IMG/VR virus record: IMGVR_UViG_3300033388_007730
Coordinates: 155,189-219,188 of that record
Strand: one strand, 5' to 3'
DNA length: 64,000 bases
In this document: in pieces, positions 1 through 64,000 of the stretch
Layout of the letters: each line of letters starts with the position of its first letter
Position numbering within the stretch: the stretch's first letter is position 1
The notes under the pieces: generated by a model
What the model was told of the DNA's origin: nothing
Database searches by the model: none
Seen by the model: only the letters and a program-made list of their open reading frames with translations
Position numbers and translations under genes: made by a program

Positions 1-558
1 TTAATTGGCAAAAAAACACCTTTAGTTTATAAGATTCCAGTAAAAAAAATTGTGGTAAACAAGAAAAATAAAAATACTTATGATATGCCAAGTATTGTAA
101 ATATCTTAAAAAAATATAAAGATGATAATGTGCTATTCTATATTGAGAGGCAATCTACAAGACCTGGTGAAGGAGCCGTTTCAGCAATGACTATTGGGAA
201 GGGATATGGACAACTTTTAGGAGTAGCGTATGCTTTTGCTTTTAATATTGTTATAGTTTCTCCTCGAACTTGGAAAAAATGTTTTCCAGAATTAACAACT
301 GATGAGATGTTAGACATTAAAGCGGGAATGAAGAAGTCGCGGCTGTTTGGCAAAACTTTAGAGGATAAAGACCAGAAAAAAGAGAATAAGAGGTATATTG
401 AAAAATTAGGTAGAAATTTTAAGTCTTTAGCCAAAAATGAGGCTAGAAAATTAGTTTCTACAAAATATCCTGGGCTTTCCGATTTATTCAAAAAAAAGAA
501 TTCAGATGGGTTAGCTGAATCTTTGTTGATTGCGATATATGGAAGATCACAGGATTAA
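1..558 (+). CDS. RuvC-like Holliday junction resolvase (5'-truncated by window edge)
   Basis: Frame open from base 1; motifs YIERQ..GAVSAMTIGKGYG, V.PRTWKK, DGLAESLLIA. Confidence 0.8.
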   Translation, partial: LIGKKTPLVYKIPVKKIVVNKKNKNTYDMPSIVNILKKYKDDNVLFYIERQSTRPGEGAVSAMTIGKGYGQLLGVAYAFAFNIVIVSPRTWKKCFPELTTDEMLDIKAGMKKSRLFGKTLEDKDQKKENKRYIEKLGRNFKSLAKNEARKLVSTKYPGLSDLFKKKNSDGLAESLLIAIYGRSQD

Positions 559-591
559 CATTAATAGCCTTATACGGGAGAAAAAATCAAA

Positions 592-954
592 ATGAGTTGG
601 TATAAATATTCAAAAGATTTTGATAAGAGAAATATTATAAATCATAAAATAATGTATTTGGAAGAAGTCAAAGAAACATTGAAGAAACTAGCTAAATTAA
701 TCTTCCAAAGTGCTACTATGGCTAAGCAAAATAACGTGGATATTATGAGTTCTAAAAAGATGACATCGTATCCTATGTTGCATAATATTTTAATAGAGGC
801 TGATACAATAGCTCTAGATAGCCCCTGGAAGTTTGCATCGCTTTGCGAAGAGGCTGTTATGAGTATAAATAATCAGATAGAAACATTAAAATCTGAGAGA
901 AAAAAAATAACAAGTGTTGAAAATAAGAATGTTGTGGAGAAAGGCTGGGTTTAG
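592..954 (+). CDS. Hypothetical protein with MSWYK N-terminus
   Basis: ORF with GGGAG RBS; no recognised domain. Confidence 0.7.
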   Translation: MSWYKYSKDFDKRNIINHKIMYLEEVKETLKKLAKLIFQSATMAKQNNVDIMSSKKMTSYPMLHNILIEADTIALDSPWKFASLCEEAVMSINNQIETLKSERKKITSVENKNVVEKGWV

Positions 955-1608
955 ATGGCTAAAAAAGAGATAACAGTTACGCAGAAAATTGATTCTAGTT
1001 TAAAAGTTCCATATGAATTTAATTCAGATAGAACAACTAGGAAGAATTGTAAATTATGTCAGTGTGAGTTCCGAGATGAAGTAGAAGGATGGTATGAAGA
1101 ACAAAGAAGAAAAAATTATAGCGCAATTAAAACTAAGTTAAATGAAGAAAAAGAATTGAAAATATCTGTTAATGCTATAAAGAATCATATGCTCTATCAT
1201 TATAAAGCAACAGAAAGAAAATCGACGTTAACAGAGTATATGACCGATGTGCAGAGTTGGGTTTTGATGCAGACTAATAAAGTAGCAGCATTAAAAACTA
1301 GAATTGCTATACTAGAAAGAGAAATGATGGTAATAGCTTCTGAGGGAGAAGATCTTGATCTTGCAGAAAGAAGAAAAAATGCTGAAACTATTAAAAAGAT
1401 TGCTGATACTCTTTTAACTTACGATGCTAAACTCAAAGAGTATGAAAAAGATATGGAACCTGTAAGAATAGTATTTAATCAATTAAAAGTTATTGTTAAA
1501 GATGAGATGGAAGGTATTGAGGATGTGAAAGCTAGAAATATTATCTATAATGTGATGGGTAGATTAAAAGATAATGTTGGTGATATGATTATTGAAAGCG
1601 GGAATTAA
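955..1608 (+). CDS. Hypothetical CxxC...HxxxH zinc/HTH plus coiled-coil protein (possibly terminase small-subunit-like)
   Basis: CKLC and NHMLYH followed by helical region; function speculative. Confidence 0.45.
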   Translation: MAKKEITVTQKIDSSLKVPYEFNSDRTTRKNCKLCQCEFRDEVEGWYEEQRRKNYSAIKTKLNEEKELKISVNAIKNHMLYHYKATERKSTLTEYMTDVQSWVLMQTNKVAALKTRIAILEREMMVIASEGEDLDLAERRKNAETIKKIADTLLTYDAKLKEYEKDMEPVRIVFNQLKVIVKDEMEGIEDVKARNIIYNVMGRLKDNVGDMIIESGN

Positions 1609-1612
1609 TATT

Positions 1613-1762
1613 ATGAAAGAATATAAAAGCAAAAAATACATTAAGATGAATGCTAAAGTTGGCAGCTCTAAGAACAATAATATAAAGCCAATCAAAATAG
1701 AACCGAAAAAAACAAAGCGAGTTAAATCCAGTTGTGGTGGATGCTCTAGAAGGACAAGATAA
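1613..1762 (+). CDS. Small basic protein (49 aa) ending CGGCSRRTR
   Basis: Read by hand; fills the gap between neighbouring genes. Confidence 0.55.
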   Translation: MKEYKSKKYIKMNAKVGSSKNNNIKPIKIEPKKTKRVKSSCGGCSRRTR

Positions 1763-4400
1763 ATTGGATAGACCTACTATAATCAAAATTTTATCTAAGT
1801 TTAGATATTTATTCCAAGATTTATCTTATGGAGAAGATGCGGTTATGCAAAAGATAACTAACTATCTTCCTTCTAATCATATGGTATTTCCATGCGATGT
1901 AATAGATTTGAGAAAAATACTTATAGATGAAGAAATAAAATTTGATGATTATATACCATTGTTCTCTAAAAGATTTGCTGAGAGTTTTTTAAAAAGATAT
2001 GCTCTGTTTCTGGTGATTGATATAAGAAAGATTGATAAGGATAGTTTTAAATATGGTGGTTTGTGTATTTTAAGAGACAATGAGTTAGATATTAGTGACT
2101 CTTTAATAAGGATAGTAGTTAACAAACAGGCAGCTAATAATACTTTTAATGTGGTGCAAAATATGATGCAAGAATTGAACAAATATGTAGAATGTGTGGT
2201 AGAGAATAGTGTTCCTGGAATGAGTTCTCCTGCCCCTATATTATCATCTAGGAAGATAGTATTTAAAGCAGCTCAGAATGTTGAGTCTGAATTGTCTTTA
2301 GACCCGAAAGAAAAAAATATATTTGATTTTCTTAGAAGGGTTAAAAAAGATTATAATCTTCCTGTTCAGATGAGAGTAGCTGGTGGATGGGTTAGAGATA
2401 AATTGCTTGGCAAAGAAAGTGATGATATAGACATAGCTGTTAATATGCCAGGTTATGATTTTGCTAAGATAGTAGCAGATGCTGCTGTTAAATATAATGT
2501 AACGCATGACCCTAAAGCATACAAGGTTAGTTTAGAAAAATCAAAAGATCCTAGTGAAAAGACTCCTAATGATAGTCTTTTAGTAGGTGCAGTTTATCTT
2601 TTCGGGCAGAAAATAGAATTTGTTCCTATGAGAACAGAACATTATCCTGATCCTGATAGCAGGCAACCAGAAATAACTAATACTAATGATCCTAGAGAAG
2701 ATGTTAAAAGAAGAGATTTAACTATAAATTCTCTTTACTACAATGTTGATACTGGCAAAGTAGAAGATTATGTTGGTGGAAGAAAAGATTTGGGAGTAGA
2801 CGGAAATGGAACTATACTTCTAAGGACTCCTGATGATGCTTATAAAACATTTCATGAAGATCCTTTGAGATTATTGAGAGTTTTGAGATTCCACAGCCGT
2901 TATCCTAATAGCGTAATAGATCCTTCAGTCGTAGAAGCTATGAAAAATCCAGAAGTGCAAGCTTCTTATGCTAGAAAAGTTTCTACAGAGAGAGCTGGAC
3001 CAGAATTGATAAAAATGTTATCAGGAGCAAATCCTGTAGATTCTTTAAGATTGTTATTTGAGAGTGGTTTATACAAACAGGTTTTTGATGTTCCTTCTAT
3101 GAAGAATATAAATGAAGAAGGAATAATGATGGATCAAAGAAGTCCTTATCATGAAAAAAGTTTGTCAGATCATACTCTAGACGTTGTGAAGTACTTGAAT
3201 GAGAAAATGAGTAATGAGGGTGAAAGTGATTTAATGAGAGGATTGATGAATTTTGCTGCTATGTTCCATGATTTTGGGAAAATGAGTAACAAGGTTGCAA
3301 GACCACATAAAAATCCAAGATTCGAAGGTCATACTACTTATGTAGGTCATGAAAATGAATCTGAAACTATGGCAGAAGAAATAATGAATTCTATAGGACT
3401 TAAGGATTATCAAAAAAAGATAGTTAAAGCAGTCGTTAAATCCCATATGTTCCCTCATAAGTTCACTGGTTGGGCTGATTCTTGGGCTAAGAAGAAAAAA
3501 ATATGGAAAGGCAATGAGGGTCCAGGTAAATTTATGGAGAATCTAAAATTAAAAGGTTTAGATCAAAAGACTAGAGGATTAGAAGAAGATGATGAAGAAG
3601 TTATAGATAAGTCTGCTGACCTTTGGAAGTATGTTCATTATCATGCTGAGGCTGATTCTAAGGCTGGTAAAACTGGGAAGCATGATGAAGGGGAAACAGA
3701 GAGAGGTAGACAGTGGTTTGAAAATTATTACAATGATCCAGCTATAGAATTCACCAGAACGAGAGGTTCTGTCATAGATGGCAATACGATAAAAAATCTT
3801 GTTGAAGAAATTAGTGGATTAGAACAGCAAAAAAGGGATCCTACTCGAACTAAATTGAAAGTTGAAATAACACCTAATGTTATATCATTTGTGCAAAAAA
3901 GAATAGCTGATATGCAATATAGGCGTTTGATACCTCTTGATTTCGCGGCTATGGAAGAGGGTCCAGAGAAAGAGTCGTCTTTAATAAATTCTCAAAATAG
4001 AGCTGCTAATCAAGCTAGGCAAATAATCAAAAGTAATTTAGATAAATATTTAAAAATAACTCCAATTGAAGGAGAGACTACAATGAGTACTAGTTGGTAT
4101 GATAAAATAAAAACATCTAATACGATATCTAAACCTTTGCCAGTTCCTCAGGAAGAAGATCCTGAAGTTCATAAGGGGCCACAACCCATGGAGGCAAAAT
4201 ATCAAAAAGGCATGAGGGTTAGAGATAGAAGAAAGGGTTTGGTAGTCCCTCAGGATTTTGGAGTTGTTTATTCTATTAATAATAATACTAATATTATGAT
4301 AATACTATGGAATCCTGATAATAAAGAAAAGAAAAGAGAAGAGAAATTTGATATGGTTGAAGATACCGAAAAGTTGTCATTGATAGTGGCGGAGGTTTAA
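1734..4400 (+). CDS. cca: Class II CCA-adding tRNA nucleotidyltransferase with HD domain and N- and C-terminal extensions
   Basis: RVAGGWVRDKLLG..SDDIDI, RRDLTINS, EDPLRLLRVLRF, HT..V...FHDFGK; start may be TTG 1764. Confidence 0.88.
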   Translation: MVDALEGQDKLDRPTIIKILSKFRYLFQDLSYGEDAVMQKITNYLPSNHMVFPCDVIDLRKILIDEEIKFDDYIPLFSKRFAESFLKRYALFLVIDIRKIDKDSFKYGGLCILRDNELDISDSLIRIVVNKQAANNTFNVVQNMMQELNKYVECVVENSVPGMSSPAPILSSRKIVFKAAQNVESELSLDPKEKNIFDFLRRVKKDYNLPVQMRVAGGWVRDKLLGKESDDIDIAVNMPGYDFAKIVADAAVKYNVTHDPKAYKVSLEKSKDPSEKTPNDSLLVGAVYLFGQKIEFVPMRTEHYPDPDSRQPEITNTNDPREDVKRRDLTINSLYYNVDTGKVEDYVGGRKDLGVDGNGTILLRTPDDAYKTFHEDPLRLLRVLRFHSRYPNSVIDPSVVEAMKNPEVQASYARKVSTERAGPELIKMLSGANPVDSLRLLFESGLYKQVFDVPSMKNINEEGIMMDQRSPYHEKSLSDHTLDVVKYLNEKMSNEGESDLMRGLMNFAAMFHDFGKMSNKVARPHKNPRFEGHTTYVGHENESETMAEEIMNSIGLKDYQKKIVKAVVKSHMFPHKFTGWADSWAKKKKIWKGNEGPGKFMENLKLKGLDQKTRGLEEDDEEVIDKSADLWKYVHYHAEADSKAGKTGKHDEGETERGRQWFENYYNDPAIEFTRTRGSVIDGNTIKNLVEEISGLEQQKRDPTRTKLKVEITPNVISFVQKRIADMQYRRLIPLDFAAMEEGPEKESSLINSQNRAANQARQIIKSNLDKYLKITPIEGETTMSTSWYDKIKTSNTISKPLPVPQEEDPEVHKGPQPMEAKYQKGMRVRDRRKGLVVPQDFGVVYSINNNTNIMIILWNPDNKEKKREEKFDMVEDTEKLSLIVAEV

Positions 4401-4401
4401 G

Positions 4402-5271
4402 ATGTATCAAGCTGCGTTAGGTGGATATGATTTAGTATTTACTGATGCCCCTGTTTATTACGAACCAGGATTTACTATTATGTATCCTTTGGAGTTAGAA
4501 GTTCCTCAGTGTGACATATATTACATTCTTATAAGAAAAAGAAGTGATAGTGGTGGAGTAATATTTGACACTTTATCTATTTCCAATATGAGTATAAGTG
4601 TTAAAGATGCTACTAACGGAGAAGATATACCTGCTTATTTGACAGCAACTTTGACTAATACTTTTTGGGATGATGATCCAGCTTTTACTCCAATAGTTTT
4701 GGTAGTGGAGAATAATCTCAGTGTTGGTAATGCCACAACAAGAGTAGTATCTTTAGATATATCTATATCAGATAATAATGATAATACTTTTATAAATTTA
4801 AGAACATCTATTGTAGATACTGGGAGGTTCTTTTATTTTATCCCTCTATCTACTAATGAGCTGAGCGGTAGAAATAAAAATACTGCTGTTGGCACACAAT
4901 ATTATTTATCGGTTGGAGCTAGTGGCGATAGATATTTATTATTCTCCCCTTATTCTTTTTTTAGTGAAGTTGAGAAAGGAAGCGATGGTATATCTTTCTC
5001 TTATCCAGTGGGATCTATTTTTTATAAAAGACAAAAATCTTACAATGATGAGGATTTTGATTTTAGTATATTATCTTCTAGTCATGCATTTGTGCCAGAT
5101 AACATTTCTTTAATTAATATTCCAGGTTATAGAAAGGTTGCAGCTTTGCACGTAGATGCTAATATGCACAGTGAGTTATCTCATATCACAACAAATGCTT
5201 TTGTTGATATAGAATCAGTTGGTACTTTAAGCGGTGTGACTGACACTTTTAGAGTTAATCTTACAAGGTAA
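4402..5271 (+). CDS. Hypothetical beta-rich protein, possibly virion-associated
   Basis: Long ORF with GGAGG RBS; S/T/aromatic-rich composition. Confidence 0.6.
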   Translation: MYQAALGGYDLVFTDAPVYYEPGFTIMYPLELEVPQCDIYYILIRKRSDSGGVIFDTLSISNMSISVKDATNGEDIPAYLTATLTNTFWDDDPAFTPIVLVVENNLSVGNATTRVVSLDISISDNNDNTFINLRTSIVDTGRFFYFIPLSTNELSGRNKNTAVGTQYYLSVGASGDRYLLFSPYSFFSEVEKGSDGISFSYPVGSIFYKRQKSYNDEDFDFSILSSSHAFVPDNISLINIPGYRKVAALHVDANMHSELSHITTNAFVDIESVGTLSGVTDTFRVNLTR

Positions 5272-5280
5272 TGGTGAAAA

Positions 5281-5799
5281 ATGAATTGGTTTAAAGAGTC
5301 AAGTAATAATGATTTCATAGTTAAAATTAAAAAAATTCTCAAAGCACATCCGTTTACTAAGGCTTTAACAGAATATTACAATATTTCACCATCTGATATA
5401 GATAGTCATTTAGAGATAGAGATAGCAGATTTAGATGGAAAATATGCTGAGGGGAATGGTAGGATTATAAGGTTAAATAAAAAAATGATAAATGAAGATT
5501 TTTTCACTGGTAATTTCCATTTTGTGATACATGAATTTTTTCATTGGCTAAAACGTAGATCTGAAGATAAGTTCTATTTTAATGATCCAGAAGAGATTCA
5601 AAGTTTCGTTCTTCAAATGGCGTGGGAAATTGTGTCTGGTAGAAGTGCTGAAGAAGTTAAGTGTAAGATGCATCCAGTTATAAAAAGTCATTTTAAGAAT
5701 AATGAACAAAAATTTAATATGGTTTTTAAGGAGATGTTAGAAAAAGCCATATATTTGGCTAACATTTATGAGAAAGAAAAGAATTTTTCAATGATATAA
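5281..5799 (+). CDS. Zincin-like metallopeptidase (HExxH) with MNWFK N-terminus
   Basis: VIHEFFHWL with downstream DPEE. Confidence 0.6.
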   Translation: MNWFKESSNNDFIVKIKKILKAHPFTKALTEYYNISPSDIDSHLEIEIADLDGKYAEGNGRIIRLNKKMINEDFFTGNFHFVIHEFFHWLKRRSEDKFYFNDPEEIQSFVLQMAWEIVSGRSAEEVKCKMHPVIKSHFKNNEQKFNMVFKEMLEKAIYLANIYEKEKNFSMI

Positions 5800-5824
5800 T
5801 TGAATTATTAATTTAGGAGATATT

Positions 5825-6526
5825 ATGAAGCGATTGAAGGTTACTCATTTCCGATCAGATCCTGCTTATTGTGTGGCAGGAGCTTGTTCGGTTGTTGCCA
5901 ACTATTATAATCCCGAAATAGATTATAATTTTGTAAAAAAAGAAGCATATAAAGTATCAAAAGATATAGCAGAAATAGGATTAGATAGTGGTCAAATGGG
6001 GTTACTTCTTAATAGATTAGGATTTTATAAGGTTACTTTAGTTTCTAGTGTTATGCATTGTTTCGATTATTCTTGGCGAAATTATGGGAAAAAAAGACTG
6101 TTAAGAGAACTAGAAACTGCGACAAAAAAGAAAAAAGACGCAGGAGCAAGAGCAGAAATAAGAAGTATTTATAAATGGTACAAACAAAGTGATTTTGATA
6201 ACAATATTATAATAAGTTATGATTTTGGCAAGTATATAAGGCAATATCTTAATAAAGGAAAACCACTTATTCTCACTTTTAATTGGACTATGTTTTTTAA
6301 ATTTGAAAAACAGAACAGCAAAGAAGAAGAAGATCCTATTAATGGTAATTATGAAGAACATGCCGTGGTAGCTAATGGTTATGATGATAAAGGAGTCTGG
6401 ATAGTAGATTCTCATCATCAATATTATAAGTACAAAAGAAAAAAGTATAGAAGAGGATTCTATAAAATTTCTTGGGAAAATTTAATGACAATAATGGGAG
6501 AAGGAGATCTCATTTTGCCAGAATAA
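5825..6526 (+). CDS. Papain-fold C39-like cysteine peptidase
   Basis: YCVAGAC, HAVVANGYD, IVDS Cys/His/Asp pattern. Confidence 0.7.
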   Translation: MKRLKVTHFRSDPAYCVAGACSVVANYYNPEIDYNFVKKEAYKVSKDIAEIGLDSGQMGLLLNRLGFYKVTLVSSVMHCFDYSWRNYGKKRLLRELETATKKKKDAGARAEIRSIYKWYKQSDFDNNIIISYDFGKYIRQYLNKGKPLILTFNWTMFFKFEKQNSKEEEDPINGNYEEHAVVANGYDDKGVWIVDSHHQYYKYKRKKYRRGFYKISWENLMTIMGEGDLILPE

Positions 6527-6547
6527 TATATTTAATAGAGAAAAATA

Positions 6548-8215
6548 ATGGTAGATCAATTTACAAATATAGTAGGCGGATTTGAACAGTGTGAGCCACC
6601 TTTTTGTTCGCAAGATTTTCAAGTAGATGTTACGCAATTTGAGTGTAGTGGTGATATAGTTTATGTGAGCTGGATAATTACAGATCAATACAACAGAGGT
6701 ATATCACCATCTTCAAATGTTGTTCAATATTCTTTGAATAGTAAAAATTTTAATAGTTCTCAACAAGTTGCTGTTAATAGTTTTAGTGGTAATTACTATA
6801 GTACTTATTTTGATAAACCAGGAGAAGGATTGCTTTATATAAAAATAAAAGCACAAATAAATTTTATTTTTATAGAAGGTTATCCTGAAAACCATATTCC
6901 TCTAAATATGGATACATGTGTAGATATAGCATCCGTAGCTGTGCCAGTTGGATTTTGTTCACAAACTCCATATGATGGTGTCCCTGTGTATATGGTAAAA
7001 AATATTTTGCCAACGATAACTGACGACCCTGCTACTACATTTTATTTTGCAAGAGGAAATTATTGTTGGTTTGTAGATAAAAATCTTTATGATACTGAAA
7101 TATCAATTGATGATATTGATTATCCTAATTTGGCTGTTCTATGGGATGCTACAACTTCTATAGAAATTAAAAATAGTTGTGAAGCGTGTGATTTAACACT
7201 ATCATGTCCATCACCAGTTTGGACACCTGATCCTCTGTATCCCGGTGATTCTGGAAAAGATCAAGCAGAAATTTATTTGGAGTATAGCACTTGGACTGAG
7301 CGTGATGAAGTTATAATTTATGGACCAGATCCACTTGGAGATTGTAGTAGAAATCAAATATGGAATTCTACTTGTGTAGGAACATGCAGAGGATATCAAG
7401 ACTCTAGACAAGATGATTGTGGTAATCCTGCTATTGATTGTGAAGATGGAGGAGAAGGACCAGGATTGTATTTAAGAAGACCGTCTCAATTTATAGTAAC
7501 TGGATGTGATGGTTTTCACGACTATTATAATGGCACAGATTTTTGTGTAAAACAACTTTGTATTACTTTAAGAAAAGAGCAGATACCTATATCTGTACAA
7601 GTTATAGGAAAATGCGATGACGCTAGTAGAACATATTGGTGTGCGTATGTAGAAGGACCTGATTTTACATATTGTAGATGTGGTAACGGAACTGATTGCG
7701 GAGCTATCATAGGTAGTTCTAGTAGTTCTAAGAGTTCAAGCTCAAGTTCTAAGAGTTCAAGCTCAAGTTCTTCTAAGAGTAGCTCAAGTTCTTCTAAGAT
7801 TAGCTCATCAAGTAGTTCTAAAAGCAGCAGTTCTAGCTCGAAAAGTTCTAGCAGCTCTAGCTCGAAAAGTTCTAGCAGTTCTAGTTCAAATAGTTCTAGC
7901 TCAAGCTCTTCTAAGAGTAGTTCTTCAAGTAGTTCAAAGAGTTCTAGTAGCTCATCAAAGAGTAGTTCTTCTAGCAGTTCAGAGAGTTCAAGCAGCGATG
8001 AATCAGGTTCTGCCGCTGCTTTTCTGATCAATGATATGACCAATAAAGAGATAGAAGATATAATTAGTAAATTTTATAATGATAATCCTGGGATATTTGA
8101 TGGTAAAACTCTTAGCGAAAAAGAAGATATTATTTTAGAATTTGTTGGGTCAGGTGAGATGATAGCGGAGGTGGCTCTTAGAATAGCGATTCGTGAGGGC
8201 ATAGAAATAGCATAG
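6548..8215 (+). CDS. Cys-rich protein with about 95-aa Ser/Lys low-complexity tract, possible virion fibre/surface protein
   Basis: Numerous Cys; poly-Ser tract near C-terminus. Confidence 0.65.
   Translation: MVDQFTNIVGGFEQCEPPFCSQDFQVDVTQFECSGDIVYVSWIITDQYNRGISPSSNVVQYSLNSKNFNSSQQVAVNSFSGNYYSTYFDKPGEGLLYIKIKAQINFIFIEGYPENHIPLNMDTCVDIASVAVPVGFCSQTPYDGVPVYMVKNILPTITDDPATTFYFARGNYCWFVDKNLYDTEISIDDIDYPNLAVLWDATTSIEIKNSCEACDLTLSCPSPVWTPDPLYPGDSGKDQAEIYLEYSTWTERDEVIIYGPDPLGDCSRNQIWNSTCVGTCRGYQDSRQDDCGNPAIDCEDGGEGPGLYLRRPSQFIVTGCDGFHDYYNGTDFCVKQLCITLRKEQIPISVQVIGKCDDASRTYWCAYVEGPDFTYCRCGNGTDCGAIIGSSSSSKSSSSSSKSSSSSSSKSSSSSSKISSSSSSKSSSSSSKSSSSSSSKSSSSSSSNSSSSSSSKSSSSSSSKSSSSSSKSSSSSSSESSSSDESGSAAAFLINDMTNKEIEDIISKFYNDNPGIFDGKTLSEKEDIILEFVGSGEMIAEVALRIAIREGIEIA
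7715..7997 (+). repeat. Degenerate coding repeat encoding (Ser5-7)Lys units
   Basis: Mixed agt/tct/tca/agc codons, so repeat is kept at protein level. Confidence 0.9.
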
Positions 8216-8219
8216 AAAT

Positions 8220-9032
8220 ATGAATTTTACAGATAAAGTGTATAAAAGATATAGTGATGCTAACGATATGGAAAGATATAGTGGGAAGATATATCTTAAC
8301 TGTTGTGTTGGTGTTGAATATGATTTGGATTTATTAGAATACTCTATTAATTATTATAAAGAATTAGGAGTAGATGAATTTTTTATAATATTAAACACAG
8401 AAGATGAGAATAGTTTTAACCTCAAAAGAGCTATGAAAATATTAGACAAATATCCAGATATTCATAGGAGCATCTGGATAGGAGAGTATTATGGTTATAT
8501 TAAAGGGGAAAAAGAGAAAAGTGTTGTTGAAAAAGTTATGGGAGAGGATGATTGGATAATTACTACTGATGTTGATGAATTTTTTGATTTTCCCATAGAT
8601 TTAAGAAAATTAATTGCCATTTGTGAAGATCAGGAGTGTCAAGTGGTTTATGGAAAAATAGTAGATAGGATTTCTTCAGATTATAAATTAAAAAAAGTAG
8701 ATAAAACAAAATCTCTGTGGGAACAATTCCCGATAAATGCTAAAATATATAACCAATTAAAAAGTAAAATATTATTACGCAGAAAAAAAATAGATATATA
8801 TCATGGAGGTAAATCTGGAGGACATCATTCATTTGTTGATCCAATGAGTGTTAAGATATATCCAGATATTTTAAAAGTGTATCATTTTCACTGGACAAAT
8901 ACTTTATTAGGGAAACTAGAAGAGAGAGTAGAAGTATGGAAAAAATATGGTAGGAATGATTGGAAGAGCCTTCAAGAAGTAATAGATGATTATAAAAAAT
9001 ATGGAATGTTAGTAGAGTCACAAAAATATTAA
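8220..9032 (+). CDS. Glycosyltransferase, GT2-like
   Basis: YYKELGVDEF and WIITTDVDEF (DxD) motifs. Confidence 0.75.
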   Translation: MNFTDKVYKRYSDANDMERYSGKIYLNCCVGVEYDLDLLEYSINYYKELGVDEFFIILNTEDENSFNLKRAMKILDKYPDIHRSIWIGEYYGYIKGEKEKSVVEKVMGEDDWIITTDVDEFFDFPIDLRKLIAICEDQECQVVYGKIVDRISSDYKLKKVDKTKSLWEQFPINAKIYNQLKSKILLRRKKIDIYHGGKSGGHHSFVDPMSVKIYPDILKVYHFHWTNTLLGKLEERVEVWKKYGRNDWKSLQEVIDDYKKYGMLVESQKY

Positions 9033-9089
9033 AGGTTATTAATTATTGATAATAGATATGATATTTTTTTTGTATTAAATTCAGGTTAT

Positions 9090-9821
9090 ATGGAGTTCGG
9101 CAAAATACTTTTAGGGTCTATTTTTGACAATTGCGATTTATCTAAAATAAATTGTATACATATTTCTGATACAGGATTAAAAGAATGCGATATAAGATAT
9201 ATTAAGAGTAAATATAATAAAGTAAAGATTGTTAAAACTAATGTTATAACAGAATTTGAAACTGGAGGTAGATGGGGAGGAGATTGGCAGAAAAACATTA
9301 ATAATAAAACAGAAGAATACTTAAAAGTTCTTGAATACAATATATACCCAGTAATTATGATTGATGCTGATTGTATGATTCTAAAGGATTTATATTGTTT
9401 AATAGATATTAATTATGATATTCAATTATGTGTAAGGTATTCCGATAGCAGAAAAATTCCAAATTGTTTAGCATCATTTTTTATATGTAATAATGCTAAA
9501 TCAGTAGAATTTATAAAGAAATGGAGAAAAATTTATAAGCATTTAACATTAGCTTATAATAATAATCCTGTAGAAAGTAAATCTTTAGAAATTGCGAGAG
9601 ATATATACTGTAAGAAGTATAAGTTTAAAAGTCATTGTGTCCAAGAAGTTGCTGGTGAACCGGATAATTATTTTGAAGATGAAGAATACCAAAAAAAAGT
9701 AAGTATTGTTCATTTTAAGGCTAGAGGCGGATTTAATTCAGGACTAAAAAATAAGAGGATTATATTTGAGACGAGAACGAAACATTTTAGAGACGATATC
9801 CAAAAGTATTTAAAGGACTAA
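9090..9821 (+). CDS. Nucleotide-diphospho-sugar transferase (GT-A fold)
   Basis: VIMIDADC DxD, SVEFIKKW, IVHFK. Confidence 0.65.
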   Translation: MEFGKILLGSIFDNCDLSKINCIHISDTGLKECDIRYIKSKYNKVKIVKTNVITEFETGGRWGGDWQKNINNKTEEYLKVLEYNIYPVIMIDADCMILKDLYCLIDINYDIQLCVRYSDSRKIPNCLASFFICNNAKSVEFIKKWRKIYKHLTLAYNNNPVESKSLEIARDIYCKKYKFKSHCVQEVAGEPDNYFEDEEYQKKVSIVHFKARGGFNSGLKNKRIIFETRTKHFRDDIQKYLKD

Positions 9822-9824
9822 TTA

Positions 9825-10217
9825 ATGAATTTTAAAGATATAATAAAAAAATATAGAGACAGGAATAAAAGCACAATATCTTCTGACAATGTGTCTCATG
9901 AGATGAATGCCATTGTGCTTTATTCAACGTCTAATGCTCTATTTGATTTTAATGGTGTTATGATTGATGATGTTATGTCTTATGGCAAATCTAAGGGATA
10001 CAACATAGATAAAATTGTTTTTCTTACCTCATATGATATAGAATTTACTGATGAGAATAAAGGTGTTAAAAAAGTAGACGATAATTCAATTAGGATTAGT
10101 CAGAATTATAGGATGAAAAGTGATGCCAAAATAAGTATTATAGAAGAAGATGGAAAAGTAATTGCCAGGGTTTTTATGGGATCTTATATTATTGTAGGTA
10201 AAATACGTGAAAAATAA
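9825..10217 (+). CDS. Hypothetical protein
   Basis: ORF overlapping next gene. Confidence 0.6.
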   Translation: MNFKDIIKKYRDRNKSTISSDNVSHEMNAIVLYSTSNALFDFNGVMIDDVMSYGKSKGYNIDKIVFLTSYDIEFTDENKGVKKVDDNSIRISQNYRMKSDAKISIIEEDGKVIARVFMGSYIIVGKIREK

Positions 10218-11673
10218 AATATCAAAAAAACGGTGGTTTTCTGAGGTAGTTCTGTATAATATGCGGGAGTCTATAATAATTACGAATGTCGATGGAGTAA
10301 TAATTTATGTGAACAAAGCAACAGAAAAATTATTTGGTTATACTGAAAAAGAAATGATAAATCAGAAACCAATAATGGTTAATGCTGAACCTGATGCAGA
10401 GAAAATCCAGGAATCTATTTTAGAGGCTATGCTATGTGATGGGGAATGGAAAGGGCAGTTGCTTAATAGGAAAAAAAATGGTGATTTATTCACAGTTGAA
10501 TTAACAATATGTCTTCTAAAAGATCTATATGATAACTTAGTTGGTTTTATAGGATATCAAAAAGATGTGACAAAAGCACTTAAGGCATCCAAGAAGATAA
10601 AAGAGAGTGAAGAGAAGTTTAGAAAAATTTTTCAAAATTCTCCTATGGGTATGCACTTGTATCAATTAAACATGGATGATGAGTTAGTTTTAATAGACTC
10701 TAATCCTGCTGCTGATGATTTTACAGGTATTAACACTGTTGATTTTATCGGAAAAACTCTCGAAGAAGCTTTTCCAGTTTTAATCGGTACAGAGATTCAT
10801 GAAAGATACAAAATGGCAGCTTCTAAAGGTATCTCTTGGAATACATCTTCTTTTACATACAAAGATGAAAGAATAAATGGTATTTATGATATATGGGCAT
10901 ATCAAATTTCACGTAATCGTGTATTAGTACAGTTTGTTGAAGTAGTTAAGAGAGAACACGTTGAAGAGGAATTAAGAAATAGAAATCAAGAGTTAGAACA
11001 ATTCGCATATGTAGCTTCTCATGACCTACAAGAACCATTGAGAGTAGTATCTAATTATTGTGAGATGTTGAGTGATAAATGCAAAACTTGTCCAAGAAGA
11101 GATAAAGATACTGAAAAGTGGTTGGAATATATAACGGAAGCTATTGATAGAATGAAAAATTTAATAAGGGAGTTATTGGATTTTTCTAGGGTAGGAAGAA
11201 AAGATAAATCATTTGAGAGTTGTAATATAGGAGACATAATAGAAGATGTTAAAGATGATTTCAAGATATTGATAAAAGAGACTGATGCTGTTATAAAAGT
11301 AGAAGAGAACATGCCATCAATAAATTGTATCGAATTCAGAATTAGACAATTATTTTATAATTTGATAAGTAATGCTATAAAATTTAGGGGAAAGAAAAAA
11401 CCGCATATAGATATAAGCTTTTATAAAGAAGATGACGAATATGTATTTTGTGTTAAAGATAATGGGATAGGAATTTCACCAAAATATTTTGATAGAATCT
11501 TTGGAATATTTAAGAGATTGTATTCTAGAGAAGAATATCCTGGTACAGGAATAGGTCTTGCTTTATGTAAGAAAATAGTAGAAACTCATAATGGCAGAAT
11601 ATGGGTTGATTCTAAAGAGAATAAAGGGGCTTCTTTTTATTTTACCCTTTCTACAGTATTAGAAAGTGATTAA
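10207..11673 (+). CDS. PAS-PAS sensor histidine kinase (Cph1-like HisKA/HATPase)
   Basis: PAS (YVNKA.E.LFGY; W.G...NR.KNG), EQFAYVASHDLQEPLR, NLISNAIKF, DNGIGI, GTGIGLALCKKIVE.HNG. Confidence 0.93.
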   Translation: MKNKISKKRWFSEVVLYNMRESIIITNVDGVIIYVNKATEKLFGYTEKEMINQKPIMVNAEPDAEKIQESILEAMLCDGEWKGQLLNRKKNGDLFTVELTICLLKDLYDNLVGFIGYQKDVTKALKASKKIKESEEKFRKIFQNSPMGMHLYQLNMDDELVLIDSNPAADDFTGINTVDFIGKTLEEAFPVLIGTEIHERYKMAASKGISWNTSSFTYKDERINGIYDIWAYQISRNRVLVQFVEVVKREHVEEELRNRNQELEQFAYVASHDLQEPLRVVSNYCEMLSDKCKTCPRRDKDTEKWLEYITEAIDRMKNLIRELLDFSRVGRKDKSFESCNIGDIIEDVKDDFKILIKETDAVIKVEENMPSINCIEFRIRQLFYNLISNAIKFRGKKKPHIDISFYKEDDEYVFCVKDNGIGISPKYFDRIFGIFKRLYSREEYPGTGIGLALCKKIVETHNGRIWVDSKENKGASFYFTLSTVLESD

Positions 11674-11691
11674 AAAATATTATTTTTTTCT

Positions 11692-11719
11692 TTGAAAGTG
11701 ATTATGAATATGGTATATT
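11692..11719 (+). promoter_or_regulatory. Sigma70-like promoter TTGAAA-N16-TATATT
   Basis: Same TTGAAAGTGA start as promoters at 29860, 46827, 55116. Confidence 0.55.
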
Positions 11720-11746
11720 AAAGATTAATTGCTTATTTTATCGATA

Positions 11747-11805
11747 AGTTTAGTAGTGTAGAGTAGAGTTTAGTAAAGCAAAGTTTAGTAAAGTTTAGAG
11801 TTTAG
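11747..11805 (+). repeat. Five AGTTTAG direct repeats in 5' leader
   Basis: Copies at 11747, 11767, 11782, 11792, 11799; last overlaps the GGAG RBS. Confidence 0.8.
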
Positions 11806-11815
11806 GAGATTCAAA

Positions 11816-12685
11816 ATGAGTTATGATCAAAAGATCAAGTCCGCGCGTCAAATCGTAGAAACCCACAATGAGAACGTAGATAATTTACATCAAGTGAATT
11901 TCGATCTGTTCATCGCGACATTGAAAGAAATGGGTGGCACTTCCGAAGAAACCCTTAAAGCTTGTAGCTGGGAAGACTTGCAGGAATGTGGAGTTCCAAA
12001 ACTTCTTGCAAGAAAATTCGCACATCTTTTCAGACAAGATAGCGACAAGGGTTTAACAAAGTCTGTTTATGTTTCTGATAAGAAAGCTAAGTCAATGACT
12101 ATCAGTGAATTATTGGAAAGATATAATCCAAGAGATATTAAAAATGCTGTTGGAAAAAGATTGGTAGATGTTTCTGATGGTAAGAGATGTATTGTTTTTG
12201 GTGACAATGGTAAAGTTAATGTAGCTGTTTCAGAAGGTCTTATCAATGATTCAATTGATGGTCACGATGAATTGACAAGTACATTCATCGATGGTATTCC
12301 AACTCCTGTTTACAAAGTTGGAGAACGTCCTGATTGTTACACTGATGAAAATCCACTTTATCCTACAAGAGCATTAAGGTCTGGTGAGAACTGTGATCAG
12401 ACTGGTCGCTCTTGGGATGGTATAGCTGTTGTTGTTCGTCAACTTCTTTATATAGCCAGGTCGCGAACAAATGAGTTGAAGATTAATTCTCTCGACGATG
12501 CTCATTCTGCTTTTGATAAAGCAGTGAGTGATAATGCTGAAAAGACAATCCGTCAGAGATATCCAAAAGCTTCATTGAAGTATGATGAATTATCATCAAT
12601 TGGCAAACTTCCTGTCTTAAAGTTGAAGATTGGCAAAGAGTGTAGTCAAGCGAATGCACCTTTTGGTAAAAACAGAACTTTTTAA
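11816..12685 (+). CDS. Hypothetical protein (SAM/HhH-like N-terminal segment)
   Basis: Strong RBS; LK..SWEDLQECGVP..LAR. Confidence 0.7.
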   Translation: MSYDQKIKSARQIVETHNENVDNLHQVNFDLFIATLKEMGGTSEETLKACSWEDLQECGVPKLLARKFAHLFRQDSDKGLTKSVYVSDKKAKSMTISELLERYNPRDIKNAVGKRLVDVSDGKRCIVFGDNGKVNVAVSEGLINDSIDGHDELTSTFIDGIPTPVYKVGERPDCYTDENPLYPTRALRSGENCDQTGRSWDGIAVVVRQLLYIARSRTNELKINSLDDAHSAFDKAVSDNAEKTIRQRYPKASLKYDELSSIGKLPVLKLKIGKECSQANAPFGKNRTF

Positions 12686-12698
12686 TGATATTAACTGT

Positions 12699-12730
12699 AG
12701 AGTAGGCGGAGAAAATCCGTCTACTCTTTA
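12699..12730 (+). terminator. Intercistronic stem-loop
   Basis: agagtaggcgga/tccgtctactct followed by tt. Confidence 0.55.
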
Positions 12731-12747
12731 TCTTTGGAGAAAACAAA

Positions 12748-13950
12748 ATGAGCACAATAATGTCAGTAAATAATTTAGAAATGGATTTGCGTATTGCCCC
12801 CAAGTTGAGTAAAGTTACAGATGCAGCTGGAGAAGAGGTTGCTCAAGGATTACCATTTGGAGTACAAACAAAGGTAAATGCTGTTGATGAGTATCCTGGT
12901 TGTCCTGATAATTGGATGAATGGCTCAAATATAGTTAGTAGCTATTTCCTTGGAGTGGAAGAAGAAAAAGGTATGTGGTTAAATTTTAATACTTGTACTT
13001 CTCACACTCACGATGTAGCAGTAATTGTCAGTGTTCAGGGTATCAATCCTGTAACTGGTCAAAAGATGGTTGGGGAAAATTCTTTGAGGCTAGAGAAGTA
13101 TCAGAGTAAATGTCCTATTCATGATATTGATTTTAAGCAGGACAGGTTCTGTGAAGAGTGTGGATACAAATGGCCTGCCCAGAATTATATAGCTACTACT
13201 GGGACTCCGTGGGGATTATTCTGGTTAGATGGATTTAGAAACTCAGATGGAGTTGTGAGACAATATATCTTTACAGAAGAAGAGATAAAAGGAGTTGCTT
13301 CTCAGATGATAGGAGATGATAGGGTATTCGCTATTGGAATTGCTTTTTATCTTAGTAAGGAACCTAAGCCTGTACCAGAGAGAAGAAGCATGATGAGAAG
13401 CATAATGAGAAGCAGTGATCCTTGTGGGCAGAGTATCAGCAACTATGCAGGTTCTCCACCAGCATATATGGGGTATATAGATGAATCTAATTTAACCCAA
13501 AAATGTTCAAAAATTGGTAGTCAAGTACCTGCAGTAAATTTTAGTTGTTCTGTCGGTGCTAGTGCTAATGATGATTTAGAACCCGTCGCTGGTAATCTTT
13601 GTTCTCTTCAAGGAGTTATTACTCCAGATGCTGCTGTTGAAGAACAAACAGCTGGAGATATCATAACTTCTAATCTTTATACTACTAATATAGATGTTGT
13701 TGAAGAAGTAGTAGCAGATGAATCAGTTGAACCTGTGATCCCTGTTAAGAAGTTAGAGGTTGGTGCTGGAGCAATGATTAATCAAAAGATTTATGTTGAT
13801 ACCAAAGAGATGGATCATTGGGAAGATAAACCTGCTGGAATGATTTATATGAATTACTGTGATAAAGAAATTTTGAAAAACATTTTGGCAAAAGGTAGAA
13901 GGAAAGAGAAAAAAGAAGGGTTCATGGAAGAGATTAAAGTTGGTAGTTAA
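12748..13950 (+). CDS. Uncharacterised conserved-looking protein with inserted zinc ribbon
   Basis: MWLNF, GINPVTG, CPIH..CEEC, QNY..WLDG..GVVRQ, GAGA.I.Q.IY.D. Confidence 0.65.
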   Translation: MSTIMSVNNLEMDLRIAPKLSKVTDAAGEEVAQGLPFGVQTKVNAVDEYPGCPDNWMNGSNIVSSYFLGVEEEKGMWLNFNTCTSHTHDVAVIVSVQGINPVTGQKMVGENSLRLEKYQSKCPIHDIDFKQDRFCEECGYKWPAQNYIATTGTPWGLFWLDGFRNSDGVVRQYIFTEEEIKGVASQMIGDDRVFAIGIAFYLSKEPKPVPERRSMMRSIMRSSDPCGQSISNYAGSPPAYMGYIDESNLTQKCSKIGSQVPAVNFSCSVGASANDDLEPVAGNLCSLQGVITPDAAVEEQTAGDIITSNLYTTNIDVVEEVVADESVEPVIPVKKLEVGAGAMINQKIYVDTKEMDHWEDKPAGMIYMNYCDKEILKNILAKGRRKEKKEGFMEEIKVGS

Positions 13951-13955
13951 TTATA

Positions 13956-13997
13956 ATATCCCCCAACATTCATTGTGATATTGGGGGATATTTTTTT
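13956..13997. terminator. Bidirectional terminator between convergent genes
   Basis: atatcccccaa/ttgggggatat stem plus T run. Confidence 0.75.
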
Positions 13998-14409
13998 ATA
14001 TAGCTTTAAGTGTTTTTACTCTTTTTCTGCCATAAGTGGCACATCTTATGGCTCTTGTTAAGTCTTCATGTTTAACTTCATCTTTGATAAGGAAATCTTT
14101 TATTCCTAATGAGAATGCTTTTATTCCTAGACTATAATCTTCTAATCCGGTAAGAATTATTATAGGTATTTTTTTATTTTTTTGTTCTAAGAATTTATTA
14201 ACTTCATTAATAGTATCTAATCCGTCTGTTTCAGGAAGGACTAAATCTAATATAATAACATCATATTCATTTTTTCCCAATTTTTCTAATGCTGCTTTTA
14301 AACAATCGCTTTCATCAGCAGTCATATCTGGAATTAGATTGGTTTGATTAATCCTTGTTATTGCTATATCTCTGTCTTCTTTACTATCATCTATAACTAG
14401 TACTTTCAT
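13996..14409 (-). CDS. Single-domain response regulator receiver
   Basis: VLVIDD, IILDL.LP..DG, IIILTG, DFLIK. Confidence 0.9.
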   Translation of the reverse strand: MKVLVIDDSKEDRDIAITRINQTNLIPDMTADESDCLKAALEKLGKNEYDVIILDLVLPETDGLDTINEVNKFLEQKNKKIPIIILTGLEDYSLGIKAFSLGIKDFLIKDEVKHEDLTRAIRCATYGRKRVKTLKAI

Positions 14410-14419
14410 TTTACTCTCA

Positions 14420-14893
14420 CTATTTTATGTTGTCATTTTTTATGATATATAAATTTCCAGCGTTTGGGAGAACGGATGTTTTAAGCCAATACTCACCCAT
14501 AGTTGCTATTTTTTCAAATAAGTTTTTAGTGCTAAAACTTTTTACTATGTATGAATTAGCATAAGCATCATATGATTTTTGGATATCTTCTTCTTCGCTA
14601 GAGTTACTGAACATTATAACTGGAATTACTTTATATTTTTTATCATTTTTTATTTTTTTTAATAGTTCATAACCGCCTATTTTTGGGAGATTTATATCTA
14701 GTATTATAAGATCAGGGGTTTTTGCTTCTTTAAATTTATTTTTCTTAAATATGTATTCTAGGGCAGTTTGTCCATTTGAAATGTTAGTTATCTCTAATTT
14801 TATATCAGGGATTCTGTGGAGAGCAGTATCTAATAAGGTGAAATCTGGCTCGTTATCTTCTATAGAAAGTATATTAAATGTAGTGTCTGTCAT
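14420..14893 (-). CDS. Rcp1-like response regulator receiver
   Basis: IEDN, PDLIILDINLPKIGG, IPVIMFSNS...DI..SY...ANSYIVK. Confidence 0.9.
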   Translation of the reverse strand: MTDTTFNILSIEDNEPDFTLLDTALHRIPDIKLEITNISNGQTALEYIFKKNKFKEAKTPDLIILDINLPKIGGYELLKKIKNDKKYKVIPVIMFSNSSEEEDIQKSYDAYANSYIVKSFSTKNLFEKIATMGEYWLKTSVLPNAGNLYIIKNDNIK

Positions 14894-15038
14894 TGTTTAT
14901 CCTTTATAGACGCAAAAAAAATAGCATTATATATATATATTATGAATTTATTTTCTATTTCCTTTGTGGAAAAGTGAAAAATAATATGGTAAAATAGCGG
15001 TATGATTGTAAAAAGAGATTATTTTTGGAGAAAAGTAG

Positions 15039-15929
15039 ATGAAAGATGTTATTTTTGAGAAGTATGGGGCTTATGAGCCACAAATTGAATGTTTAGATAT
15101 GGGATTTGTAAAACTGTTAGATTGTATGCCAAGAGTATTGAGAGAAGAGGAAGATACTGCTGATTATGCGATAGGAGAAGCAGCCAGGCAAAGTTATAAA
15201 AGAGAGACAAAGACAGTAGCAGATGATAAGACACTAATAAGATATTTAATGAGGCATACTCACACAAGCCCATTGGAGATGATAGAGTTTAAGTTCCATT
15301 GTAAATTACCTATTTTTGTGGCGAGAGAAATGATACGTCATAGAACTGCTAATGTGAATGAGCTTAGTGGTAGATATTCTGAGATGCCAGAAGAATATTA
15401 TATTCCAGGGGAGCTTAGAGTACAATCTTTAATAAATACACAAGGCTCTGAAGGATCTATTAGTGAAGGTTCAGTAGAGATGACAAAGGGTTTTATGAGA
15501 TTACAATCTCAAGATGCTTTTAAATTCTATTATAGACTATTAGAGCAAGGTGTGGCAAGAGAACAGGCAAGAATAGTTTTGCCTCTTTCAACTTATACTG
15601 AGTGGTACTGGAAGATTGATTTACACAATTTACTTCATTTCCTTAATTTAAGATGTGATCACCATGCTCAACAGGAGATTAGAGTTTATGCTGATGCTAT
15701 TCTGGATCTAATTAAGCCTATAGTTCCTTGGACTGTATCAGCCTGGGAAGATTATAGTCCTTATCGCGGTGGAATGATATTAACCAGATTTGAGGTAGAG
15801 GCTATAAGGAAAAGGTGCTATAATACTAATACCATCGTTTCGGATATTGAGTCTTCAAATAAATTAGAACAGAGGGAATGGCAAGAAAAGGCTAAAAGAC
15901 TGGGATTGGATGATAATAGTCATCCATAG
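15039..15929 (+). CDS. thyX: FAD-dependent thymidylate synthase
   Basis: HTSPLE, RHRTANVNELSGRY, AREQAR.VLP, AQQEIR. Confidence 0.95.
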   Translation: MKDVIFEKYGAYEPQIECLDMGFVKLLDCMPRVLREEEDTADYAIGEAARQSYKRETKTVADDKTLIRYLMRHTHTSPLEMIEFKFHCKLPIFVAREMIRHRTANVNELSGRYSEMPEEYYIPGELRVQSLINTQGSEGSISEGSVEMTKGFMRLQSQDAFKFYYRLLEQGVAREQARIVLPLSTYTEWYWKIDLHNLLHFLNLRCDHHAQQEIRVYADAILDLIKPIVPWTVSAWEDYSPYRGGMILTRFEVEAIRKRCYNTNTIVSDIESSNKLEQREWQEKAKRLGLDDNSHP

Positions 15930-15944
15930 TAAAGGCATAGTTAT

Positions 15945-17033
15945 ATGAAAATATTAGATTTTTCTAATAGTCGTAGAAGTTTTTTAATGTCCAAAAGAAT
16001 GCCTGCTAAAGATTATTTTTTCTTTTTAAACGGAGAGAAAATGAATTTTTTTAGAGAAAGGGAATCTCATGTTGAAGATATTAAATATTTTTGTCCAGAA
16101 ATCCTTAAGAACAAAATAAATACAATGAATGAAATAGAGAGACATTCTGATGCTGATATTTTGTTATTAAACGATATGACAATTATAAATAAAAAACATA
16201 GTAATGATATAGTTAATTTTTTAAATAAATTTAAAGGCAAAATAGTTGCTATAGGTTATTCTTGGGATTTTGTTATTGATTGCCCTCAAAATAATAATCA
16301 ACTAAAAAGAGAAATCGATGCTCTAGCCGTAGCTGGTCCATCTTCTTTATGTAAAGTGCAAGCATTTCCTTATAGCCAATCAGAATTAGATGTTCTGCAT
16401 AGAGATGTCAACAATGTTTTTGTAAATAAAAATGATGTTATAAAAAAATATAAATTGCCTAGTAATAAAAAATATGTATTAATAACAGTTGCATTTCAGA
16501 GAGAACATGAAAATTATCTTAAAGATCTTAGACTATTTGAAAAAAAAATAGTGAAATTCATTAAATATATAAAAAATTATGATAACATTTATACTATATG
16601 GAAGATAAAAGAAAAACAAAAAGATTTTGTTAAAATTGTAAAAATTATTTTAAAAAGTCAAAAATTTGATAATTTTTTTGTATTCTCAAATGTTTACGAT
16701 GACGGGTATGAAAGGTGGCATCGTCGTTTTATTTCTCCAATTAATGAATTATCTTCTGTGATATCTTGTCATATTAATTTATCTTCAATATCTTTTTCAC
16801 ATATAGAAATAGCAGTTGCTGGCATACCAACTTATTCTTTTAATGGAGATAATGTTGAAATGCCTTATAATCCAGAATGTATTAAAGACATGTTTAATAC
16901 ATTTTGGGATAAAAAGTCTATTAGCAATTGTTATGGAAATAAAGATATTTGTATAGATAGGTCTTTAATAATGCCTATTATTGATAGAAATTTTTTCACT
17001 GACAACCTAATAAAAAATCTATTGACATTATAG
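15945..17033 (+). CDS. Hypothetical protein, possibly GT-B fold glycan-modifying enzyme
   Basis: Very AT-rich; S..HIEIAVAGIP resembles GT-B C-terminal motif. Confidence 0.45.
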   Translation: MKILDFSNSRRSFLMSKRMPAKDYFFFLNGEKMNFFRERESHVEDIKYFCPEILKNKINTMNEIERHSDADILLLNDMTIINKKHSNDIVNFLNKFKGKIVAIGYSWDFVIDCPQNNNQLKREIDALAVAGPSSLCKVQAFPYSQSELDVLHRDVNNVFVNKNDVIKKYKLPSNKKYVLITVAFQREHENYLKDLRLFEKKIVKFIKYIKNYDNIYTIWKIKEKQKDFVKIVKIILKSQKFDNFFVFSNVYDDGYERWHRRFISPINELSSVISCHINLSSISFSHIEIAVAGIPTYSFNGDNVEMPYNPECIKDMFNTFWDKKSISNCYGNKDICIDRSLIMPIIDRNFFTDNLIKNLLTL

Positions 17034-17049
17034 AAATATGTGGTATAAT
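17022..17049 (+). promoter_or_regulatory. Sigma70-type promoter TTGACA-N16-TATAAT with extended TG
   Basis: Perfect hexamers; ATG 7 nt downstream suggests a leaderless transcript. Confidence 0.75.
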
Positions 17050-17056
17050 ATCTGAT

Positions 17057-17383
17057 ATGAGTGATACGTATGGAATAAATGAAGGAATATCTCGTTTTGA
17101 GATAATGGATCTCTGGACTGATGAAGAAAGAGAAAAATTAGAGTCAGATAGAGAAGAAAAAAGAGAAAAGTTACAATCAGACAGAGAAGAAGCAGGTTGT
17201 TGCGAGTATTGTGGATCTAAAAATAACCCACATTGGGTTCCATCTATGACGAGATATCATTGGGATAAGTACAAAAAATTGGAAGATCCTAACAGAGACT
17301 TATTTTATTGTGATGAGTGTGAAGAGTATCATATGGAGTATTGGAATAACATGTGGGAAGAGTATAGTGCTTCGAGGTGGTGA
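17057..17383 (+). CDS. Zinc-ribbon hypothetical protein with RFEIMDL motif near N-terminus
   Basis: CEYC..CDEC. Confidence 0.7.
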   Translation: MSDTYGINEGISRFEIMDLWTDEEREKLESDREEKREKLQSDREEAGCCEYCGSKNNPHWVPSMTRYHWDKYKKLEDPNRDLFYCDECEEYHMEYWNNMWEEYSASRW

Positions 17384-17384
17384 A

Positions 17385-17680
17385 ATGGATAAAATAATAG
17401 TTGTACATGATAAAAATTCAGAATATGATGCATCACCGTTTCATGATGTTCCATATGAGAAATTAAATTTTTCTGTTAAAATTAATGCTCATTTGATAGT
17501 ATATGTTTCTGAACAGAATCAAGAAGTGACTATAATTAAAAATAGATGGGGATCGAATGATGATCCTAAGATAATTAGTTTTTTGAAAATTTTTACGAGA
17601 TAGAAAATTCTCCTCCGATTGAAGAAGAGATAGAACCAGAAATTCCAGTTAATAGATTTGAGATGATGGATTTTGAATGA
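17385..17680 (+). CDS. Hypothetical protein; zero frame stops at 17603, -1 frame from T6 at 17579-17584 extends to ...NRFEMMDFE
   Basis: GAGGTG RBS; extension stop overlaps next ATG (ATGA). Confidence 0.55.
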
Positions 17681-18039
17681 GTAAACATAATGAACAATTT
17701 AGATTTGATATAATAGATTTTGGAGATGATATAGAAAATGCTTATCAGGCAAAATTAGAGAGAGAAGAGAAAAAGAGAGTAGAGAAAGTTGTTAGATTAG
17801 CAACGGATTGTAAACGCAAGGTAGAAGAAAAAGGAGTTTGTGAGGGTTGTGGCGGGAAAGAGAAATTGAGATGGGTTTGTAACGAAGAAGCCTACTTATG
17901 TTATGATTGTTATTATAAAGGTATGCGACAGTGGGAAGATCTTTGTTGCTCTCATGGTCGTAGCGCCGAAGATATTCCTGGTTTTATATATGATGATGAA
18001 TGGGAGTATCTTTGGGAAAAAGAGCAAAAAAAAACTTAA
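17677..18039 (+). CDS. Zinc-ribbon hypothetical protein with RFDIIDF motif near N-terminus
   Basis: CEGC..CYDC; same layout as 17057 ORF. Confidence 0.7.
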   Translation: MSKHNEQFRFDIIDFGDDIENAYQAKLEREEKKRVEKVVRLATDCKRKVEEKGVCEGCGGKEKLRWVCNEEAYLCYDCYYKGMRQWEDLCCSHGRSAEDIPGFIYDDEWEYLWEKEQKKT

Positions 18040-18092
18040 AAAGAGTTAAGTATACTTGACGCATTTGAAGTATTTGAAAAGGATCTAGGAAT

Positions 18093-18323
18093 ATGAGTAA
18101 AATAGAAGAAATAGAAAAAGAGAATGTAGCTTTAAGAGGATGTATAGATTCTGCTTTAATGACATTAGCAGATTATGATGGATACAGAGAAGCAGAAGGT
18201 TTGATGGGACTTATAGATGATGTTGTTGAGACTTTACAATCTGGTTGTTCAAATAGAATAGTAGATTTTGAGAGCAGGAAAGTTTGTCCTTTGTGTTTTC
18301 AAAGATTAAAGAAAGAAGAGTAA
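18093..18323 (+). CDS. Hypothetical protein
   Basis: AGGA RBS; abuts next gene. Confidence 0.6.
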   Translation: MSKIEEIEKENVALRGCIDSALMTLADYDGYREAEGLMGLIDDVVETLQSGCSNRIVDFESRKVCPLCFQRLKKEE

Positions 18324-18324
18324 A

Positions 18325-19371
18325 ATGTTACTTACAAGAGAACAATTTAGAAATGGAGTACTTGAGAGAGATAACAATCAGTGTGTTATCTGCGGAAGCT
18401 CTACAGATCTTGTGGCACATCACATTATGGAGAGAAGATTATTTGAAGATGGTGGATACTACATTTCAAATGGTAGCACACTCTGCGAAGAACATCATAT
18501 TCTTGCTGAGCAAACTGTTTTGTCTTGTGAAGAGATTAGAGAAGCAGCAGGAATTACAGATATTGTTTTACCTCCTCATCTGTATCAAGATACTAAGTAT
18601 GAAAAATGGAGTAACATCATACTCTCTGATGGTCGTAGGTTAAAAGGTGAGTTGTTCTTTGATGAGTCTGTTCAGAAGATACTTAAAGCAGGCGATGTAT
18701 TAAAGCATTTTTGCAAATATGTCAAATATCCAAGAACCTGGCATCTCTCACACAGTCATAAGGTTCATCGTAATGATATGCAGTTAGATTCTAATAAACA
18801 GTTTAATGGCAAGAAAGTAGTAGTCACTATTAAGATGGATGGTGAAAACACCACAATGTATAATAACTATCTTCATGCTCGTTCAGTTGATAGTGCTAAT
18901 CACCCTACAAGAGGTTGGGTTAAAAGAATACATGCTGAGATGGGATGGAATATTCCTGAAGGTTGGAGAGTCTGTGCTGAGAATATGTATGCTAAACACA
19001 CTGTTGAATATGAGAACCTTGAATCTTATCTTCTTGTTTTTTCTATATGGAATGAAAAGAATGAGTGTTTGTCATGGGATGATACTATTGAATGGGCAGA
19101 ACTGTTAGAACTTTCTATGACTCCTGTTCTTTATGTGGGAGAATGGGATGAAAAAAAGATTCATTCTTTATGCCCAAAAGAATATAATGGAGATAAAGTT
19201 GAAGGATATGTGGTCCGTTTATTTGAATCTTTTACATATGGGGATTTCAGAAAATCAGTAGCCAAATATGTGAAGCCAGAATTTGCAGATCAACTCGGAA
19301 CTGGGAGCAGCCACTGGAAGTATAAAAAGATAATTCCCAACAAATTACAAAAGAAAGTTGTTGAAAAGTGA
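18325..19371 (+). CDS. HNH domain fused to ATP-dependent RNA ligase
   Basis: RD...C..C...AHH....NG.TLC..HH, then KYPRT.HL, KMDGEN, EGYVVR, AKYV. Confidence 0.85.
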   Translation: MLLTREQFRNGVLERDNNQCVICGSSTDLVAHHIMERRLFEDGGYYISNGSTLCEEHHILAEQTVLSCEEIREAAGITDIVLPPHLYQDTKYEKWSNIILSDGRRLKGELFFDESVQKILKAGDVLKHFCKYVKYPRTWHLSHSHKVHRNDMQLDSNKQFNGKKVVVTIKMDGENTTMYNNYLHARSVDSANHPTRGWVKRIHAEMGWNIPEGWRVCAENMYAKHTVEYENLESYLLVFSIWNEKNECLSWDDTIEWAELLELSMTPVLYVGEWDEKKIHSLCPKEYNGDKVEGYVVRLFESFTYGDFRKSVAKYVKPEFADQLGTGSSHWKYKKIIPNKLQKKVVEK

Positions 19372-19625
19372 TTAAAGCTATGTTAGAATTAGAGCTAGTG
19401 TATCCTTATAACAGGTCAATGGGTACTTTAGCTGACTTTTGTGGTTTATGGGATTGTGGCATACTTGGTGGCGGGACTAATAGTGTAAAAGCTTTAATAT
19501 CCATGCCTTCTTTTCATTTTAAAAAGATATTTGGTACAAATCCAAGAGTTGGAAATTATGGTATCCCTAGTGGAATGGAAAAATTTATAGCAGGTGTGAA
19601 AGTTAAAGAAATAATAACAATTTAA
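19368..19625 (+). CDS. Hypothetical protein
   Basis: GTGA overlap with upstream stop. Confidence 0.55.
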   Translation: MIKAMLELELVYPYNRSMGTLADFCGLWDCGILGGGTNSVKALISMPSFHFKKIFGTNPRVGNYGIPSGMEKFIAGVKVKEIITI

Positions 19626-19636
19626 GAGAGAAAGAA

Positions 19637-20242
19637 ATGATTAAGATTAAAGATCCAAAAAGAATTATTACAGCAAAGAGAAAAAAGAACATAATCTGTT
19701 GGCTCGATTTGGATGGCGTAATTTGCTATTGGTTAAAATCAGCTGCAAACACTCTGGGAATAGATTTGAGAAGGTCTGATATTAGACAACAGCTTAAAGA
19801 TGGAAAGAGAATGGAAAGTTTTGTAGGTGGTGATTCTAAAATGTGGACTAAGATTGATGCTGAAGGCGAAGCCTGGTGGGAAAATATAGAAAAACTTCCT
19901 TGGGCTGATGACTTAATTAATCTTCTTAAGAAAGAAACAAAAGATTTATCATTTCTAAGTTCTCCTTCTAATAGTCCTACTTGTTATTCCGGAAAAATAA
20001 AATGGGTACAAAAGAATTACCCAAAGATGGATAGAGATGTATTTATTGGATGTAAAAAATATAGATGTGCTAGTTCTGATTCTCTTCTTATTGATGATAC
20101 CGCAAAAGAGTGTAAGAAGTTTAGAGAAAATGGTGGGCATGTTTTTGAGTGGCCTAATGTTCTATCTATTATTGATGGAGAAATTAAGATAGAAGATGTA
20201 TTAAGTGATTTGGCTAATGAAATAAATAAAATAAGATTATAA
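19637..20242 (+). CDS. HAD-family 5'(3')-deoxyribonucleotidase
   Basis: DLDGV, LSSP, K..W, LLIDD. Confidence 0.8.
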   Translation: MIKIKDPKRIITAKRKKNIICWLDLDGVICYWLKSAANTLGIDLRRSDIRQQLKDGKRMESFVGGDSKMWTKIDAEGEAWWENIEKLPWADDLINLLKKETKDLSFLSSPSNSPTCYSGKIKWVQKNYPKMDRDVFIGCKKYRCASSDSLLIDDTAKECKKFRENGGHVFEWPNVLSIIDGEIKIEDVLSDLANEINKIRL

Positions 20243-20253
20243 GGGATGGATTT

Positions 20254-20568
20254 ATGAAGTATGTATTAGCTGGAAAATCAGAAACTTTTAATTTGTATTG
20301 TCATATAAATAAACAGCAACCTGATAAAGATGTAATATATGCGAAAACAGAGAAAATATTTAATGACACAACTGACATTGATACGATAGTATTATTGTCT
20401 GGATGGTGGGGAAAAAGTTGGGCTAAAAAGGCTCTTAAAGGTATTCTTGAAGTATATCCTTGTATAGATATAGAGTATTTGGATGGGCAATTTGGAGAGA
20501 AAGAGAGAGAGGGTATTTCTGCTCAGAAGAGTACACTTACCCGATTTGATTTAATAGATTTGGAGTAA
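20254..20568 (+). CDS. Hypothetical protein ending RFDLIDLE
   Basis: ORF with RBS; shared C-terminal motif. Confidence 0.7.
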   Translation: MKYVLAGKSETFNLYCHINKQQPDKDVIYAKTEKIFNDTTDIDTIVLLSGWWGKSWAKKALKGILEVYPCIDIEYLDGQFGEKEREGISAQKSTLTRFDLIDLE

Positions 20569-20609
20569 AAGTAGTGAAGAAATAGTTATGATAGCTGCTG
20601 AGGAGAATA

Positions 20610-20945
20610 GTGATGAAAAGTAAATTGATTGAGTTGACAGATGAGAATTTTGAGGAAGAAGTTATAAATAGTTCCATTCCTGTAATGGTAGATTTTTATG
20701 CCGATTGGTGTGGGCCTTGCAGATCTATGACTCCAGCATTAGAAGATTTATCTGGGGAGATGGAAGGTAGTTTAAAGATTGGTAAAGTTAATATAGAAAC
20801 AACATCTTTAGCTACAAAATATTCTGTTTCTAGCATTCCCTCCCTTTTTATGTTTAAAAATGGAGAGATAACAGAGAGAAAAACAGGACTACAAAACAAA
20901 AAGGCATTGATTAAGTTGGCATCTGGGGAGAATAACGATGAGTAG
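20610..20945 (+). CDS. trxA: Thioredoxin
   Basis: VDFYADWCGPC, SIP. Confidence 0.95.
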   Translation: MMKSKLIELTDENFEEEVINSSIPVMVDFYADWCGPCRSMTPALEDLSGEMEGSLKIGKVNIETTSLATKYSVSSIPSLFMFKNGEITERKTGLQNKKALIKLASGENNDE

Positions 20946-21264
20946 TTCCGAAGATAAATTTATTGAAGTTTGCAGAGTGAAGATGGCAGCAGAACTTGAG
21001 ATGCCACCTGATAACATTGATATGGTATCTATAATATCTTGTTGTAAAAGAGCAATTATAGAGGAATGTGGTAGAGATGATCAAAAAGGAATTATCATTA
21101 ATCCACTAACGGAAGAGGAGAAAAAAGCTGTTTTTAGTGAATATGGCCCTATTGCTATCAGCAAGATATTTGCTAAGGAAGAGCCTTTTTGTGAGTGGGC
21201 TGATAAATTTGAAGAAGATTATGTAAGAATATTCTTGGAAAAAATAAATAAAAGAGAAGATTAA
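20938..21264 (+). CDS. Hypothetical protein
   Basis: GGAG RBS, overlap with trxA. Confidence 0.65.
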   Translation: MSSSEDKFIEVCRVKMAAELEMPPDNIDMVSIISCCKRAIIEECGRDDQKGIIINPLTEEEKKAVFSEYGPIAISKIFAKEEPFCEWADKFEEDYVRIFLEKINKRED

Positions 21265-21533
21265 ATAAATTGTTCTTCTCCATTTTCATCTATATAGAGT
21301 AATAATTTTCCAGCAGATGAGTCGAACCATCCTTTTATAGATATTAATCCAGAATGATGGCTTCTGTGACACTTAGTACAGATACAGACACAATTAGAGT
21401 TATTATATTTTCCACCTGCAAAAATTCTATGAACATCGAGGAGTTCATATTTTTCTTCCCCGCAAATGCGACAAGATCTATGTCTTCTTTTGAAGGCTTT
21501 TTTGCTAACAAATGGAGTTTTAAAATTTTTCAT
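21261..21533 (-). CDS. Small HNH endonuclease
   Basis: CRIC..LDVHRI..GG.Y...N..C.C..CH...H. Confidence 0.75.
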   Translation of the reverse strand: MKNFKTPFVSKKAFKRRHRSCRICGEEKYELLDVHRIFAGGKYNNSNCVCICTKCHRSHHSGLISIKGWFDSSAGKLLLYIDENGEEQFI

Positions 21534-21609
21534 TTTGTACTTTCAAAGTGAAAGATAATTATGTATAATTATCGTAATAAATGTTATTTTTTAATTAGGA
21601 GAACTTAGT

Positions 21610-22083
21610 ATGATGAATTACAATCGGGTTATGTTGATGGGCAGACTCACTGCCAATCCAATTCTCAGGGTTTTTGATGACGGTAATAAAGTTGTGAACT
21701 TTTCTATCGCTACTAATAGAACTTGGAAGGGTGCTGATAACCAAAGAAGAGAAGAAACGTGTTTTGTGGCTTGCAAGGCTTTTGGAACAAGAGCACAGGC
21801 AATTAACGACTATTTCTCAAAGGGAAGACCTTTATTTATTGAGGGTCATCTTTACCAGGAAAAGTGGGTAAATAAGGATACTCAAAAAAATATGACTAAG
21901 TTGCGTGTAGTAGTCGATAATTTTGAATTTCTTGATAAGAAGAGTTCAACAGAAGATGGAATTCCAGCATCTGCTGGTAATTCGTTTATGTCTGGTTCCG
22001 CAGATGATTTTGATGCTGTTGTAGATGATGCTGTTACTACAGAAGTTACTTCTACTAACAAAGATGTTGCTGACAGGAGTTAA
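21610..22083 (+). CDS. ssb: Single-stranded DNA-binding protein
   Basis: N.V.LMGRL..P, FSIATNR.W, KG..LFIEG.L; lacks terminal PF tail. Confidence 0.93.
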   Translation: MMNYNRVMLMGRLTANPILRVFDDGNKVVNFSIATNRTWKGADNQRREETCFVACKAFGTRAQAINDYFSKGRPLFIEGHLYQEKWVNKDTQKNMTKLRVVVDNFEFLDKKSSTEDGIPASAGNSFMSGSADDFDAVVDDAVTTEVTSTNKDVADRS

Positions 22084-22085
22084 TT

Positions 22086-22949
22086 GTGATAAAGCTCAAA
22101 AGTATTAAATTACGCAACTATTGTGGTTATAGAGATTTTGAGCTTGATTTGTCTGAGGGAGATGGAGTGAAAAAGTGGCAGATGTTCTACGGTCCTAATG
22201 GTAGTTTTAAATCTACTTTTTTAAGGGCTGTAGAACTGTTGTCATCTCCTAGGATGATTCTGGGTAGAGTTAGTGCTAAGTTGTTTTTACGCAGATTAAC
22301 TTATCATTCTAATTATCAGCCTAGTTATATCGGCTTTGATAAATTAAGAACAAATTTGTATATGGAAGCTACTTTTTTAACTGATGATGGTGATAAAAGA
22401 ATAGTGTTGGAAAATAATTGGGATGATAAAGTTGGGTTGACCACAAATGAGTTGCCATTAGATATAATATCGGCTGCTTCTTTTATCGATGCAGATAATC
22501 CTAATAATATGTATAGTTTTCAGATACGTGATACCAATGAAGAAAGTTTTTTGGATATGGCGGAATCTGTTTACAATCTAAAATGTTATTTACCTGAAGA
22601 GTCATTAGTGAAAGAAAAAGATATATCTAATGGAAAAGATATTTTGCTTTATACAGATTTTGTTATTATTAAATATGGAGATACATTGGTCCATTATAAG
22701 AGTTTTTCTGATGGAGAGAAGAAAATAGCAACTCTTCTTTCTGCTCTTTTTAGAAGAAGTAGAGAAGCCGATATTTTGCTTATTGATAATATTGCGCAAC
22801 ATATATATTTTAAGAGGCATATGGATCTTATATCTAAAATAGATAGGTTTTTTCCATCGACTCAAATTTTAGCTACTACACATTCTTCGACGATAATAAG
22901 TGGGATGAATGAAAAATATCTGGTAGATATGGAAAAAAATATTTTATAA
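22086..22949 (+). CDS. ABC-type ATPase (OLD/RecF/SMC-like), stand-alone
   Basis: GPNGSFKST, SFSDGEKK, LLIDNI, TTHS. Confidence 0.8.
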   Translation: MIKLKSIKLRNYCGYRDFELDLSEGDGVKKWQMFYGPNGSFKSTFLRAVELLSSPRMILGRVSAKLFLRRLTYHSNYQPSYIGFDKLRTNLYMEATFLTDDGDKRIVLENNWDDKVGLTTNELPLDIISAASFIDADNPNNMYSFQIRDTNEESFLDMAESVYNLKCYLPEESLVKEKDISNGKDILLYTDFVIIKYGDTLVHYKSFSDGEKKIATLLSALFRRSREADILLIDNIAQHIYFKRHMDLISKIDRFFPSTQILATTHSSTIISGMNEKYLVDMEKNIL

Positions 22950-22955
22950 ATTTTT

Positions 22956-23018
22956 ATGGAGGAAATGGAGGAAATGGAGGAAATGGAGGAAATGGAGGAA
23001 ATGGAGGAAATGGAGGAG
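22956..23018 (+). repeat. Tandem repeat (ATGGAGGAA) x7, last unit imperfect
   Basis: Six perfect 9-mers plus ATGGAGGAG. Confidence 0.95.
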
Positions 23019-23124
23019 CATCAGAATGTGCTGCTGATTTTGAAACTTTGATAAGATTCGTGGAAAGACAAAAAGATGAGTAAAATTAAGAATGTAAATT
23101 AAAAATTAATATAGGAGAAAAAAA

Positions 23125-23373
23125 ATGACAGCTACAGAAACAAGATTAAAAAACACAAGAATGAAATTGGATATTGAAGAAGCAAAAATAAGAGGTAAAA
23201 GAGCTAAGCTTGAATTGGATAAAGTAAAAGCTGAAATTGAAAAGATTAAAGCAGATACAGAGAGAAGCAAATTAGATTCTTTAAAAATGGAAATGGCAAA
23301 AGAAAAAATGGAATTGGAAACAGAATTTATGAGACTTCAGATTCAGAAACTGGAGGCAGAAGTTGATAAATAA
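23125..23373 (+). CDS. Coiled-coil hypothetical protein
   Basis: AGGAG RBS; heptad pattern. Confidence 0.7.
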   Translation: MTATETRLKNTRMKLDIEEAKIRGKRAKLELDKVKAEIEKIKADTERSKLDSLKMEMAKEKMELETEFMRLQIQKLEAEVDK

Positions 23374-23440
23374 GAAGAGTTTGCCTTATGGGTGGTCCAT
23401 GTTCAGGATTCATGTTAAAGTATTTGATTTTTAGGGAGGT

Positions 23441-23662
23441 ATAGGATATAAGAAAATTAGTGATATAAGGATAGCACGATCAGTATTGACAGATACAATT
23501 TATGCTGGATTTATTGATAAAGATGGAGAATCGTGGATTGATAAAGTAGATGTTACGAAAGATTTTTGGAAAGCTGTAATAGAGACATTTGTTGATGATT
23601 CCAGAATAATAACTTCTTCGAATGAAGAAAAATTTGAAGTAATCGTTAGAAAAGTGAAATAA
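23441..23662 (+). CDS. Small phage protein without ATG start (ATA or TTG)
   Basis: Open frame IRIARSVLTDTIYAG..W.DK.DVT..F..AV after GGAGG; in-frame TAG at 23432. Confidence 0.5.
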   Translation: MGYKKISDIRIARSVLTDTIYAGFIDKDGESWIDKVDVTKDFWKAVIETFVDDSRIITSSNEEKFEVIVRKVK

Positions 23663-23737
23663 ATTAATTTTTTAGTAGTTGTATGAAGGGAAGATATAGA
23701 ATATAAGTTATAATGATATTTTTAATAGGAGAATATT

Positions 23738-24571
23738 ATGATTTATAGTAGAATATGCCCTCAGTGTAAAAAAGAAATAAAATATAAACACAAGGGGACT
23801 TGGAAGAGATTAGAGAAAAAGGGGTCTTTTTGTTTTAATTGTACTCGTAAAAATTTATGTAAGACAGATGAACAAAAAAAACAGATGGCTTCTCATTTTG
23901 GAGAACCTCGTAGAGGAAGGGATAATCCTTTTTATGGGAAAAAGCATTCTGATAAAACTAAGGCTATTTTAGCGAAAAAGTGCAGGAGGGTCGGGAAAGA
24001 GTGCGGGATGTATGGTAGATCTTTTTATGATATTTGGTTGGAAAAATATGGTAAAAAAGAAGCTAATAAAAAGATGGTTGAATTTAAAAAGAAACAGTCA
24101 ATACTTCATTCTGGTAAAAATAATCCTATGTATGGCAAACCTTCTCCTCAAGGATCTGGGAACGGTTGGAGTGGATGGTATAAAGGATGGTACTTTAGGA
24201 GTTTGAGAGAATTATCTTATGTCATAAATTATTTAGAAAAGAATAATTTAGAATGGATATCTGCTGAGAAGAAAAAGTTTTCAATACCATACAAAGATTA
24301 TGATGGAACAGAGAGAACTTACCGTCCTGATTTTTTTGTTGAAAATAGCATATTAGTAGAAATTAAACCCAACAGATTAAAAAAAGCTGTAACAAATAAT
24401 TTAAAAAAAGCGGCAGCAGAAAAATTTTGTAAAAAAAATAATTATAAATATGAAGTGGTAGAACCTAAGAGAATGAAAGATAAGCAAATAGCCGATTTGT
24501 ATAAGAAAAAGAAGATAAAATTTTTAGATAGATATGAGAAAAAATTTAAAGAAAGATATTTAAATGAGTAA
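23738..24571 (+). CDS. Free-standing homing endonuclease: zinc ribbon, NUMOD3-like repeats, TnsA-like PD-(D/E)xK domain
   Basis: NPFYGKKHS, GKNNPMYGK, FRS..E, YRPDF..VEIKP; paralog of 47939. Confidence 0.8.
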   Translation: MIYSRICPQCKKEIKYKHKGTWKRLEKKGSFCFNCTRKNLCKTDEQKKQMASHFGEPRRGRDNPFYGKKHSDKTKAILAKKCRRVGKECGMYGRSFYDIWLEKYGKKEANKKMVEFKKKQSILHSGKNNPMYGKPSPQGSGNGWSGWYKGWYFRSLRELSYVINYLEKNNLEWISAEKKKFSIPYKDYDGTERTYRPDFFVENSILVEIKPNRLKKAVTNNLKKAAAEKFCKKNNYKYEVVEPKRMKDKQIADLYKKKKIKFLDRYEKKFKERYLNE

Positions 24572-25118
24572 GAGGATAAGACGCATAAATTTAATTTCTG
24601 GTCCTGGAAGTGGAAAAAGTATTACTGCTACTAACATAAGAGCACAACTTGGTTTTAGAGGTTATGACATTGAGCTTGTTAATGAGGTGATTAAGGATTG
24701 GACATATATTCCGAGAATACCTACTAGTTGTGATGGTTTTTTTCTTCAGGCTTCTCAAGTAGAAAAAGAAGATATAAGATTGAGGGCGGGAGTCGAACTC
24801 ATTGTTAGCGACTCCCCTTTGATGCTCCAATATTTCTATGCTAAATGGCATAATGCTCCGTTACAAAAGCCTATGCTTCAAGCAGCTTTAGAGTTTGAGA
24901 AAATGTATCCTTCTATCCATATTTCTATGCAGCGTAATGATGAATTTTATTCAGAAGTAGGAAGATATGAAAAATTAGAAGAAGCTAAAGAGATTGATAA
25001 AGCTATTGAACAGGTTTTATTTAATAATGGTATAGACTATATTCCTTTTTCGTGCCTAGATCAAGATGGACTTATCAATGCTATAGTTTCAATAATAGGA
25101 GATAAAAATGTTGTTTGA
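24564..25118 (+). CDS. P-loop kinase, NadR/AAA_28-like
   Basis: INLISGPGSGKS, IVSDSPL, GR....EA..ID. Confidence 0.75.
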   Translation: MSKRIRRINLISGPGSGKSITATNIRAQLGFRGYDIELVNEVIKDWTYIPRIPTSCDGFFLQASQVEKEDIRLRAGVELIVSDSPLMLQYFYAKWHNAPLQKPMLQAALEFEKMYPSIHISMQRNDEFYSEVGRYEKLEEAKEIDKAIEQVLFNNGIDYIPFSCLDQDGLINAIVSIIGDKNVV

Positions 25119-25683
25119 TGAATTTGGAATAGATGAGTTGGGAAGACTGAGAAAAGAGACAGCATTTATGGAGATTTGTTTTGTATTAAGTAAATTATCA
25201 ATGGATAACTCTTCAAAGTGTGGTTGTCTCGCAGTGCATGATGATGGAGCATTATTATCAGGAGGATATAACAATCCTGTTAGAGGATCTGATGATAAGA
25301 ATGTACCAATAGATGTGAGACCTGACAAATATTATTTCATGGAACATTCTGAAAGAAATGCAGTGTATAATGCAAGTAGACATGGTATTAAATTATTTGG
25401 TTGTACATTTTATGTTACTGGATTTCCATGTGTGGATTGTTTGAGAGCAATGTTGCAATCAGGAGCAAAAAAGATTATATATGGTCCGAATCAAACCAGG
25501 ATGTCTTTACCTATAGATGTATATGCTCAGATGCTTAAAAATCAACCTGTTGTTATAGAGAGATTCAAACATGATAAAGAGTTGTATAAACAACAACCAA
25601 AAATCGAAGAAGAAATGAATAAAAAACTTCGAAATGGTATTGAAGATATTAACTTTGAATGGAATGTTAGAGAAGATGGTTAG
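25108..25683 (+). CDS. dCMP deaminase
   Basis: GYN, HSERNA, PCVDC. Confidence 0.88.
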   Translation: MLFDEFGIDELGRLRKETAFMEICFVLSKLSMDNSSKCGCLAVHDDGALLSGGYNNPVRGSDDKNVPIDVRPDKYYFMEHSERNAVYNASRHGIKLFGCTFYVTGFPCVDCLRAMLQSGAKKIIYGPNQTRMSLPIDVYAQMLKNQPVVIERFKHDKELYKQQPKIEEEMNKKLRNGIEDINFEWNVREDG

Positions 25684-25822
25684 GCATAGAAATAAATAAA
25701 GGATTTTATACCATTTATTTTTAATATAAAAGTTAATAATTAACCTAAAAATGAGATTTGCTCAGGAATGGCCTGGGCAAATTTTTTCTATTTACAATGT
25801 GCCATCATTGAAAGAAAAAAAT

Positions 25823-25960
25823 ATGAGTATTCTAAAAAAGTTTTTTGTGTTCCGTTGGTTATATAATTTGAAAGTAGCTCGTAATGAAAAAAAACAAAGA
25901 GAGAGAATACGATATTCTGAAAAAAGGTGGGAAATGAAATTAAGAGGATTAAAAAGGTAA
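25823..25960 (+). CDS. Small basic hypothetical protein
   Basis: 3' part of ORF 25751..25960; upstream part is occupied by a hairpin. Confidence 0.35.
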   Translation: MSILKKFFVFRWLYNLKVARNEKKQRERIRYSEKRWEMKLRGLKR

Positions 25961-26007
25961 TATATGGAACATAAAGTAAAGAGAATTATTAAATATAAAG
26001 AGCAACT

Positions 26008-28380
26008 ATGGAAGATATAAATATCAAATCATTATTACAAGGTGGAATTCGTAAAGATCCAGAAGATGATAGAGATTTTATTTTTACAACACCACATATT
26101 CCTGATCATACTGTCTTGGGAAGTGCTGATTCTATTCCATTAAAAATAGATCATTCTAATAAGATGGGTTCGGTTAAGTTTCAAGGTGCGTTAGGATGCC
26201 ATGATATTAGAACAGAAATACTTACAGAAAAAGGTTGGAAACTATTTAAAGATTTGGATAAAGAAGAAAAAGTAGCTACCGTTAATCCTAATACCCATGA
26301 AATTGAATATCAAGAGCCAATTAATTATTTAGAATATGATTATGAAGGAGATATGTATTATTTTCACCATAAAAGTGGATTAGATGCTATGGTTACTCCT
26401 AATCATAAGATGTATGTCAAGAAATGGGATAATAAAAATATGACATTAAAAGAAGAATTTGAATTCATTGAAGCACAAAATATGGGTTGGTATTCTGGAT
26501 TGTTGACAAAAATTGATTGGGATGGGATCTCTCCCAAAACAATGAAAATGCCAGATGTTGAGATAGGACAAAGAAATGGAAGCAAAAAACAATCTATAAG
26601 AATAGGTAAAGAAATTGATACTACTAATTTCATTACATTTTTGGGATTATATTTAGCAGAGGGCTGTTGTTATCGTCCTGAGGGTAGTGGATCTTACAGA
26701 ATTGAGATCGCCGCTAGTGACAATAATGATAGGAAAAATGAAGTTATTGAAATTATTGATGATTTGCCGTATAAATATACTATTTATCATGATAGGATAA
26801 CAATATGGAATAAATCTTTATATACATTTCTTAAGCCTTTTGGGAATGTTTATACTAAGTCAGTACCAAGATTTGTTATGGATTTGAATAAAAAGGATAT
26901 CGCTGCATTTATGTATGGTTATTATTTAGGAGATGGATCTTTTCATGATAATGGGGCAAGGACAGGGTATTCGGTATCTGAACATTTAATTGATGATCTT
27001 CAAGAACTATCTTTGAAAATAGGGGTATATAGTAGGAAAAAAAGTAGATCACCTAGAATTGCATATATTAAAGGTAGAAAAATTTTTGGTAAAGAAAGTT
27101 ATGAACTTCATGAAAGACAAATAGATACGAAGTTGTCGATAGATAGAAATAAATATTCATCCAAAGTTCCATATAATAATAAAGTATATTGTGTAGAAGT
27201 CCCTAATCACATACTTATTACTAGAAGGGGTGGTTGTATTCTAATTTCTGGCAATTCGTGCGTAGCGTTTGCAGCTTGTGCTTTAAAAGAGTGGCAAGAA
27301 ACAATAGAACATGAAAAGGAAGTTTTGGCAGGGAAAAAAGATCATAGAGAAGGTAAAGAATATAATTTGTCTGAACAGTGGATTTATTGGAATTGTAAAA
27401 AAATAGATCCATGGCCTAATTCTGAAGGAACAAATCTGAGATCAGCTATGAGAGTATTAAATAAGATTGGAGTTCCTACCGAACAAGCTTGGGGTTACAC
27501 TGATGATAAGGTGAACATTGGTGAACCTGAAAGCTGGGCATATATGATAGCAAGGTGGAATTTAATAGGGTCTTATTGGAGAATATCAGGATTAGATCAA
27601 ATTAAAAAAGCATTGATCGAGAGTCCTATTATTATTGGGATGGCTTGTTTTAGAGAAATGTATGGTAATTTAGAACATGGTTTAATACCTTATCCTGCTA
27701 ATCCTGGAGAAGTAATGTCTCATCATGCTGTTTGTGTTGTTGGTTATGATGAAGAGAAAAAACTCTTAAAATTTAAAAATAGTTGGTCTAAGTTCTGGGG
27801 AGATGTTGGTTATGGATATATACCTTATGATTATGTAAGAGATTTTGTATGGGATGCGTGGATTGCTAGAGATATTAGTGTAACTCATGAAATGCTTGAA
27901 GGTACTAGATTATTGGTAGGTGCAGATGTACCAACAGTAATAGAGATAGCTGAGACACCACTTATACAAAAAGATACAGAAGAGAATTTTTCTTTTGTAG
28001 GATTTAAGTATCCTTCTCTTTTAGATACTTTTTCTATTATTAAAGATATTTTTGGAGTTCCAGAAATAGAGATATTTAGAGCTTCTAAAAAGGTGGGAGT
28101 TAAATTAGAAGATTCTTCATCTATTAACTTATTCTGTAAAAAATATTTTGCTGAGTTTAGAAAAGAATCTGTAAAGAAATATGGATTTGAAGTCGATGTT
28201 ATTAAAGTGGATGATGAATATCCAATTATTGGTATTTGTTTGTGTGAAAAAGAAATTAGTGATAAATTTGATGAAAATCAGATAAAGATAGAAGATGTAA
28301 TGAAAAAAGTGGTTGGCATGAGAGATATATTGGCTCTTGGCAAAGATATAATAATTTACAATGGTGTGAGAAAATATTAA
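26008..28380 (+). CDS. Papain-family (C1A) cysteine protease containing an intein
   Basis: After intein removal QGALG/SCVAFA; LSEQWIY, HAVCVVGYD, KNSW...WGD.GY. Confidence 0.9.
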   Translation: MEDINIKSLLQGGIRKDPEDDRDFIFTTPHIPDHTVLGSADSIPLKIDHSNKMGSVKFQGALGCHDIRTEILTEKGWKLFKDLDKEEKVATVNPNTHEIEYQEPINYLEYDYEGDMYYFHHKSGLDAMVTPNHKMYVKKWDNKNMTLKEEFEFIEAQNMGWYSGLLTKIDWDGISPKTMKMPDVEIGQRNGSKKQSIRIGKEIDTTNFITFLGLYLAEGCCYRPEGSGSYRIEIAASDNNDRKNEVIEIIDDLPYKYTIYHDRITIWNKSLYTFLKPFGNVYTKSVPRFVMDLNKKDIAAFMYGYYLGDGSFHDNGARTGYSVSEHLIDDLQELSLKIGVYSRKKSRSPRIAYIKGRKIFGKESYELHERQIDTKLSIDRNKYSSKVPYNNKVYCVEVPNHILITRRGGCILISGNSCVAFAACALKEWQETIEHEKEVLAGKKDHREGKEYNLSEQWIYWNCKKIDPWPNSEGTNLRSAMRVLNKIGVPTEQAWGYTDDKVNIGEPESWAYMIARWNLIGSYWRISGLDQIKKALIESPIIIGMACFREMYGNLEHGLIPYPANPGEVMSHHAVCVVGYDEEKKLLKFKNSWSKFWGDVGYGYIPYDYVRDFVWDAWIARDISVTHEMLEGTRLLVGADVPTVIEIAETPLIQKDTEENFSFVGFKYPSLLDTFSIIKDIFGVPEIEIFRASKKVGVKLEDSSSINLFCKKYFAEFRKESVKKYGFEVDVIKVDDEYPIIGICLCEKEISDKFDENQIKIEDVMKKVVGMRDILALGKDIIIYNGVRKY
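26197..27255 (+). mobile_element. Contiguous intein (353 aa) with LAGLIDADG endonuclease
   Basis: Starts CHDIRTEILT, block B VTPNH, LGLYLAEG and GYYLGDG, ends VYCVEV...SGN before Ser. Confidence 0.92.
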
Positions 28381-28388
28381 AAAAAGTG

Positions 28389-28416
28389 TTGATATTTGTA
28401 TTTTTTCTGCTATAAT
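28389..28416 (+). promoter_or_regulatory. Promoter of tmRNA, TTGATA-N16-TATAAT
   Basis: Extended TG; 25 nt upstream of mature 5' end. Confidence 0.7.
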
Positions 28417-28441
28417 ACGATAGTTCTTATAAAATTAAATA

Positions 28442-28823
28442 GGGGACGACAGGATTGACTGGATAGGTAGAAAATTGAATTGCATGTCAGAGATGGTAGT
28501 TGGCTCTGTAAAAAATCTACTAAAAAGTTTAATTGCAAACAGTTACGCAATGGCTGCTTAAGCAGCAGGAGGGTGGCATAGCCTACCTTCCACCGATGTC
28601 TGTAAGGGAGTTTCCTGCTGGAACTTACAGGCTAATTTAGGCAGGATAGCCGAGAAACATTTTCTCATGGTGTGATTGGCGACAAGTCCCGATAAGGGGA
28701 TGAGATAGCGAAAGTTAGGGTTAGTCCGTTGTTCCTAACATAGTGAAAAAAAAACAACGGACTATACATGTAGATGTTTGATTTGAAATATCACAGGACG
28801 AGGCTTCAATGCCTCCGTCTCCA
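28442..28823 (+). ncRNA. ssrA: tmRNA; tag reading frame ANSYAMAA (28535-28561); CCA not encoded
   Basis: Acceptor stem GGGGACG/CGTCTCC+A with G3:U, T-arm GAGGC-TTCAAT-GCCTC, tag ending AA-stop. Confidence 0.92.
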
Positions 28824-28853
28824 TTATGATGAAGTTTTTTTAAGGATGTAATA

Positions 28854-29204
28854 ATGAGTAGAGTAGGATTATTAGTAATATTGTTTTTGACTTCTTTTCT
28901 CTTTTGTGGTTGTGATAAACCAGAACCAAGACCAAGACCGAAATTCGGTAAAGGTCAAAAAGTTATTCATAGAGCTACAAGTAAAGAGTGTTATGTAATT
29001 AACTCTACTTATGATTATACCGAATCAGTTGGATGGACTTGTGCTGTATATTCTTATATGACATAAGAAGAGATTGAGACATTGGAAAAGTCTGTTACTG
29101 GTATTACTAAAAAATGTAATGTTGAAGCTGGACAAATACAATTGTGTGAACATGTTTATAAAAGTATGTTAGAACCTACAGAAGATGATTATAGAAAGGA
29201 TTAA
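28854..29204 (+). pseudogene. Lipoprotein-like ORF interrupted by in-frame TAA at 29064
   Basis: Hydrophobic signal with LFCGC; frame stays open 45 codons after the stop. Confidence 0.5.
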
Positions 29205-29206
29205 AA

Positions 29207-29377
29207 ATGAAAGCATATGGACGTAAAAATCCTATAAGGGATGGAGCAAGGAAGAATAGAAAACATTCTCGTAGAGGGAATGTTTGTTCTGTATGTAATA
29301 ACACTAAAATTAGTAAAGGAAGTGCTAGGCAGAAAATGAAAAATATATTAGCAAATGGAGATATCGATTTCCTGTGA
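29207..29377 (+). CDS. Small basic protein (MKAYG..., CSVC)
   Basis: AAGGA RBS; read by hand. Confidence 0.6.
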   Translation: MKAYGRKNPIRDGARKNRKHSRRGNVCSVCNNTKISKGSARQKMKNILANGDIDFL

Positions 29378-29406
29378 TTTACTAACTAATTTATAGGAGA
29401 CTGATA

Positions 29407-29778
29407 ATGAGTAGAACGTATCGAAGAGATGCAGTTGTATTAGACTGTAATTGTGGCGCACCTGTAGGATCTCATTGGAGATTTTTTTGGAGACCAGGAT
29501 CTATTACTCCTAATAGGGAAATAGATATAGAACTTAGAAGATCTCGTAGTAGAGGATTACCACCAGATAGAATGTGTCATTGTTGGACTAATAAACAATA
29601 TGATTTTTATTCTAAAAGAAATTACAAGAGAGATCATAAATCTTGGCGTAAATGTAACAGAACTTGGAAAAAGATTTATCAAAAGAAACGTAGAGCCAGG
29701 ATTAGAGCAGCAATGAGTCATAAGGATTATGAGAATATTCCTAAATTCAGAAAGGAAAATGACTGGAATTGGATTTAA
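29407..29778 (+). CDS. Highly basic Arg-rich protein (MSRTYRR...)
   Basis: AGGAG RBS; terminator follows. Confidence 0.7.
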   Translation: MSRTYRRDAVVLDCNCGAPVGSHWRFFWRPGSITPNREIDIELRRSRSRGLPPDRMCHCWTNKQYDFYSKRNYKRDHKSWRKCNRTWKKIYQKKRRARIRAAMSHKDYENIPKFRKENDWNWI

Positions 29779-29800
29779 TTTTCACCCTTCTCTAGTCCCC

Positions 29801-29835
29801 TGCCTCTCATCTCTTGTAGATGGGAGGCATTTTTT
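29801..29835 (+). terminator. Rho-independent terminator
   Basis: tgcctctcatc/gatgggaggca plus T run. Confidence 0.8.
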
Positions 29836-29859
29836 ATTTATAAATTTTATGTTTTTTAG

Positions 29860-29888
29860 TTGAAAGTGATTATTTTTTATGGTATAAT
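29860..29888 (+). promoter_or_regulatory. Promoter TTGAAA-N17-TATAAT ahead of sigma genes, probably leaderless
   Basis: ATG 6 nt after the -10. Confidence 0.65.
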
Positions 29889-29894
29889 ATCGTT

Positions 29895-30512
29895 ATGAAA
29901 GATGGAATAAAAAATGAAGAAGTTCTTTCAGAAGAACAACAAAAACTCATATCTAAAAATATGGGACTTTTAGATGCTTTTTACAAGACTGAGATAGGAA
30001 AAGGGTATATCCCTGATCAAAAAAAAGATGATTTTTTCAGTAATCTTCAACAGAGATTTTGTAATGCTGCTCTTAAATATAATGAAGATGCTGGGTTTAA
30101 GTTTAGTACTTTTGCTTATGGTAGTTTTATTTTTTGTGCAGCAGAAATGAAAAAAAAGCTTTTCAGAGACAGAAAAGTTTTTACTGGTAATGATAAGAAA
30201 TTTGTTTCATATGGAAAAAAATCTGTTTGGAATTCTATAAATGGATGGGATGTTGATTCTGTTATCAATTATGAAAAGGTAGTTAATCTTGTAAATAAAG
30301 TTCCTTTATCTGAAAAAGAAAGAACAGTAATTAATTTTTATTATTTTGAGGGTCTTACTCTTTTAGAAACAGGAAAAAAATTGGGACTCTCCAGACAAAG
30401 AATAAAACAAATAACATTAGAAGCTATTTATAAAATTAAGAGATTTGCTGATAGAAGAGATTATAGAATAGGAGATTTTGTTAAGTATGGTGAAGGGTTT
30501 GTAAATGGCTAG
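29895..30512 (+). CDS. Sigma-70-family RNA polymerase sigma factor (regions 2 and 4)
   Basis: AA.KYN...GFKFSTFA; LSEKER.VI...Y...LTL.E.G..LGLSRQRIKQI. Confidence 0.85.
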   Translation: MKDGIKNEEVLSEEQQKLISKNMGLLDAFYKTEIGKGYIPDQKKDDFFSNLQQRFCNAALKYNEDAGFKFSTFAYGSFIFCAAEMKKKLFRDRKVFTGNDKKFVSYGKKSVWNSINGWDVDSVINYEKVVNLVNKVPLSEKERTVINFYYFEGLTLLETGKKLGLSRQRIKQITLEAIYKIKRFADRRDYRIGDFVKYGEGFVNG

Positions 30513-31110
30513 ACCTTATGGAGGACACTATTTAACAGAAGAGCAGAAGAAATTAGCAGGAGATAATCTCCCTCTTGTCTGGTGGTTCATAAGTAAGTAT
30601 GCATTGACAAAAGGAGTTATTCAAGTTCATGAAATAGATGAATGTTCTGGTTATTTGATTTGGCATCTGTGTATGTCTGCTGAAGCTTATGATCCTGATA
30701 GAGGCGTTAAATTTAGTAGCTATGCTGTGAAAGGAATGTGGAGCGGATTACATATTTATTTAAATCTTAGAAATAAGCGTATTAATAGATTTATATCAAC
30801 TGACTGGACTATGCAGGGCAATGACGGAGCCATGTCTAATGAACCAGAATATAAGTCTAAAGCAGAGAGGACCATTAAGTGGAAAGATATTAAATCTTTA
30901 TTTGATATCATAACCATGAGTCCATTAGAAGAGCAAATTGTTTTCTTCACTTATGAGAAAAAATATTCTGCTAAACGGGTAGGAGACATTGTAGGTTTAA
31001 CAGGAGAACGTATCAGACAGCTTAAAGTAATAATAATTGATAAAATAAAAATTGCTGTTAAGGAAAATAATGTTTCGATAGAAGATTTTATTATGGATGA
31101 TAAGGAATAG
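30505..31110 (+). CDS. Second sigma-70-family sigma factor
   Basis: NLPLV, YDPDRGVKFSSYA, VG.IVGLTGERIRQL. Confidence 0.85.
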   Translation: MARPYGGHYLTEEQKKLAGDNLPLVWWFISKYALTKGVIQVHEIDECSGYLIWHLCMSAEAYDPDRGVKFSSYAVKGMWSGLHIYLNLRNKRINRFISTDWTMQGNDGAMSNEPEYKSKAERTIKWKDIKSLFDIITMSPLEEQIVFFTYEKKYSAKRVGDIVGLTGERIRQLKVIIIDKIKIAVKENNVSIEDFIMDDKE

Positions 31111-31843
31111 TATGGTTAAAGGAAGTCCATTAATACATAAAGGTGTTAAAACAAAAATTGATACTATAGGAGAATTGATATATTCTTATAGGATAGCAAA
31201 GGGATTAACTCAGGTAGATTTAGGAAAAGCTATAGGAACATATATAAGAGTATATAAATTTGAAGAGTTTAGTCCAATGATACTTAAATATGAAAAAGGG
31301 TATGCCTTGCCAGGTTGTCACAATATTTATATGTTATCAGAAGTTCTTGGCATAGAAAAAGAACCTTTTTTTAATATGGTTCTTAAAGAACATTATAATA
31401 GATTTATCGAAAAACATCATGAGAAATTTTTTCAAGTTATTAGGATGATGGAAAAGGGAAAAGAGCTATCATCTATTGATACACTATGTAGATATGTTTT
31501 CTGCCATGAAGGAAAATTGAAACATAATTTTTCTAAATCTTCTAAGATATTAAAAAATGCTTTTTGGAAAAAAAAGATTACTGATAAGATTACTTATAAG
31601 TCAATGGCTATTGAATTGAATAGTCGTGATGGGACGCGATATTATGATTACCGCGATCTTTGTAATATAATGCATGGCAGAAGATTACTTAGTTTAAGAG
31701 TCTTATTTGAAATATGCGATTATTTAGAAATAGAATCATTTAAATTACATAAAACAATAGTAGAAGAAAGAGCATTTGCTCATGCGGTAAATATGATGGA
31801 ACAATGGGAAATTTGTAAACAAGAAAGAAAAAATAATGGATAA
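31097..31843 (+). CDS. Tandem XRE-type HTH protein
   Basis: R..KGLTQ.DLG..IG, YEKG...P; second degenerate HTH. Confidence 0.7.
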   Translation: MIRNSMVKGSPLIHKGVKTKIDTIGELIYSYRIAKGLTQVDLGKAIGTYIRVYKFEEFSPMILKYEKGYALPGCHNIYMLSEVLGIEKEPFFNMVLKEHYNRFIEKHHEKFFQVIRMMEKGKELSSIDTLCRYVFCHEGKLKHNFSKSSKILKNAFWKKKITDKITYKSMAIELNSRDGTRYYDYRDLCNIMHGRRLLSLRVLFEICDYLEIESFKLHKTIVEERAFAHAVNMMEQWEICKQERKNNG

Positions 31844-32414
31844 AAAAATTACAATAATAAAAAAATTAACAGATTTCAAGTGGATTAATTTATTTAATGT
31901 GAAGTATACCAACGCTAAAGGTAATTTAGTAGATTGGGTCTTTGCTTCTCGAAAAAAAGATCCACTGGATTATGATGGTGTTGATGCTGTAGTTATTGTG
32001 CCATTAATAGATACTCCTGAAGGCAGAAAAGTAGTTATTATTAAGGAGTATAGAGTTGCGATAAGTGGTTATGAATATGGGTTTCCAGCAGGATTGGTGG
32101 AGGATGGATTCAGTGTTGAAGAAACAGCAAGAAAAGAGTTGAGAGAGGAAACTGGATTTGTGATAAGAGATCTTATTAGTAGAACTAATAAGATATATAC
32201 TTCTCCTGGTCTTAGCGATGAATCTTGTGTTATAGTTTTTGCAGAAGTAGTAGGAAATTTTAGTACAGATTATCAGGAAGCTACTGAAGATATAGAATCT
32301 ATGTTAATGGGAGTTGAAGAAGTAAGAGATCTCCTTGATGATCCTGATAAGAAGATAGGATCTAAAGCTTGGGGAGTTCTTTACTATTATTCTCAAATAG
32401 GAGAGATTAAATAA
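31836..32414 (+). CDS. Nudix hydrolase, ADP-ribose pyrophosphatase-like
   Basis: EYR, FPAGLVE..ARKELREETG, SPGLSDE. Confidence 0.88.
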   Translation: MDKKITIIKKLTDFKWINLFNVKYTNAKGNLVDWVFASRKKDPLDYDGVDAVVIVPLIDTPEGRKVVIIKEYRVAISGYEYGFPAGLVEDGFSVEETARKELREETGFVIRDLISRTNKIYTSPGLSDESCVIVFAEVVGNFSTDYQEATEDIESMLMGVEEVRDLLDDPDKKIGSKAWGVLYYYSQIGEIK

Positions 32415-32421
32415 TGCCTCA

Positions 32422-33195
32422 TTATAATAAGGTTATATTATATTTTCTATCCAGATGAATTGTGCTATTTTGATAGAGCCAATTCGTGAGTTTGTGGCAT
32501 TGTTTATTGCCACCAATAGTTAATCCTTTAGCTTTGCCTTTATTTTGAAGTTTTTTATATTTTATATTTAGTTCTTTGAAAAATAAATACTGTAGAGAAT
32601 TAAGAAATTTTTCTGTTCCGACAATAGTGATTTGAAGGTTTCTGCGATTTCCATTTTTTCGGTAGCATATACAGCCATCTCCATCGATATAACCTCTGAT
32701 AAAGTGATGTTGAAGATTATAATCTATATTGGGGAATTTTAGGGTGAGGCTTTTTCTTGGAGTGCAACCTAATTTTATGAGATCGTTGCATAGTTTATTA
32801 GAATAATATCTTACATAAACTGAGTCCTCTGTGTTCCCATAATGTAAATTTAGTTTAGATTTTATATGATTTTGAAATTTTTTAAGATGTTGGTCATCTT
32901 TAGTTGCTAATTTGATATTCAATGACATTGAGCCAGCGGTTGTGTCGCATATGGAACCATCTGCGAAAATAAAACCTAACCAGTATGCTTTTTTTTGAGT
33001 ATTTATTTTTTCGAAAAAATTATGATTAAATTTTAGTAAATATCTATTTATTCCTTCTTCTTTAAGTATTTTATGGATAATACCTCGATTGATTTGAAGT
33101 TGGGAGGCTATCTCAATAATAGTTTTGTTTATTTCTTTTTTACATATGGATATAATTTTTTGTTTTTCTACCGTTTTTATAATTTTTGTTTCTAT
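32422..33195 (-). CDS. LAGLIDADG homing endonuclease with N-terminal HTH; start non-canonical
   Basis: Frame open to 33228 without ATG upstream of 32928; KAYWLGFIFADG (upstream of the listed ORF) and FIRGYIDGDG. Confidence 0.75.
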   Translation of the reverse strand: METKIIKTVEKQKIISICKKEINKTIIEIASQLQINRGIIHKILKEEGINRYLLKFNHNFFEKINTQKKAYWLGFIFADGSICDTTAGSMSLNIKLATKDDQHLKKFQNHIKSKLNLHYGNTEDSVYVRYYSNKLCNDLIKLGCTPRKSLTLKFPNIDYNLQHHFIRGYIDGDGCICYRKNGNRRNLQITIVGTEKFLNSLQYLFFKELNIKYKKLQNKGKAKGLTIGGNKQCHKLTNWLYQNSTIHLDRKYNITLL

Positions 33196-33372
33196 AAAAA
33201 AAGAGTAAAATCTAATTTCTAAATCCGACTAAAGAAACCGATAATACTCTCATAATATTATTTATATGTTAGAATGCTTTACTGTCGGATTTAAGCGTTC
33301 TGATATATTAATATTTCGAGATTATTTGATAAAACCTTTTAAAAATTAAAAAATATTTTAGGAGATAGAAAA

Positions 33373-33609
33373 ATCCCTCATTATGATTACAAATGCTTAG
33401 GTTGTGGATATAAATTTGAAAAATTTCAAAGTATGAGTAGTGGTTCACTGAGAAAATGTCCAGAATGTAAAGAACTCAAGTTAAAAAGACTTATAGGTGC
33501 TGGTGGAGGAATTATTTTTAAGGGTCCAGGGTTCTATGCTACTGACTATGCTGAAAAGAAACCAGAGAAGAAGGTGGAGAAACCAAAATTTAAGAAGGGA
33601 CCAGCTTAG
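33373..33609 (+). CDS. FmdB-family zinc-ribbon protein with ATC start
   Basis: GGAG RBS then ATC-PHYDYKC..CG..FE..Q.M.....CPEC....L.RLIGAGGGIIFKG.GFY.TDY. Confidence 0.8.
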   Translation: MPHYDYKCLGCGYKFEKFQSMSSGSLRKCPECKELKLKRLIGAGGGIIFKGPGFYATDYAEKKPEKKVEKPKFKKGPA

Positions 33610-33639
33610 AAACTAATTGAAAAATAAATGGAGGTAATT

Positions 33640-33795
33640 ATGTGTTGGGAAGATGATAGAGATCCATTAATGAAAAGTCAAATGAAACAGAAAGATGTAG
33701 AAATAACTAATTTGAAGAAAAAGATTGAAGATCTTAAAAAAGAATTAGATGGTGCATGGTATACAATAAGAGCAATGGAAAGAGAACGAGAATGA
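33640..33795 (+). CDS. Small coiled-coil protein
   Basis: GGAGG RBS; ATGA overlap with next gene. Confidence 0.6.
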   Translation: MCWEDDRDPLMKSQMKQKDVEITNLKKKIEDLKKELDGAWYTIRAMERERE

Positions 33796-34658
33796 AATTT
33801 CCCTGGGATAAATATGAAGAGGTAGAAACAACAAAGAGAAATACTCTACAAATCTTCCTCACAAATAAATGTAACTTAAAGTGTGATGGTTGTTTCGCAA
33901 GGAATGTAATAAGTGGAGATGATAAACATATCTCTATAGAAGAGTATCATAGTGTCATATGTGATTTTATCGATAAGGGAGGGGAGAAAATTAATATGTT
34001 GGGTGGGGAGCCATTACTCCATCCAGAGCTTAAAAGACTGTTAAAACTCAATAAAACAAGAGGATTAAAATCTACTGTTTATACAAATGGCACATATCTT
34101 GAGAGATATGAGGAAAGAAATTTTTATGGTGCTAAGGTAAGAGTATCTGTTTATAACGTTAGTGAGGGTAAATACAAAAGCATTTTGGATCTACCTATTG
34201 TGAAATATCCTATTGAATTTTGTTATATGGTGTCTAAAGAAACTGAAGTTGTTGAATTATTAAGAGCAGCTGAGTATATAAGCAATAACTATAATTGTCA
34301 TACCTTTTTCATATCAAGTATCAGAGAATTAGATAATGATAGAAAAGAGTTTTTTGATGATACTAATATGACGATGCCTTTGATTGAGTATAAAGAATTG
34401 GTTCACAATTTTTTGAATGAGTATGATGGAGATATGGAAATTCATATTTCTAAAAGAGGAGTATTTGAGAGCACTAAAAACATAGCCGTGAATAAGTGTA
34501 AATTTGTAAATTATTTTATTGGCGGAAAAATAATTCAATGTCCTTATGATATAGTTAATGAAAAATATCAATCAGATTATGAGCTTGGTGAGAGAAACTG
34601 TCAACAAAATAATACTTGTTTAATGAGTAAAATAATAGTAAAGAGGAAAATAGTTTAA
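33792..34658 (+). CDS. Radical SAM protein
   Basis: CNLKCDGC, GGEPLLHP, YTNG; start taken at ATGA overlap. Confidence 0.88.
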   Translation: MKFPWDKYEEVETTKRNTLQIFLTNKCNLKCDGCFARNVISGDDKHISIEEYHSVICDFIDKGGEKINMLGGEPLLHPELKRLLKLNKTRGLKSTVYTNGTYLERYEERNFYGAKVRVSVYNVSEGKYKSILDLPIVKYPIEFCYMVSKETEVVELLRAAEYISNNYNCHTFFISSIRELDNDRKEFFDDTNMTMPLIEYKELVHNFLNEYDGDMEIHISKRGVFESTKNIAVNKCKFVNYFIGGKIIQCPYDIVNEKYQSDYELGERNCQQNNTCLMSKIIVKRKIV

Positions 34659-34668
34659 GGAGTGTAAA

Positions 34669-35670
34669 ATGAAATTGTTATTTGTAGTATTGATTAGCAT
34701 GTTATTCTGCGTATCTCTTAATGCGGCAGATATTGAACTAAGTGATATTAGTGGTGGTTCTGAGGAATTATTCAATTTTAGAAAGGTAGATGAAGGAGAA
34801 AGATTCTCTTTTACGCTTCGGCACAGTACAGGAGAAGTATTTGCTAAGAATATGCCTTTTGGAGCAAGGTTAACGAGTGTAGGGGAAGGAACCTGGGAAT
34901 TTGATTGGATACCTGCTGATGAACAGAGTGGAGAGTATACTATTGGATTCTATACCCACGATTCAAATAATTTAGTTTATAAAAACGTTAGAGTGCTGGT
35001 TGCTGATACTAAATTTATGATCACAGCACAGGAAGAATTCTCTTATCTGTTTACAGCAACTGATCCAGATGAAGATGATGTTGAGCTAACTATTACTAAT
35101 CTTCCAACTGGAGCTATATTTGTTGGGAGTCGTTTTAATCCTAAGATATTTTCTTGGACTCCCACTGAAGATCAGGTAGGTATTCATACTATGACATTAA
35201 TAGCTACAGATAATCCTTCAAGTGGGACTCCTAAACAGGATGTTAGTATAATAGAAATGAATGTTACGTTGCTTTCAAAAGCCTCTATGCCGTTTGATTT
35301 TAATAGAGATGGGATAATTAATATGATAGATTATGCGATTTTCTCTGAGCATTGGTTAAGGGGTAGTATTAGATCTGATGCTGTGGTTCCTATTACTATT
35401 GTGCCAACTGTTAGCGTAGTCACTACTGAATTAACTGAGGAAGAGAAACTAAATGCTGTGGTTGTGTATAAAGTAGCGTCTGGAACAGAGTATCATAAAG
35501 TAGATTGTATCTATTCAGTAGGTCGTTCAATACGAGGTACGATAGGAGAGTATAAGGCAGATGGATTGGAACCTTGTACTCGTTGTCAGCCAGATGATGT
35601 TAATTATGTGTTTTATTCTAAAAAATCAATAGGTGAAATTCTAAGAGATGCTTTACCTGGAGTTGAGTGA
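34669..35670 (+). CDS. Secreted protein with Ig/cadherin-like repeats, dockerin-like motif and C-terminal metal-binding domain
   Basis: Signal peptide; ATDPDED..LP.GA..FSWTP; DFNRDGIINMIDYAIFSEHWL; YH..DC...G..PC.RC.P. Confidence 0.7.
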   Translation: MKLLFVVLISMLFCVSLNAADIELSDISGGSEELFNFRKVDEGERFSFTLRHSTGEVFAKNMPFGARLTSVGEGTWEFDWIPADEQSGEYTIGFYTHDSNNLVYKNVRVLVADTKFMITAQEEFSYLFTATDPDEDDVELTITNLPTGAIFVGSRFNPKIFSWTPTEDQVGIHTMTLIATDNPSSGTPKQDVSIIEMNVTLLSKASMPFDFNRDGIINMIDYAIFSEHWLRGSIRSDAVVPITIVPTVSVVTTELTEEEKLNAVVVYKVASGTEYHKVDCIYSVGRSIRGTIGEYKADGLEPCTRCQPDDVNYVFYSKKSIGEILRDALPGVE

Positions 35671-35674
35671 TATT

Positions 35675-35997
35675 ATGCCTATACCACAATATTTAAGAGG
35701 TCTGGTTGATACTGATTTGTTAGTAGTAACTAATAATTTGTTTCGTTATATAAATGCAGAATTACGCGATCATGCAGCTGATTTTGTTGTGTATGGAGAA
35801 ATATCGGTAGATATCCGAGAGATGGATAATCATGAAGGATATTTTGATTTAGATTTTTTGAGAGGAAAATTTGGGATATTGAATCTAATGAAGAAGATTA
35901 TGGTTTAGTATTTACGGAAAAAGGGAAAAATAAGGTAATAGCAAGTGATGATGATGACAGTATAACAAGAAGTGAATTAATAGATTTAGAGGAATAA
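35675..35997 (+). CDS. Hypothetical protein; zero frame stops at 35908, -1 frame from T6 at 35854-35859 extends to ...TRSELIDLEE
   Basis: Extension stop directly abuts ATG 35998. Confidence 0.55.
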
Positions 35998-36942
35998 ATG
36001 GAAAGTATGTTTTCAGATATAAAAGTATTAGTTGTTGGGGATGTTGCTCTTGATAGTTATATCTATGGAGATACAGATAGAATTTCTGGTGAAGCTCCTG
36101 TGGTGATTGTTGATATAAATAAAAGAGTTAATTCTCCTGGCTGTGCTGCTAATGTTGCTGTTAATATTGCCAATTTAGGAGCTAAGTGTTCTTTGATAGG
36201 GAGAATTGGTTATGACTCAAATGGCACTACACTTTCTCAACTAATTTGGAATCAAGGTATTAATTTTCAACCTATAAAAACACTTGGTAGTCCAACGATA
36301 ACTAAGACAAGAGTGATATCTAAACATCAACAGTTATTGAGATTTGATGAAGAAGATATAATCTCTGTAGATGATGTTAATGAAATATTGTTGTGTAAGG
36401 AGATCGAAAGGGTTGCCAGAGATTGTGATATTATTATTATTTCTGATTATGGAAAAGGATTTTGCTCAGATGATATATGTAAAACAACTATAAGAGTAGC
36501 AAAAGAGAATAGAATAAAAGTTCTGGTAGATCCAAAAGGGATACAGTGGGAAAAATACAAAGGTGCTTATTTGATTTCTCCAAATGTAAAAGAATTAGCA
36601 CAGATATGTGAATGCACAGTTAATAATGATGACGATGAAGATGTTATTGAAGTAGGCAGAGGAGTTTATGATGATTATAATATGGACTATCTGTTAGTTA
36701 CTCGTTCTGAGAGAGGTGCTACTTTAATAAATGAAGAAATAGAACATCATATCCCTGCTGTATCAAAAGAAATTTTTGATGTATCAGGAGCAGGAGATAC
36801 TATGATAGGAGTGCTTGCTGTATGTTTGGCTAGAGGAGGTATTATTAGGAAAGCAATAGATATTGCTATAAAAGCTGCTGGTATTGTTATTGGAAAAGTT
36901 GGAACAACTCCAATTACTTATGAAGAATTATTTAAGGAGTAG
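35998..36942 (+). CDS. Heptose-7-phosphate kinase (HldE/RfaE domain I, PfkB family)
   Basis: VGD..LD.Y..G...RIS.EAPV, ISDYGKG, VDPKG, DVSGAGDT. Confidence 0.9.
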   Translation: MESMFSDIKVLVVGDVALDSYIYGDTDRISGEAPVVIVDINKRVNSPGCAANVAVNIANLGAKCSLIGRIGYDSNGTTLSQLIWNQGINFQPIKTLGSPTITKTRVISKHQQLLRFDEEDIISVDDVNEILLCKEIERVARDCDIIIISDYGKGFCSDDICKTTIRVAKENRIKVLVDPKGIQWEKYKGAYLISPNVKELAQICECTVNNDDDEDVIEVGRGVYDDYNMDYLLVTRSERGATLINEEIEHHIPAVSKEIFDVSGAGDTMIGVLAVCLARGGIIRKAIDIAIKAAGIVIGKVGTTPITYEELFKE

Positions 36943-36945
36943 AAA

Positions 36946-37548
36946 ATGTTATTAATTATAGATTTAGAAGCCACTTGCTGGGATAGAATTGAGAACAGAC
37001 AGAGAGAAGATATGGAAGTTATTGAAATTGGTGGTGCTCTGCTAATGGATGGACAAATTAAGCCAGAATCAAGAGATGATTATATCCCTACATTTTCAAT
37101 CTTTGTGAAGCCTAAAAAGAACCCGATTTTATCCGATTTTTGTAAGAATTTAACCTCTATTAAACAAGAGGATGTTGATGGTGCTAATCTCTTTCCAGAG
37201 GCTCTAGGATCGTTTCTATTAAACGTTGGCGTTTATTTGGGGGCAGAGTCCATAAGTAATATAATATGGGGTTCCTGGGGCAGATATGACCATAATCAGG
37301 TATCACAGGATTGTGCTCTTCATGGTCTTAAATATCCTTTTGGGAAGCATTGGAACATAAAAAGAGCTTATTCTGAGAGCAGAGGAGTTAAAAAAGGATT
37401 TGGATTAGCTAAAGCATTGAAGCAACTGGACTTACGATTTGAGGGCACTCATCATAGAGGAATTGATGATGCTATTATGATTTCTAAAGTAACTAGACAA
37501 GTTTTAGGTGAAAGTTATATGAGGTTTAAAAATGACCACTCGTTATGA
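36946..37548 (+). CDS. DEDDh 3'-5' exonuclease, ERI-1/KapD-like
   Basis: IIDLEATCW, E.IEIG, LS.FC..LT.I.Q, HRGIDDA. Confidence 0.88.
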   Translation: MLLIIDLEATCWDRIENRQREDMEVIEIGGALLMDGQIKPESRDDYIPTFSIFVKPKKNPILSDFCKNLTSIKQEDVDGANLFPEALGSFLLNVGVYLGAESISNIIWGSWGRYDHNQVSQDCALHGLKYPFGKHWNIKRAYSESRGVKKGFGLAKALKQLDLRFEGTHHRGIDDAIMISKVTRQVLGESYMRFKNDHSL

Positions 37549-37882
37549 TGATATGATTAGACGAGAAGAACGTGAAAGACTGTATTGGGCTAGACTAAAT
37601 GAACGTGATCTGAATTACAGGAATGAATACGAATGTCATCCTATTCCTTCACCTTCTACTAACGATATGGCTGCTGAACATATTCGTTATCTTGAGACAA
37701 AAATTGAAGAGTTGCAGAGACATATTTCAGAATTAGCAAATGTGAATTCTCAAACTATTTGGAAGAGAGATGCATGTAAAACAGCGGCGAAAGAACTGAA
37801 GGAGGAGAATGAAAAATTAAAAGAACAAATAAAGAAGTTAAATGAATATGATAAATTTGATATTATGGATTTAGAATTATGA
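37532..37882 (+). CDS. Coiled-coil hypothetical protein ending KFDIMDLEL
   Basis: GAGG RBS; shared motif. Confidence 0.7.
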   Translation: MTTRYDDMIRREERERLYWARLNERDLNYRNEYECHPIPSPSTNDMAAEHIRYLETKIEELQRHISELANVNSQTIWKRDACKTAAKELKEENEKLKEQIKKLNEYDKFDIMDLEL

Positions 37883-38451
37883 TTAGATTTGGAAGTGAAA
37901 TAAAAATAATGAATGCAGCATCAAAAAGAAAGTGGGTTGTACAACCAGTTGGTCCAGTTTCTTTATTTTATCAATATTTTAGAGATGTAGATCTTGAGTA
38001 TGAACCACCAGGAGCTTTACATATTCCTAAATTTGGAGATGTTAATTTTAAGATTTTAACAAAGTATTATTATAGAATTGATAAAGATGAGAATGATCCT
38101 AACTCTTTTTCTAGAAGAGTAGCTGCTTTTGTTGTTGATACTACAGAATATGGTCAAAAAGATCTTGAAATATTTTTATTTCCAATTAGTGTATATGGTC
38201 AGATAGTAGATGCTCCTGGTGCTGCTGGAGAATTTTCCTGGGAGATTACAAAAACAGGTAAGGCGATGCAAACTAGATACCATTCCCATCAGATGCCAAG
38301 AATACCGATTTCAGAAAAAGAGCAAAAAGTTATTGACAGTACTATGGAAGAGGTATCCGTATTAGATGTTATGACTCGTAGAATGAAAGTTTATACTACT
38401 AAGAGTTACACCACTTTTGATAGATTTGATATTTTGGATTTAGACGATTGA
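37879..38451 (+). CDS. Hypothetical protein (possible phage OB-fold SSB-like) ending RFDILDLDD
   Basis: EITKTG...TRY resembles phage SSB segment; shared motif. Confidence 0.55.
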   Translation: MIRFGSEIKIMNAASKRKWVVQPVGPVSLFYQYFRDVDLEYEPPGALHIPKFGDVNFKILTKYYYRIDKDENDPNSFSRRVAAFVVDTTEYGQKDLEIFLFPISVYGQIVDAPGAAGEFSWEITKTGKAMQTRYHSHQMPRIPISEKEQKVIDSTMEEVSVLDVMTRRMKVYTTKSYTTFDRFDILDLDD

Positions 38452-38525
38452 GTTCTGATGATTTCAATAGAGTGAACTACCTCGAAAAATAAGTTTAATA
38501 GATTTGAAGTTATGGAGATAGAGTA

Positions 38526-38969
38526 GTGGCGATTACAAGAGAAGAGGCTAGAGATGAATATCTGAAAAGAGTCTATAAGATTTTTTTGGAATGTGAAAAA
38601 TTTATAGATACAGCTCTAGTTAATAATTTCAATAAGTTAAAAGAAAGTGGTACATTAAATATAAGTGAAAAAAGAATAATGGGCTATAGCACAGATTTTG
38701 AATTTCAAGATAGATATAGAAAACAATTAGTCTCCCTTATATTAGAAAAATATTCTGATTGGAAGGTAGTTTATGATAATGGAATGGCTACATTTTCTTT
38801 TCATTATAAAGAAGAAAAAGAAGAAAATTTAATTTCTCTACTTACTAATTTAGAAGAGAGATTTAAGGGAATGGATATTGATGAAGATGATGATGAAGAG
38901 GATGATGAAGAAATATTAGATGATAGTTTTTTTGATGAAGGATATTCTAATGAAGATGTTCCTTTTTAA
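38526..38969 (+). CDS. Hypothetical protein with acidic tail ending EDVPF
   Basis: GGAG RBS, GTG start; RFKGMDID precedes tail. Confidence 0.7.
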   Translation: MAITREEARDEYLKRVYKIFLECEKFIDTALVNNFNKLKESGTLNISEKRIMGYSTDFEFQDRYRKQLVSLILEKYSDWKVVYDNGMATFSFHYKEEKEENLISLLTNLEERFKGMDIDEDDDEEDDEEILDDSFFDEGYSNEDVPF

Positions 38970-39005
38970 GAGGCAGAATAATGGATTAGGATAGCAGGTG
39001 ATCCG

Positions 39006-39479
39006 ATGGATGTAATAATATGTAAAAATTGTGGTAGGAATAGTTATTATAGTTATTATGGATTTTGTAATATCTTCTGCTGTGCTGATTTTGCCCATAA
39101 ACATAATCTCTCTGTTAAGGAAGCGACAGACGACATAAGAGGCGAGAGAATCGAAGAGTTGGAATTAGATCTAAAATGTATGGAAAGTGATAGAAATTAT
39201 TATGAGGATATGGCGTATGAGTGTCGTCGTTATGAAGCAATGTATGATGAGGTAAAAGGAGATATGAAGCTCCTAAAAAAGTTTGAACATGCTGAAAAAA
39301 CCTTAAAAGTACATAAAGATATGGAATCTATTAAAAGTAGATTATGTTTAAGAGAAAAAAAGATTAATGAATTAAGAGACAAAATAGATAAATTAGAAGA
39401 AATCTGTCAGAAGCTAAGAGCAGAGAATAAGATTCTTAATAGCAAATATACTCGTTATGAGATAATAGAGTTATTTTAA
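39006..39479 (+). CDS. Zinc-finger plus coiled-coil protein ending RYEIIELF
   Basis: CKNC..FC..CC. Confidence 0.7.
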   Translation: MDVIICKNCGRNSYYSYYGFCNIFCCADFAHKHNLSVKEATDDIRGERIEELELDLKCMESDRNYYEDMAYECRRYEAMYDEVKGDMKLLKKFEHAEKTLKVHKDMESIKSRLCLREKKINELRDKIDKLEEICQKLRAENKILNSKYTRYEIIELF

Positions 39480-39496
39480 AAAATATTATTTTACAC

Positions 39497-39524
39497 TTGA
39501 CTTTGGCAAAGAATATGATATAAT
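39497..39524 (+). promoter_or_regulatory. Promoter TTGACT-N16-TATAAT with extended TG
   Basis: Sequence match. Confidence 0.7.
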
Positions 39525-39573
39525 TACTTCTGTAAAATGATTTAATTTTGAGAAAGAAACAATGAATATTAAA

Positions 39574-39878
39574 ATGAAAAAAAAGTTGTTGATTTTATCA
39601 GAACCGTAGCTACTTCTGGAATAAATCTAATTATATGTAATAATGCTCTGGATCTGTTATTAGAGATAGGAGATGTGAGTACAAGTATTAGTGGAATTAG
39701 TGTGTCTCCTGTCTATTACAGGAATATTATTAAAGAGATTAAGAATGAGAAAAAGATCATGGCTATTAAGATCTTAAGAGAGGCATCTGGATTAGGATTA
39801 AAAGAGTCTAAAGATGCAATTGATAAGTGGATAGAAGATAATCTCCCAAAAGAAAAAGATAACTCTCCTGAATGGTAA
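39574..39878 (+). CDS. Ribosomal L7/L12 C-terminal-domain-like protein; N-terminal part needs -1 shift at A8 (39577-39584) or starts at GTG 39675
   Basis: KIMAIKILREASGLGLKESKDAID. Confidence 0.7.
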
Positions 39879-39885
39879 AATAAAG

Positions 39886-40284
39886 ATGGTAATAAATAAT
39901 TTAAAAGGATTACGTAAATATGGAATACTAAAAGAGGGAGACATAGTTGTATTTTATATTGATGGCAAAAAGATAAAATATTCAGTGAATGTTGCTGAAA
40001 ATACCGAGTACGGGTGGGTTTATTTGAACTGTACTGGTGATTTTAATCGTCTTATCTTCAAAATTTTAGGATTAGATGCTGAAAAAATATGTAAGGAAGA
40101 ATATGGGTATGCTCTAGAAAGAGAAGCTGATTGGCCTGCTGATTGGCCTGCTGATTGGCCTTGGGCTAAACGTAATGATTTTGAAGTAGTAACAAGAGTA
40201 GTTGAAAGATTATATAAAGAGATGGGACAAATATGTGAGGATGAAGTAGAGACAGATAGGTTCTCTCTTATAGATTTTGATTAA
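39886..40284 (+). CDS. Hypothetical protein with (ADWP)x3, ending RFSLIDFD
   Basis: ORF; shared motif. Confidence 0.7.
   Translation: MVINNLKGLRKYGILKEGDIVVFYIDGKKIKYSVNVAENTEYGWVYLNCTGDFNRLIFKILGLDAEKICKEEYGYALEREADWPADWPADWPWAKRNDFEVVTRVVERLYKEMGQICEDEVETDRFSLIDFD
40126..40161 (+). repeat. Perfect 12-nt tandem repeat gctgattggcct x3
   Basis: Direct reading. Confidence 0.9.
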
Positions 40285-40296
40285 AAGGATGGAAAA

Positions 40297-41097
40297 ATGA
40301 GTAGTAGTTTAATTATACAAGTTAGTGAAATTAAAGACGTAAGAAATCATCCAAATGCTGATAGACTTGATATTATCTCTATTAAAGGTAAAGGATGGGA
40401 GACAATTGTTAAGAGAGATGAGTATAAGGTAGGAGATGTAGTTATTTATATTCCCACAGATGTTATTCTTCCTCTTGAATTGGTAGAGAAGCTTGGGATT
40501 GCGAATTACTTAGCTGGAAAGCAGAAGAATAGAGTTAAGTGCGCAAGACTCCGTGGTGAGATGTCTTATGGTTTGGTTATTCCTAATGAAAAGAATTGGG
40601 AAGTAGGACGAGATGTTGCGGCAGAATTGGGTATTGTAAAATACGAGCCTCCTGTCAGAGCTATGGCTGGTGACGCTGCTCCAGAGGATTCAACTTTTCA
40701 TCGTTATACTGATATTGAGAATATCAATAACTTTCCTGATATTTTCAAAGATGGTGAGATGGTTGTTGCTACAGAAAAAATTGATGGATGTTTTAGATAT
40801 GATCAAAAGGTTTCTCTTGTCAACGGAGAGCAAATTTCTATCTCAGAAGTTGAGATTGGAGATATGGTTCTTTCTTATGATGAAAAAGAGGGCGAATTTG
40901 TGGCATCTAAAGTTGAGGATGTTATTATTCAAAATGTCTCTAAACAATGGGTAGAATTATCGTTTGATAATGGAAAAGAAATTGTTTGTACTGCTGATCA
41001 TTTATTCTTAACTAAGAACAGAAGATGGGTAGAGGCTGGTGATCTGGAAGAAGAAGATGAATTAGTTACGATGGATGAAGAATTTGAAAATAAATAA
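40297..41097 (+). CDS. DRB0094-family RNA ligase N-fragment fused to IntN (40789-41094)
   Basis: HPNADRLD, LRG..SYGL, KYEPP, TEKIDG then CFRYD..CTADH. Confidence 0.88.
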   Translation: MSSSLIIQVSEIKDVRNHPNADRLDIISIKGKGWETIVKRDEYKVGDVVIYIPTDVILPLELVEKLGIANYLAGKQKNRVKCARLRGEMSYGLVIPNEKNWEVGRDVAAELGIVKYEPPVRAMAGDAAPEDSTFHRYTDIENINNFPDIFKDGEMVVATEKIDGCFRYDQKVSLVNGEQISISEVEIGDMVLSYDEKEGEFVASKVEDVIIQNVSKQWVELSFDNGKEIVCTADHLFLTKNRRWVEAGDLEEEDELVTMDEEFENK

Positions 41098-41156
41098 GAG
41101 AATAATCTCTACTGGTTAGAATATATATAGAAAGAGTTAAGCCAGTGGAGATTATT

Positions 41157-41283
41157 ATGGTAAAAAACAATTAAATCTATGTTTAGAATATGGGAAAAAG
41201 ATATAAAAAAAGATTTAATGTCACAGATCGAAAGGATTAGAAGTGAAATTGATAAGAAAAAGGCTGCTCGAACAAAGTTATAA
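41157..41283 (+). pseudogene. Remnant of deleted Vsr/DUF559-like endonuclease between split-intein halves
   Basis: RBS plus MVKNN stop, then FRIWEKDIKK...KL stop overlapping IntC start. Confidence 0.5.
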
Positions 41284-41971
41284 GTGCTGGGATCTAATTA
41301 TTGAAGGAGATCATCATAATTATTTAGTGGAGGGTGCGGTTGTTCATAACAGCAATAATAGGGTAGGTTTTGAGATTTCAGAGCCAGATCAGGATGGAAG
41401 TGTTTATGTTGAAATGAAAGCTGGTTCTAATAAGTTGAAGAGAAAACGTCCTCCAACAGAAAAAATGGCAGAGAATATTTATTGGTTTTCTCAATCTCTT
41501 GACTCTGTGAAGGGGTTACTCAATCATCTTGCTGAAGATGTTGGAGTTAAAAAGACTGTCGTTCTTTATGGTGAGGTTTATGGCAGAGTTCGTGGTGGTC
41601 ATAAGTCTCTTCATTATGGAAAGCCTGGAACTTTGAACTTTGCAGCATTTAGTTTGAAGATTGATGGTAAGTATGTTTCTTGGGATGTTTTTAAACGTCT
41701 GTGTGAGATTTTTGATGTACCTACTGTCCCTGTTGTTGGTATTTTTCCATTTAGCATGGAAAGAGCAAGAGAGTTAGCAACTGGTGATTCTCTTCTTGCA
41801 GCTAAGAATGGCACAAAGCATATGAGAGAAGGAATTGTTCTTTGTGCTTTTGAAGAGAGAGATGAAATGAAGACCAGGAGAGCTATTTTAAAGATGCTTA
41901 ATCCTGATTACCTTATCCTTAAAAATAAGAGTTATGCTAAGGGTGAGGCTACTGATTTTACAGATATGTAA
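41243..41971 (+). CDS. IntC (36 aa, 41243-41350) fused to RNA ligase C-fragment
   Basis: WDL.IEG.HHNYLVEGAVVHN then Ser; YGEVYG, REGIV, LK..NPDYL. Confidence 0.88.
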   Translation: MKLIRKRLLEQSYKCWDLIIEGDHHNYLVEGAVVHNSNNRVGFEISEPDQDGSVYVEMKAGSNKLKRKRPPTEKMAENIYWFSQSLDSVKGLLNHLAEDVGVKKTVVLYGEVYGRVRGGHKSLHYGKPGTLNFAAFSLKIDGKYVSWDVFKRLCEIFDVPTVPVVGIFPFSMERARELATGDSLLAAKNGTKHMREGIVLCAFEERDEMKTRRAILKMLNPDYLILKNKSYAKGEATDFTDM

Positions 41972-41977
41972 TATGAT

Positions 41978-42013
41978 GTTCAGCCTTTGGAGGGGGAGGC
42001 TGAGCATTTTTTT
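41978..42013 (+). terminator. Rho-independent terminator
   Basis: gttcagcct/aggctgagc plus T7. Confidence 0.7.
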
Positions 42014-42029
42014 ATTTGAGAGGTAAGCT

Positions 42030-42434
42030 ATGTTGGTATATTGGGTTGTTGGATGTGTGTTAGAGTATCTACTTATTGGGTTAGTTACAGGCGGTATCCT
42101 ATTAAAAAGCGAAAGGAAATGTCTAGACAAAATTGAGATAGGAGAAGACATTTTTATTCCGATGTTTCTTTGGCCTATTTTTGTTATATTTTGTATTTGT
42201 GATGGGGCTAGTTGGGTAGTAAAAAACATTTTTAGGTTCATAGCTCTTTATATATTTAAAATTCCAGCAACAACTCTACTCGCTAGTCAACCTGATGATG
42301 GAGGTTTTGTACAGGGCACATCAGGTGGAGGTAGTAATCCACCGCCTTCTACTCCTAAACCAAATATAACTCCACCATCGCAAAAAAAGGATGAAGTGCC
42401 AACTTCAAGAGCTAGTCTCATAGATATAGATTAA
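42030..42434 (+). CDS. Membrane protein with Pro-rich linker ending RASLIDID
   Basis: Hydrophobic segments; shared motif variant. Confidence 0.7.
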   Translation: MLVYWVVGCVLEYLLIGLVTGGILLKSERKCLDKIEIGEDIFIPMFLWPIFVIFCICDGASWVVKNIFRFIALYIFKIPATTLLASQPDDGGFVQGTSGGGSNPPPSTPKPNITPPSQKKDEVPTSRASLIDID

Positions 42435-42436
42435 TT

Positions 42437-42616
42437 ATGGTTGAATCCTTATTAGTATTTTTGATTATAGCGATAGCATCTTGTTACGGATGGATATATC
42501 TTGTGAAAACATTTATCTTATTGAGGAAATGGGATTTAGAGATAGCAGAGGAAGAGGCAGAAGAGTTATTGCGTGAAAATAATTTTTTGTGTAAAAGAAT
42601 TCAGGACTTGATATGA
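42437..42616 (+). CDS. Small membrane protein
   Basis: Read by hand; ATGA overlap with next gene. Confidence 0.55.
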   Translation: MVESLLVFLIIAIASCYGWIYLVKTFILLRKWDLEIAEEEAEELLRENNFLCKRIQDLI

Positions 42617-43455
42617 AAAAATTAAATATAATAGATGAGGTCGTTTTTACTTATGATGATATTAGTACAGGAGTTAGATTAGTTGGTCGTAAGATATATG
42701 ATTATTATACTAGAGAAATAAAAACTGAAGAAGTGAATGTCTTTGTTATGTTACAAGGTGGAGCAATTTTTGCTGCTGATCTTTTTTCAGAAAAAGAACT
42801 TGGTTTTGAGAGTTCAAAAGTTAAATTCAAAATACATTACATCAATGCTAATAGTTATTATGGGGCGACAGAACCTTCTGGCAATGTGCTGGTAGATCTT
42901 TGTAGGGTTATTCCAGAAGATAATATTAAAAATAAAGATATATTGATAGTAGATGATATTTATGACAGAGGTAACACATTATCAGAAGTCGTAGAAAGAT
43001 TGAAAAAATATAATCCTAAATCTTTGGAATGTTGTGTTTTATTAAATAGAGAAATAGAAAAGGAAAAAGAAGTAGACGTTAAATTTATAGCTTTAAAAAC
43101 TGAGAGAACAGAATTTTTTATTGGGTATGGATTAGACTATGCTGGCAAATATAGAGAGCTACCACATATCGTTACATTTAATGGGGATATTGAAACTGGT
43201 GAACCATTTGAACAGATTTTGTGTAATTGCTGTGGTGAGAGTTGTGAAATAAAGATTCATGATGATAAATGTAGGTTTGGATTGATAAATGCTAAAGTCA
43301 AAGGAGGATATTTTTCTCCGGTCTTAGATGATTTAATGGTATACAGATTTGATATCTGTGAAGGATGTTTAAAGAAGATGTTCGAACAATTTAAAATACC
43401 TGTAACTATGGCAGAGTATGATGTTTGGACAGTAAAAGATGATTGTAATATTTAA
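42613..43455 (+). CDS. hpt: Hypoxanthine phosphoribosyltransferase with C-terminal zinc-binding extension
   Basis: ILIVDDIYDRGNTL, FFIGYGLDY..KYRELP; CNCC..CEGC tail. Confidence 0.85.
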   Translation: MKKLNIIDEVVFTYDDISTGVRLVGRKIYDYYTREIKTEEVNVFVMLQGGAIFAADLFSEKELGFESSKVKFKIHYINANSYYGATEPSGNVLVDLCRVIPEDNIKNKDILIVDDIYDRGNTLSEVVERLKKYNPKSLECCVLLNREIEKEKEVDVKFIALKTERTEFFIGYGLDYAGKYRELPHIVTFNGDIETGEPFEQILCNCCGESCEIKIHDDKCRFGLINAKVKGGYFSPVLDDLMVYRFDICEGCLKKMFEQFKIPVTMAEYDVWTVKDDCNI

Positions 43456-43466
43456 GAGGTAGAATA

Positions 43467-43673
43467 ATGGATAAGCAAATACACAAGGCGATAAAAACTC
43501 TGAATAAGATAGGAGATGCTATTCAAGGTATAAGAGAAATAGGATTTGATGTTGAGAATCTTTCTAAGAAATTAAGGAATGCTGAACTTGAGATTTTACT
43601 TGCCATTGATTCTATGAAAGGTAAAGAAGAAGAAGACAGAGGAAAAACTAAAATCATGAAGAGGGAGATGTAA
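43467..43673 (+). CDS. Hypothetical protein
   Basis: GAGG RBS. Confidence 0.6.
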   Translation: MDKQIHKAIKTLNKIGDAIQGIREIGFDVENLSKKLRNAELEILLAIDSMKGKEEEDRGKTKIMKREM

Positions 43674-44621
43674 ATGAGACAATTAGCATATAATGATATT
43701 TCACTGAAACCTCAAAAGTGTGTTGTAGATAGTAGGAATTTATGTGGTACATCTATCATTTTTGGTGGGCGAGAGTTTCATATGCCAGTTTATCCATCAA
43801 ATATGAAAAGTGTTGTTGATATAGAAACTTGTAAATATATGGCTAATCAGGGGTGGTTCTATACTATGCATCGTTTTGATATAGATGTATTAGATTTTGT
43901 TAAAAGTATGAATAATGCAAATGTATACATCTCTATCAGCATTGGTATTAATACTGATTCTTATGAAACACTACAACAAATTTATCAAGAACCTTTATTT
44001 ATTGATTACATAACGATAGATGTTGCAAATGCTTGGTCAGAAAAAACTCATCAAATGGTTGCTTTTATTAAAGATAAATTCCCGCATGCTTTTTTGATAG
44101 TCGGCAATGTGGCAACTGGTGAAGCGGTAAGGGAAATAGAAGAATGGGGAGCAAATGCTATTAAGGTTGGCATTGCTGGTGGAAGTGTATGTATCACTAA
44201 AAATAAAACTTCGGTCCATCGCCCAATGGTTTCGACCATCCAGGATTGCGTATCAGCGAGAAAAAAAGTTTTTATTGTAGCTGATGGTGGAGTGGTTGAA
44301 CACGGAGATATAGCAAAAGCACTTGCTCTAGGTGCTGATATGGTTATGGCAGGATCACTTTTCGCAGGGTATGATCAATCATCTGGAAATATTATAGAAA
44401 TTGATGACTCTGGGACGAGATATAAAGAATATTATGGAAGTGCTTCTAAACATAACAAAGAGGAAGCGAAAAATATAGAAGGAAAGAAAATTCTAATAAA
44501 GTATAAAGGCAATATGGAACATCTTCTGAGAGAATTGACAGAAGATTTACAGAGTTCCATATCATATGTGGGGGCAAAAGATTTATCAGGATTAAGGGGA
44601 AGTGAAATATACTATATATAG
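43674..44621 (+). CDS. guaC: GMP reductase (GuaC type)
   Basis: MHRF, ITIDVA, KVGIAGGSVCIT, ADGG, YYGSAS, DLQSSISY. Confidence 0.88.
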   Translation: MRQLAYNDISLKPQKCVVDSRNLCGTSIIFGGREFHMPVYPSNMKSVVDIETCKYMANQGWFYTMHRFDIDVLDFVKSMNNANVYISISIGINTDSYETLQQIYQEPLFIDYITIDVANAWSEKTHQMVAFIKDKFPHAFLIVGNVATGEAVREIEEWGANAIKVGIAGGSVCITKNKTSVHRPMVSTIQDCVSARKKVFIVADGGVVEHGDIAKALALGADMVMAGSLFAGYDQSSGNIIEIDDSGTRYKEYYGSASKHNKEEAKNIEGKKILIKYKGNMEHLLRELTEDLQSSISYVGAKDLSGLRGSEIYYI

Positions 44622-44630
44622 GAGATGGAA

Positions 44631-44825
44631 ATGGGACATTATGATGATGGCATGAGTTGAGAAAGGGAGAAACATGAAAAGAAGATGAAGAAGGAGTATA
44701 CGAGTTGGATTATAGAAGAACTCGAAAGTAAAACAAGTGCAGAATTAAGAGATATTCATACACTTGTAAAAAGTATAAGTGAGGTAAGAGGTGCGATGAA
44801 ATTAGTAAAAGAGTTAACAAAGTAA
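44631..44825 (+). pseudogene. Small ORF with in-frame TGA at 44658
   Basis: GGAG RBS, MGHYDDGMS-stop-EREK... open to 44825. Confidence 0.45.
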
Positions 44826-44848
44826 ATAATTTTTTAATAGGAGAAAAT

Positions 44849-45148
44849 ATGAATATTAAGTTGTTAAAGTTAATCACAGGTGAAGAAGTTATATGCGAAC
44901 TTAAAGATGAAGGAGATGATGTGGTTATGAAAAATCCTATCATTATGATGCCACAAAGAACAGAGGATGGGAAAGCTGATATAGCTATGGTAATGAAGTG
45001 GATGCCATCATCTGTAGACGAGTCTTTCAAAATAAGTAAACAGCATGTTATGTATATATCAGAACCACATATAGAGTTAGCTAATTATTATAGTGAGACA
45101 TTTGGAAGTGGGATTGTACTTCCTGAGAAAGGTTCTATTCAAATATAA
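44849..45148 (+). CDS. Phage Sm-like domain protein
   Basis: IKLLKLITGEEVI, NP, W.P, Y...FGSGIVLP. Confidence 0.65.
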   Translation: MNIKLLKLITGEEVICELKDEGDDVVMKNPIIMMPQRTEDGKADIAMVMKWMPSSVDESFKISKQHVMYISEPHIELANYYSETFGSGIVLPEKGSIQI

Positions 45149-45149
45149 A

Positions 45150-45497
45150 ATGATAGGTAAATTAATAAAATTTATTATTGCTTGGTTTAGAATACCTAGA
45201 GGACCATACTGTTACACGATTAAAGAGGTAATTAGAGACCCTTCAGGTAATGCTCCTTCAATGATTCGCTCTAAAGTTTGTCCTTACTGGGGGATTAGGA
45301 AAGATTTGCCAGCACAGGCTAATGGATATTGTAGGTATTTAAGAGTCACAGATGTAGATCAGAATAATGATCCAGAATCAGAGTTCGTCTGCACTGTAAA
45401 GGAGACAGGTGAGAAGAGTGTTCTTAAAGCTCCAGATATACCATTTGGTACAAGTCGTTTGTGGGATCAATGTAAAGAGTGTGGAATAAAGGAATAG
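45150..45497 (+). CDS. Cys-rich hypothetical protein
   Basis: IP.GPYCY, CPYW, GYC.YL, LWDQCKECG. Confidence 0.65.
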   Translation: MIGKLIKFIIAWFRIPRGPYCYTIKEVIRDPSGNAPSMIRSKVCPYWGIRKDLPAQANGYCRYLRVTDVDQNNDPESEFVCTVKETGEKSVLKAPDIPFGTSRLWDQCKECGIKE

Positions 45498-45975
45498 GTG
45501 AACTACCTCCTCCATAAAGGGGAGGCTTTTTAGATCTTTTACAACTGAATAATGACTAGATTGAGCCAGCTGTGCTTTTCTACAGTTACTTACATCAACT
45601 ATATTTTCTAAAGTAGAAAATATAGTTGATACAGAGGTTTCTGTATCCCTAAGCATTGTATTTCTACGTTCCGTAGAAATTAAAGTTTTTAATCCTTCAG
45701 TTTCGATACATTGAGCACTTTTCAAGTCTCTATCTTCTGTATAGCCACAAGAACAGTTATAAGTTCTCTGCCATACAGGTAGTTTATTTTTAGCTTTACA
45801 GACAGGGCAAAGTTGAGTAGAGGGAAAGAACTTATCAACCATTACAGATGTATGTGCTTTTTTCTTTAAAGCACTAATTATTCCACCTATAGCAGTATTT
45901 TGAATTTTCTTTCCGTGTCTCCCAGCTTTCCAGGCTTTGATGCTCTCATCCTGAAAGATGATATATTCAAGGTTG
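45498..45975 (-). mobile_element. tnpB: Truncated IS200/IS605-family element: TnpB C-terminal fragment with intact right end
   Basis: FPSTQLCPVC..R.Y.C.CG...DRD..SA; minus strand ends AAGCCTCCCCTTTATGGAGGAGGTAGTTCAC. Confidence 0.8.
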
Positions 45976-46140
45976 ATTTCGGATTGTGGAGGGATTTGGA
46001 TAAGAAGGACTCGTAACGTTACAGTAGATAAAGATGATGCTAAACTTATCCATGAGTTTAGTAGGAATAGAGTTAAGAGGTTGAGAATGATGAGCAAATC
46101 AAATCCAGTATCTAGAGAAGAGTTAATAGATTTAGATTAG
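45958..46140 (+). pseudogene. Probable 3' remnant of a gene ending SREELIDLD
   Basis: Begins inside the TnpB fragment; shared motif variant. Confidence 0.5.
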
Positions 46141-46769
46141 GTTCCTGTAGTTTCATTCATTGCTTTGACTATTAGGTAATATCTGAAACTCATTCTTCCT
46201 ACTTGGAGAGGTATACCACCAATCATAACTTCAACAAATTCATTTAGATCTGCATACGGAAGTCCAGTATCTTTTACTAATAGCTCATTATATCTGTTAG
46301 TAGCCATCGGCATACCTTTGAAATATATTTGTTTTGAAGGATCTACAGTTTTTGTTGATTCTACTATACTCATATAATTTAAATTAGCTATTTTTGCAGT
46401 AGCTAATCTATTGCCATTTAATACAAAATTAACATTATCATTGAGAGAATAAGCAGTATCTAGTGGATTAGGATTTTTTATAATATCTAAAGCATAGTAT
46501 GTTCCAATGATATCAGTAGAATTAGGTTCATTATTAACATCATTATCGGTGAAGCTAGAATCGTAAAATGGCGTTACAGAAAGAGGTATTCCACCTATAA
46601 CTAATTCAGATGAGTATTGCATGTCTGTAATAGGTCTTGCATAGTCGCCAGCATAAACTATTCTTAATGTGGCTGCTCCACCTGCTCTTTGTCCATTACT
46701 TTCGACAGCGAGTGTTGCTGTACCTACTGTGATGTCTGATATATCTGAATTACGCATTTTTGTAGTCAT
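46137..46769 (-). CDS. Hypothetical protein with repeated IGGIPL, possibly structural
   Basis: AAGGA RBS; upstream AAAGG-N17-CGAA motif. Confidence 0.7.
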   Translation of the reverse strand: MTTKMRNSDISDITVGTATLAVESNGQRAGGAATLRIVYAGDYARPITDMQYSSELVIGGIPLSVTPFYDSSFTDNDVNNEPNSTDIIGTYYALDIIKNPNPLDTAYSLNDNVNFVLNGNRLATAKIANLNYMSIVESTKTVDPSKQIYFKGMPMATNRYNELLVKDTGLPYADLNEFVEVMIGGIPLQVGRMSFRYYLIVKAMNETTGT

Positions 46770-46826
46770 TTTGTATTCCTTAAAAATATTATCTACTTAT
46801 ATTTCGATATTTTTATAGAAAATCCT

Positions 46827-46854
46827 TTGAAAGTGATTGTATATTTGGTATCAT
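46827..46854 (+). promoter_or_regulatory. Promoter TTGAAA-N16-TATCAT, back-to-back with a minus-strand AAAGG-N17-CGAAAT motif
   Basis: Sequence match. Confidence 0.6.
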
Positions 46855-46895
46855 ATTTATTATAAATAATAATTAAAATTTGTGGAGAAAAATTT

Positions 46896-47894
46896 ATGAA
46901 TACAGTTTATAGAGTATCGAGTAACGGGGGAGCACCAGCAAGGGCATCAGTACATAAAGTGTTAGATGGTAGTTCTGGAACACCAATACTCACTTCACCT
47001 GTTGAGAGAAAGAGTGTTGGAGTGGGAGCTTTAAAAGAAGCAGAAAAAATCTGTGATTATCACGATGATGGTGGTGATGAGGATGAGGATTGTTATGCTA
47101 ATCCAACTGGAATTGAAGATAGTTGTTTAAATGAAGATAATGATGTTGCTACTGTGAAGTTTGCGGAAGAGATAAAAGTAGATTTCATTCCGACCGTGGA
47201 TTTTAGAATAATGTGTAGATTTCTTGAAGCTAGTTCTGTTAATGATATTAAAAATCACCCATTCTCTGCCCCACCACTCATAACATTAATCCTCATGGAG
47301 GCATTACCTGGATATATGAAATCAAAAGATTATTCTTTTGCAGGAGAATTAAATTTTGATTGTCATGGTAATTCTATTCCACCAGAAAAAAATCCATGGA
47401 TAGTAGATGGGAAAGAGACAGCATTCACGATTCAAGGATTTTTGTATTTTGAATCTAATAGTGGCAAAAAAGAAGACAATGTTTGTTTCTTCTTATTCGC
47501 AGATTTAGAAAGAGGTGGTGCAGCCATAACATGTTATACTAGAGATGTTTTTAAATCTAAAACTGTTATAGGAGAGTTGCAGGAATATTCAAAGAGTCAT
47601 AATTGCTTGAGAGGTGCTAAGCTTAAAGATGTTAATATGTTCACTGCCTCTTTTACTGAGGTTGATAATTGCCCATCATATAACTGGGAAAATTATTATT
47701 ATCCAAAAAGTATAATTAATTTGTTTGACTTAGAAGTTTTTGAGTTTGTTAAAAACTCTGAGAGATATAATGAGTGTGGCATAACAAAGCGTGGTCTCAT
47801 TATGCATGGTAAACCAGGTTGTGTTTTGTCAGATACAAAAATAAAAATTAGAAAAAAGAAAAAAGAAGGAAAACATAATATTATTATAGAATAA
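46896..47894 (+). CDS. AAA+ ATPase N-fragment fused to 24-aa IntN (47820-47891)
   Basis: KRGLIMHGKPG then CVLSDTKIKI-stop. Confidence 0.85.
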   Translation: MNTVYRVSSNGGAPARASVHKVLDGSSGTPILTSPVERKSVGVGALKEAEKICDYHDDGGDEDEDCYANPTGIEDSCLNEDNDVATVKFAEEIKVDFIPTVDFRIMCRFLEASSVNDIKNHPFSAPPLITLILMEALPGYMKSKDYSFAGELNFDCHGNSIPPEKNPWIVDGKETAFTIQGFLYFESNSGKKEDNVCFFLFADLERGGAAITCYTRDVFKSKTVIGELQEYSKSHNCLRGAKLKDVNMFTASFTEVDNCPSYNWENYYYPKSIINLFDLEVFEFVKNSERYNECGITKRGLIMHGKPGCVLSDTKIKIRKKKKEGKHNIIIE

Positions 47895-47938
47895 TAGTAT
47901 AGTCCAATTACGGGTAATCCACAAAGGAGAATGCTATT

Positions 47939-48853
47939 ATGAAAAAAGAAATGTTTTTGAGAAATTGTCCTAAATGTGGCAAAGAATTAAGTTATACAAA
48001 TAAGAAAAATAGAAATACCGCTATTAAAAAGAAGAGGCTTTGTGGATCTTGTGCTTCGGTGGAGAGGAATCAGAAATATGGTAACAATAAAAAATTTATA
48101 GAAACATATGGGGTAAAAGGGAAGTGGATAGGTAAAAAAAATCCTTTCTATGGGAAACATCATTCTGAAGAATCTCTTGCAAAAATGCAAAAAAATAAAG
48201 ATTTTAGCACTTTTAAAAGTAAAAAGTTTAAAGATAAGATGTCCAAAATATCTTCTGGTAAAAATAATCCTATGTATGGGAAAAATTATTATGATATATG
48301 GGTAGAAAAATACGGGGAGAAAGAAGCCAATAAAAAAATGGCGATACTTAGGAAAGAGAAATCTATTCAGACTTCCGGCAAAAATAATCCTATGTATGGG
48401 AAACCAGCACCACAAGGGTCAGGAAATGGATGGAGTGGGTGGTATAAAGGATGGTTCTTCAGAAGCATTAAAGAATTGTCTTATATGGTAAATGTTATTG
48501 AAGTGAATGGATTTCAGTGGAGAACAGGAGAAACAAAAGATTTATGTATAAAGTATACTAGCTATGATGGGACGGAAAGAACTTATAGGGCAGATTTTTT
48601 AGTCGAGGAGAAAAAGTTAGTTGAAGTGAAACCTATAAAATTGTTTAATACCCCAAAAAATTTATTAAAAAAACAAGCAGCTGTTAAATTTTGTAAAAAA
48701 AATGGTTATGATTATGAGGTAGTTGATGTAAGATTGTTAGATTTTGAAAAAATGGAGAGTCTTTATAATCAAAAAAAGATTAGATTTACGAAAAAATATA
48801 AAAAAAAATATGAGCAATACATAAATAGGAGAAAAAATGATGGAGATAAGTGA
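47939..48853 (+). CDS. Homing endonuclease (NUMOD3-like repeats, TnsA-like PD-(D/E)xK) between split-intein halves
   Basis: GKNNPMYGK x2, FRS..E, YRADF..VEVKP. Confidence 0.8.
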   Translation: MKKEMFLRNCPKCGKELSYTNKKNRNTAIKKKRLCGSCASVERNQKYGNNKKFIETYGVKGKWIGKKNPFYGKHHSEESLAKMQKNKDFSTFKSKKFKDKMSKISSGKNNPMYGKNYYDIWVEKYGEKEANKKMAILRKEKSIQTSGKNNPMYGKPAPQGSGNGWSGWYKGWFFRSIKELSYMVNVIEVNGFQWRTGETKDLCIKYTSYDGTERTYRADFLVEEKKLVEVKPIKLFNTPKNLLKKQAAVKFCKKNGYDYEVVDVRLLDFEKMESLYNQKKIRFTKKYKKKYEQYINRRKNDGDK

Positions 48854-49853
48854 ACAAAAAGTTGTAGCTATTAGTGATTTTTTTAATCTTGTAGAGGACG
48901 AAGGTGGGATTTATGAAGTAGAAACTCCTCAAGGATGGGTAGAAATAGGAGATTTAGTCAAAAAGTCTAATAAAGAATGTTATGCTTTATTAACTGATAA
49001 TTATAATGAAATTAGAGGATCTAATGATCATTATGTGGAGACTAAAAGAGGGTGGGTAAAATTAGAAGATATAGATGTTAAGAATGATATTGTTTATACC
49101 GATGAAGGAGAAGAATTAGTAGTCTCTTTAGAAAGTATTGGAGTTCATGATACATTTGATTTAGAAGTTTTAAATGATGAGCATAAATACTATGCCAATG
49201 GAATTGTTAGCCATAATACAGGAAAAACAACAATTGGTAATATCATTTGTAATATGATACCAGATCATACCGTTATATGGATAACTCCTGAAATTTTAGC
49301 GGAGAATATGCATCGTGCTTTTAATTCTATTAAGTCATTATATAAATTGGCAGATTTTGTTTCTCCTTGTGTTATTATACTTGAGGATTTAGATTTATTT
49401 GGCAATGATCGAGACAAAGGTGGAGATATATTATCTCTTGGTGCTTTGATGAATGTTTTAGATGGTGTCAATTCTATTAAAAACGCTGTTACAATAGGAA
49501 CTACTAATAGATTAAGTTCCATTGAATCAGCTTTGAAGAATAGACCAGGAAGGTTTGACAGAGTTATAGAAATACCAGCACTTCCGAAAGAATTGAGAAA
49601 GAAGATGTTCAGAGATAGATTAAAAGGATGGACTGTTGAAAAGGGTGCATTGGATTATATCGTTGAGAACACTAATAAATGGACTGGAGCAGAAGCACAA
49701 GAATTTATCAATAGTTTGAATTTGAAACATATTGGCAGTAATAAGAAAAAGAAGAAAGTTACTATAGTGTGGGCAGAAGAGATTATCAAAACTATGAATA
49801 AATTTGGAGTGGGAGAAGCAAGTAGTTCATTCGGATTCGGTGCTGATAAATGA
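48837..49853 (+). CDS. IntC (127 aa, 48837-49217) fused to AAA+ ATPase C-fragment
   Basis: V.TPQGW, SNDH, FDLEV..H.YYANGIVSHN then TGKT; ILEDLD, TTNR, NRPGRFDR. Confidence 0.9.
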   Translation: MMEISEQKVVAISDFFNLVEDEGGIYEVETPQGWVEIGDLVKKSNKECYALLTDNYNEIRGSNDHYVETKRGWVKLEDIDVKNDIVYTDEGEELVVSLESIGVHDTFDLEVLNDEHKYYANGIVSHNTGKTTIGNIICNMIPDHTVIWITPEILAENMHRAFNSIKSLYKLADFVSPCVIILEDLDLFGNDRDKGGDILSLGALMNVLDGVNSIKNAVTIGTTNRLSSIESALKNRPGRFDRVIEIPALPKELRKKMFRDRLKGWTVEKGALDYIVENTNKWTGAEAQEFINSLNLKHIGSNKKKKKVTIVWAEEIIKTMNKFGVGEASSSFGFGADK

Positions 49854-49956
49854 AGTAGCGATAAGGACTTATAAAAAAATTTAAGAAAAAAAAAGGATTT
49901 TGTCTTTTTTCATAGTATGTGTATTCAATATTTTTTAATATTTTTTGAAAAAAGTA

Positions 49957-49984
49957 TTGACATTTTGGAATAATATGTTATAAT
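49957..49984 (+). promoter_or_regulatory. Promoter TTGACA-N16-TATAAT with extended TG
   Basis: Perfect hexamers upstream of Ro60 gene. Confidence 0.75.
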
Positions 49985-50059
49985 ACTTGAATAACATATT
50001 GTAAAGTTGTTATAAAGTATCTAAATTTTTAATTAGGTTGATTTTAGGGAGGATCAAAA

Positions 50060-51799
50060 ATGAGTAAGTATGCAAGTAATGTAACAAATCCACGTACACC
50101 ACAAAGCAAAAAAGCTAAGAGTAGTCAAGTTAAGAATAATGCTGGAGGATATGTATTCCAGGTTGATGATTGGACTCGTCTTAATCGTTTCCTTATTCTT
50201 GGTAATGAGGGAGGATCTTATTACGCTTCAGAGAATGAGATGTCTAATGATAACTATGATGTCATTAAGAGGTGTATGGCATTGGATAGTAAGAGAACAG
50301 TTGACACTATTGTTCAAATCAGTGATGAGGGTAGAGGTATCAAAAATGCCCCAGCTGTATTTGCTCTTGCTGTTTGTAGCGTATTCGGAGATCAGCAAAC
50401 AAGGTCTTATGCTAATAAGGTGATGCCAAAAGTAGCTAGGTATTCTACCGATCTATTCTCATGGGTAGATGCAGTTAATATTCTTAAAGAAGGACGTAAG
50501 GGTAAAGGAATGCTTCGAGCTATCGGAAGATGGTATACAGAGAAAGATGCTAATAATCTGGCATATCAAATCTGTAAATATCCATCACGTTCTATCGGTG
50601 GTCATAAGTGGGGTCACGCTGACCTGCTTCGTCTAGCTAGAATTTCTCCACCTGCTGCTAATGGTAAACCAGCTAAAGGTGGAAAGGCTTTAACTCTTCC
50701 ATCTGATGATCATGGTATTCTTTTGAAGTACGCTGTACATGGAGTTACATCTCCTCAAGAAATTGATGAGAGAGCTAAGTTAGCAGAGTCTACTGGTAAG
50801 GCACAAGAGAAAGCTGGTATTACTTCTGAGCAACTGGATGGGTTGAAGGATACCCCTTTGAAATATGTATATGCTCATGAGATGTGTAAGAAGGCTAATA
50901 CAGCAAATAAGGTAGTTGCGGTTATTAAGAAATATAAAGTTTCTAGAGAGTCTGTTGCTCCAAATCTAAGGAACGATAAAAAAGTTCAAAGGGCTTTATT
51001 GCCAAGTATGCCTATGACAGCTTTAATTAGGAACCTTGGTGGAATGACTGCTTCTGGTTTGTTGAAGCCATTGTCAGATGAGACTGCGATTGTTATTGAC
51101 AAGATTAGTAATAAAGAGAATCTTAAGAAAGGTCGTATTCATCCTATGAGCGTTTTGCTTGCTATGAAAGTTTATGAGCAAGGACATGGAATGAGAACTA
51201 GTTGGGAGCCAGTTCCACAAATCATAGATGCTCTTGAGAATAGTTTTTACGCAGCATTTAATTACGTAGAGCCAACAGGTAAGAAGTATTTACTTGGCAT
51301 TGATGTTAGTGGGTCTATGGATTGGGACAAGTTGTCTGAGAAAGTTCCAATGACTTCTGCTCAGTGTGCTGCTGCGGTAGCAATGACAATCGCTAGAACA
51401 GAGAAGAATTATCAAATGATGGCTTTTACTAGTATTTTCAAGAAATTGAATATCACAGCAAAAGACAGATTGGGAACAGTTCTTCGCAAGACTAGTGGTA
51501 TGGCTTTCGGCAGTACAGATTGTTCATTGCCAATGCAATATGCTAGCAAGCACGAACTTGATGTTGATGCTTTTGTTGTTCTTACAGATAGTGAGACTTG
51601 GTTTGGTGGAGTCCATCCATTTCAGGCTCTGAAGAGCTACAGGAGAAAGTTCAACAAAAATGCTAAGCTTATTGTTCTAGCATTCGAGGCAAATAGATTT
51701 AGTATTGCTGATCCAAGTGATGCTGGCATGATGGATATTGTAGGTATGGATAGTAATGTACCACGGATTCTATCAGAATTTGTCTCAGGGAAGCTTTAA
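50060..51799 (+). CDS. Ro60/TROVE-vWA RNA-binding protein
   Basis: NNAGGY.F, RFLILG.EGGSYY, W.H.DLLRL, MP.TALIRNL, IHP, DVSGSM, TDC.LPM, TDSETW. Confidence 0.95.
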   Translation: MSKYASNVTNPRTPQSKKAKSSQVKNNAGGYVFQVDDWTRLNRFLILGNEGGSYYASENEMSNDNYDVIKRCMALDSKRTVDTIVQISDEGRGIKNAPAVFALAVCSVFGDQQTRSYANKVMPKVARYSTDLFSWVDAVNILKEGRKGKGMLRAIGRWYTEKDANNLAYQICKYPSRSIGGHKWGHADLLRLARISPPAANGKPAKGGKALTLPSDDHGILLKYAVHGVTSPQEIDERAKLAESTGKAQEKAGITSEQLDGLKDTPLKYVYAHEMCKKANTANKVVAVIKKYKVSRESVAPNLRNDKKVQRALLPSMPMTALIRNLGGMTASGLLKPLSDETAIVIDKISNKENLKKGRIHPMSVLLAMKVYEQGHGMRTSWEPVPQIIDALENSFYAAFNYVEPTGKKYLLGIDVSGSMDWDKLSEKVPMTSAQCAAAVAMTIARTEKNYQMMAFTSIFKKLNITAKDRLGTVLRKTSGMAFGSTDCSLPMQYASKHELDVDAFVVLTDSETWFGGVHPFQALKSYRRKFNKNAKLIVLAFEANRFSIADPSDAGMMDIVGMDSNVPRILSEFVSGKL

Positions 51800-51820
51800 T
51801 CTGTATTTTTTTAACAAATA

Positions 51821-51852
51821 GGGGGGTGGTAGCTGTGCTATCACCCTTTTTT
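51821..51852 (+). terminator. Rho-independent terminator
   Basis: gggtggtagc/gctatcaccc plus T run. Confidence 0.8.
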
Positions 51853-51853
51853 C

Positions 51854-51878
51854 AATTCCGCCAGAGTGAAAAAATTAT
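51854..51878 (+). repeat. Intergenic repeat AATTCCGCCAGAGTGAAAAAATTAT, copy 1 of 4
   Basis: Other copies at 52452, 59193, 61841. Confidence 0.85.
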
Positions 51879-51894
51879 TAACTTATAGGAATAT

Positions 51895-52452
51895 ATGAAA
51901 GAATATAAAACAATTTATCTTGACCCACCCTGGAATGAGTATGGTGGTGGAAAAGTTAAAAGAGGAGCAGATAGACACTATCCTCTTATGAAGACAAAAG
52001 ATATTATCAATATGAAAGATTTTATTGAAAGTATCTCTGAGAATAACAGCCATTTGTATATGTGGGTGACTAATAATTTTTTACCAGATGGTCTAAAAGT
52101 TTTAGATGCTTGGGGATTTAGATATATCACAAAAATAGATTGGTTCAAAGAGGGGAAGATAGGACTAGGACAATACTATAGAGGTATTACTGAGTCTTGT
52201 TTATTTGGGGTGAAAGGAAAATTGCCTTATAAGGTAATCAATGGCAATCGGCAACAAGGTATAACAGGCTTCACTGCTCCAAGAGGGAGACACTCGCAGA
52301 AACCAGAGTTCATGAGGGAACAGATAGAAAGAGTCTCTTATCCTCCTTTTGTTGAGATATTTGCTAGACCACAAGATAATGACATATTTGTGGATTCTGA
52401 TAAAGTTAAATGGGACTATATGGGAAATGAGGCAGATGGGACAAATTTCTAA
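51895..52452 (+). CDS. MT-A70-family N6-adenine methyltransferase
   Basis: DPPW, HY..M, LYMWVTN, WGFRY, G.G.Y.R..TE, HS.KP. Confidence 0.9.
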   Translation: MKEYKTIYLDPPWNEYGGGKVKRGADRHYPLMKTKDIINMKDFIESISENNSHLYMWVTNNFLPDGLKVLDAWGFRYITKIDWFKEGKIGLGQYYRGITESCLFGVKGKLPYKVINGNRQQGITGFTAPRGRHSQKPEFMREQIERVSYPPFVEIFARPQDNDIFVDSDKVKWDYMGNEADGTNF

Positions 52453-52479
52453 ATTCCGCCAGAGTGAAAAAAATTATAA
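52452..52479 (+). repeat. Intergenic repeat copy 2
   Basis: aattccgccagagtgaaaaaaattataa. Confidence 0.85.
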
Positions 52480-52514
52480 TTAGTATGTTGTGATACTAAA
52501 TAATAGTTGTTGTA

Positions 52515-53120
52515 ATGAGAAAGGGAATACTAATGTCGGTAGCTGAAAGAAACAGATATTTACAGATTCTTTATAAGAATGGTGCTAATAGAAAACAAGT
52601 TTCTATTATCATGAAAGACATTGATGAGAGTAATATTTTTGCCGAAGAAGATATCATCGATATTTATGATGAAGATGATGATTTCAACCGTGTAGCAGAA
52701 ATTCTTTTCAGCAAAACTGCAACAAAAGAAGAAAAAATGGAGGCTGAGAAGTCTTTGAATGAGGAAAAATTAGGGAATAAGATTAGTAAAAAAGGAAAGT
52801 TAAAAGTAACCGAAGCAATGATACTAAAAAAGCAAAGAGAATACATTGCTGCTAATCTTGTTTTAGAAGATGATGAGGATGAAGAGCAAGAAGATTTTGG
52901 CTCTATTGATGAACAAGATGCAAGGTTAGAGGCTCACGCCAGATATGGGCGTAGTCCATTACATGAAGCGATAGCTTATAGAGAGATAGAGTATGTTAAG
53001 AAGTGCATAAAAGAAGGAAAATATCTTGATGCTATCGACAACAATGGACATACTCCTAGAGAAATGGCTTTTTATGATGGCTGGATGGATGCAGTTAAAT
53101 TGTTTAGTGAGGTTTGTTAA
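52515..53120 (+). CDS. Acidic protein with C-terminal ankyrin repeats
   Basis: GRSPLHEAI..V..I..G....D..G.TP. Confidence 0.75.
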   Translation: MRKGILMSVAERNRYLQILYKNGANRKQVSIIMKDIDESNIFAEEDIIDIYDEDDDFNRVAEILFSKTATKEEKMEAEKSLNEEKLGNKISKKGKLKVTEAMILKKQREYIAANLVLEDDEDEEQEDFGSIDEQDARLEAHARYGRSPLHEAIAYREIEYVKKCIKEGKYLDAIDNNGHTPREMAFYDGWMDAVKLFSEVC

Positions 53121-53143
53121 TTTTTTTTAGAAGGAGATGTAGT

Positions 53144-53578
53144 ATGAGATTTTTGGTAAATGGTAGAGTTTATGATATAAGGTTCGGAAAGCAGTATCGT
53201 ATTGATCATTTTGGCAGGGCATTGTTCCCTCTTGAGGACACCAGATGTACGATCAGTACAGTAGATGAAAGCATTCAGGGTCCTGAGAAGTATGAATGTG
53301 TTGGTGAAGGAATGGCTTATCTTAGCCATAACGATGAACAGGATTACGACAAGTGGGTAGGCAGGAAGTTGGCATTTGGAAGAGCTTTGCATCGGTTTGG
53401 TAAAGAGGATCGTGCCGAGTTTTGGAGAATATATAAAGATCGTTTTCCAGGACGTAAATTTGAGGTTGCAGTATCTATGGATGGTTGCAAAGAAGCGAAT
53501 ACTATCGCATTTTGTATCAGGAACATTGAGGATTTGCCTCAACCAGAGCGGGCTACAACAGTTGGGGAATCCGTATAG
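53144..53578 (+). CDS. Hypothetical phage protein
   Basis: AAGGAG RBS; D.YDK.VGRKLAF.RAL. Confidence 0.7.
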   Translation: MRFLVNGRVYDIRFGKQYRIDHFGRALFPLEDTRCTISTVDESIQGPEKYECVGEGMAYLSHNDEQDYDKWVGRKLAFGRALHRFGKEDRAEFWRIYKDRFPGRKFEVAVSMDGCKEANTIAFCIRNIEDLPQPERATTVGESV

Positions 53579-53609
53579 GATTCTAAGTTAAAAGCATAGT
53601 TATTTAAGT

Positions 53610-53644
53610 AGGATGTTGGGATTGTTTCTCAACATCCTGTTTTA
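53610..53644 (+). terminator. Terminator-like hairpin
   Basis: aggatgttggga/tctcaacatcct plus T run. Confidence 0.65.
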
Positions 53645-53773
53645 CTAATTAGTGGGAAAAGAAAAGGTGATGGCCCAAACAAAATAACAAATAATAATAC
53701 ACGGGTAGTAGGAATAAGCGGGTTTAAAGCTATTAAATTTTATAAATTAATTAAAGATTTAGAAATTCCTAAA

Positions 53774-55069
53774 ATGGAAAGTAAATGGGATGTTTTTGAG
53801 AATGAGATTAATGATAAAGGTGAATATTTTTATTTAGAGGATTTAAGTAAAAATCGAAAGAGAGGAAAAATGGAAAATTTTGTAAAAATGCTTAAAGATT
53901 GTAGTAAACAACATCCAGCTAGAGTTATGAATTTTGATGATTTAGTTACAGGATTGTTCTATGAGGTTGATTCTGGTAACATAAATGTTAATTATCATCC
54001 ATTATATCCCCAGTTGGCTATATTCAAATATACTCAAAATTGTGTTGTAGAAAGAAATTGGAATCAGTTTACTCTTGTTGCAAGGGGTCTTATACTTGAT
54101 CTTGAAGATGAGAAGGTTATTGCTACACCTTTCATAAAATTTCATAATTATAATGAAATTATAGAGTCTAAAAATTTCATAGAAGCTAAGTTTGTAGCTA
54201 CAGAAAAAGTTGATGGGTCTATGGGTATAATCTTCCATTACGATGAGAGATGGATGGTAGCAACTTGTGGTTCTTTTATATCTGAACAAGCACAGTGGGC
54301 AAGAGAGTGGTTGTACAAGAATGTTGTTGTACAAGATATGGATGTTACAAATACTTATCTGGTAGAAATAATATATCCAGAGAATAAGATTGTAGTGTCT
54401 TATGACTTCTCAGGTTTAGTCTTGCTTGCGGTTTACGATAAGTTTGGCTTGGAATATACTCAAGAGTTATTACAAGCAGAGTCTTCTTATCTTAAACTTA
54501 GAAAAGTGAAAGAATATGATTTCAGGAACATTGATCAAATTCTTAAACTTGCTAAGAAGCTTGATCATAATCAAGAAGGATTTGTTATCAGATTTGGTAG
54601 CGGTGTTAGGCTTAAAGTAAAGGGTGATGAGTATGTACGTATTCATCGTCTTATATCAAAGGTTACACCTATAGCAATTTGGGAAGCACTGCTTCATGGT
54701 GATGATTTAGCTGAGGTAAAGAAGGATCTTCCAGAAGAATTAGAGAAAGATTTCAATGCTATTATTGCTCTTTTGGAAGAGAAGTTGTCTATCTTCATAC
54801 AAGAAGTAGAGACAATGTGTGAGAACACAAAGAGTATGTCTGATAGAGAACTTGGTATGTATATGCAACAACGGCCAGAGGCATTTGCTGGTGGAGAATT
54901 CCCAGAAAGTAAGAGATATATCTTCATGATGAGAAAAGGGAAGTTTTATCAGGCTTTAGATGATACTGATTCTAAAGGGCGTAGGCAGTTGTTCAAAGTA
55001 TTTAAGCCTAAGTCTAATGTTCTTGATGGATATCGTCCATCTTCTGTTGTAAATCGTTTCATACAGTAA
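53774..55069 (+). CDS. T4 Rnl1-like RNA ligase
   Basis: ARGLI, PF.KF.N, EKVDGSMG, ATCGSF.SEQA, EGFV, K.K...Y; start may be 53870. Confidence 0.9.
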   Translation: MESKWDVFENEINDKGEYFYLEDLSKNRKRGKMENFVKMLKDCSKQHPARVMNFDDLVTGLFYEVDSGNINVNYHPLYPQLAIFKYTQNCVVERNWNQFTLVARGLILDLEDEKVIATPFIKFHNYNEIIESKNFIEAKFVATEKVDGSMGIIFHYDERWMVATCGSFISEQAQWAREWLYKNVVVQDMDVTNTYLVEIIYPENKIVVSYDFSGLVLLAVYDKFGLEYTQELLQAESSYLKLRKVKEYDFRNIDQILKLAKKLDHNQEGFVIRFGSGVRLKVKGDEYVRIHRLISKVTPIAIWEALLHGDDLAEVKKDLPEELEKDFNAIIALLEEKLSIFIQEVETMCENTKSMSDRELGMYMQQRPEAFAGGEFPESKRYIFMMRKGKFYQALDDTDSKGRRQLFKVFKPKSNVLDGYRPSSVVNRFIQ

Positions 55070-55113
55070 AATGGTGGGATAGGTGAAATTTTTTCACCTT
55101 TTCCCCATTTTTT
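55069..55113 (+). terminator. Terminator-like hairpin
   Basis: aggtgaaa/tttcacct inner stem with flanking pairing and T run. Confidence 0.6.
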
Positions 55114-55115
55114 GG

Positions 55116-55143
55116 TTGAAAGTGAATAAGAAAAGAGTATAAT
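55116..55143 (+). promoter_or_regulatory. Promoter TTGAAA-N16-TATAAT
   Basis: Shared TTGAAAGTGA start. Confidence 0.6.
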
Positions 55144-55178
55144 TGAAATAGTTATATTACTTATACTATGGAGATTAT

Positions 55179-55622
55179 ATGAATACACAAAAAAAGAAGT
55201 ATGTACCAGTGTCATGTTATGTTGATGAAAATTGGATGGATATTGGAGGTAACATATATCCTAAAGAGGGGTTAGTCACATCTAAAGAATTTACAGATGA
55301 CATAAATATACAATTTGGTTTGTATGGTATTCTTTGGGGACAGACTGATTATCTACTTTATGAAAAAACTAAGAATAGTAATTGGGTAGTTGTCAAGGTG
55401 GAACTTGATAACAATTTTATTGTTGTAGATAAGTTCCACAATAGAGTAAAGTTCAAAGATGGGATGATACTTTGTTCTGGAAGTATTCGGAAAACAGGAA
55501 GATTCTTATGGAATAATAGAAATGTTTCTTCACAATATTTTTGTGATCCACCAAAAGATATTAAAGAAGAAGAAATAGTAGGTACTAGTTCGTGGATGAA
55601 AGAATTTAGAGGTAAAAACTAA
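55179..55622 (+). CDS. Hypothetical protein
   Basis: GGAG RBS; GL.G.LWG..W.VV.V..VKF..G. Confidence 0.7.
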   Translation: MNTQKKKYVPVSCYVDENWMDIGGNIYPKEGLVTSKEFTDDINIQFGLYGILWGQTDYLLYEKTKNSNWVVVKVELDNNFIVVDKFHNRVKFKDGMILCSGSIRKTGRFLWNNRNVSSQYFCDPPKDIKEEEIVGTSSWMKEFRGKN

Positions 55623-55659
55623 TGATCTTCATTGGTGATGTTAATTTAAGGAGTTTAAA

Positions 55660-55839
55660 ATGGGAATAATTTTAATTGGACTTTATGTTTTTGTTTGTAT
55701 GATGTGGGGAATTTTTGCTATTCGGATGCAGATAATAACTTATCCTGAGAAAAGAAGTAGATTACGATTACTATGTGTTTTTGCGGTGAATTTTATATTA
55801 TGCCCATTTTTAATCTTGGTGGCAACCGTTAAGCTGTGA
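55660..55839 (+). CDS. Small two-helix membrane protein
   Basis: AAGGAG RBS; read by hand. Confidence 0.6.
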   Translation: MGIILIGLYVFVCMMWGIFAIRMQIITYPEKRSRLRLLCVFAVNFILCPFLILVATVKL

Positions 55840-55941
55840 AGAGTAAAATATTTTTTATAGTATATTTTACATGGAAAATTAAAGGAGTTTTTAATTAAAA
55901 TCCGAATAAGTATAATAGATATAATTTTTAGGAGATCTATT

Positions 55942-56850
55942 ATGCTTGTTGAATGCGAAAATTGTGGTGAATTAGTTAAAAAATCACCAAGCCACGTTAA
56001 AACACTAAAACATATTTTTTGTGGTAAAAAATGTAGAACAGAATATCGTTTTCTGAATAAAAAAAATAGTAAGTTCTTTGAAAATATAAATACTGAAGAG
56101 AAAGCCTATTGGTTGGGTTTTATTTGTGCTGATGGATGGATGTGTAATAGAGATCCATCTTTTGGGGTAGGATTATCATCGGTAGATAAAATTCATCTGA
56201 TGAAATTTGCCAGATTATTTGATGCTAAAATAATAGAAAATACCAGAGTAGTCCATGGAAAAATATATTATAGAGTTCAAATTCAAGTGTATAATCCTTT
56301 TTTGTATGAGCAATTATTGAGCAAAGGTGTAGTTCCTAATAAAAGTTTAATAAATCGTTTAGATGTTTTTAAATATGTTCCTAAATATTTAAGTTCTCAT
56401 TTCGTAAGAGGGTGGTTCGATGGAGATGGAAGCATATATATAAATAAAGTTAAATGTGCGAATACTTTTTCTATCTGTGGAACTAAGGGTAATTTGAGGA
56501 AAATACAAAGTATGATATTAAATGGTGTTGAAAATTTACGAGTTACAAAAATAAAATCTACTAAAGGTATTTTTGCTTTAGAATGGGGAGGAAGTCATCA
56601 GGCAATTGCTATTAGGAATTGGCTCTACAATGATGCTACTGTTTTTTTATCTCGTAAGAAAGAAAAATTTAATAAGGTTGTAAGAAAAATAGGGAAAAAG
56701 ACTTCTGATTATAGGGGAGTTCATTGGAACAAAGAAAATGAAAAATGGATAGCTCAAATTACTTACAATAAAAAAGTTCATTATTTAGGATCTTTTAGAG
56801 AAGAAGAAATGGCAGCTTTAGCATATACTAAAGCTTTGATAAATGTTTAG
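55942..56850 (+). CDS. LAGLIDADG homing endonuclease with N-terminal zinc finger and C-terminal AP2 domain
   Basis: KAYWLGFICADG, FVRGWFDGDG, S.YRGV.W...KW.A.I....YLG.F..E..AA.AY. Confidence 0.88.
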   Translation: MLVECENCGELVKKSPSHVKTLKHIFCGKKCRTEYRFLNKKNSKFFENINTEEKAYWLGFICADGWMCNRDPSFGVGLSSVDKIHLMKFARLFDAKIIENTRVVHGKIYYRVQIQVYNPFLYEQLLSKGVVPNKSLINRLDVFKYVPKYLSSHFVRGWFDGDGSIYINKVKCANTFSICGTKGNLRKIQSMILNGVENLRVTKIKSTKGIFALEWGGSHQAIAIRNWLYNDATVFLSRKKEKFNKVVRKIGKKTSDYRGVHWNKENEKWIAQITYNKKVHYLGSFREEEMAALAYTKALINV

Positions 56851-56880
56851 ATTAAAAATAAAATAGATTAAGAGAGGTGT

Positions 56881-57561
56881 ATTACGTATTTTTTAGGCGA
56901 CTGTCATGGCAGTTTTAAGACTTATCATTATATCCTTTTTAACATGCAGCATAAAGGAGATAGGAAAGGTGTAGACTGTTCTTTTCAAGTTGGAGATATG
57001 GGGATAGGTTTTCCTGGGAAAGAATTTCCGTATCATAGAGATGGGAAAACTTGGTTTCCACCTATTGATAAAAATCATAAATTCATAAGGGGAAATCATG
57101 ATGATCCTGTAATGTGCAGTGAGCATCCTAATTGTGTTGATGACTGGGGTCATTTCCCTACTCCAGATATTTTTTGGATAAGTGGTGGTTTCTCTGTAGA
57201 TTATATGTACAGAACCCCTGACATTGACTTATGGGAATATGAGGAGTTAGAGGAGCATCAGTTTGAGCAAGCTATGGAACTTTATAAAAAAGTGAAACCT
57301 AGGATAATGGTTTCTCATGAAGGTCCACTTGTTATAAAATATGACGTTATAACTAACCCGATAAAGGAAGTAATTATTACTCGTACTGAGAGACATCTTC
57401 AAAAGATGTTTGAGGTTCATCAGCCAGAGTTTTGGATTTTTGGACATCATCACATAAGGAAAAATATTTGGGTTCAAGGAACTCAATTTGTTGCTCTTGG
57501 AGAGTTTAAGTTCGGAAAGATAAGTGATAGTATTTATGAGATGCCAAATTTAAAATGGTAG
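56881..57561 (+). CDS. Calcineurin-like metallophosphoesterase; start non-canonical
   Basis: GDCHG upstream of ATG 56944 in frame; QVGD.G, RGNHD, SH.P, FGHHH. Confidence 0.85.
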   Translation: MTYFLGDCHGSFKTYHYILFNMQHKGDRKGVDCSFQVGDMGIGFPGKEFPYHRDGKTWFPPIDKNHKFIRGNHDDPVMCSEHPNCVDDWGHFPTPDIFWISGGFSVDYMYRTPDIDLWEYEELEEHQFEQAMELYKKVKPRIMVSHEGPLVIKYDVITNPIKEVIITRTERHLQKMFEVHQPEFWIFGHHHIRKNIWVQGTQFVALGEFKFGKISDSIYEMPNLKW

Positions 57562-57573
57562 AAGGAAAGATGT

Positions 57574-58350
57574 ATGTTAGGTTCAATAATTGGTGATGTA
57601 ATTAGTTCTGTGTATGAGTGTAGCAAGACAAAAGAAATTGATTTTCTTTTGTTCAGCGAAAAGACAAAGTTTACAGATGATACTGTCTTAACTATAGCTA
57701 CTGCTTATGCTATAATAAAGAAAACAAATTTTGGATCTACATATAAAATATTTGTAAATGATTATCCAGACAGAGGTTATGGTGGGAAATTCCGTCAGTG
57801 GATGAAATCTGCTAGTCTCGAACCATACGATAGTTGGAGTAATGGCTCAGCTATGAGAGTTGGTTCTATTGGATTTGCTTTTAATAGTATAGAAGAGGTA
57901 TTGGCAGAAGCAAAGAGAAGTGTTGCTTGTACTCATAACCATCCAGAGGGCATTAAAGGTGCGCAAGCTATAGCTTTGGTTATATATCTTGCCCGTATGA
58001 GATATGGAAAGCTTGATATAAAGAAGATGATAACACATAATTTTGGTTATGATCTTGATAGAACAATAGATGAAATTAGACCAGATTATGCATTTAATGG
58101 ATCTTGTCAAGAGACAGTACCAGAAGCTATTATTGCTTTTTTAGATTCAACTGATTTTGAAAGTACTATTAGGTTGGCAATTTCTTTGGGTGGAGACAGT
58201 GATACTTTAGCTTGTATTGTTGGTGGAATTGCTGAAGCATATTATAATTTAATACCGATGAATATATCAGAGCCAGTAGTAGCTCTCTTATCAGATGAAT
58301 TTCAGCAAGTGATAGTTGATTTTTATAAATATTTGGGGGAGAAAAATTAA
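57574..58350 (+). CDS. ADP-ribosylglycohydrolase
   Basis: G.IIGD, FTDDT, NGSAMR, TH.HPEG, GGDSDT. Confidence 0.93.
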   Translation: MLGSIIGDVISSVYECSKTKEIDFLLFSEKTKFTDDTVLTIATAYAIIKKTNFGSTYKIFVNDYPDRGYGGKFRQWMKSASLEPYDSWSNGSAMRVGSIGFAFNSIEEVLAEAKRSVACTHNHPEGIKGAQAIALVIYLARMRYGKLDIKKMITHNFGYDLDRTIDEIRPDYAFNGSCQETVPEAIIAFLDSTDFESTIRLAISLGGDSDTLACIVGGIAEAYYNLIPMNISEPVVALLSDEFQQVIVDFYKYLGEKN

Positions 58351-58355
58351 GAGAA

Positions 58356-58679
58356 ATGAGATTAGAATATGCTGAAATGGGGCTGCATAATTTTCATATA
58401 GCATTAGGAACAACTTTAAGTGTTTTAGAACTTTATAATATTGAACGTTTTAGCAATAAGATGTATAGAAAAATTATTTATGGGACTACAGATCCTTTAG
58501 AAATAAGTGTATTGTCAGAAGTTTATGATAAACAATATAAAATGATATTTGATAAAGTTGATAAATTAGATTATATTATTATGAATATATGTAATGGAGA
58601 TGGATGGGAAAAATTATGTTCCTTTTTAGGGGATGACATTCCATCTGCTGAATTTCCACATTTGGGAAAAAGAAAATAA
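58356..58679 (+). CDS. Sulfotransferase-like C-terminal fragment
   Basis: GDGWEKLCSFLG..IP...FPH; PAPS-binding N-terminus absent. Confidence 0.55.
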   Translation: MRLEYAEMGLHNFHIALGTTLSVLELYNIERFSNKMYRKIIYGTTDPLEISVLSEVYDKQYKMIFDKVDKLDYIIMNICNGDGWEKLCSFLGDDIPSAEFPHLGKRK

Positions 58680-59194
58680 TGAATAATGAAGAAAAATTAA
58701 AATTACAGATGTCATCTGATAGAGAATGGGCTAGAATGAGAGATCATCAAGCTGCTTTATTAAGTATATTGACTATGAGAAAGCCTTCCGAATTAGATGT
58801 TCTTTGGAGCATGGGGTGTATAGGATTAATTTATGGTGATTTAATGCTCTACAAAGAAAATTTTGGGGAAGAAAGCATTAAGAAAGAATTAGATCATATT
58901 AATAAAAATCCCAAGGGTAAATTAGAAAGTTTTTCAGAGGATATAGATGCTTTCTCTAAGTTATTTGATGTAGATGTCAGCGTGGAAGATAAACAAAGTG
59001 TTATGGAGAAGATGCGCAAAAGATTATGGATTGGTGTAATAGGTGAAGAAAGTAGACTAAATTATCTTGTTAATAATTTTGGTGATGTCAGAGATGAAAT
59101 GGATATAATGTTTATTTATAAATGCGTTGCTCTGGTGTGTTTTGAATTAAAGATAAGAGAGATAGAGATTAAGATACTAGAGGGAGATTTCTAA
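58679..59194 (+). CDS. Helical hypothetical protein, likely paralog of 60521
   Basis: DR.W...R ... W ... E...REI..LE pattern in both. Confidence 0.6.
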   Translation: MNNEEKLKLQMSSDREWARMRDHQAALLSILTMRKPSELDVLWSMGCIGLIYGDLMLYKENFGEESIKKELDHINKNPKGKLESFSEDIDAFSKLFDVDVSVEDKQSVMEKMRKRLWIGVIGEESRLNYLVNNFGDVRDEMDIMFIYKCVALVCFELKIREIEIKILEGDF

Positions 59195-59209
59195 TTCCAC
59201 CAGAGTGAA
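59193..59209 (+). repeat. Intergenic repeat copy 3 (one mismatch)
   Basis: aattccaccagagtgaa. Confidence 0.75.
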
Positions 59210-59262
59210 TTTTTTTAAAACTTATATATTGAGAATATGTTTATTTGAAAGGCTTTTAGAGT

Positions 59263-59664
59263 ATGGATGTTAAAGAGTATAACAAGCACAAAGACGCATT
59301 TAAAGAATATTACACAGATTTAGAGAAAGCTGTTAAAGTATTACAGGAAAAATATTCTCCAGGTTATGATGATGGTACAAAAATAGAAAGTTTTGATTTT
59401 GACGCAGAAATAGTGCATGTGCAGTATGAGCGACATCCTAATTGTGGCTGTTGTGGCAGCGATTATGATGGAGATGAATTGCCTATAGATATTGCTACAC
59501 CAGAAGGACTTGAAAGGTATATTAAGGAAAGAGATGAAGAAATAAAAAGATATAAGGAGAATGAAAAAGCAAGAAAAAGGAGAGAGGAAAGGCAGAAAAA
59601 AATTGCTGCTGAAGAGGCGAGAAGAAAAACATACGAAGAATTAAAGGCGGAATTTGATGATTAA
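59263..59664 (+). CDS. Hypothetical protein with coiled-coil tail
   Basis: CGCC; ends YEELKAEF. Confidence 0.7.
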   Translation: MDVKEYNKHKDAFKEYYTDLEKAVKVLQEKYSPGYDDGTKIESFDFDAEIVHVQYERHPNCGCCGSDYDGDELPIDIATPEGLERYIKERDEEIKRYKENEKARKRREERQKKIAAEEARRKTYEELKAEFDD

Positions 59665-60052
59665 ATATGAATATCATGGAACGAAAGAACAAGGACAGTT
59701 AGACAATATTACTGTCGCTGTAAAAGAAGCTCATCATTATGGTGCTAGTATCAATTGTGATTTAACACATGTTGAGAGACATAGCCCAGATGGGTTCCAA
59801 TGGGGATATGGGGGAAGTGGTCCTGCTGATCTGGCATTATCTATCTTAATTCATTTTTGTAAAAAAAGAGATTTATTACCAGAAGTTGCTGAGAAATACT
59901 ATCAAGAGTTTAAAGCTGCTTTTATTGTCCCTGCTGACAATGAACTAAAAATAACATGTAAGGATATAGCTAGATGGCTAGCTGATAAAGATCCTCAATT
60001 GGAAGATGTATTGTTTGAAGAAAGAAAGGATGATTATGAACAGAAGGCATAA
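59654..60052 (+). CDS. DUF6166-like protein
   Basis: HSPDGFQWGYGGSGPADLALSIL, YQ.FK. Confidence 0.75.
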   Translation: MMIKYEYHGTKEQGQLDNITVAVKEAHHYGASINCDLTHVERHSPDGFQWGYGGSGPADLALSILIHFCKKRDLLPEVAEKYYQEFKAAFIVPADNELKITCKDIARWLADKDPQLEDVLFEERKDDYEQKA

Positions 60053-60506
60053 GGGAAAAATGGATATAGAGATAGATGGATTTGTGATATTCTTAATAGG
60101 GGTATTTGTTGTACTCCCTCTTGCAAGAACCGTCATAAATAAATTTCCAGGTGGAAGTGAATCTCCAGTATCAGAGGTAAGAGATGGAGAAACACCTGTA
60201 GAAGTTATTGCTGATGAGCTTGTCTCTACAACTTCTTCGGCTGTATTTGCTAAGTTTAAGTCAATAGATTTATCTAGTGGAGAGAAAGTTGCTAATATCA
60301 ATGAAGGTGTTAGATTTAATGTAGAAGATGATGTAGTAAAAGTGACTTCTAAATCTCCTAGCGGAGAAGAAGGAAAATTAGAGATTAAAAAGTATTTAAG
60401 GAATAGGTATGTTGGTGCTGTCTTTAATGAAGAAGGAACGTGGGAAATTACGTTTTACGACAAAGATGGTTTTGCATTAAATTGGCATAAAATAAGTGTT
60501 TATTAA
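60006..60506 (+). CDS. Membrane-anchored hypothetical protein
   Basis: Single TM segment; true start probably downstream (60036 or 60060). Confidence 0.6.
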   Translation: MYCLKKERMIMNRRHKGKMDIEIDGFVIFLIGVFVVLPLARTVINKFPGGSESPVSEVRDGETPVEVIADELVSTTSSAVFAKFKSIDLSSGEKVANINEGVRFNVEDDVVKVTSKSPSGEEGKLEIKKYLRNRYVGAVFNEEGTWEITFYDKDGFALNWHKISVY

Positions 60507-60520
60507 GGAGGAGTGTTATA

Positions 60521-61036
60521 ATGCAAAATAATGATCCTTATATGCAACATATGATAGCTACAACTGATCGTTTGTGGATAGAGTTAAGAGAATATAACAA
60601 AGATATTGTTGATTATTTGAGTGGTGATGACAATATTGATTTTGAAGTTATTAACAAGATATTGCATATCTCACTTAGACTAATCATCTCTGAATTATTG
60701 GTTAATAAAGAAGAGTATGAGAAATATCCAGTGAAAAATTTGGATATTGATGAATTCATTCAATTGACTATTGTAGATTCTGGTAAAAAGAAGTTTGATT
60801 ATAATAACCAGGAAGAATGTGAAAAGTTTATGGAGGAGATTAGAGCAATAATATGGGGGTATATCAAACAGTATTATGAGGAATTAAGTGATATTATTAT
60901 TGCTGTAATCGGAGATAAGAGTAGGCAACTAACACAGAGTAATTATGATCGTTTAACGGAGTGTGTCTGTGTAGCGTATATTGAATCTAATTTTAGAAAA
61001 AGAGAAATACACTTTTTAGAAAGAGAATTTGAGTAA
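60521..61036 (+). CDS. Helical hypothetical protein
   Basis: AGGAGG RBS. Confidence 0.7.
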   Translation: MQNNDPYMQHMIATTDRLWIELREYNKDIVDYLSGDDNIDFEVINKILHISLRLIISELLVNKEEYEKYPVKNLDIDEFIQLTIVDSGKKKFDYNNQEECEKFMEEIRAIIWGYIKQYYEELSDIIIAVIGDKSRQLTQSNYDRLTECVCVAYIESNFRKREIHFLEREFE

Positions 61037-61524
61037 TGCAGGAAAATGGTGATGAATTTCGTTTAAATCCGGAGTGGGAATCAATTGCAAATGAGAAAAA
61101 TGTTTTTGGTATGGCTACTGCTCTGTATTCAGATTTAAAGCAACATATGTTTAGTGGAGCATTTATTCCTCAAGAGTCAATCAGTCAGTTGATGCTTGTT
61201 GTGCAAAAAGTTTTGTATAATGATTTTGGGTGGAATGAGGGAGAGTTAAAAGCTTTAGATGATAAATTCGAGGAGTTAAACCAATATTATCTAGATAAAA
61301 TAGAGGGGTCTCATTCTCTACCACCTGCGGCGTTGATGGTTGCTCCTAATTCAATATCGACTGAAATGATGCCAGGAACAACTCATATTCATATGGAAAT
61401 TGTTAAGAATAGGAAGAACAGGAGTAAAATGTCATTTGTTAAAGACACTGTTATAGTGTTTTTTGAGATTGCAGTTTGTTGTTTGGCAATAATTGGATTG
61501 ATGGCTTTGATAGGACTTATATAG
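61036..61524 (+). CDS. Hypothetical protein with C-terminal TM helix
   Basis: TAATG overlap. Confidence 0.65.
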   Translation: MQENGDEFRLNPEWESIANEKNVFGMATALYSDLKQHMFSGAFIPQESISQLMLVVQKVLYNDFGWNEGELKALDDKFEELNQYYLDKIEGSHSLPPAALMVAPNSISTEMMPGTTHIHMEIVKNRKNRSKMSFVKDTVIVFFEIAVCCLAIIGLMALIGLI

Positions 61525-61784
61525 TGGATGAAGAGAAAAAAACTCTAAAAAAAGTAATGCCTTATGAATTTGACTCTTGCTCTTATGATGACACAAGAGC
61601 ATATAAGATGAAAGATGTTCTTGTTGGTGAAGAGCATTGTTCATTATTTGATCAGGATGAATATCAGCCATGGCCTGGGACTCATAAAAATGTGTATTTT
61701 TGGGTAGAGTTAGAGAATGGATATTCTGTAGGTTGGAATGAAAATCCTGCGAGAGGGTGGAGCTTTCCAGTTATAAAATCATAA
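61476..61784 (+). CDS. Hypothetical phage protein
   Basis: WPG.HKNV..W..LENG..VGWNENP.RGWSF; start uncertain. Confidence 0.6.
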   Translation: MLFGNNWIDGFDRTYIVDEEKKTLKKVMPYEFDSCSYDDTRAYKMKDVLVGEEHCSLFDQDEYQPWPGTHKNVYFWVELENGYSVGWNENPARGWSFPVIKS

Positions 61785-61800
61785 TAAATACTTTATTTGA

Positions 61801-61840
61801 GGGGTAATATGGTGTTTTTTACAGCTATAGCCCCTTTTTT
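61801..61840 (+). terminator. Terminator-like hairpin
   Basis: gggg...cccc imperfect stem plus T6. Confidence 0.55.
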
Positions 61841-61868
61841 AATTCCGCCAGAGTGAAAAAAATTATAA
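61841..61868 (+). repeat. Intergenic repeat copy 4
   Basis: aattccgccagagtgaaaaaaattataa. Confidence 0.85.
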
Positions 61869-61908
61869 CTAATATATTGTAAATGATAATTTTTGAAAAG
61901 GAATGTAA

Positions 61909-63447
61909 ATGGCAGTTAAGAAAAAAAGAAAAATAAATCTGGTAAAAGCTTTATCAAGAGCAGTTGTTGAGAAAGATGTAGAAAATGCCTACAGAAATGC
62001 CTTTGAAAGTGAATTCCCAGGATACATTTCCTCTCCTTTTGGAAGTGATGGTATTTTGAGAAATCATGTCGTTACTTCGACATTAGAATTTAAATATGAT
62101 TTGAATATGAGAAATTCATTTCAACAAGCTGGAGTTATTCTCCAATCAGTGTATTACTTGAAGAAAATAGAAACAAGTGGAGAAGCATTGCCGAAAGCAG
62201 TATTTGTAGGTGATGTTAATGAGTGTTTTGTGGTTCCTGTTGCTTCAGTTTCTAAATATCTTAAGTATAAGGTAAATTGGGATATAGCACCTTCATCTGC
62301 GGCAAAAAAGAACTCAGATTTGGTGAAAGAAATTGCTCAAAATAAAGATATTGAACCTTTTATCTATGATATAGATAAGAATTTTGATTTCTTATCTGTC
62401 GTGGAGAAAATGAAAAATATTTCTCTTGATAAACCTTATGCCGTTACAATCACAAAGAATAATATTCTGGAGATATTTAAGCGTTTTGAAAAAGACGTAG
62501 TAAAAGATAAGTATTATACGACAAAAACAATTTTTGATGAAGATAAAAGAATATCGGAGTTAGCGGATCTGTTTTTTACTTGTTTAACTGCTCCGAAAGA
62601 AGTGTTTTTACATCCTAACAAGAAAAATAAAATGATTGTTAGGGGAAAAGAGATTAGAGTTAATTCCAAAAATTATAGGATATTCTTTTCTCAGTTTAGA
62701 CAAGAATACACTCCTGTTGAGTTAGAAGCAATAACAGCTAATAAAGATAGGATATTGGAAGATACTCATCGTCGTAGAACTGGAGCATTTTTTACTCCTG
62801 ATATTTGGGTAGCAGAAGCACATAAAATGATAGCAGAGCAGTTTGGTGAAAATTGGAAAGAAGAGTATGTTGTATGGGATTGTGCTTGTGGGACTGCTAA
62901 TCTTACAAGGGGGTATAAATTCAAAGAACTCTATATCTCTACAATAGATCAGAGTGATATAAATACAATAGGGGATTGTGGGTATAATCCAGAAGCAACT
63001 GTGTTTCAGTATGACTTTCTTGATGAGATAGGTGTTGATAGAGTTCCTGATGGTTTGAGAAAAGCATTTGAAGATGGGAAGAAAGTGTTGTTTCTTATCA
63101 ATCCACCGTATGGAGCAGGTGGAGAAGTTGGGGGCAATTCTAAAAAAGATATAGGAAAAAGTCTTATAAATTCCATAATGTTGGAAGATAATATGAGATT
63201 TGCTTCAAAACAACTATATACTCAATTTATATATAAAATTACTAAATTGAAAGAAAAATATAACTGCAAAATAGCGAATACAATTTTTGCTCCACCTTTA
63301 TTCATGACTGGTTCGGATTTCTCTAATTTTAGAGAAGTATTTTATAATAATTTTGAGTTTAGGAATGGTATGCTTTTTAAAGCAAGTCATTTTGCTGATG
63401 TAAAATCTCAATGGGGAATATCTTTTACAATTTGGGAGAGTAAATAA
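61909..63447 (+). CDS. Type IIG-like restriction-modification protein: N6-adenine methyltransferase with putative N-terminal nuclease
   Basis: SDG...LEFK; GAFFTP, VWDCACGTANL, INPPY. Confidence 0.8.
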   Translation: MAVKKKRKINLVKALSRAVVEKDVENAYRNAFESEFPGYISSPFGSDGILRNHVVTSTLEFKYDLNMRNSFQQAGVILQSVYYLKKIETSGEALPKAVFVGDVNECFVVPVASVSKYLKYKVNWDIAPSSAAKKNSDLVKEIAQNKDIEPFIYDIDKNFDFLSVVEKMKNISLDKPYAVTITKNNILEIFKRFEKDVVKDKYYTTKTIFDEDKRISELADLFFTCLTAPKEVFLHPNKKNKMIVRGKEIRVNSKNYRIFFSQFRQEYTPVELEAITANKDRILEDTHRRRTGAFFTPDIWVAEAHKMIAEQFGENWKEEYVVWDCACGTANLTRGYKFKELYISTIDQSDINTIGDCGYNPEATVFQYDFLDEIGVDRVPDGLRKAFEDGKKVLFLINPPYGAGGEVGGNSKKDIGKSLINSIMLEDNMRFASKQLYTQFIYKITKLKEKYNCKIANTIFAPPLFMTGSDFSNFREVFYNNFEFRNGMLFKASHFADVKSQWGISFTIWESK

Positions 63448-64000
63448 TGGAAAAAATTAAATTGAAAAAAGTGTTATTTATAAAAGACATTGATACTAAC
63501 ACTTATGCAGTTGAAATTATTGGGACAAAAGAGATGTATAGTTCTAATGGTAATAGTTCTTCTAAATGGATCAGAGAAGAAGTAAAAGGTATTGCTAAAA
63601 GCGAATGTGTAGTATTGACAAATGCTGTAAATATAAAAAATAAAAAGTTGGTTAAAAATCCTACAATGATTAAAAATGCACTCGGATTTTTTCATAATAA
63701 TGCTAATGCGGTTTATCATAATACTAGTTTTGTGGGAATTTACTCGTCCCCGATAGATACAAGTAATGGTCTTTCTATCGTCCCCGAAAATTATAAAAAG
63801 GTAATAGCTCTTTTCACTGCAAGAAAAAGTATCAAACTTGACTGGATTAACTGTAAGGATGAATACCTTGTCCCCAACACTGAGCATTCAGATTATGAGC
63901 AATGGAATAATGACTGCATAATCTATAGTCTCTTCAATAATTCTTCTCAACAAAGTAGTTTGAGAGATATAGACTATAAAGATAAGAAGTGGGACATTAT
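63447..64000 (+). CDS. Probable C-terminal/specificity partner of the methyltransferase (runs off window)
   Basis: TAATG overlap; frame appears open to window end. Confidence 0.6.
   Translation, partial: MEKIKLKKVLFIKDIDTNTYAVEIIGTKEMYSSNGNSSSKWIREEVKGIAKSECVVLTNAVNIKNKKLVKNPTMIKNALGFFHNNANAVYHNTSFVGIYSSPIDTSNGLSIVPENYKKVIALFTARKSIKLDWINCKDEYLVPNTEHSDYEQWNNDCIIYSLFNNSSQQSSLRDIDYKDKKWDI

What the first reader, a model, noticed from the sequence alone, without database searches (positions are those of the whole stretch)
17093..46140. Shared peptide tag [RK]F[DES][ILM][ILM]D[LFI][DE] on 12 unrelated phage ORFans
Seen in sequence: RFEIMDLW (17093), RFEMMDFE-stop (17654), RFDIIDFG (17701), RFDLIDLE-stop (20542), RSELIDLEE-stop (35968), KFDIMDLEL-stop (37853), RFDILDLDD-stop (38422), RFKGMDIDE (38859), RYEIIELF-stop (39453), RFSLIDFD-stop (40258), RASLIDID-stop (42408), REELIDLD-stop (46114). 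Nine are C-terminal, two N-terminal, one precedes an acidic tail. Carriers are zinc ribbons, coiled coils, a membrane protein and others with no other similarity; I did not see it on the recognisable enzymes. Codons differ (cga/aga/cgt/agg), so conservation is at protein level, and it often follows a Pro-rich or acidic linker. Inference: a short linear docking/targeting code that recruits many small effectors or adaptors to one hub, for example the phage AAA+ ATPase at 46896-49853, a host protease/unfoldase, a sliding clamp or RNA polymerase. This is the best candidate for an undescribed system here.
Basis: partly seen in the sequence, partly recalled or inferred. Interest (0 to 1): 0.92.

Follow-up and report, generated by a model that had tools for sequence, protein, structure and literature searches.

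The report
Shared C-terminal docking tag, huge phages
Dozens of otherwise unrelated small proteins of a clade of huge bacteriophages end in the same seven-residue peptide (R-F-E/D-I/L-L/M/I-D-L), a conserved docking tag that looks most like a sliding-clamp-binding motif and has not been described in any paper I could find.

Summary
All 12 motifs are at the stated coordinates and I found a 13th at 38500. A strict pattern occurs 7 times on the + strand, against 0.013 expected from shuffling, and never on the - strand.

It is selected at protein level:
- Orthologues in a 386-kb relative keep the tag (70/80 residues identical) while the rest of each protein is 47-69% identical.
- Every substitution stays within the residue class, and synonymous codons vary.

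The tag extends well beyond the window. Relatives of 298, 351 and 548 kb carry tens of tagged small genes in tandem arrays. Their consensus is [NSDT]RF[ED]ILD[LI], usually ending exactly at the stop. After removing the tag, 86 carriers fall into 54 BLAST families.

The receptor is not proven. The best-supported candidate is the phage's own bacterial-type beta sliding clamp:
- The tag has the hydrophobic-acid-hydrophobic-hydrophobic core and terminal placement of clamp-binding motifs, and resembles the RB69 polymerase tail SLFDMFDF.
- The phage's split DnaE ends in a tail that aligns with the E. coli alpha clamp-binding motif.
- Tagged gene arrays lie between the dnaE fragments in three genomes.

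Verdict: high interest, hub unresolved.

The parts
17093..17116 (+). Tag RFEIMDLW, N-terminal (residues 13-20) in carrier 17057-17383 (108 aa, C-terminal zinc ribbon)
   Evidence: PSSM 24.2 bits. Identical 8/8 in the orthologue L081:1204-1497. The zinc ribbon is 50% identical to phiCbK gp288, which lacks the tag.
17654..17680 (+). Tag RFEMMDFE plus stop, in the stop-to-stop piece 17579-17680, which has no start codon. It continues ORF 17385-17603 after a -1 shift at T_TTT_TTG (17579-17585).
   Evidence: The relative has one uninterrupted 118-aa ORF with T7 where the window has T6. PSSM 22.6 bits.
17701..17724 (+). Tag RFDIIDFG, N-terminal (residues 9-16) in carrier 17677-18039 (120 aa, zinc ribbon, paralogue of 17057-17383)
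   Evidence: PSSM 20.3 bits. The orthologue L081:3458-3832 has RFDIMDM. Paralogy.
20542..20568 (+). Tag RFDLIDLE plus stop, at the C-terminus of carrier 20254-20568 (104 aa)
   Evidence: PSSM 23.7 bits. 8/8 identical in the orthologue with 2 synonymous codon changes.
35968..35997 (+). Tag RSELIDLEE plus stop, in the stop-to-stop piece 35848-35997, which has no start codon. It follows ORF 35648-35908 after a -1 shift at T_TTT_TTG (35854-35860).
   Evidence: The relative has two intact paralogues (137 and 134 aa) ending RSELLDFEE and RSELIDLEE.
37853..37882 (+). Tag KFDIMDLEL plus stop, at the C-terminus of coiled-coil carrier 37532-37882 (116 aa)
   Evidence: PSSM 19.0 bits. The orthologue has KFDIMDVE. 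Only sub-threshold coiled-coil Pfam matches.
38422..38451 (+). Tag RFDILDLDD plus stop, at the C-terminus of carrier 37879-38451 (190 aa, globular ORFan)
   Evidence: Orthologues at 72% and 70% identity end ERFDILDLDD and NRFDILDLED.
38500..38526 (+). Orphan tag RFEVMEIE plus stop, in a 16-codon piece with no start codon. It is a remnant of two membrane-protein genes present in the relative.
   Evidence: L007:10835-11353 and 11353-11871 end RFEVMEID and RFEVMDVE.
38859..38882 (+). Doubtful internal motif RFKGMDID in 38526-38969 (147 aa). It is followed by an acidic tail ending EDVPF, which resembles the SSB C-terminal tip.
   Evidence: Lowest PSSM score, 13.2 bits. A similar internal DRFGNIDL occurs in the 548-kb phage.
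39453..39479 (+). Tag RYEIIELF plus stop, at the C-terminus of carrier 39006-39479 (157 aa, zinc ribbon plus coiled coil)
   Evidence: PSSM 17.9 bits. The orthologue has RYEIIDLF.
40258..40284 (+). Tag RFSLIDFD plus stop, at the C-terminus of carrier 39886-40284 (132 aa)
   Evidence: PSSM 21.6 bits. Two paralogues in the relative end RFSLIDLD and RFSLIDFD, with 3 synonymous changes.
42408..42434 (+). Tag RASLIDID plus stop, at the C-terminus of membrane-protein carrier 42030-42434 (134 aa), after a Pro-rich linker
   Evidence: PSSM 16.5 bits. Orthologues end RSDLIDMDW (relative B) and NRFDMLDMEGEIK (548-kb phage).
46114..46140 (+). Tag REELIDLD plus stop, closing the truncated gene 45958-46140. 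Its 5' part is overlapped by a TnpB-like ORF on the - strand (45378-46097).
   Evidence: The intact 90-aa orthologue L007:18210-18482 has an 8/8 identical tag.
46896..49853 (+). It is split by an intervening NUMOD3/TnsA-like endonuclease ORF (47939-48853).
   Evidence: Pfam. The orthologue in the relative is an uninterrupted 571-aa protein. The AF2 model matches YjoB and Bcs1. No specific link to the tag.
50060..51799 (+). Ro60 (TROVE + vWA), the next gene downstream of the AAA+ gene; a low-probability alternative receptor through its vWA metal site
   Evidence: Pfam. The same AAA-Ro60 pairing is found in three relatives.

Best explanation
The motif is a short linear docking peptide. Its consensus is [NSTD]-R-F-[E/D/S]-[I/L]-[L/M/I]-D-[L/I/F], usually within 0-2 residues of the C-terminus. 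It has been appended to many unrelated small proteins of a clade of huge phages.

Shown:
- It is real and enriched.
- It is under protein-level purifying selection.
- It is modular, sitting at the end of linkers enriched in E, K, P and T.
- It is present in several related huge phages and contigs, at tens of copies per genome in three of them.

Inferred (most likely mechanism): it is an extended variant of a clamp-binding motif. Its first five residues (R, hydrophobic or small, acid or Ser, I/L, hydrophobic) would occupy the hydrophobic cleft of the phage-encoded bacterial-type beta sliding clamp, or possibly of the host clamp. The invariant Arg and the trailing D-L would add specificity. Tagged proteins, including zinc ribbons, coiled coils and membrane anchors, would then be tethered to clamps loaded on phage DNA and concentrated at replicating phage genomes.
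For: The motif is real and selected:
- Enrichment is 7 observed against 0.013 expected, with PSSM scores falling into two separate groups.
- Between phage A and phage B the tag is 70/80 identical while the rest of each protein is 47-69% identical. All replacements are conservative. Tag codons show 10 synonymous and 10 non-synonymous differences.
- B carries at least 22 tags in 30 kb.
- An IMG/VR pattern scan found multi-hit contigs of 548, 351 and 298 kb with 55, 18 and 10 tagged proteins of at least 40 aa in the fetched chunks, 23 of them in one 9.85-kb chunk. 70 of 83 C-terminal tags end exactly at the stop.
- 86 carriers fall into 54 BLAST families once the tag is removed.
- Synonymous codons and all three stop codons vary.

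The link to the clamp:
- The phage encodes DnaX, delta and a 421-aa beta clamp just upstream of the window. The clamp's AF2 model has pLDDT 95 and TM-scores of 0.70-0.77 (normalised to the model) and 0.67-0.86 (normalised to the target) to bacterial DnaN structures.
- Clamp-binding motifs are short linear motifs in C-terminal tails, N-termini or loops, with consensus QL[S/D]LF. Position 3 prefers Asp and position 5 accepts F, L or I (PMC11139829). Tag positions 2-5 fit this, including Ser at position 3 in some copies and Ala or Ser at position 2 in the R[SA]EILDL subfamily.
- RB69 gp43 ends KKASLFDMFDF and gp55 ends SLDFLYEDDN. T4 gp43, gp33 and gp55 share interchangeable hydrophobic and acidic C-terminal clamp epitopes on divergent linkers (PMC2988020).
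- The phage's split DnaE ends ...GADIFG, or ...GVESVDMFA in 120 homologues. This tail aligns exactly with the E. coli alpha motif QADMF. The phage delta subunit has ELSCF at the position of E. coli delta AMSLF.
- Arrays of tagged genes lie between the dnaE fragments in three genomes.
- One tagged zinc ribbon is homologous to a phiCbK gene adjacent to a helicase gene.
Against: - No binding test was possible because only monomer structure prediction was available.
- The tag's most conserved residues (R1, F2, D6) are not features of clamp-binding motifs, and the canonical Gln is absent.
- None of the recognised clamp clients carries the tag: delta, DnaX, or any of the 120 DnaE tails (best PSSM 10.6 bits or less).
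- Tens of different clamp clients per genome, several of them membrane proteins, would be unprecedented for a phage.
- Subsite I residue R176 of the E. coli clamp is replaced by Glu in the clamp of phage A. A related phage whose clamp keeps Arg also has tags, so there is no covariation in support.
- Gene adjacency to dnaE could simply reflect a hotspot where ORFans accumulate.
Confidence: 0.4

Rival explanations
1. The tag is a docking peptide, but the receptor is not the clamp. It could be another phage or host hub: the Bcs1/YjoB-like AAA+ ATPase, the vWA metal site of the adjacent Ro60, another replisome protein that binds acidic-hydrophobic tails, RNA polymerase, or a host factor.
For: - The motif has all the hallmarks of a short linear docking motif, but none of them names the partner.
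- In A and B the tag cluster ends 1-2 genes before the AAA+ gene.
- AAA+ and vWA proteins commonly work as pairs, and vWA metal sites bind an Asp flanked by hydrophobic residues. This is my own knowledge and was not tested.
- The conserved R, F and D-L are not explained by the clamp-binding consensus.
Against: - In three relatives the 20 kb around the AAA+ and Ro60 genes hold only 1-3 tags, while the dense arrays lie elsewhere.
- The AAA+ N-domain resembles YjoB and Bcs1, which to my knowledge are not described as binding short linear motifs.
- A scan of one genome from each of 185,579 bacterial and archaeal species for tag-plus-stop DNA gave 70 scattered hits, against about 50 expected by chance, and no recurrent host protein family with this tail.
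Confidence: 0.27
2. The tag is a C-terminal degron. It marks a large set of early small proteins, including membrane proteins, for timed removal by a host or phage AAA+ protease.
For: - Placement is at the extreme C-terminus: 70 of 83 tags have nothing after the core.
- Carriers are small ORFans typical of early genes.
- The set includes both membrane and soluble carriers, a range that FtsH-type proteases can handle (my own knowledge).
Against: - The tail is acidic, unlike the non-polar C-terminal degrons I know of.
- The phage's own tmRNA encodes a classical non-polar tag, ANSYAMAA, unrelated to this motif.
- Conserved N-terminal versions and extensions of 1-3 or more residues are tolerated.
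- No protease partner was seen next to the arrays.
Confidence: 0.1
3. The tag is a virion-loading signal, analogous to encapsulin cargo-loading peptides or the T4 capsid targeting sequence. It would pack a varied set of small proteins into the very large capsid for co-injection.
For: - The architecture is the same as encapsulin cargo peptides: a short C-terminal peptide after a flexible linker on unrelated cargo (my own knowledge).
- Huge capsids have room for such cargo.
- There are tens of carriers per genome.
Against: - The arrays lie among replication, nucleotide-metabolism and RNA-repair genes and not in structural modules.
- Several carriers are integral membrane proteins.
- The sequence is unlike known loading peptides.
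- No structural genes were examined.
Confidence: 0.1
4. The conserved feature is a DNA or RNA element at the 3' end of small gene cassettes, such as a recombination site, a processing site or a coupling signal. The peptide would then be only its translation.
For: - The small genes lie in tandem, same-orientation arrays, each ending in the element, which recalls integron cassettes.
- Leu codons in the tags are almost only TTA or TTG: about 2 CTN among about 78, against 42% genome-wide.
- Orphan tag remnants persist without a gene (38500, L105:3108).
Against: - Arg uses AGA, AGG, CGT, CGA and CGG, and Lys (AAA) replaces it in two copies. E/D, I/L/M and the -1 residue vary freely, and all three stop codons are used.
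- Substitutions respect amino-acid classes and not nucleotides.
- N-terminal copies exist.
- There is nothing on the - strand.
- No conserved flank beyond the tag was evident in the 13 window copies.
Confidence: 0.03

Closest known systems
Bacterial beta-clamp-binding motif (CBM, consensus QL[S/D]LF or QLxLxF)
   Same: - It is a short linear motif found in C-terminal tails, disordered N-termini or loops.
- It has hydrophobic residues at positions 2, 4 and 5 with S, D or E at position 3.
- One hub serves many clients.
- A cognate beta clamp, a delta subunit with ELSCF and a DnaE ending in an A-D-I-F-type tail are all encoded by this phage.
   Different: - Position 1 is an invariant Arg or Lys and not Gln.
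- Two further conserved positions (D6 and hydrophobic 7) follow.
- Carriers are small ORFans and membrane proteins and not replication or repair enzymes.
- There are tens of carriers per genome.
- Binding is untested.
T4/RB69 gp45-binding C-terminal epitope (gp43 ...SLFDMFDF, gp55 ...SLDFLYEDDN, gp33)
   Same: - It is a short hydrophobic and acidic segment at the extreme C-terminus, on a divergent flexible linker.
- It is interchangeable between unrelated proteins, including small transcription factors.
- The RB69 gp43 tail matches the tag's residue classes at 6 of 8 positions.
   Different: - The clamp here is of the DnaN type and not the gp45/PCNA type.
- T4 has a handful of clients and not tens.
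- The tag's Arg is absent from the T4 and RB69 epitopes.
Shared targeting peptides on unrelated cargo (encapsulin cargo-loading peptides, microcompartment encapsulation peptides, the pyrenoid Rubisco-binding motif)
   Same: The logic is the same: one short terminal peptide after a linker addresses many unrelated proteins to a single structure.
   Different: There is no sequence similarity, no compartment or shell is known for these phages, and the gene context is replication and nucleotide metabolism.
ssrA-type C-terminal degrons
   Same: It is a short peptide at the extreme C-terminus recognised by one machine.
   Different: The tag is acidic and hydrophobic, not non-polar. The phage's own tmRNA tag (ANSYAMAA) is unrelated to it.

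Membership tests
Beta-clamp-binding motif (CBM) | A short linear motif located in a flexible C-terminal tail, N-terminus or loop | tested here: met
   In A and B, 31 of 36 tags lie 0-2 (one 7) residues from the stop, 4 are N-terminal and 1 is internal. The preceding 20 residues are enriched in E, K, P and T. In the other phages 83 of 99 are C-terminal.
Beta-clamp-binding motif (CBM) | Gln at position 1 | tested here: not met
   Position 1 is Arg in 34 of 36 tags and Lys in 2 of 36. The review notes that Gln raises affinity but is not essential.
Beta-clamp-binding motif (CBM) | Hydrophobic residues at positions 2, 4 and 5, with S or D preferred at position 3 | tested here: met
   Position 2: F 27, Y 2, S/A/E 7. 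Position 3: E 20, D 11, S 4. Position 4: L/I/V/M 35 of 36. Position 5: M/I/L 36 of 36.
Beta-clamp-binding motif (CBM) | A cognate beta clamp with a conserved binding cleft is present | tested here: met
   TIGR00663 (dnaN) match at E = 6e-8. AF2 model with pLDDT 95 and TM-scores of 0.70-0.77 (normalised to the model) and 0.67-0.86 (normalised to the target) to DnaN structures. The cleft motif G-[ST]-G-x-R-F-A is the most conserved stretch of the family.
Beta-clamp-binding motif (CBM) | Physical binding in the cleft between clamp domains II and III | not testable with these tools
   Only monomer structure prediction was available, and chimeric sequences are not accepted.
Beta-clamp-binding motif (CBM) | Known clamp clients of the same organism carry the same motif | tested here: not met
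   The delta subunit has ELSCF and DnaE ends GADIFG or VESVDMFA. No DnaX, delta or DnaE protein scores above 10.6 bits with the tag PSSM.
T4-type gp45-binding epitope | A hydrophobic and acidic segment at the extreme C-terminus on a divergent linker, shared by unrelated proteins | tested here: met
   compared.
T4-type gp45-binding epitope | A gp45/PCNA-type trimeric clamp is present | tested here: inconclusive
   None was seen in about 108 kb of contig A. The rest of the 219-kb contig was not read.
C-terminal degron (ssrA-like) | A non-polar C-terminal tail (LAA-like) | tested here: not met
   Tags end D-L, D-L-E, D-L-D-D and similar. The phage tmRNA tag ANSYAMAA is different.
Encapsulin or T4 capsid-targeting peptide | Carriers are found inside the capsid and the peptide binds the shell or scaffold | not testable with these tools
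   There are no virion data, and structural genes were not in the sequence read.
DNA-level cassette repeat (integron attC-like) | Nucleotide conservation independent of the reading frame and exceeding amino-acid conservation | tested here: not met
   Synonymous codon use and stop codons vary, replacements keep the residue class, and there are no - strand copies.

The most novel reading that the evidence does not exclude
A whole clade of huge phages (contigs of 219 to 548 kb) uses one seven-residue C-terminal address, RFEILDL-type, to direct a fast-evolving set of tens of small effector-like proteins per genome to a single hub. If the hub is the DNA-loaded sliding clamp, the clamp would serve as a landing pad that concentrates host-takeover or genome-protecting proteins on phage DNA. 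If it is something else, such as the capsid interior, a compartment or an unfoldase, this would be the first general protein-addressing code described for a phage proteome.
Probability: 0.35. Interest if true: 0.95.

Novelty: new variant of a known kind. Interest (0 to 1): 0.86.

Why it matters
Huge phages carry hundreds of small ORFans of unknown role.

- **A handle on many ORFans.** A shared, conserved terminal tag links many of them to one partner. Identifying that single receptor would assign a place of action to tens of proteins per genome.
- **A portable peptide.** The tag would be a portable targeting peptide for these phages.
- **If the receptor is the clamp.** The "toolbelt" idea would extend from a few replication and transcription factors (T4, Mu) to a large accessory proteome. 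It would also define a clamp-binding sequence class without the canonical Gln.
- **A usable marker.** The tag finds relatives and their ORFan arrays in metagenomes: one 24-nt degenerate pattern pulled out the clade from IMG/VR.

Tried and rejected
- **Close relatives in GenBank phages.** None found by megablast or tblastn.
- **Pfam and PHROGs on the carriers.** Only coiled-coil noise and one zinc-ribbon PHROG of unknown function.
- **Is the tag a common bacterial C-terminus that the phage mimics?** A scan of one genome from each of 185,579 bacterial and archaeal species gave 70 scattered hits, against about 50 expected by chance. The few real C-termini were ends of folded domains.
- **AAA+ ATPase as hub by gene neighbourhood.** In three relatives the AAA+/Ro60 neighbourhood is tag-poor. 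The fold is Bcs1/YjoB-like.
- **Charge-swap covariation between clamp residue 187 (Glu in A, Arg in 59 of 69 homologues) and the tag's Arg.** Dropped, because phage L089 probably pairs an Arg-187 clamp with tags. The pairing rests on two proteins sharing the same longest-contig length.
- **RBS or translational-coupling explanation for the motif DNA.** Most copies have no GGA/GGAG, and N-terminal copies exist.
- **Stop-codon reassignment to explain tags without a start codon.** The pieces are in different frames, not separated by in-frame stops.
- **Walking up contig A to find the polymerase.** Four steps found only replisome accessory genes and a large glycosylation cluster. The polymerase was eventually found through the tag-pattern scan.
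- **First DNA pattern scan of IMG/VR (tag, one acidic residue, then stop).** It returned only the window's own contig and two chance hits, because most relatives end the protein directly after the core.

Full report
**What the window is.** The window has 32% G+C, and 82 of 94 called genes are on the + strand. It is the last 64 kb (positions 155,189-219,188) of a 219,188-bp contig, IMGVR_UViG_3300033388_007730 = JGI 3300033388 Ga0370355_1000001. I call this phage A.

The gene content is typical of a huge phage's auxiliary regions:
- a CCA-adding enzyme with an HD domain;
- a PAS histidine kinase and two response regulators;
- ThyX, thioredoxin and SSB;
- RNA ligases;
- an intein-bearing papain-like protease;
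- sigma-like proteins;
- radical SAM, PfkB, an RNase T-like exonuclease, a PRTase and GMP reductase;
- an intron-split AAA+ ATPase;
- Ro60 (TROVE+vWA);
- a tmRNA.

GenBank phages hold no close relative.

**Checking the observation.**
- The strict pattern occurs 7 times on the + strand and never on the - strand. Residue shuffling gives 0.0135. The loose pattern occurs 14 times against 0.35 expected.
- A PSSM built from the instances gives 13-24 bits for every instance and nothing in between on the + strand. About 0.2 hits of 12 bits or more are expected by chance.
- Codons differ between copies.

Caveats:
- The tags at 17654 and 35968 lie in stop-to-stop pieces without a start codon. Each is reachable from the upstream ORF only by a -1 slip on an identical heptamer, T_TTT_TTG.
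- The tag at 46114 closes a gene truncated by a TnpB-like ORF.
- The tag at 38500 is a remnant of lost genes.
- The motif at 38859 is weak and probably specific to its family.

**Conservation.** Carrier 37879-38451 has orthologues at 70-72% identity that keep the tag (ERFDILDLDD, NRFDILDLED). One lies on a syntenic 386,529-bp scaffold, ENA BAEC19-1 scaffold_14, which I call phage B.
- B has at least 22 tagged genes in 30 kb. All are terminal, and they include new families and one tandem duplication...RFELMDFELMDFEL.
- Across 10 orthologous pairs the tag is 70/80 identical and the rest of the proteins 47-69%. Every tag replacement is conservative. Tag codons show 10 synonymous and 10 non-synonymous differences.
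- With the tag masked, the 34 carriers of A and B form 17 BLAST families.
- The zinc ribbon of carrier 17057-17383 is 50% identical to phiCbK gp288, which lies next to a helicase gene and has no tag. The tag is therefore an add-on.

**Reach of the system.** A DNA pattern for "tag core followed directly by a stop" found 54 stretches in IMG/VR.

| Contig | PSSM tags in fetched chunks | Tagged proteins of at least 40 aa |
|---|---|---|
| 3300033145_003233 (547,943 bp) | 60, of which 23 in one 9.85-kb chunk | 55 |
| 3300024259_002152 (350,866 bp) | 23 | 18 |
| 3300035698_029839 (297,710 bp) | 12 | 10 |
| another part of contig A (L105) | 4 | 3 |

- Three smaller contigs had two tags each.
- In the four multi-hit contigs 70 of 83 C-terminal tags end exactly at the stop. 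The consensus is [NSDT]RF[ED]ILD[LI]-COOH and the median carrier length is 99 aa.
- 86 carriers fall into 54 families after tag removal. Four have a TM-like segment and 11 have two or more CxxC motifs.
- Synonymous codons (AGA/AGG/CGT, GAG/GAA/GAT/GAC, ATT/ATA/ATC, TTA/TTG) and all three stop codons vary roughly as in the genome at large. The exception is a near absence of CTN Leu codons.
- Two further NCBI contigs also carry tags: L089 has three, and L084 has one weaker, tag-like C-terminus of 10.6 bits.
- No paper in the searchable library contains these strings.

**Which receptor? The AAA+ ATPase.**
- Its AF2 model (pLDDT 80) matches B. subtilis YjoB and Bcs1 over the N-domain plus AAA architecture.
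- It is directly followed by Ro60 in the window and in all three relatives examined.
- In those three relatives its neighbourhood is tag-poor.
- Nothing specific ties it to the tag.

**Which receptor? The sliding clamp.** Phage A encodes an intein-bearing DnaX, a SigH-like sigma factor, a beta clamp and a delta subunit. This module lies a few kb upstream of the window, with its last gene ending about 1.2 kb before the window start. The clamp's AF2 model has pLDDT 95 and TM-scores of 0.70-0.77 (normalised to the model) and 0.67-0.86 (normalised to the target) to bacterial DnaN structures.

The tag resembles known clamp-binding peptides in form and placement:
- Clamp-binding motifs sit in C-terminal tails, N-termini or loops, with consensus QL[S/D]LF. 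Asp is preferred at position 3 and F, L or I is accepted at position 5 (PMC11139829).
- T4 gp43, gp33 and gp55 share interchangeable hydrophobic and acidic C-terminal epitopes on divergent linkers (PMC2988020).
- RB69 gp43 ends KKASLFDMFDF, which matches the tag's residue classes at 6 of 8 positions.

Replisome evidence from the phages themselves:
- The phage DnaE is split, into three ORFs in phage A.
- Its last fragment ends at the extreme C-terminus in ...GADIFG in A, and in ...KKG[VI]ES[VI]D[MLI]F[AG] in 120 homologues.
- This tail aligns exactly with the E. coli alpha internal motif QADMF.
- The phage delta subunit has ELSCF where E. coli delta has AMSLF.
- In three genomes the arrays of tagged genes lie between the dnaE fragments.

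**Counter-evidence.**
- R1, F2 and D6, the best-conserved tag residues, are not features of clamp-binding motifs.
- No recognised clamp client carries the tag.
- Tens of clients per genome, some of them membrane-anchored, would be unprecedented.
- A Glu-for-Arg change in the clamp cleft of A does not covary with the tags.
- Binding could not be tested with these tools.

**Rivals.** I considered:
- a different hub;
- a degron, which is disfavoured because the tail is acidic and the phage tmRNA encodes an unrelated tag, ANSYAMAA;
- a capsid-loading peptide, for which the gene context and the membrane carriers argue against;
- a DNA-level cassette element, against which codon and stop variation, class-preserving substitutions and N-terminal copies argue.

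**Verdict.** This is a genuine, conserved short peptide tag found across a clade of huge phages and, as far as I can find, undescribed.
- I commit to the clamp-docking mechanism at about 0.4.
- The broader claim, a docking or targeting peptide recognised by one partner, I put at about 0.8.
- It is best filed as a new variant of a known kind, a clamp-binding-type short linear motif.
- A substantial chance remains that it is a more general addressing code.

Noticed in passing
window 28442-28826 (+): A phage-encoded tmRNA (Rfam RF00023, 108 bits). Its tag reading frame, read by eye from the alignment, gives ANSYAMAA. ARAGORN did not report it.
   Followed up: partly
window 17579-17585 and 35854-35860; L089:4740-4795: Three tags are out of frame with their gene.
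- Two in the window need a -1 slip on an identical T_TTT_TTG. At one of them the relative has T7 where the window has T6.
- One in another phage needs a +1 shift just before or at the stop (AAA TAG A -> AGA TTT...).
I cannot tell whether these are programmed recoding, fresh frameshift mutations or assembly errors.
   Followed up: partly
window 45378-46097 (-), 45958-46140 (+): A TnpB-like ORF (Pfam Cas12f1-like_TNB) on the - strand overlaps and truncates a tagged gene that is intact (90 aa) in the relative. The - strand gene 46137-46769 is conserved in the relative (216 aa, no family match).
   Followed up: partly
window 46896-49853: The AAA+ gene is interrupted by a NUMOD3/TnsA-like endonuclease ORF (47939-48853). 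It is uninterrupted in phage B but split in the same way in the more distant phage L089. Many database homologues are about 310-350 aa, which suggests the split is common. Rfam at gathering threshold called no group I intron.
   Followed up: partly
window 40297-41971: The RNA ligase (PHA02142 OB fold plus ligase domain) is a single 360-aa gene in the relative. Here it is in two ORFs: 40297-41097 carries the OB fold plus a Hint/intein N-part, and 41243-41971 carries the ligase domain. This is a broken or split intein.
   Followed up: no
window 38526-38969 and 21610-22083: The 147-aa protein ends in a long acidic tail closing with EDVPF, which resembles the SSB C-terminal tip (DDDIPF-type). The phage's own SSB (157 aa) lacks such a tip. 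This may be an SSB-tail mimic.
   Followed up: no
window 26008-28380; L006:1163-3868; L086:7056-9065: Inteins with LAGLIDADG domains interrupt a papain-like protease, the DnaX clamp-loader subunit and a sugar epimerase. The genome is rich in selfish elements.
   Followed up: no
window 10261-11673 (+), 13996-14893 (-): A PAS histidine kinase and two response-regulator genes are encoded by the phage. The regulators are among the few - strand genes, and at least one is conserved in the relative.
   Followed up: no
L105:1595-6081 (contig A, outside the window); L141; L097: The DnaE polymerase is split into a PHP-plus-palm N fragment and a palm-fingers-HhH C fragment. The C fragment is itself in two ORFs in phage A and in the 298-kb phage, where it carries inteins. 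The protein ends exactly at its clamp-binding tail and lacks the OB and tau-binding C-terminal domains of E. coli alpha.
   Followed up: partly
L006:5779-7041 (clamp, residue 187): In the clamp-cleft motif G-[ST]-G-x-R-F-A (E. coli R176, subsite I), Arg is replaced by Glu only in phage A and its closest relative (2 of 69 homologues). The meaning is unknown.
   Followed up: partly
L086 and L082 (contig A 117,440-138,000): About 20 kb of glycosyltransferases, methyltransferases, sugar epimerases, a radical SAM enzyme and a dTDP-sugar isomerase. This is a large sugar-modification cluster in a phage genome.
   Followed up: no
L136:614-4742 (-) in the 548-kb phage: Five tandem paralogues of about 275 aa, each ending ...LW[KR]xHP[FL][IL]N[ED] and with no Pfam match, lie next to an array of tagged mini-genes. 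This is a second multigene family with a conserved C-terminus.
   Followed up: no

What the first reader, a model, noticed from the sequence alone, without database searches (positions are those of the whole stretch)
17579..17680. -1 frame at T TTT TTG appends the tag (case 1)
The ORF from 17385 stops at 17603, but the -1 frame entered at T6 (17579-17584, an X XXY YYZ slippery pattern) reads FENFYEIENSPPIEEEIEPEIPVNRFEMMDFE and ends in an ATGA overlap with the next gene. The extension looks like real coding sequence. It is either programmed ribosomal/transcriptional slippage giving tagged and untagged isoforms, phase variation, or a homopolymer under-call.
Basis: partly seen in the sequence, partly recalled or inferred. 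Interest (0 to 1): 0.68.

Follow-up and report, generated by a model that had tools for sequence, protein, structure and literature searches.

The report
Frame-broken tagged gene in a megaphage
A small gene of a very large phage is cut off from its own conserved tail peptide by a one-base frame break at a run of six T; this is most likely a recent mutation, but deliberate ribosome slippage making tagged and untagged forms is not excluded.

Summary
The ORF 17385-17603 (72 aa) contains an in-phase T_TTT_TTG at 17579-17585. The -1 frame opens exactly at 17579 and runs to TGA 17678-17680, in an ATGA overlap with the next gene. It ends in a peptide tag carried by about 24 ORFs of this 219-kb phage contig and by about 100 ORFs of two related huge phages of 351-548 kb.

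The extension is real coding sequence. Three homologues encode the N-domain, linker and tag as one unbroken ORF, and codon usage fits only the -1 frame. T6 is not an under-call: it recurs in two or three assemblies, and 221 runs of seven to nine A or T lie in intact genes.

Evidence against a programmed shift:
- no homologue is shifted
- there is no stimulatory RNA structure
- the heptamer is not avoided elsewhere
- the lineage carries other real frame-broken genes

Evidence for a programmed shift: a second gene (35675-35908) has the identical in-phase heptamer, and its -1 extension also ends in a tag.

My odds are fixed frameshift mutation about 0.5, programmed slippage about 0.27, phase variation about 0.08 and assembly error about 0.05. 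I could not examine reads.

The parts
17385..17603 (+). 0-frame ORF of 72 aa: the N-domain of a small phage protein family, ending 5 codons after the heptamer at TAG
   Evidence: It is 49% identical to residues 1-72 of the 104-aa homologue P0007 (E 7e-20). There is no Pfam or PHROG family.
17579..17585 (+). T_TTT_TTG heptamer in X_XXY_YYZ phase (T6 = 17579-17584)
   Evidence: It is identical in the NCBI assembly L003.
17579..17593 (+). stretch within which the frame change must lie (T6, G, A4, start of T5)
   Evidence: The -1 frame is closed by TAG 17576-78. The family-conserved F lies in the 0 frame at 17580-82, and the conserved Y-[GE]-I lies only in the -1 frame from 17594.
17585..17680 (+). 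-1-frame extension: acidic linker plus tag, 31 codons and TGA
   Evidence: 56% identical to P0007 residues 68-101 (E 5e-10). Codon-usage score is +19.7 bits. There is no internal start codon.
17654..17677 (+). the tag itself (R-F-E-M-M-D-F-E, then stop)
   Evidence: The seven core residues are identical in P0007.
17677..18039 (+). next gene (120-aa Cys-rich protein with the motif near its N-terminus); its ATG overlaps the TGA of the extension
   Evidence: A paralogue lies at 17057-17383. Homologues of both sit next to the family in G002.
35675..35908 (+). second case: 77-aa ORF with the identical in-phase heptamer at 35854-35860
   Evidence: The exact product is on 2-3 contigs.
35860..35997 (+). 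second case: -1-frame extension of 45 codons ending in a tag variant (R-S-E-L-I-D-L-E-E) and TAA, abutting ATG 35998
   Evidence: Codon-usage score is +16.0 bits against -67 and -70. The same R-S-E tag variant ends many G001 ORFs.

Best explanation
The gene belongs to a small family of huge-phage proteins. Each has an N-domain of about 70 aa, a disordered acidic linker and a C-terminal peptide tag (R-F-[DE]-x-[IML]-D-[LIF]).

In this phage lineage the DNA really carries one base too few in the T6-G-A4 stretch at the end of the domain, most simply T7 to T6. Ordinary decoding therefore stops at TAG 17603 and yields a 72-aa protein without linker or tag. The 31 codons downstream are the recently disconnected, still intact remainder of the gene.

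Shown: the frame break is real, the two parts are homologous to one ORF, and T6 is reproducible. Inferred: the break is a fixed mutation and not a recoding signal. Any tagged product would then come only from background slippage at the T run.
For: - Three homologues are single ORFs carrying the tag in frame: P0007 and two tandem copies in G002, which lie beside the same Cys-rich neighbour genes. None has a T run at the junction.
- T6 is identical in a second assembly that differs by 2 SNPs and a (TA)3 indel over 12 kb. The exact truncated product is on 2-3 contigs.
- There is no downstream RNA structure: -10.5 kcal/mol, z +1.17.
- In-phase T_TTT_TTG occurs 21 times in genes against about 16 expected, so it is not avoided.
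- About 105 tagged ORFs in the relatives G001 and G002 show no such junction.
- The lineage has other real breaks relative to both relatives. A conserved protein of about 250 aa lies in three frames, one junction without any homopolymer, and its pieces are reproduced on 2-3 contigs. A protein of about 1330 aa is split at G000 ~9087.
- A tagged gene carries an in-frame TAG. A tag remnant sits at 38500-38523 where G001 has a longer ORF.
- The low-confidence model puts the break at the end of the last helix, so the truncated domain could still fold.
Against: - A second tagged gene is broken at the identical heptamer, in the same phase and with the same next base. If deletions hit runs of 7 or more at random, the chance that the second event matches the first is about 0.05: 11 of 223 runs are in-phase T7 followed by G.
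- Both extensions are undecayed, and each ends exactly at the next gene's start.
- No reads were examined.
Confidence: 0.5

Rival explanations
1. Programmed -1 slippage. Ribosomes on T_TTT_TTG shift back one base, with tRNA-Phe and tRNA-Leu re-pairing on UUU UUU. Less likely, RNA polymerase adds a U. A fraction of the product then carries linker and tag while the rest is the untagged 72-aa form. The same device would be used at 35854-35860.
For: - The heptamer is canonical and in phase, and the 0-frame stop follows 5 codons later.
- The -1 frame opens at the heptamer and closes on the next gene's ATG.
- Two unrelated tagged genes share the identical heptamer and phase.
- Both extensions keep full coding signature.
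- T6 is stable across assemblies.
Against: - No homologue has the shift.
- There is no stimulatory structure and no shared SD-like element upstream (reading).
- The heptamer is not depleted in phase elsewhere.
- None of about 105 tags in G001 and G002 is attached this way.
- From general knowledge, UUG in the A site is a poor slippery codon, and T6 is short for transcriptional slippage.
Confidence: 0.27
2. Phase variation. The T run switches between 6 and 7 by replication slippage, turning the tag off and on within the phage population.
For: - A homopolymer sits at the domain-linker boundary in two tagged genes.
- The extensions are intact.
Against: - All 2-3 assemblies carry T6 at both sites.
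- No fused, T7-type product appears in the 90%-cluster word search or the 1.84-billion-representative search.
- Runs of 6-7 are short for contingency loci (general knowledge).
Confidence: 0.08
3. Assembly or sequencing under-call. The true sequence is T7 and the gene is one ordinary ORF.
For: The break lies in a homopolymer within a metagenome-assembled contig, and T7 gives an alignment with the homologues as good as any other repair.
Against: - The same T6 occurs in assemblies that differ elsewhere.
- 36 T7, 6 T8, 133 A7, 40 A8 and 6 A9 runs sit in intact genes, including 9 in-phase T7 followed by G.
- Coding density is 91%.
- Another break in this contig has no homopolymer and is also reproduced.
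Confidence: 0.05
4. TAG read-through in the 0 frame. Both stops after the ORF (17601 and 17631) are TAG, and the 0 frame then ends in a tag-like K-F-Q-L-I-D-L-R before TGA 17661-17663.
For: The tag-like ending was seen. One other tagged gene has an in-frame TAG.
Against: - TAG ends 51 of 248 ORFs, and recoding does not raise coding density.
- There is no suppressor tRNA in this contig or in G001, and none identified in G002, where one call has an unreadable anticodon.
- The codon-usage score of this frame is -32.9 bits.
- The homologues match the -1 frame, not this one.
Confidence: 0.01

Closest known systems
Classical bacterial and phage -1 programmed frameshift sites (dnaX A_AAA_AAG, IS911, phage tail chaperone G/GT)
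   Same: There is an in-phase X_XXY_YYZ heptamer near the end of the upstream ORF, the 0-frame stop follows a few codons later, and a -1 extension adds a C-terminal module.
   Different: There is no stimulatory structure or SD element. The shift is not conserved in homologues. The gene is not a tail chaperone and sits among thyX, Cys-rich proteins and an RNA ligase. The A-site codon is UUG.
HIV-1 type U_UUU_UUA slippery heptamer (general knowledge)
   Same: A run of six U read as UUU UUN by tRNA-Phe and tRNA-Leu.
   Different: The last base is G, not A. That weakens re-pairing of the A-site tRNA. The system is bacterial and has no downstream stem-loop.
Rescue of frameshifted genes by polymerase slippage at long poly(A)/poly(T) tracts in AT-rich endosymbionts (general knowledge)
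   Same: An AT-rich genome, with the frame broken at a homopolymer and the downstream sequence intact.
   Different: Those tracts are about 9 or more bases long. This one is 6.
Ordinary frameshift-truncated genes or young pseudogenes
   Same: A one-base loss in a homopolymer, unbroken homologues, and other broken genes in the same genome.
   Different: Two events hit the same heptamer in the same phase, and both cut off only the tag.
Terminal peptide docking motifs such as sliding-clamp-binding peptides (QL[SD]LF; the RB69 polymerase tail, recalled from memory)
   Same: The tag is a short acidic-hydrophobic peptide at the extreme C-terminus (in a few proteins near the N-terminus) behind a disordered linker. 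The phage encodes its own divergent beta-clamp.
   Different: The tagged proteins are small ORFans, not replication enzymes. The complex prediction gave no verdict. The partner of the tag is unknown.

Membership tests
Programmed -1 ribosomal frameshift site | In-phase slippery heptamer X_XXY_YYZ | tested here: met
   AGT TTT TTG at 17577-17585. The same heptamer lies at 35854-35860.
Programmed -1 ribosomal frameshift site | An overlapping -1 ORF with coding character that extends the product | tested here: met
   Codon-usage score is +19.7 bits. Homology to P0007 gives E 5e-10.
Programmed -1 ribosomal frameshift site | Stimulatory element (downstream hairpin or pseudoknot, or upstream SD-like sequence) | tested here: not met
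   MFE is -10.5 kcal/mol, weaker than shuffles (z +1.17). No SD-like sequence lies 10-14 nt upstream in case 1 (reading).
Programmed -1 ribosomal frameshift site | Shift conserved among homologues | tested here: not met
   P0007 and two G002 homologues are single ORFs.
Programmed -1 ribosomal frameshift site | Two protein products observed | not testable with these tools
   This needs proteomics or a reporter assay.
Transcriptional slippage site | Long A or T run (about 8-9 or more) | tested here: not met
   The run is T6.
Phase-variable homopolymer (contingency locus) | Length polymorphism of the tract between strains or reads | tested here: inconclusive
   All 2-3 assemblies have T6, and no fused product is in the protein collections. 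Reads could not be examined.
Homopolymer assembly error | Not reproducible, with other homopolymer breaks across the contig | tested here: not met
   T6 is reproduced. 221 runs of 7 or more lie in intact genes.
Stop-codon-reassigned phage (TAG recoded) | Coding density rises under the other code, with a suppressor tRNA present | tested here: not met
   Coding density is 0.910 under code 11 against 0.907, and TAG ends 51 ORFs. No suppressor tRNA was identified; one G002 tRNA call has an unreadable anticodon.
Phage tail assembly chaperone G/GT frameshift | Position between the tail tube and tape measure genes | tested here: not met
   The neighbours are thyX, Cys-rich proteins, an RNA ligase, thioredoxin and SSB.
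Sliding-clamp-binding motif (as the identity of the tag) | The peptide binds the clamp pocket | tested here: inconclusive
   The complex prediction of the clamp with the extension gave no verdict.
Sliding-clamp-binding motif (as the identity of the tag) | Carried by replication, repair or transcription proteins | tested here: not met
   Eleven tagged proteins have no significant family above cut-off.

The most novel reading that the evidence does not exclude
Two unrelated small genes of a huge phage (about 500 kb) use the same bare T_TTT_TTG heptamer to make untagged and tagged isoforms. Slippage would then set how much of each protein carries a family-wide C-terminal docking or sorting peptide. 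That would be a recoding-controlled peptide tag, acquired in this lineage only.
Probability: 0.25. Interest if true: 0.7.

Novelty: new member of a known kind. Interest (0 to 1): 0.4.

Why it matters
If the break is a mutation, the case is ordinary. It still shows that tagged accessory genes of these huge phages turn over quickly, and that intact-looking tags can sit outside any ORF.

If it is programmed, it would be a lineage-specific recoding event that doses a peptide tag.

The tag itself matters more. It ends roughly 10% of the ORFs of three related huge phages. It is absent from the paper library as a sequence string, is carried only by proteins of unknown function, and must be read by an unknown common partner.

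Tried and rejected
- **Relatives by word search and contig scans.** These found nothing beyond the genome's own records.
- **GenBank phages.** tblastn gave no significant match for P0007 and none for case 2. megablast found none.
- **P0006.** This 1335-aa hit with 16 stretches of a low-complexity repeat is taken as spurious.
- **Paralogues in the contig.** None found.
- **TAG recoding.** Rejected.
- **Independent start of the extension.** Rejected, as it has no start codon.
- **Clamp binding of the tag.** Complex prediction gave no verdict, which is evidence neither way.
- **A phage-encoded reader of the tag.** No PDZ_2 or ClpP family in G000, G001 or G002.
- **Structure.** The family model is low confidence (pLDDT 59.6), so I ran no fold search.
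- **Literature.** Searches for the tag strings and for the heptamer gave nothing usable.
- **Tag DNA pattern in prokaryote genomes.** It gave only 22 scattered single hits at chance level.
- **Other.** Relatives cannot be drawn for a virus record, and the NCBI record is not held for a whole-contig comparison.

Full report
**Setting**

The window is bases 155189-219188 of a 219,188-bp IMG/VR virus contig (JGI 3300033388). CheckV rates it 44% complete, so the genome is probably about 500 kb. GC content is 31.6%, and no tRNA lies on this piece. Code 11 fits: coding density is 91%, and 248 ORFs end in TAA (152), TAG (51) or TGA (45). Recoding any stop does not raise the density.

Two related huge phages were found through the tag's DNA pattern:
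- G001: 547,943 bp, 100% complete, 29 tRNAs.
- G002: 350,866 bp, 73% complete, 31 tRNAs.

Of 274 ORFs in this contig, 185 hit G001 and 169 hit G002, at about 51% amino-acid identity and in conserved order.

**The observation**

The ORF runs from ATG 17385 to TAG 17601-17603 (72 aa). Its codons AGT TTT TTG put T_TTT_TTG (17579-17585) in X_XXY_YYZ phase. In the -1 frame a TAG lies at 17576-17578. That frame therefore opens exactly at the T run. It stays open for 33 codons to TGA 17678-17680, which overlaps ATG 17677 of the next gene. It has no start codon of its own.

The last eight residues are a tag: R-F-[DE]-x-[IML]-[DE]-[LIFM], followed by zero to three residues, mostly acidic in this contig, and a stop. 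About 24 ORFs of this contig end this way. So do about 70 ORFs of G001 and about 35 of G002, where the consensus is R-F-E-I-L-D-L at the very end.

**The extension is real coding sequence of the same gene**

It is a single ORF. Its residues 1-72 match the 72-aa ORF (49% identity, E 7e-20). Its residues 68-101 match the -1 extension (56% identity, E 5e-10), and the tag core is identical.

G002 carries two tandem homologues of 89 and about 102 aa. They lie directly upstream of homologues of the two Cys-rich genes that flank the gene here. Both are single ORFs ending in the tag. Their junction has no T run.

Codon-usage log-odds for the stretch after the 0-frame stop is +19.7 bits in the -1 frame, against -32.9 and -56.5 in the other two. 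Real genes give 13.0 +/- 5.9 per 25 codons in frame and -36 out of frame.

The family-conserved F lies in the 0 frame (17580-82). The conserved Y-[GE]-I lies only in the -1 frame (from 17594). The frame change must therefore fall within 17579-17593. T6 is the longest run there, but A4 cannot be excluded.

**T6 is real DNA**

An NCBI MAG contig (GCA_017610105.1, 133,853 bp) matches 12,237 bp around the site, differing only by 2 SNPs and one (TA)3 indel. It has the same T6. The exact truncated product is on two or three contigs.

Inside intact genes the contig has 36 T7, 6 T8, 133 A7, 40 A8 and 6 A9 runs. Nine of these are in-phase T7 followed by G. No fused product exists in either protein collection.

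**For and against programming**

There is no downstream structure: MFE is -10.5 kcal/mol against a shuffle mean of -13.4 (z +1.17). The two sites share no SD-like element upstream. In-phase T_TTT_TTG occurs 21 times in genes against about 16 expected from codon usage, so it is not avoided. None of the homologues is shifted, and none of about 105 tags in G001 and G002 is joined this way.

On the other side, a second gene shows the same arrangement:
- The ORF is ATG 35675 to TAG 35906-35908 (77 aa).
- It has the identical in-phase heptamer, GAT TTT TTG A, at 35854-35860.
- Its -1 frame opens at 35848 and runs to TAA 35995-35997, abutting ATG 35998.
- It ends in a tag variant (R-S-E-L-I-D-L-E-E) that is common in G001.
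- That extension scores +16.0 bits, against -67 and -70 in the other frames.
- The 77-aa product is on two or three contigs.

If one-base deletions struck runs of 7 or more at random, the chance that a second event matches the first in base, phase and next base is about 11 in 223, or 0.05. I found no homologue for this second gene.

**Real frame breaks occur in this lineage**

Comparing the ORFs of G001 and G002 with this contig shows two more broken genes:
- A conserved protein of about 1330 aa is split by a +1 change at G000 ~9087 (ATA TTT TGA AGT).
- A conserved protein of about 250 aa is spread over three frames (65, 127 and 61 aa; L066:754-1495).

In the second gene, one junction has no homopolymer at all, and the pieces are on two or three contigs. 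A tagged repeat protein (G000 49236-49814) has an in-frame TAG. A tag remnant lies at window 38500-38523, eight codons after a stop; G001 has a tagged ORF of 38-44 codons at the matching place. G001 also has one orphan tag that no simple shift can join. Intact-looking tags outside ORFs therefore arise by decay.

**Weighing**

Error is unlikely. Unbroken homologues, the lack of stimulators, the lack of heptamer avoidance and the demonstrated gene decay all favour a fixed, recent one-base deletion. The repeated heptamer favours programming by roughly ten- to twenty-fold, which does not overcome the rest.

My odds are mutation 0.5, programmed slippage 0.27, phase variation 0.08, error 0.05 and TAG read-through 0.01, with the remainder unassigned.

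**The tag**

Eleven tagged proteins have no significant Pfam family above cut-off, and the few PHROG hits are to families of unknown function. The tag follows a linker that the model leaves disordered. In the two Cys-rich paralogues it sits near the N-terminus instead. It therefore behaves as a terminal docking peptide.

The phage encodes a divergent beta-clamp at G000 151558-152823. The evidence is Pfam E 4e-4, and an Atlas structural match with TM 0.73 by the query and 0.83 by the matched row. The motif loosely resembles clamp-binding peptides, a resemblance I recall from memory. However, the complex prediction gave no verdict, and the tagged proteins are not replication enzymes. No PDZ_2 or ClpP family is present. 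The strings are in no paper of the library. The tag's partner and role remain unknown.

**Limits**

Only one homologue is close (50% identity), and its DNA is not held. All near relatives are almost identical strains. No reads, RNA or protein data were available.

Noticed in passing
window 20542-20568, 37853-37882, 38422-38451, 39453-39479, 40258-40284, 42408-42434, 46114-46140; also L005, L006, L007 and all of G001 and G002: A C-terminal peptide tag (R-F-[DE]-x-[IML]-D-[LIF], then a stop) ends about 24 ORFs of this contig, about 70 of G001 and about 35 of G002. These ORFs often lie in arrays of small genes of unknown function. The tag does not appear in the paper library.
   Followed up: partly
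window 35675-35997: A second gene has the identical in-phase T_TTT_TTG (35854-35860). Its -1 extension ends in a tag variant and abuts the next gene's ATG.
   Followed up: partly
window 38452-38526: An orphan tag (N-R-F-E-V-M-E-I-E, then a stop) lies eight codons after a TGA, in the same frame as the already tagged gene 37879-38451. Its TAG overlaps the GTG of the next gene. G001 has a tagged ORF of 38-44 codons at the matching place.
   Followed up: partly
L005:4236-4814 (G000 49236-49814): A tagged protein with repeats of an L-S-E-D-F-I-R-E-F-like motif is interrupted by one in-frame TAG (L005:4488-4490). It is the only plus-strand case in the contig where a long open stretch follows a stop without a start codon.
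   Followed up: partly
L065 about 1060-1100 (G000 about 9087): A protein of about 1330 aa, conserved in G001 and G002, is split here by a +1 frame change at ATA TTT TGA AGT (a T run before a stop codon).
   Followed up: no
L066:754-1495 (G000 107754-108495): A protein of about 250 aa, conserved in G001 and G002, lies in three successive frames (65, 127 and 61 aa). The second junction has no homopolymer and forms an ATGA overlap. The pieces are on two or three contigs.
   Followed up: partly
L008:1501-2766 (G000 151558-152823, just upstream of the window): A divergent phage-encoded beta sliding clamp of 421 aa (weak Pfam DNA_pol3_beta hit; Atlas structural match TM 0.73/0.83).
   Followed up: partly
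window 17604-17663: The 0 frame after the ORF's TAG meets a second TAG and then ends in a tag-like K-F-Q-L-I-D-L-R before TGA. This is probably chance: the codon-usage score is -33 bits.
   Followed up: yes
window 17057-17383 and 17677-18039: Two Cys-rich (CxxC) paralogues carry the tag-like motif near the N-terminus. It is conserved as R-F-E-L-L-I-F-E in their G001 and G002 homologues.
   Followed up: partly
window 10207-14893: The phage encodes a PAS histidine kinase and two response-regulator receiver proteins. Two Sigma70_r4 proteins lie at 29895-31110, and an intein-containing protein at 40297-41097.
   Followed up: no

Follow-up and report, generated by a model that had tools for sequence, protein, structure and literature searches.

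The closest described systems are the fractured genes surveyed by Dassa et al. 2009 (PMC2677866), whose published model holds that a nuclease was the original splitter of the intein. Hairpins were found in 15 of the 16 fractured loci and TATAAATA in ten of them, the nuclease gene overlapped IntC by 6-69 bp, and the invading element was argued to supply the start of the downstream half. One locus, gp41-7, has lost its nuclease and kept the hairpin, which is step III of the model. The EDxHD family of nucleases, treated by Taylor et al. 2011 (PMC3239194), was first described in these fractured genes (Dassa et al. 2009, PMC2677866).

The locus described here lies in the window, that is the whole stretch of 64,000 nucleotides that was analysed and that forms the last 64 kb of the 219,188-bp virus record IMGVR_UViG_3300033388_007730. 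As a record of this length is rated only 44% complete (CheckV estimate), it should come from a very large (jumbo) phage. The record contains 31.6% G+C and nearly every gene is on the + strand.

An RNA ligase is encoded there in two halves, which are separate neighbouring open reading frames on the + strand (40297-41097 and 41243-41971), as in the fractured genes. The first starts with an N-extein of 164 aa (40297-40788; Pfam PF21189) made of a PHA02142-type OB-fold and the start of the nucleotidyltransferase, and the gene is split directly after motif I, KIDG. An IntN of 102 aa follows (40789-41097) with Hint and Intein_splicing matches and a TAA stop. The second half contains an IntC of 36 aa (41243-41350), which starts with GTG and was recognized by alignment with eight allelic IntCs of 35 aa, and the ligase C-extein (41351-41971; RNA_ligase, Pfam PF09414). 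Immediately 3' of it, a consensus scan alone gave a terminator-like hairpin with a T run (41975-42018, + strand). Sequence features of a naturally split intein with the canonical split point are present, namely Cys at the first IntN residue, CTADH as the TxxH block, VVHN at the end of IntC and Ser at +1. Compared with ligases that lack an intein, the N-extein has 85% identity to the N half of P0006 and the C-extein 73-75% identity to P0006 and P0007. In the alignment, IntN is 41-63% identical to seven allelic IntNs, and the intein of all split relatives occupies one common site after K(I/L)(D/H)G. Protein trans-splicing presumably still joins the two halves into one ligase. Unlike the hosts listed by Dassa et al. 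(gp41, IMPDH, DnaE, NrdA, NrdJ, DNA ligase and terminase; PMC2677866), the host is an RNA ligase of the PHA02142/TIGR02306 type, for which a limited literature search found no earlier report as a split-intein host. A ligase of this type, interrupted right after KIDG, can thus be added to the hosts of split inteins.

The two halves are separated by 145 nt (41098-41242) that extend from the IntN stop codon (41095-41097) to the GTG start of IntC (41243). This spacer had drawn attention in the original prediction, which read it as the fossil of the endonuclease that split the intein and pointed to a GGAG, a MVKNN-stop peptide and an open frame running over the start of IntC. All of these are present in the sequence: GGAG lies at 41147-41150, the ATG at 41157 opens M-V-K-N-N before a TAA at 41172-41174, and an open reading frame of 34 codons (MFRIWEKD...TKL) occupies 41179-41283 in a different frame and overlaps the IntC start by 41 nt. 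As set out below, the spacer is very probably a dead free-standing Vsr-like (EDxHD) homing endonuclease gene that has suffered an internal deletion of about 710 nt.

The comparison relies on relatives of the ligase. A word search with its C half returned about 40 uninterrupted ligases and four split C halves, and among the contigs of these and of nuclease homologues six loci (L002, L004, L005, L006, L007 and L008, of which L007 and L008 were taken from viral contigs) were found to carry between IntN and IntC an intact or nearly intact gene of 266-285 aa, so that relatives with the full endonuclease at this very site do exist. In L004-L008 a complete endonuclease frame is present and its stop codon lies 32-41 nt inside the IntC gene; the same overlap of nuclease and IntC is seen in the fragments L003 and P0008 contig. 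In L002, an 11-nt stretch is missing from the nuclease gene relative to L004-L006 (L002:1155-1262), which shifts the frame before the last strand and leaves the ancestral tail readable in the +1 frame; this may reflect decay at an earlier stage or else a fault in the assembly. Other searches were less productive. Blastn with 2.7 kb of the locus against the phage collection and a single-protein scan of viral contigs with the C half gave no match, tblastn against phages gave remote ligases only, and small shares of three public sequencing runs from marine metagenomes contained relatives only, mostly inteinless.

The gene of these relatives encodes zinc ribbons followed by a nuclease domain that, judged by profile and predicted fold, is Vsr-like and belongs to the EDxHD family, as the original prediction had proposed in naming a Vsr/DUF559-like nuclease. 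A profile of six sequences searched against PDB sequences ranked E. coli Vsr first (1ODG, 1VSR, 1CW0; E ~0.005), and the aligned region includes PDFVV, FWHH and ERDRR..LIVWE of Vsr, the segments that hold Asp51, His69 and Asp97. Matches to Pfam were below threshold, with MTES_1575 in five of the six members and DUF559 in four. P0056 was modelled with AlphaFold at an average pLDDT of 76, rising to ~90 in the C-terminal domain, and Foldseek placed 1CW0 at rank 1, followed by 1VSR, 3R3P (I-Bth0305I, TM 0.80, target-normalised) and 3HRL (DUF559), with mitoribosomal chains interspersed. The invariant columns E195, D199, H202 and D229 are all present in the relatives. Searching Pfam and PDB with the single L002 nuclease gave zinc-ribbon noise only, so the link to Vsr required the family profile and the fold search. 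Vsr itself is a repair nickase and not a nuclease of mobile elements. The intact relatives resemble I-Bth0305I (3R3P; PMC3239194) in their C-terminal Vsr-fold domain, their conserved acidic and His residues and the presence of an N-terminal DNA-binding region, which is formed by zinc ribbons and not by the NUMOD2 repeats of I-Bth0305I.

At the 3' end of the spacer, the relationship with these nucleases is visible at the protein level. The profile of the nucleases of three intact relatives, compared unfiltered with all 9,914 stop-to-stop frames of the 219-kb record in six frames, matched the 34-codon frame alone (E 1.3e-5, profile positions 248-276 of 278). In the same way, BLASTP aligned its peptide with the last 25-30 residues of P0056, P0055 and P0057 at 48-56% identity (E 2e-7 to 2e-6), so that the peptide fits the extreme C-terminus of the nuclease. 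Bases shared with the IntC frame account for about half of the profile score; taken alone, the 21 residues before this overlap still give the best match of the genome, though a weak one (E 0.06 genome-wide; 9e-5 as a single comparison). The surviving peptide is homologous to the C-terminal strand and helices of the family, and corresponds in the AlphaFold model to about residues 246-273, i.e. the end of the last strand and the two C-terminal helices. Through the family profile, its IWEKD aligns with the strand LIVWECAL of E. coli Vsr (1VSR, 1CW0), a similarity that is remote (E 0.005, six-sequence profile).

The DNA is rich in A+T, the peptide is lysine-rich and of low complexity, and Pfam gave no meaningful match to the 33-34-aa peptide alone or to the L002 tail, all of which could suggest an open frame that arose by chance and resembles Vsr by coincidence. 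Such a coincidence is scarcely credible, given that the frame is the only significant match of the genome, at the exact syntenic position and register, and that the 5' end of the spacer shows an independent homology. With the BLASTP values, the genome-wide profile match and this 5' homology, a chance frame is effectively refuted.

In favour of a live small gene for a helical peptide, the frame is open, begins with ATG and ends at the ancestral stop codon; an estimated ~4% of 34-codon frames stay open at this composition. Against it, the ATG at 41179 lies at the deletion junction and is preceded by no Shine-Dalgarno sequence, IntC keeps the last 13 codons from changing, and the peptide alone has no family match. 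Moreover, a second locus of this kind, L088, has no equivalent of this ATG, only a GTG without ribosome-binding site. That the frame is a working gene is therefore highly improbable.

The 5' end of the spacer is dominated by a hairpin (41101-41156, + strand), found by folding the single sequence, in which 41101-41117 pairs with 41140-41156 in a perfect stem of 17 bp (dG -22.1 kcal/mol, z -5.9), none of 200 shuffled sequences being as stable. Its 3' arm holds the GGAG and ends 1 nt before the ATG, and the hairpin upstream of the nuclease start thus covers the ribosome-binding site, as in the fractured genes. A hairpin is present at the equivalent place in L002, L004-L008 and L088 with differing sequences, each folded alone. 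RNAalifold applied to four 5' UTRs found a poor register and little covariation signal, so that the hairpins rest on the folding of each sequence by itself; between the stems of the window and L002, one compensatory and one single-sided change were seen by eye. Phage T4 I-TevI has a translational hairpin that pairs the Shine-Dalgarno sequence of the nuclease and carries an A+T-rich, TATA-like run in its loop. The stem-loop of the endonuclease that splits nrdA in phage Aeh1, as it is summarized in PMC2677866, likewise pairs the Shine-Dalgarno sequence of the nuclease, and the window hairpin resembles it in this respect and in an A+T-rich TATA-like run in the loop.

The homology at this end is found in the DNA. 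Positions 41100-41189 align with L002 368-458 at 67 of 90 bases, with a local score of 59 against a shuffle mean of 22.8 and a maximum of 33, over a stretch that takes in the 5' UTR and hairpin as well as the start codon and the codons next to it. It is significant with L002 only, the other relatives sharing the hairpin architecture but not its sequence. Because the alignment runs through the start codon of L002, the ATG of MVKNN corresponds to the old start codon of the nuclease, and the early stop in its frame is due to a 1-nt gap just after this ATG. The remnant of the 5' coding sequence (41157-41189, + strand, from the alignment to L002) amounts to ~33 nt or ~11 codons. Both ends of the spacer are thus homologous to the nuclease gene that relatives carry at the same site, which bears out the fossil proposed in the original prediction; the role of this nuclease as the original splitter of the intein is taken from the published model.

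A promoter-like motif had also been claimed for the gap, and this part did not hold. A scan with the sigma-70 consensus found no promoter site in the gap. The hairpin loop reads TATATATA and not TATAAATA. Counts of these two words between the genes of the 219-kb record show no enrichment, and this leaves a (late) promoter in the loop without support. Another word, TTGAAAGTGA, is a candidate phage promoter element: exact copies lie upstream of gene starts on the + strand at 11692, 29860, 46827, 55116 and 62003, and 8-mers related to it show a 7- to 15-fold enrichment between the genes of the record. TTGAAAGTGA is absent from the ligase gap.

Between the two homologous ends, the position of the deletion was located with a two-piece alignment scan, a global alignment with cheap gaps having been discarded since it shattered in the A+T-rich sequence. 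The best junction is at 41189-41192 against L002 and at 41189-41190 against L004 (+ strand), and ~710 nt are absent relative to L002 positions 461-1170. What remains 3' of it is the end of the nuclease coding sequence (41190-41283, + strand, identified by BLASTP and profile search), 94 nt with the last 31 codons from WEKD and the stop; four junction codons and this tail make up the 34-codon frame. With the junction in this place, the MFRI that precedes WEKD probably derives from the 5' piece read in a new frame, and its FRI would not be the last strand of the nuclease. The proposal that RIWExDI is the C-terminus of such a nuclease therefore stands from WEKD onward, which is clearly nuclease-derived, but not for RI, which falls at the junction. 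No complete endonuclease frame is left between the halves, only the ~33 nt and the 94 nt of coding sequence, and the remnant starts after all the invariant catalytic columns (E195, D199, H202 and D229), so it cannot be a nuclease. In contrast to I-Bth0305I, the window retains no catalytic residue and only the last 31 residues.

Since the record is a metagenome assembly, the short gap might also be an artefact or a minority deletion variant of a real phage that has the whole nuclease, and a 198-nt contig in run X3 matches the hairpin at 76 of 82 bases before it diverges from the window. This is very unlikely. The junction is not flanked by any repeat on which an assembly might have collapsed, the 1-nt frameshift that follows the ATG is a further sign of decay, and the same kind of deletion is found in L088, which was assembled independently from another sample.

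L088 was found in a metagenome scan for which five split homologues served as the query. Its ligase halves are separated by 96 nt that contain a short hairpin, a GGAG and an ATG joined directly to ..TVVIVWEKD.., in a frame that reaches into IntC, and its breakpoints differ from those of the window. Its IntN and tail are closest to those of L004, in which the nuclease is intact. The tree of C-exteins places the inteinless P0006 as sister of the window (support 98/88), and an AU test rejects a grouping of the window with L088 (p 0.004). L088 thus represents a second, independent deletion, in a ligase lineage that is not sister to that of the window.

The two deletions keep the same parts, namely the hairpin, GGAG, ATG and the tail from about the WEKD codons, and in the window the 17-bp stem is perfect even though its gene is dead. 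One may thus ask whether the remnant now serves as a domesticated control cassette, its hairpin and tail (~90 nt) being kept by selection beyond the effect of the IntC overlap, because the split ligase would need them to set when, or how strongly, its IntC half is translated. Dassa et al. (PMC2677866) suggest that the invading element supplies the control signals of the downstream half, and such a role, if true, would explain the near-identical end points of the deletions in two ligase lineages. Against this, the cases number only two, a deletion of recent date would give the same picture, the L088 hairpin is much shorter and no promoter was detected in the gap. A take-over of this kind is rather doubtful, if worth keeping in mind.

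The reading of the spacer as a dead homing endonuclease gene leads to a simple history. The ancestor would have had the fractured arrangement, with N-extein and IntN, hairpin, nuclease gene, then IntC and C-extein, with the nuclease stop codon 32-41 nt into the IntC gene. A stretch of ~710 nt would then have been lost from inside the nuclease gene, and with it zinc ribbons, DNA-binding helices and the entire catalytic core. On one side this left the hairpin of the 5' UTR, in which the GGAG is buried, together with the ATG and ~11 codons that now read MVKNN-stop through a frameshift; on the other side it left the last 31 codons. The homology of both ends, their synteny, the breakpoints and the loss of the catalytic residues are read directly from the comparison with the relatives, from which we infer that the event was a deletion rather than an insertion. 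As the remnant cannot cut DNA, the element should have lost the ability to home with a nuclease of its own. The phage may still carry an intact copy at another place that acts in trans, the search having covered the 219-kb record, which is estimated to be 44% complete.

The 3' end was probably kept because the same bases provide the ribosome-binding site, the GTG and the first 13 codons of IntC. The Shine-Dalgarno sequence of IntC, AAGGA (41232-41236, + strand, located by reading the sequence), lies within nuclease-tail codons (QIERI) 6 nt before the GTG at 41243, and the block with both is conserved at the DNA level in all relatives; the first 13 codons of IntC are within tail codons as well. 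A deletion reaching further would abolish the C half of the ligase, which would place the tail under constraint. The 41-nt overlap of the nuclease 3' end with the IntC start is shared in kind with the fractured genes, and retention of the tail agrees with the argument of Dassa et al. (PMC2677866) that the downstream start is supplied by the invading element.

This kind of locus is already known. Like gp41-7 and step III of Dassa et al. 2009, the window has lost the nuclease gene while a hairpin remains upstream of the C half, and it is a well-resolved further example. Unlike in the described step III, both coding ends of the nuclease are recognisable, so that the breakpoints can be mapped, and a second independent deletion is found in a relative.

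Other members of the ligase family display further arrangements. Ligases with an intein do not group together on the extein tree but are dispersed among those without, a distribution that a mobile element would produce. P0082, a same-family RNA ligase from a Logan contig, has a contiguous mini-intein at the same KIDG site, and its linker keeps a Met exactly where the IntC of the split alleles starts; it could be a re-fused or an ancestral form. L112 is the closest relative of the N half of the window (82% identical). One base after its IntN stop begins an unrelated small membrane/coiled-coil frame (L112:848-1015), and nuclease, fossil and IntC are all absent within the 170 nt to the contig end; in this phage the ligase halves may be separated from each other. 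A related nuclease of the EDxHD type (326 aa) is also found between the IntN and IntC of a NAD-dependent DNA ligase split next to KxDG (L009:1607-5099).

The window contains two more intein loci, which the original prediction had joined with the ligase into three stages of intein fracture. An AAA ATPase gene (46896-49853) is split inside its P-loop (GKPG|C ... HN|TGKTT), with an unusually short IntN of 24 aa and an IntC of ~127 aa. Between its halves lies a gene for a NUMOD3 plus TnsA_N-like nuclease (47939-48853), which shares 17 nt with the IntC gene and whose Shine-Dalgarno sequence is covered by a hairpin. Upstream of this locus, following a GMP reductase/IMPDH-like gene, a frame on the - strand (45378-46097) matches the Cas12f1-like TNB (TnpB-type zinc-ribbon) domain. 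The third locus is a papain-like cysteine protease (26008-28380) with a contiguous LAGLIDADG intein just before the catalytic Cys motif. The elements are thus an RNA ligase with an EDxHD remnant, an AAA ATPase with a NUMOD3 plus TnsA_N-like nuclease and a papain-like protease with LAGLIDADG, and when the nuclease family of the ligase locus was compared by profile with the nuclease of the AAA locus, no relation was found (probability 4%). Three host genes with three unrelated nucleases do not form a series, and the idea of successive stages has to be given up for the three loci of the window; it holds within the ligase family across relatives.

In that family, most arrangements of the published model are seen: inteinless genes, a mini-intein in one piece, fractured genes whose nuclease is intact, one in which it is frameshifted and two in which it has lost internal sequence. 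The ligase family is therefore a useful system for testing this model. The window itself provides a base-resolved example of the decay of a homing endonuclease after gene fracture, a step that links fractured genes to split inteins free of endonuclease such as that of the cyanobacterial DnaE, and it shows a constraint on this decay, which is the overlap with the translation start of IntC.

Follow-up and report, generated by a model that had tools for sequence, protein, structure and literature searches.

A putative naturally split intein directly after motif I of a phage RNA ligase

Introduction

Could a single RNA ligase be encoded by two adjacent phage genes, whose products are joined by an intein? 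The question is raised by a stretch of 64,000 nucleotides (hereafter the window) from a large environmental phage, in which a DRB0094/Rnl5-type RNA ligase is present as two genes, at 40297..41097 and 41243..41971. Judging from the sequence comparisons described here, the locus very probably carries a naturally split, canonical class 1 intein directly after motif I of an ATP-dependent RNA ligase, in a "fractured gene" from which the free-standing homing endonuclease has since been deleted. The features of the locus are as follows.

40297..41097, + strand: N-half open reading frame (ORF), 266 aa, reading ...ATEKIDG(164)/C(165)FRYDQKV...TADH...EEFENK and a stop
40297..40788, + strand: N-extein, residues 1-164; N-terminal OB-fold module and the first part of the nucleotidyltransferase domain, up to TEKIDG (motif I)
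40777-40779, + strand: codon of the adenylylation lysine K161, within motif I (TEKIDG)
40789..41097, + strand: N-intein, 102 aa; Cys1 (C165), block B TADH (T232, H235), EEFENK at its end, TAA stop
Between the halves, + strand: spacer of 145 bp, holding the next three features (the relic runs on into the C-half)
41101..41156, + strand: 17-bp stem-loop just 3' of the N-half stop; arms 41101-41115 and 41142-41156, 93% complementary
41157..41174, + strand: five-codon stub ORF (MVKNN and a stop), placed relative to the hairpin as the endonuclease start is in the relative L012
41179..41283, + strand: 34-codon relic, matching by BLASTP the C-terminus of a Vsr-like (DUF559/MTES_1575-type) homing endonuclease
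41243..41971, + strand: C-half ORF with a GTG start, 242 aa, reading MKLIRKRLLEQSYKCWDLIIEGDHHNYLVEGAVVHN(36)/SNNRVGF...
41243..41350, + strand: C-intein, 36 aa; GTG start, blocks F and G, ending VVHN
41351..41971, + strand: C-extein, 206 aa; from Ser+1, the remaining nucleotidyltransferase domain and the stop
41975..42018, + strand: terminator-like hairpin with a T-run, after the C-half

Two genes for one ligase

The profile TIGR02306 (RNA_lig_DRB0094) is shared between the two ORFs, with positions 5-187 matched by the N-half (E 6.8e-37, 127.1 bits) and positions 193-339 by the C-half (E 1.1e-9, 37.6 bits). Scored separately, each half falls below the equivalog cut-off of 151.15 bits, which is exceeded by the intein-less orthologue P0011 (176.6 bits; 85% identical over the N-extein) and by P0124, a relative with a contiguous mini-intein (173.3 bits). 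The assignment to the DRB0094 type made in the original prediction is supported. Pfam detects a PHA02142 OB-fold and Hint/Intein_splicing in the N-half, PF21189 in the N-extein (E 3.3e-14) and RNA_ligase in the C-half (E 9.2e-15). KIDG of motif I is in the N-half, and the C-half holds LYGEVYG, FAAFSL, REGIVL and ILKMLNPDY, all conserved with the intein-less orthologues, which by position and alignment we take to be motifs III, IIIa, IV and V, respectively. Among solved structures, the Naegleria gruberi RNA ligase (PDB 5COT) matches the N-extein (E 1.8e-13) with the match stopping at residue 165, while a sequence search with the C-half alone found no match. The N-extein aligns to residues 31-175 of this ligase, NgrRnl, which has the same order as Deinococcus radiodurans DraRnl (DR_B0094), that is, an N-terminal OB-like module and then the nucleotidyltransferase domain; unlike the window ligase, both are single polypeptides without inteins.

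The junction could be read directly from relatives. Four intein-less orthologues (P0011, P0012, P0014 and P0020) have TEKIDG/(S/T)N across it, in agreement with the predicted rebuilding of KIDGSN, and no alignment gap is found there against P0124 or the intein-less relatives. An empty site is present in a marine-metagenome contig that joins 40787 to 41354 through TAGT, giving GGT AGT AAT, that is, G-S-N. The intein had been placed inside motif I; the site stands, while "inside" does not, as the intein lies immediately after the motif (G164 and S+1, KIDG/SN). As for the wider distribution of the locus, blastn against 50,697 phage records returned no match, and tblastn against phage returned only distant intein-less RNA ligases of less than 40% identity. 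No tRNA genes were found in the 64,000-nt window, and therefore no local link to tRNA repair is seen.

The intein itself is recognized by TIGR01445 (intein N-terminal region; residues 165-239, 32.0 bits, cut-off 24.5) and by Pfam Hint in the N-half (41.8 bits, cut-off 29.7), and PF14890 on the N-half alone scores 34.4 bits, slightly below its cut-off of 35.8. The class 1 first residue, C165, directly follows G164 and is invariant across 14 homologues, and T232 and H235 of the block B TxxH (TADH, residues 232-235) occur in at least 90% of these sequences. The end of the intein and the +1 nucleophile read VVHN/S in the window, and HN/S, HN/T or HN/C in 16 of the 16 loci examined. Both predicted pieces are present as described, namely a 102-aa IntN after TEKIDG/C in the 266-aa ORF 40297..41097 (C165 after G164), and a 36-aa IntC ending VVHN/S in a separate gene, 41243..41971, whose residue 37 is Ser. 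The C-half begins with GTG in the window and with ATG at the same MKL... in orthologues.

Conservation of the split

Relatives were looked for in a library of cluster representatives at 50% identity. Among the best 150 matching clusters, 43 representatives are split N-halves ending alike, about 24 have contiguous inteins or other inserts at the site, and 74 are without intein. A search for related loci with a single protein found none, and an alignment was required as the query. In nine N-halves that measure 259-267 aa and have 56-83% identity, the stops lie no more than a few residues apart, and the split architecture recurs in independent assemblies from ENA, JGI, Logan and IMG/VR. For example, L011 consists of an N-half, 96 nt and a C-half, followed by phosphoribosyltransferase and IMPDH-like genes as in the window. 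In the nearest relative, L094, a membrane-protein gene and not a C-half follows the N-half, so that the halves are not linked everywhere. Comparison with L094, at a dS of 0.6, gave dN/dS values of 0.085 in the N-extein and 0.21 in the N-intein, which shows that purifying selection acts on the N-intein. Most pairs have a saturated dS, and selection on the short C-intein is poorly measured.

Complex prediction of the two halves gave a score of 0.68, compared with 0.00 for the best of three controls; 51 of 78 solved complexes attain this mark, as do 2 of 108 mismatched pairs. In the model, residues 1-35 of the C-half contact the N-intein, which supports a predicted association of the two intein pieces. 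Solved split inteins already known to the predictor, such as NrdJ-1 and gp41-1, may account for the result; the ligase intein weakly resembles these in sequence. Together with the N-halves of independent assemblies that end alike and the selection on the N-intein, the passing of these controls argues for the natural split that had been claimed.

Then, could the halves associate through the intein pieces without splicing, so that the ligase is a non-covalent heterodimer? The complex model speaks for association and not for chemistry, and there is a precedent in a phage ribonucleotide reductase which is reported to have been fractured by a mobile element and to be assembled without splicing (PMC3045599). 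However, Cys1, the block B T and H, the terminal HN and a Ser, Thr or Cys at +1 are kept in all the relatives examined, which would be unexpected if binding alone mattered. Moreover, an unspliced complex would leave an intein of about 138 aa wedged beside the adenylylation lysine. We consider this explanation unlikely, and only slightly more probable than the two discussed below.

The spacer as a relic of a homing endonuclease gene

The N-half and C-half ORFs are in different reading frames, and the spacer read in the N-half frame contains three stops (TAA, TAG, TAA). Consequently, neither a single frameshift nor a recoded stop gives a contiguous intein, and stop-codon recoding or readthrough of the spacer was rejected. 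A free-standing homing-endonuclease gene is absent between the halves in the window, and present in L012, L013, L020, L021 and L022. More broadly, the halves are separated by an ORF of 248-341 aa in L012, L013, L016, L020, L021, L022, L031, L042, L062 and L072, with Vsr/DUF559/MTES_1575-type matches, mostly below the Pfam cut-offs, in at least L012, L013, L020, L021, L022, L062 and L072.

The 161-nt region with the hairpin folds at -32 kcal/mol (z = -6.0), a value equalled by 0 of 200 shuffles. The 3' arm of the hairpin holds GGAG (41147-41150), 6 nt upstream of the ATG at 41157, and similar hairpins are located upstream of the intact endonuclease genes in L012, L020 and L031. We read the hairpin as a relic translational-control element of the lost endonuclease gene, which would sequester its ribosome-binding site and start codon, and the MVKNN stub is probably the relic start of that gene. 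An intrinsic terminator was also considered for the hairpin and rejected, since it is without a T-run and was not called by the terminator scan, which found no terminator-like site between the ligase halves.

The 34-codon relic is identical at 13 of 25 positions (E 2e-7, BLASTP) to the last residues, 246-270, of the L012 endonuclease, an intact protein of 273 aa. The relic overlaps the start of the C-half (41243) by 41 nt and carries both the ribosome-binding site AAAGGA (41231-41236) and the start codon of the C-half. The arrangement in L012 is likewise, with the endonuclease gene ending at 5669 and the C-half starting at 5638, and the start context of the C-half is conserved in L011 and L012. 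Equivalent relics are found in the spacers of L011 and L026, and a 99-aa stub in L017. The window and L011 both keep about the last 30 endonuclease codons, with upstream breakpoints about 12 nt apart, and their clade in the intein tree is poorly resolved. The loss in L026 was independent, because L026 belongs to a separate and well-supported intein clade (100/99).

Such a spacer could also be taken as the mark of a dead gene, in which endonuclease invasion inactivated the ligase; after a later deletion of the endonuclease, the two ORFs would be left as decaying fragments of a pseudogene. The spacer is indeed wreckage, with its three stops, 5-codon stub and 34-codon relic, and the C-half starts with GTG. 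However, both ORFs are intact with all the splicing residues and ligase motifs, the dN/dS values against L094 are low (0.085 and 0.21 for N-extein and N-intein), 43 clusters at 50% identity keep the same split, and L011 and L012 have kept the context of the C-half start, and therefore decay is very improbable.

The least probable explanation is an assembly or sequencing artefact of a contiguous mini-intein like that of P0124: such inteins do exist at the ligase site (P0124, L046 and L070), and the window's own junction is known from one assembly, but contiguity would need the removal of about 145 bp with three in-frame stops plus a frame change, the spacer is homologous to the endonuclease gene and hairpin of relatives, and the same architecture is found in ENA, JGI, Logan and IMG/VR assemblies. 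Two marine metagenomes were found among sequencing runs, holding 5% of the sampled words; their reads represent relatives at 80-95% likeness, including an intein-less allele, with zero depth over 41137-41304. In P0124, the contiguous mini-intein bridges the split point with about five residues.

On the preferred reading of a split intein in a fractured gene, the history could be proposed as follows. At first, a mini-intein would have been present after KIDG. Its usual endonuclease-insertion loop would then have received a gene for a Vsr-like homing endonuclease, complete with a start under hairpin control, which split the ligase gene, and a later internal deletion would have removed nearly the whole endonuclease ORF, leaving the 5' hairpin, ribosome-binding site, ATG and about the last 30 codons. 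The retention of these codons would be explained by the C-half, which has its ribosome-binding site and start codon within them. The halves would be co-transcribed, as the sole terminator-like site lies after the C-half. The 102-aa and 36-aa intein pieces would associate, and trans-splicing by Cys165, the TADH block, the terminal His-Asn and Ser+1 would yield a ligase of about 370 aa (about 42 kDa) with the junction KIDG-SN, so that K161 and motifs III-V would be on one chain only once spliced.

Other inteins and the DNA-ligase loci

The original prediction counted two split inteins with different split sites in the window, and the other one was confirmed in the AAA+ gene.

46896..47894: N-half of the AAA+ gene, ending HGKPG/CVLSDTKIKIRKKKKEGKHNIIIE and a stop; 24-aa N-intein
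48837..49853: C-half of the AAA+ gene; about 127 aa of intein, ending IVSHN/TGKTT

Atypically split inteins with a short N-piece include AceL-TerL, GOS-TerL and VidaL, to which the AAA+ intein (46896..49853) could be likened; the comparison concerns this intein only. The ligase intein has the canonical split site (102 + 36 aa), as in Npu DnaE and gp41-1. Since the two inteins are 30-36% identical and differ in split topology, their predicted orthogonality is plausible. The dependence of ligase activity on co-expression of both genes is plausible as well, because the catalytic lysine is in one gene and motifs III-V are in the other. A third split intein of the genome is in DnaE, whose halves lie at about 68674-71152 of G000:C1, and the genome fragment has at least three split and three contiguous inteins. 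The original prediction was silent on this third intein, on the spacer as the wreck of an endonuclease gene and on the fractured-gene class.

The same cassette occurs in the fractured NAD+-dependent DNA ligase (LigA) loci L096, L097 and L098, where its site is homologous in that it follows the KIDG of motif I. Their inteins are 54% (N-intein) and 41% (C-intein) identical to those of the window, their Vsr-like endonuclease shares 43% identity with its counterpart in the RNA-ligase locus L012 (E 8e-74), and the L096 intein falls within the window's clade in the intein tree (support 80/92). They differ in that their extein is a ligase of another family (Nlig-Ia, DNA_ligase_aden, OB and BRCT domains), Cys takes the place of Ser at +1, and the endonuclease is intact.

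Relation to known fractured genes

Fractured genes of environmental phages have been described for gp41-1, gp41-8, NrdJ-1, IMPDH-1, DnaE, NrdA, DNA ligase and terminase (Dassa et al., 2009; PMC2677866), and L096, L097 and L098 may represent the DNA ligase locus of that study. Hairpins in the endonuclease 5' UTR and an endonuclease 3' end overlapping the C-half start were described there, as was gp41-7, an endonuclease-lost locus ("step III") with the hairpin retained (PMC2677866). Like them, the present locus has a canonically split intein that interrupts a conserved enzyme gene at a catalytic motif, a Vsr-like endonuclease gene that stands free between the halves (here in relatives only), the overlap of the endonuclease end with the C-half start, and a hairpin sequestering the endonuclease start region; as in gp41-7, the hairpin persists upstream of the C-half after endonuclease loss. 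In contrast to those loci, the host protein is a DRB0094/Rnl5 RNA ligase, outside their eight enzyme types, and a recognizable endonuclease 3' remnant is kept, which supplies the C-half translation start. By its sequence features, the window fits the derived "endonuclease lost" stage of Dassa et al. and not the defining fractured-gene arrangement. No report of an intein in the DRB0094/Rnl5 ligase family was found in the literature searched. What is new is the host protein, an RNA ligase, while the phage fractured-gene class is already known.

Significance

For the phage itself the finding is ordinary, as the genome fragment is rich in inteins. On the sequence evidence, an RNA-repair enzyme would join the short list of natural trans-splicing products. 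Its intein belongs to a large family with the canonical split, so far unremarked, which comprises at least 43 clusters at the 50% identity level. With its Cys1/Ser+1 chemistry and small G/S junction, the family could supply new orthogonal protein-ligation tools.

The RNA/DNA-ligase cassette is a candidate for an intein that has changed host proteins by way of a catalytic motif common to both. We put forward, tentatively, that the intein and the Vsr-like endonuclease form a single mobile element moving among ligase families (Rnl5-type RNA ligase, OB-less phrog_548 RNA ligase and NAD+-dependent DNA ligase) by homing to motif I DNA (TEKIDG/TPKIDG), and that in the window's immobilised copy the endonuclease 3' end and hairpin may have been exapted as a translation-initiation and coupling signal of the C-half. 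If the exaptation is true, ligase output would be set by relic control elements of an endonuclease.

An empty site, a mini-intein, a LAGLIDADG intein, a fractured gene with a free-standing Vsr-like endonuclease, a truncated endonuclease and endonuclease loss are all found at one insertion site, which thus displays every stage of the intein/homing-endonuclease life cycle. This series would be a good natural test set for the gene-breaking model of Dassa et al.

Two halves of an interrupted RNA ligase

The DRB0094-type RNA ligase of the window is encoded by two ORFs.

40297..41097: N-half, 266 aa; ...VVATEKIDG followed by CFRYDQKVSLVNGEQ...VCTADHLFLTKNRRWVEAGDLEEEDELVTMDEEFENK and a stop
41243..41971: C-half, 242 aa, start codon GTG; MKLIRKRLLEQSYKCWDLIIEGDHHNYLVEGAVVHN followed by SNNRVGFE...

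In Pfam, the N-half matches PHA02142 OB-fold and Hint/Intein_splicing and the C-half RNA_ligase, and NCBIfam TIGR02306 (RNA_lig_DRB0094) is shared between them, with profile positions 5-187 in the N-half and 193-339 in the C-half. The match to TIGR01445 (intein N-terminal region) exceeds its cut-off, and the alignment of the N-extein with the Rnl5-type ligase structure from Naegleria gruberi stops at exactly residue 165. In the N-half frame the 145-bp spacer contains the stops TAA, TAG and TAA, and the C-half lies in a different frame. Since the ORF reads, the family matches and the spacer stops agree, as does the Naegleria alignment, the original prediction of a split intein in a DRB0094-type ligase is accurate. 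It had placed the intein inside motif I; the intein is located at this motif, but directly after it.

The intein-less orthologues P0011, P0012, P0014 and P0020 read TEKIDG|(S/T)N(x)R(x)GF at the junction and align without gaps to the concatenated window exteins, with 85% identity over the N-extein for P0011. In P0124, a relative with a contiguous mini-intein (488 aa), about 5 residues bridge the intein pieces where the window is split; both P0011 and P0124 exceed the TIGR02306 equivalog cut-off. A marine-metagenome contig passes from window position 40787 to 41354 with TAGT between, giving GGT AGT AAT (G-S-N), that is, a precise empty site.

The window spans positions 155189-219188 of a linear, 219-kb virus record in IMG/VR, 44% complete according to CheckV. 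It is AT-rich (GC about 32%), carries nearly all genes on the + strand and appears to be part of a large environmental phage; no close DNA-level match to the locus was found among GenBank phages.

Conservation and predicted trans-splicing

By word-indexed protein search, nine N-halves of 259-267 aa with the window architecture were found (56-83% identity), all ending a few residues beyond the last N-intein strand. When 1.84 billion cluster representatives were searched exhaustively, 8,809 hits were obtained; the best 150, for which classes were assigned, include 43 split N-halves, about 24 proteins in which a contiguous intein or another large insert occupies the site, and 74 intein-less ones. 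Concordance among independent assemblies, taken in place of source reads, supports the window split as genuine. The nearest relative is L094, with 83% aa identity; comparison with it, at a dS of 0.6 that is not saturated, puts dN/dS at 0.085 in the N-extein and 0.21 in the N-intein. In L094, a small membrane protein gene (848-1015), rather than an endonuclease or C-half, directly follows the N-half, and the contig stops after 56 of its codons; the two halves may be uncoupled there.

Complex prediction for N-half residues 155-266 with C-half residues 1-50 scored 0.68, against 0.00 for the best of three controls. This is a mark that 51 of 78 solved complexes attain, along with 2 of 108 mismatched pairs, and the pass may partly reflect solved split inteins. 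A terminator-like site with a T-run lies solely after the C-half (41975-42008), and the terminator scan of the locus found none between the halves, which would consequently be co-transcribed. The observation behind the original prediction is confirmed and its interpretation supported; sequence, conservation and modelling lend good support to the predicted mechanism, in which a two-gene ligase would be co-transcribed and joined by trans-splicing.

The spacer as an endonuclease relic

A gene of 248-341 aa parts the halves in L012, L013, L016, L020, L021, L022, L031, L042, L062 and L072. Vsr/DUF559/MTES_1575-type matches, mostly under Pfam cut-offs, were obtained for L012, L013, L020, L021, L022, L062 and L072, and the interposed genes of L012 and L013 are homologous to each other (E 6e-33). 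In the window, ORF 41179..41283 aligns with the C-terminal end of the L012 endonuclease, residues 246-270 (VWEKDFYNNPVKQIERIKDEISKKR vs. IWEKDIKKDLMSQIERIRSEIDKKK, E 2e-7), and overlaps the C-half start, as the intact endonuclease gene does in L012. A 17-bp hairpin (41101-41156; z = -6.0 for the 161-nt region) directly follows the N-half stop, and its 3' arm carries GGAG, 6 bases upstream of an ATG that now opens a mere 5-codon stub. In L012, L020 and L031, too, a strong hairpin stands before the intact endonuclease gene. Hairpins of this kind were reported in 15 of 16 loci, and the endonuclease-lost locus gp41-7 keeps one (Dassa et al., 2009; PMC2677866). We infer that the endonuclease ORF was removed by internal deletion, the 3' remnant probably being retained because the C-half takes its start codon and ribosome-binding site (AAAGGA, 41231-41236) from it. 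Upstream of this ribosome-binding site, within the relic region, there is a second, weaker inverted repeat (41170-41219; 16 nt, 88% complementary).

Analogous relics occur in L011 (96-nt spacer) and L026 (158-nt spacer). L026 belongs to a separate, well-supported intein clade (100/99), and therefore the endonuclease has been lost at least twice. An intermediate decay state is found in L017, where a 99-aa ORF between the halves (3801-4100) is the C-terminal DUF559/MTES_1575 part of an endonuclease, truncated here, that is intact in L022, whose intein is near-identical.

The same cassette in other ligases

An NAD+-dependent DNA ligase has its N-half in P0098 (200 aa), which ends ...VVTPKIDG followed by CFTFDSKVMLANGE... 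The N-intein of P0098 and that of the window share 54% identity, more than the window intein shares with the allelic RNA-ligase inteins of L013 (26%) and L017 (32%). The P0098 locus (L096:4001-7228) is a fractured LigA gene with the cassette after KIDG, as in L097 and L098. Between the Vsr-like endonucleases of L096 and the RNA-ligase locus L012 the identity is 43% (E 8e-74), and between the C-inteins of L096 and the window it is 41%. A related intein of L062 sits in a third type of extein, a phrog_548 RNA ligase lacking the OB module. In the intein tree the L096 and L062 inteins fall in the window clade with moderate support (80/92). These similarities suggest that the cassette moved between ligase families via the common motif I, of which the tree is no proof, and the L096-type fractured DNA ligase may represent an intein host switch between them.

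At the post-K-I-(D/H)-G site, IMG/VR contigs also contain LAGLIDADG-containing inteins (L028, L036, L043, L048), mini-inteins (L046, L070) and endonuclease-lost loci, and the intein tree places at least three deep lineages at the post-KIDG site. The fractured locus L027 carries cargo between its RNA-ligase halves (3868-5558), namely a 252-aa ORF without family match and a gene for a C5 cytosine DNA methylase (Pfam E 5.6e-71).

Other inteins of the genome

Further inteins of the 219-kb record (G000:C1)
Window 46896..47894: AAA+ N-half, ending HGKPG, then C and 23 more residues (24-aa N-piece)
Window 47939..48853: AAA+ endonuclease gene, NUMOD3 and TnsA-like nuclease domain, intact, overlapping the C-half start
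Window 48837..49853: AAA+ C-half, about 127 aa of intein ending IVSHN, then TGKTT
Window 26008-28380: LAGLIDADG intein in a papain-family (C1) peptidase, 790-aa ORF; ...QGALG, then CHDIRTE...ILISGN, then SCVAFA
G000:C1 ~68674-71152 (L003:558-3036), outside the window: third split intein, DnaE-like Pol III alpha, ORFs 28 nt apart
G000:C1 ~78969-81962 (L001:715-3708), outside the window: contiguous intein, UvrD-like helicase, 997 aa
G000:C1 ~146942-149647 (L004:286-2991), outside the window: contiguous intein, P-loop of a clamp-loader/DnaX-like ATPase, 901 aa

The AAA+ ATPase gene is a classical fractured gene, broken at the Walker A motif (HGKPG...TGKTT) with its endonuclease intact. Its intein is atypically split and shares only 30-36% identity with the ligase intein in alignable blocks, which fits the predicted orthogonality of the two. 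The DnaE-like N-half ends ...ANFG then CLAANT..., and the C-half reads ...NIVVHN then CHAAG. The peptidase, an unusual intein host, appears to be interrupted at its active-site cysteine motif. With the UvrD-like and DnaX-like inteins added, the 219-kb fragment therefore contains at least six inteins.

Significance

A previous study (PMC2677866) already describes the gene arrangement and the endonuclease family, as well as the hairpin and the stage at which the endonuclease is lost. RNA ligase is not among the eight host enzyme types of fractured genes in that study, and full-text literature searches combining intein, RNA ligase and phage returned nothing on ATP-dependent RNA ligases; therefore, ATP-dependent RNA ligase is a new host within the known fractured-gene class. 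The ligases listed in a 2025 preprint on actinobacteriophage inteins are of the RtcB type only. The window locus itself is not what makes the finding valuable to intein specialists; of value to them are how large the family is, the complete series of decay stages at a single site, and a cassette shared by RNA and DNA ligases.
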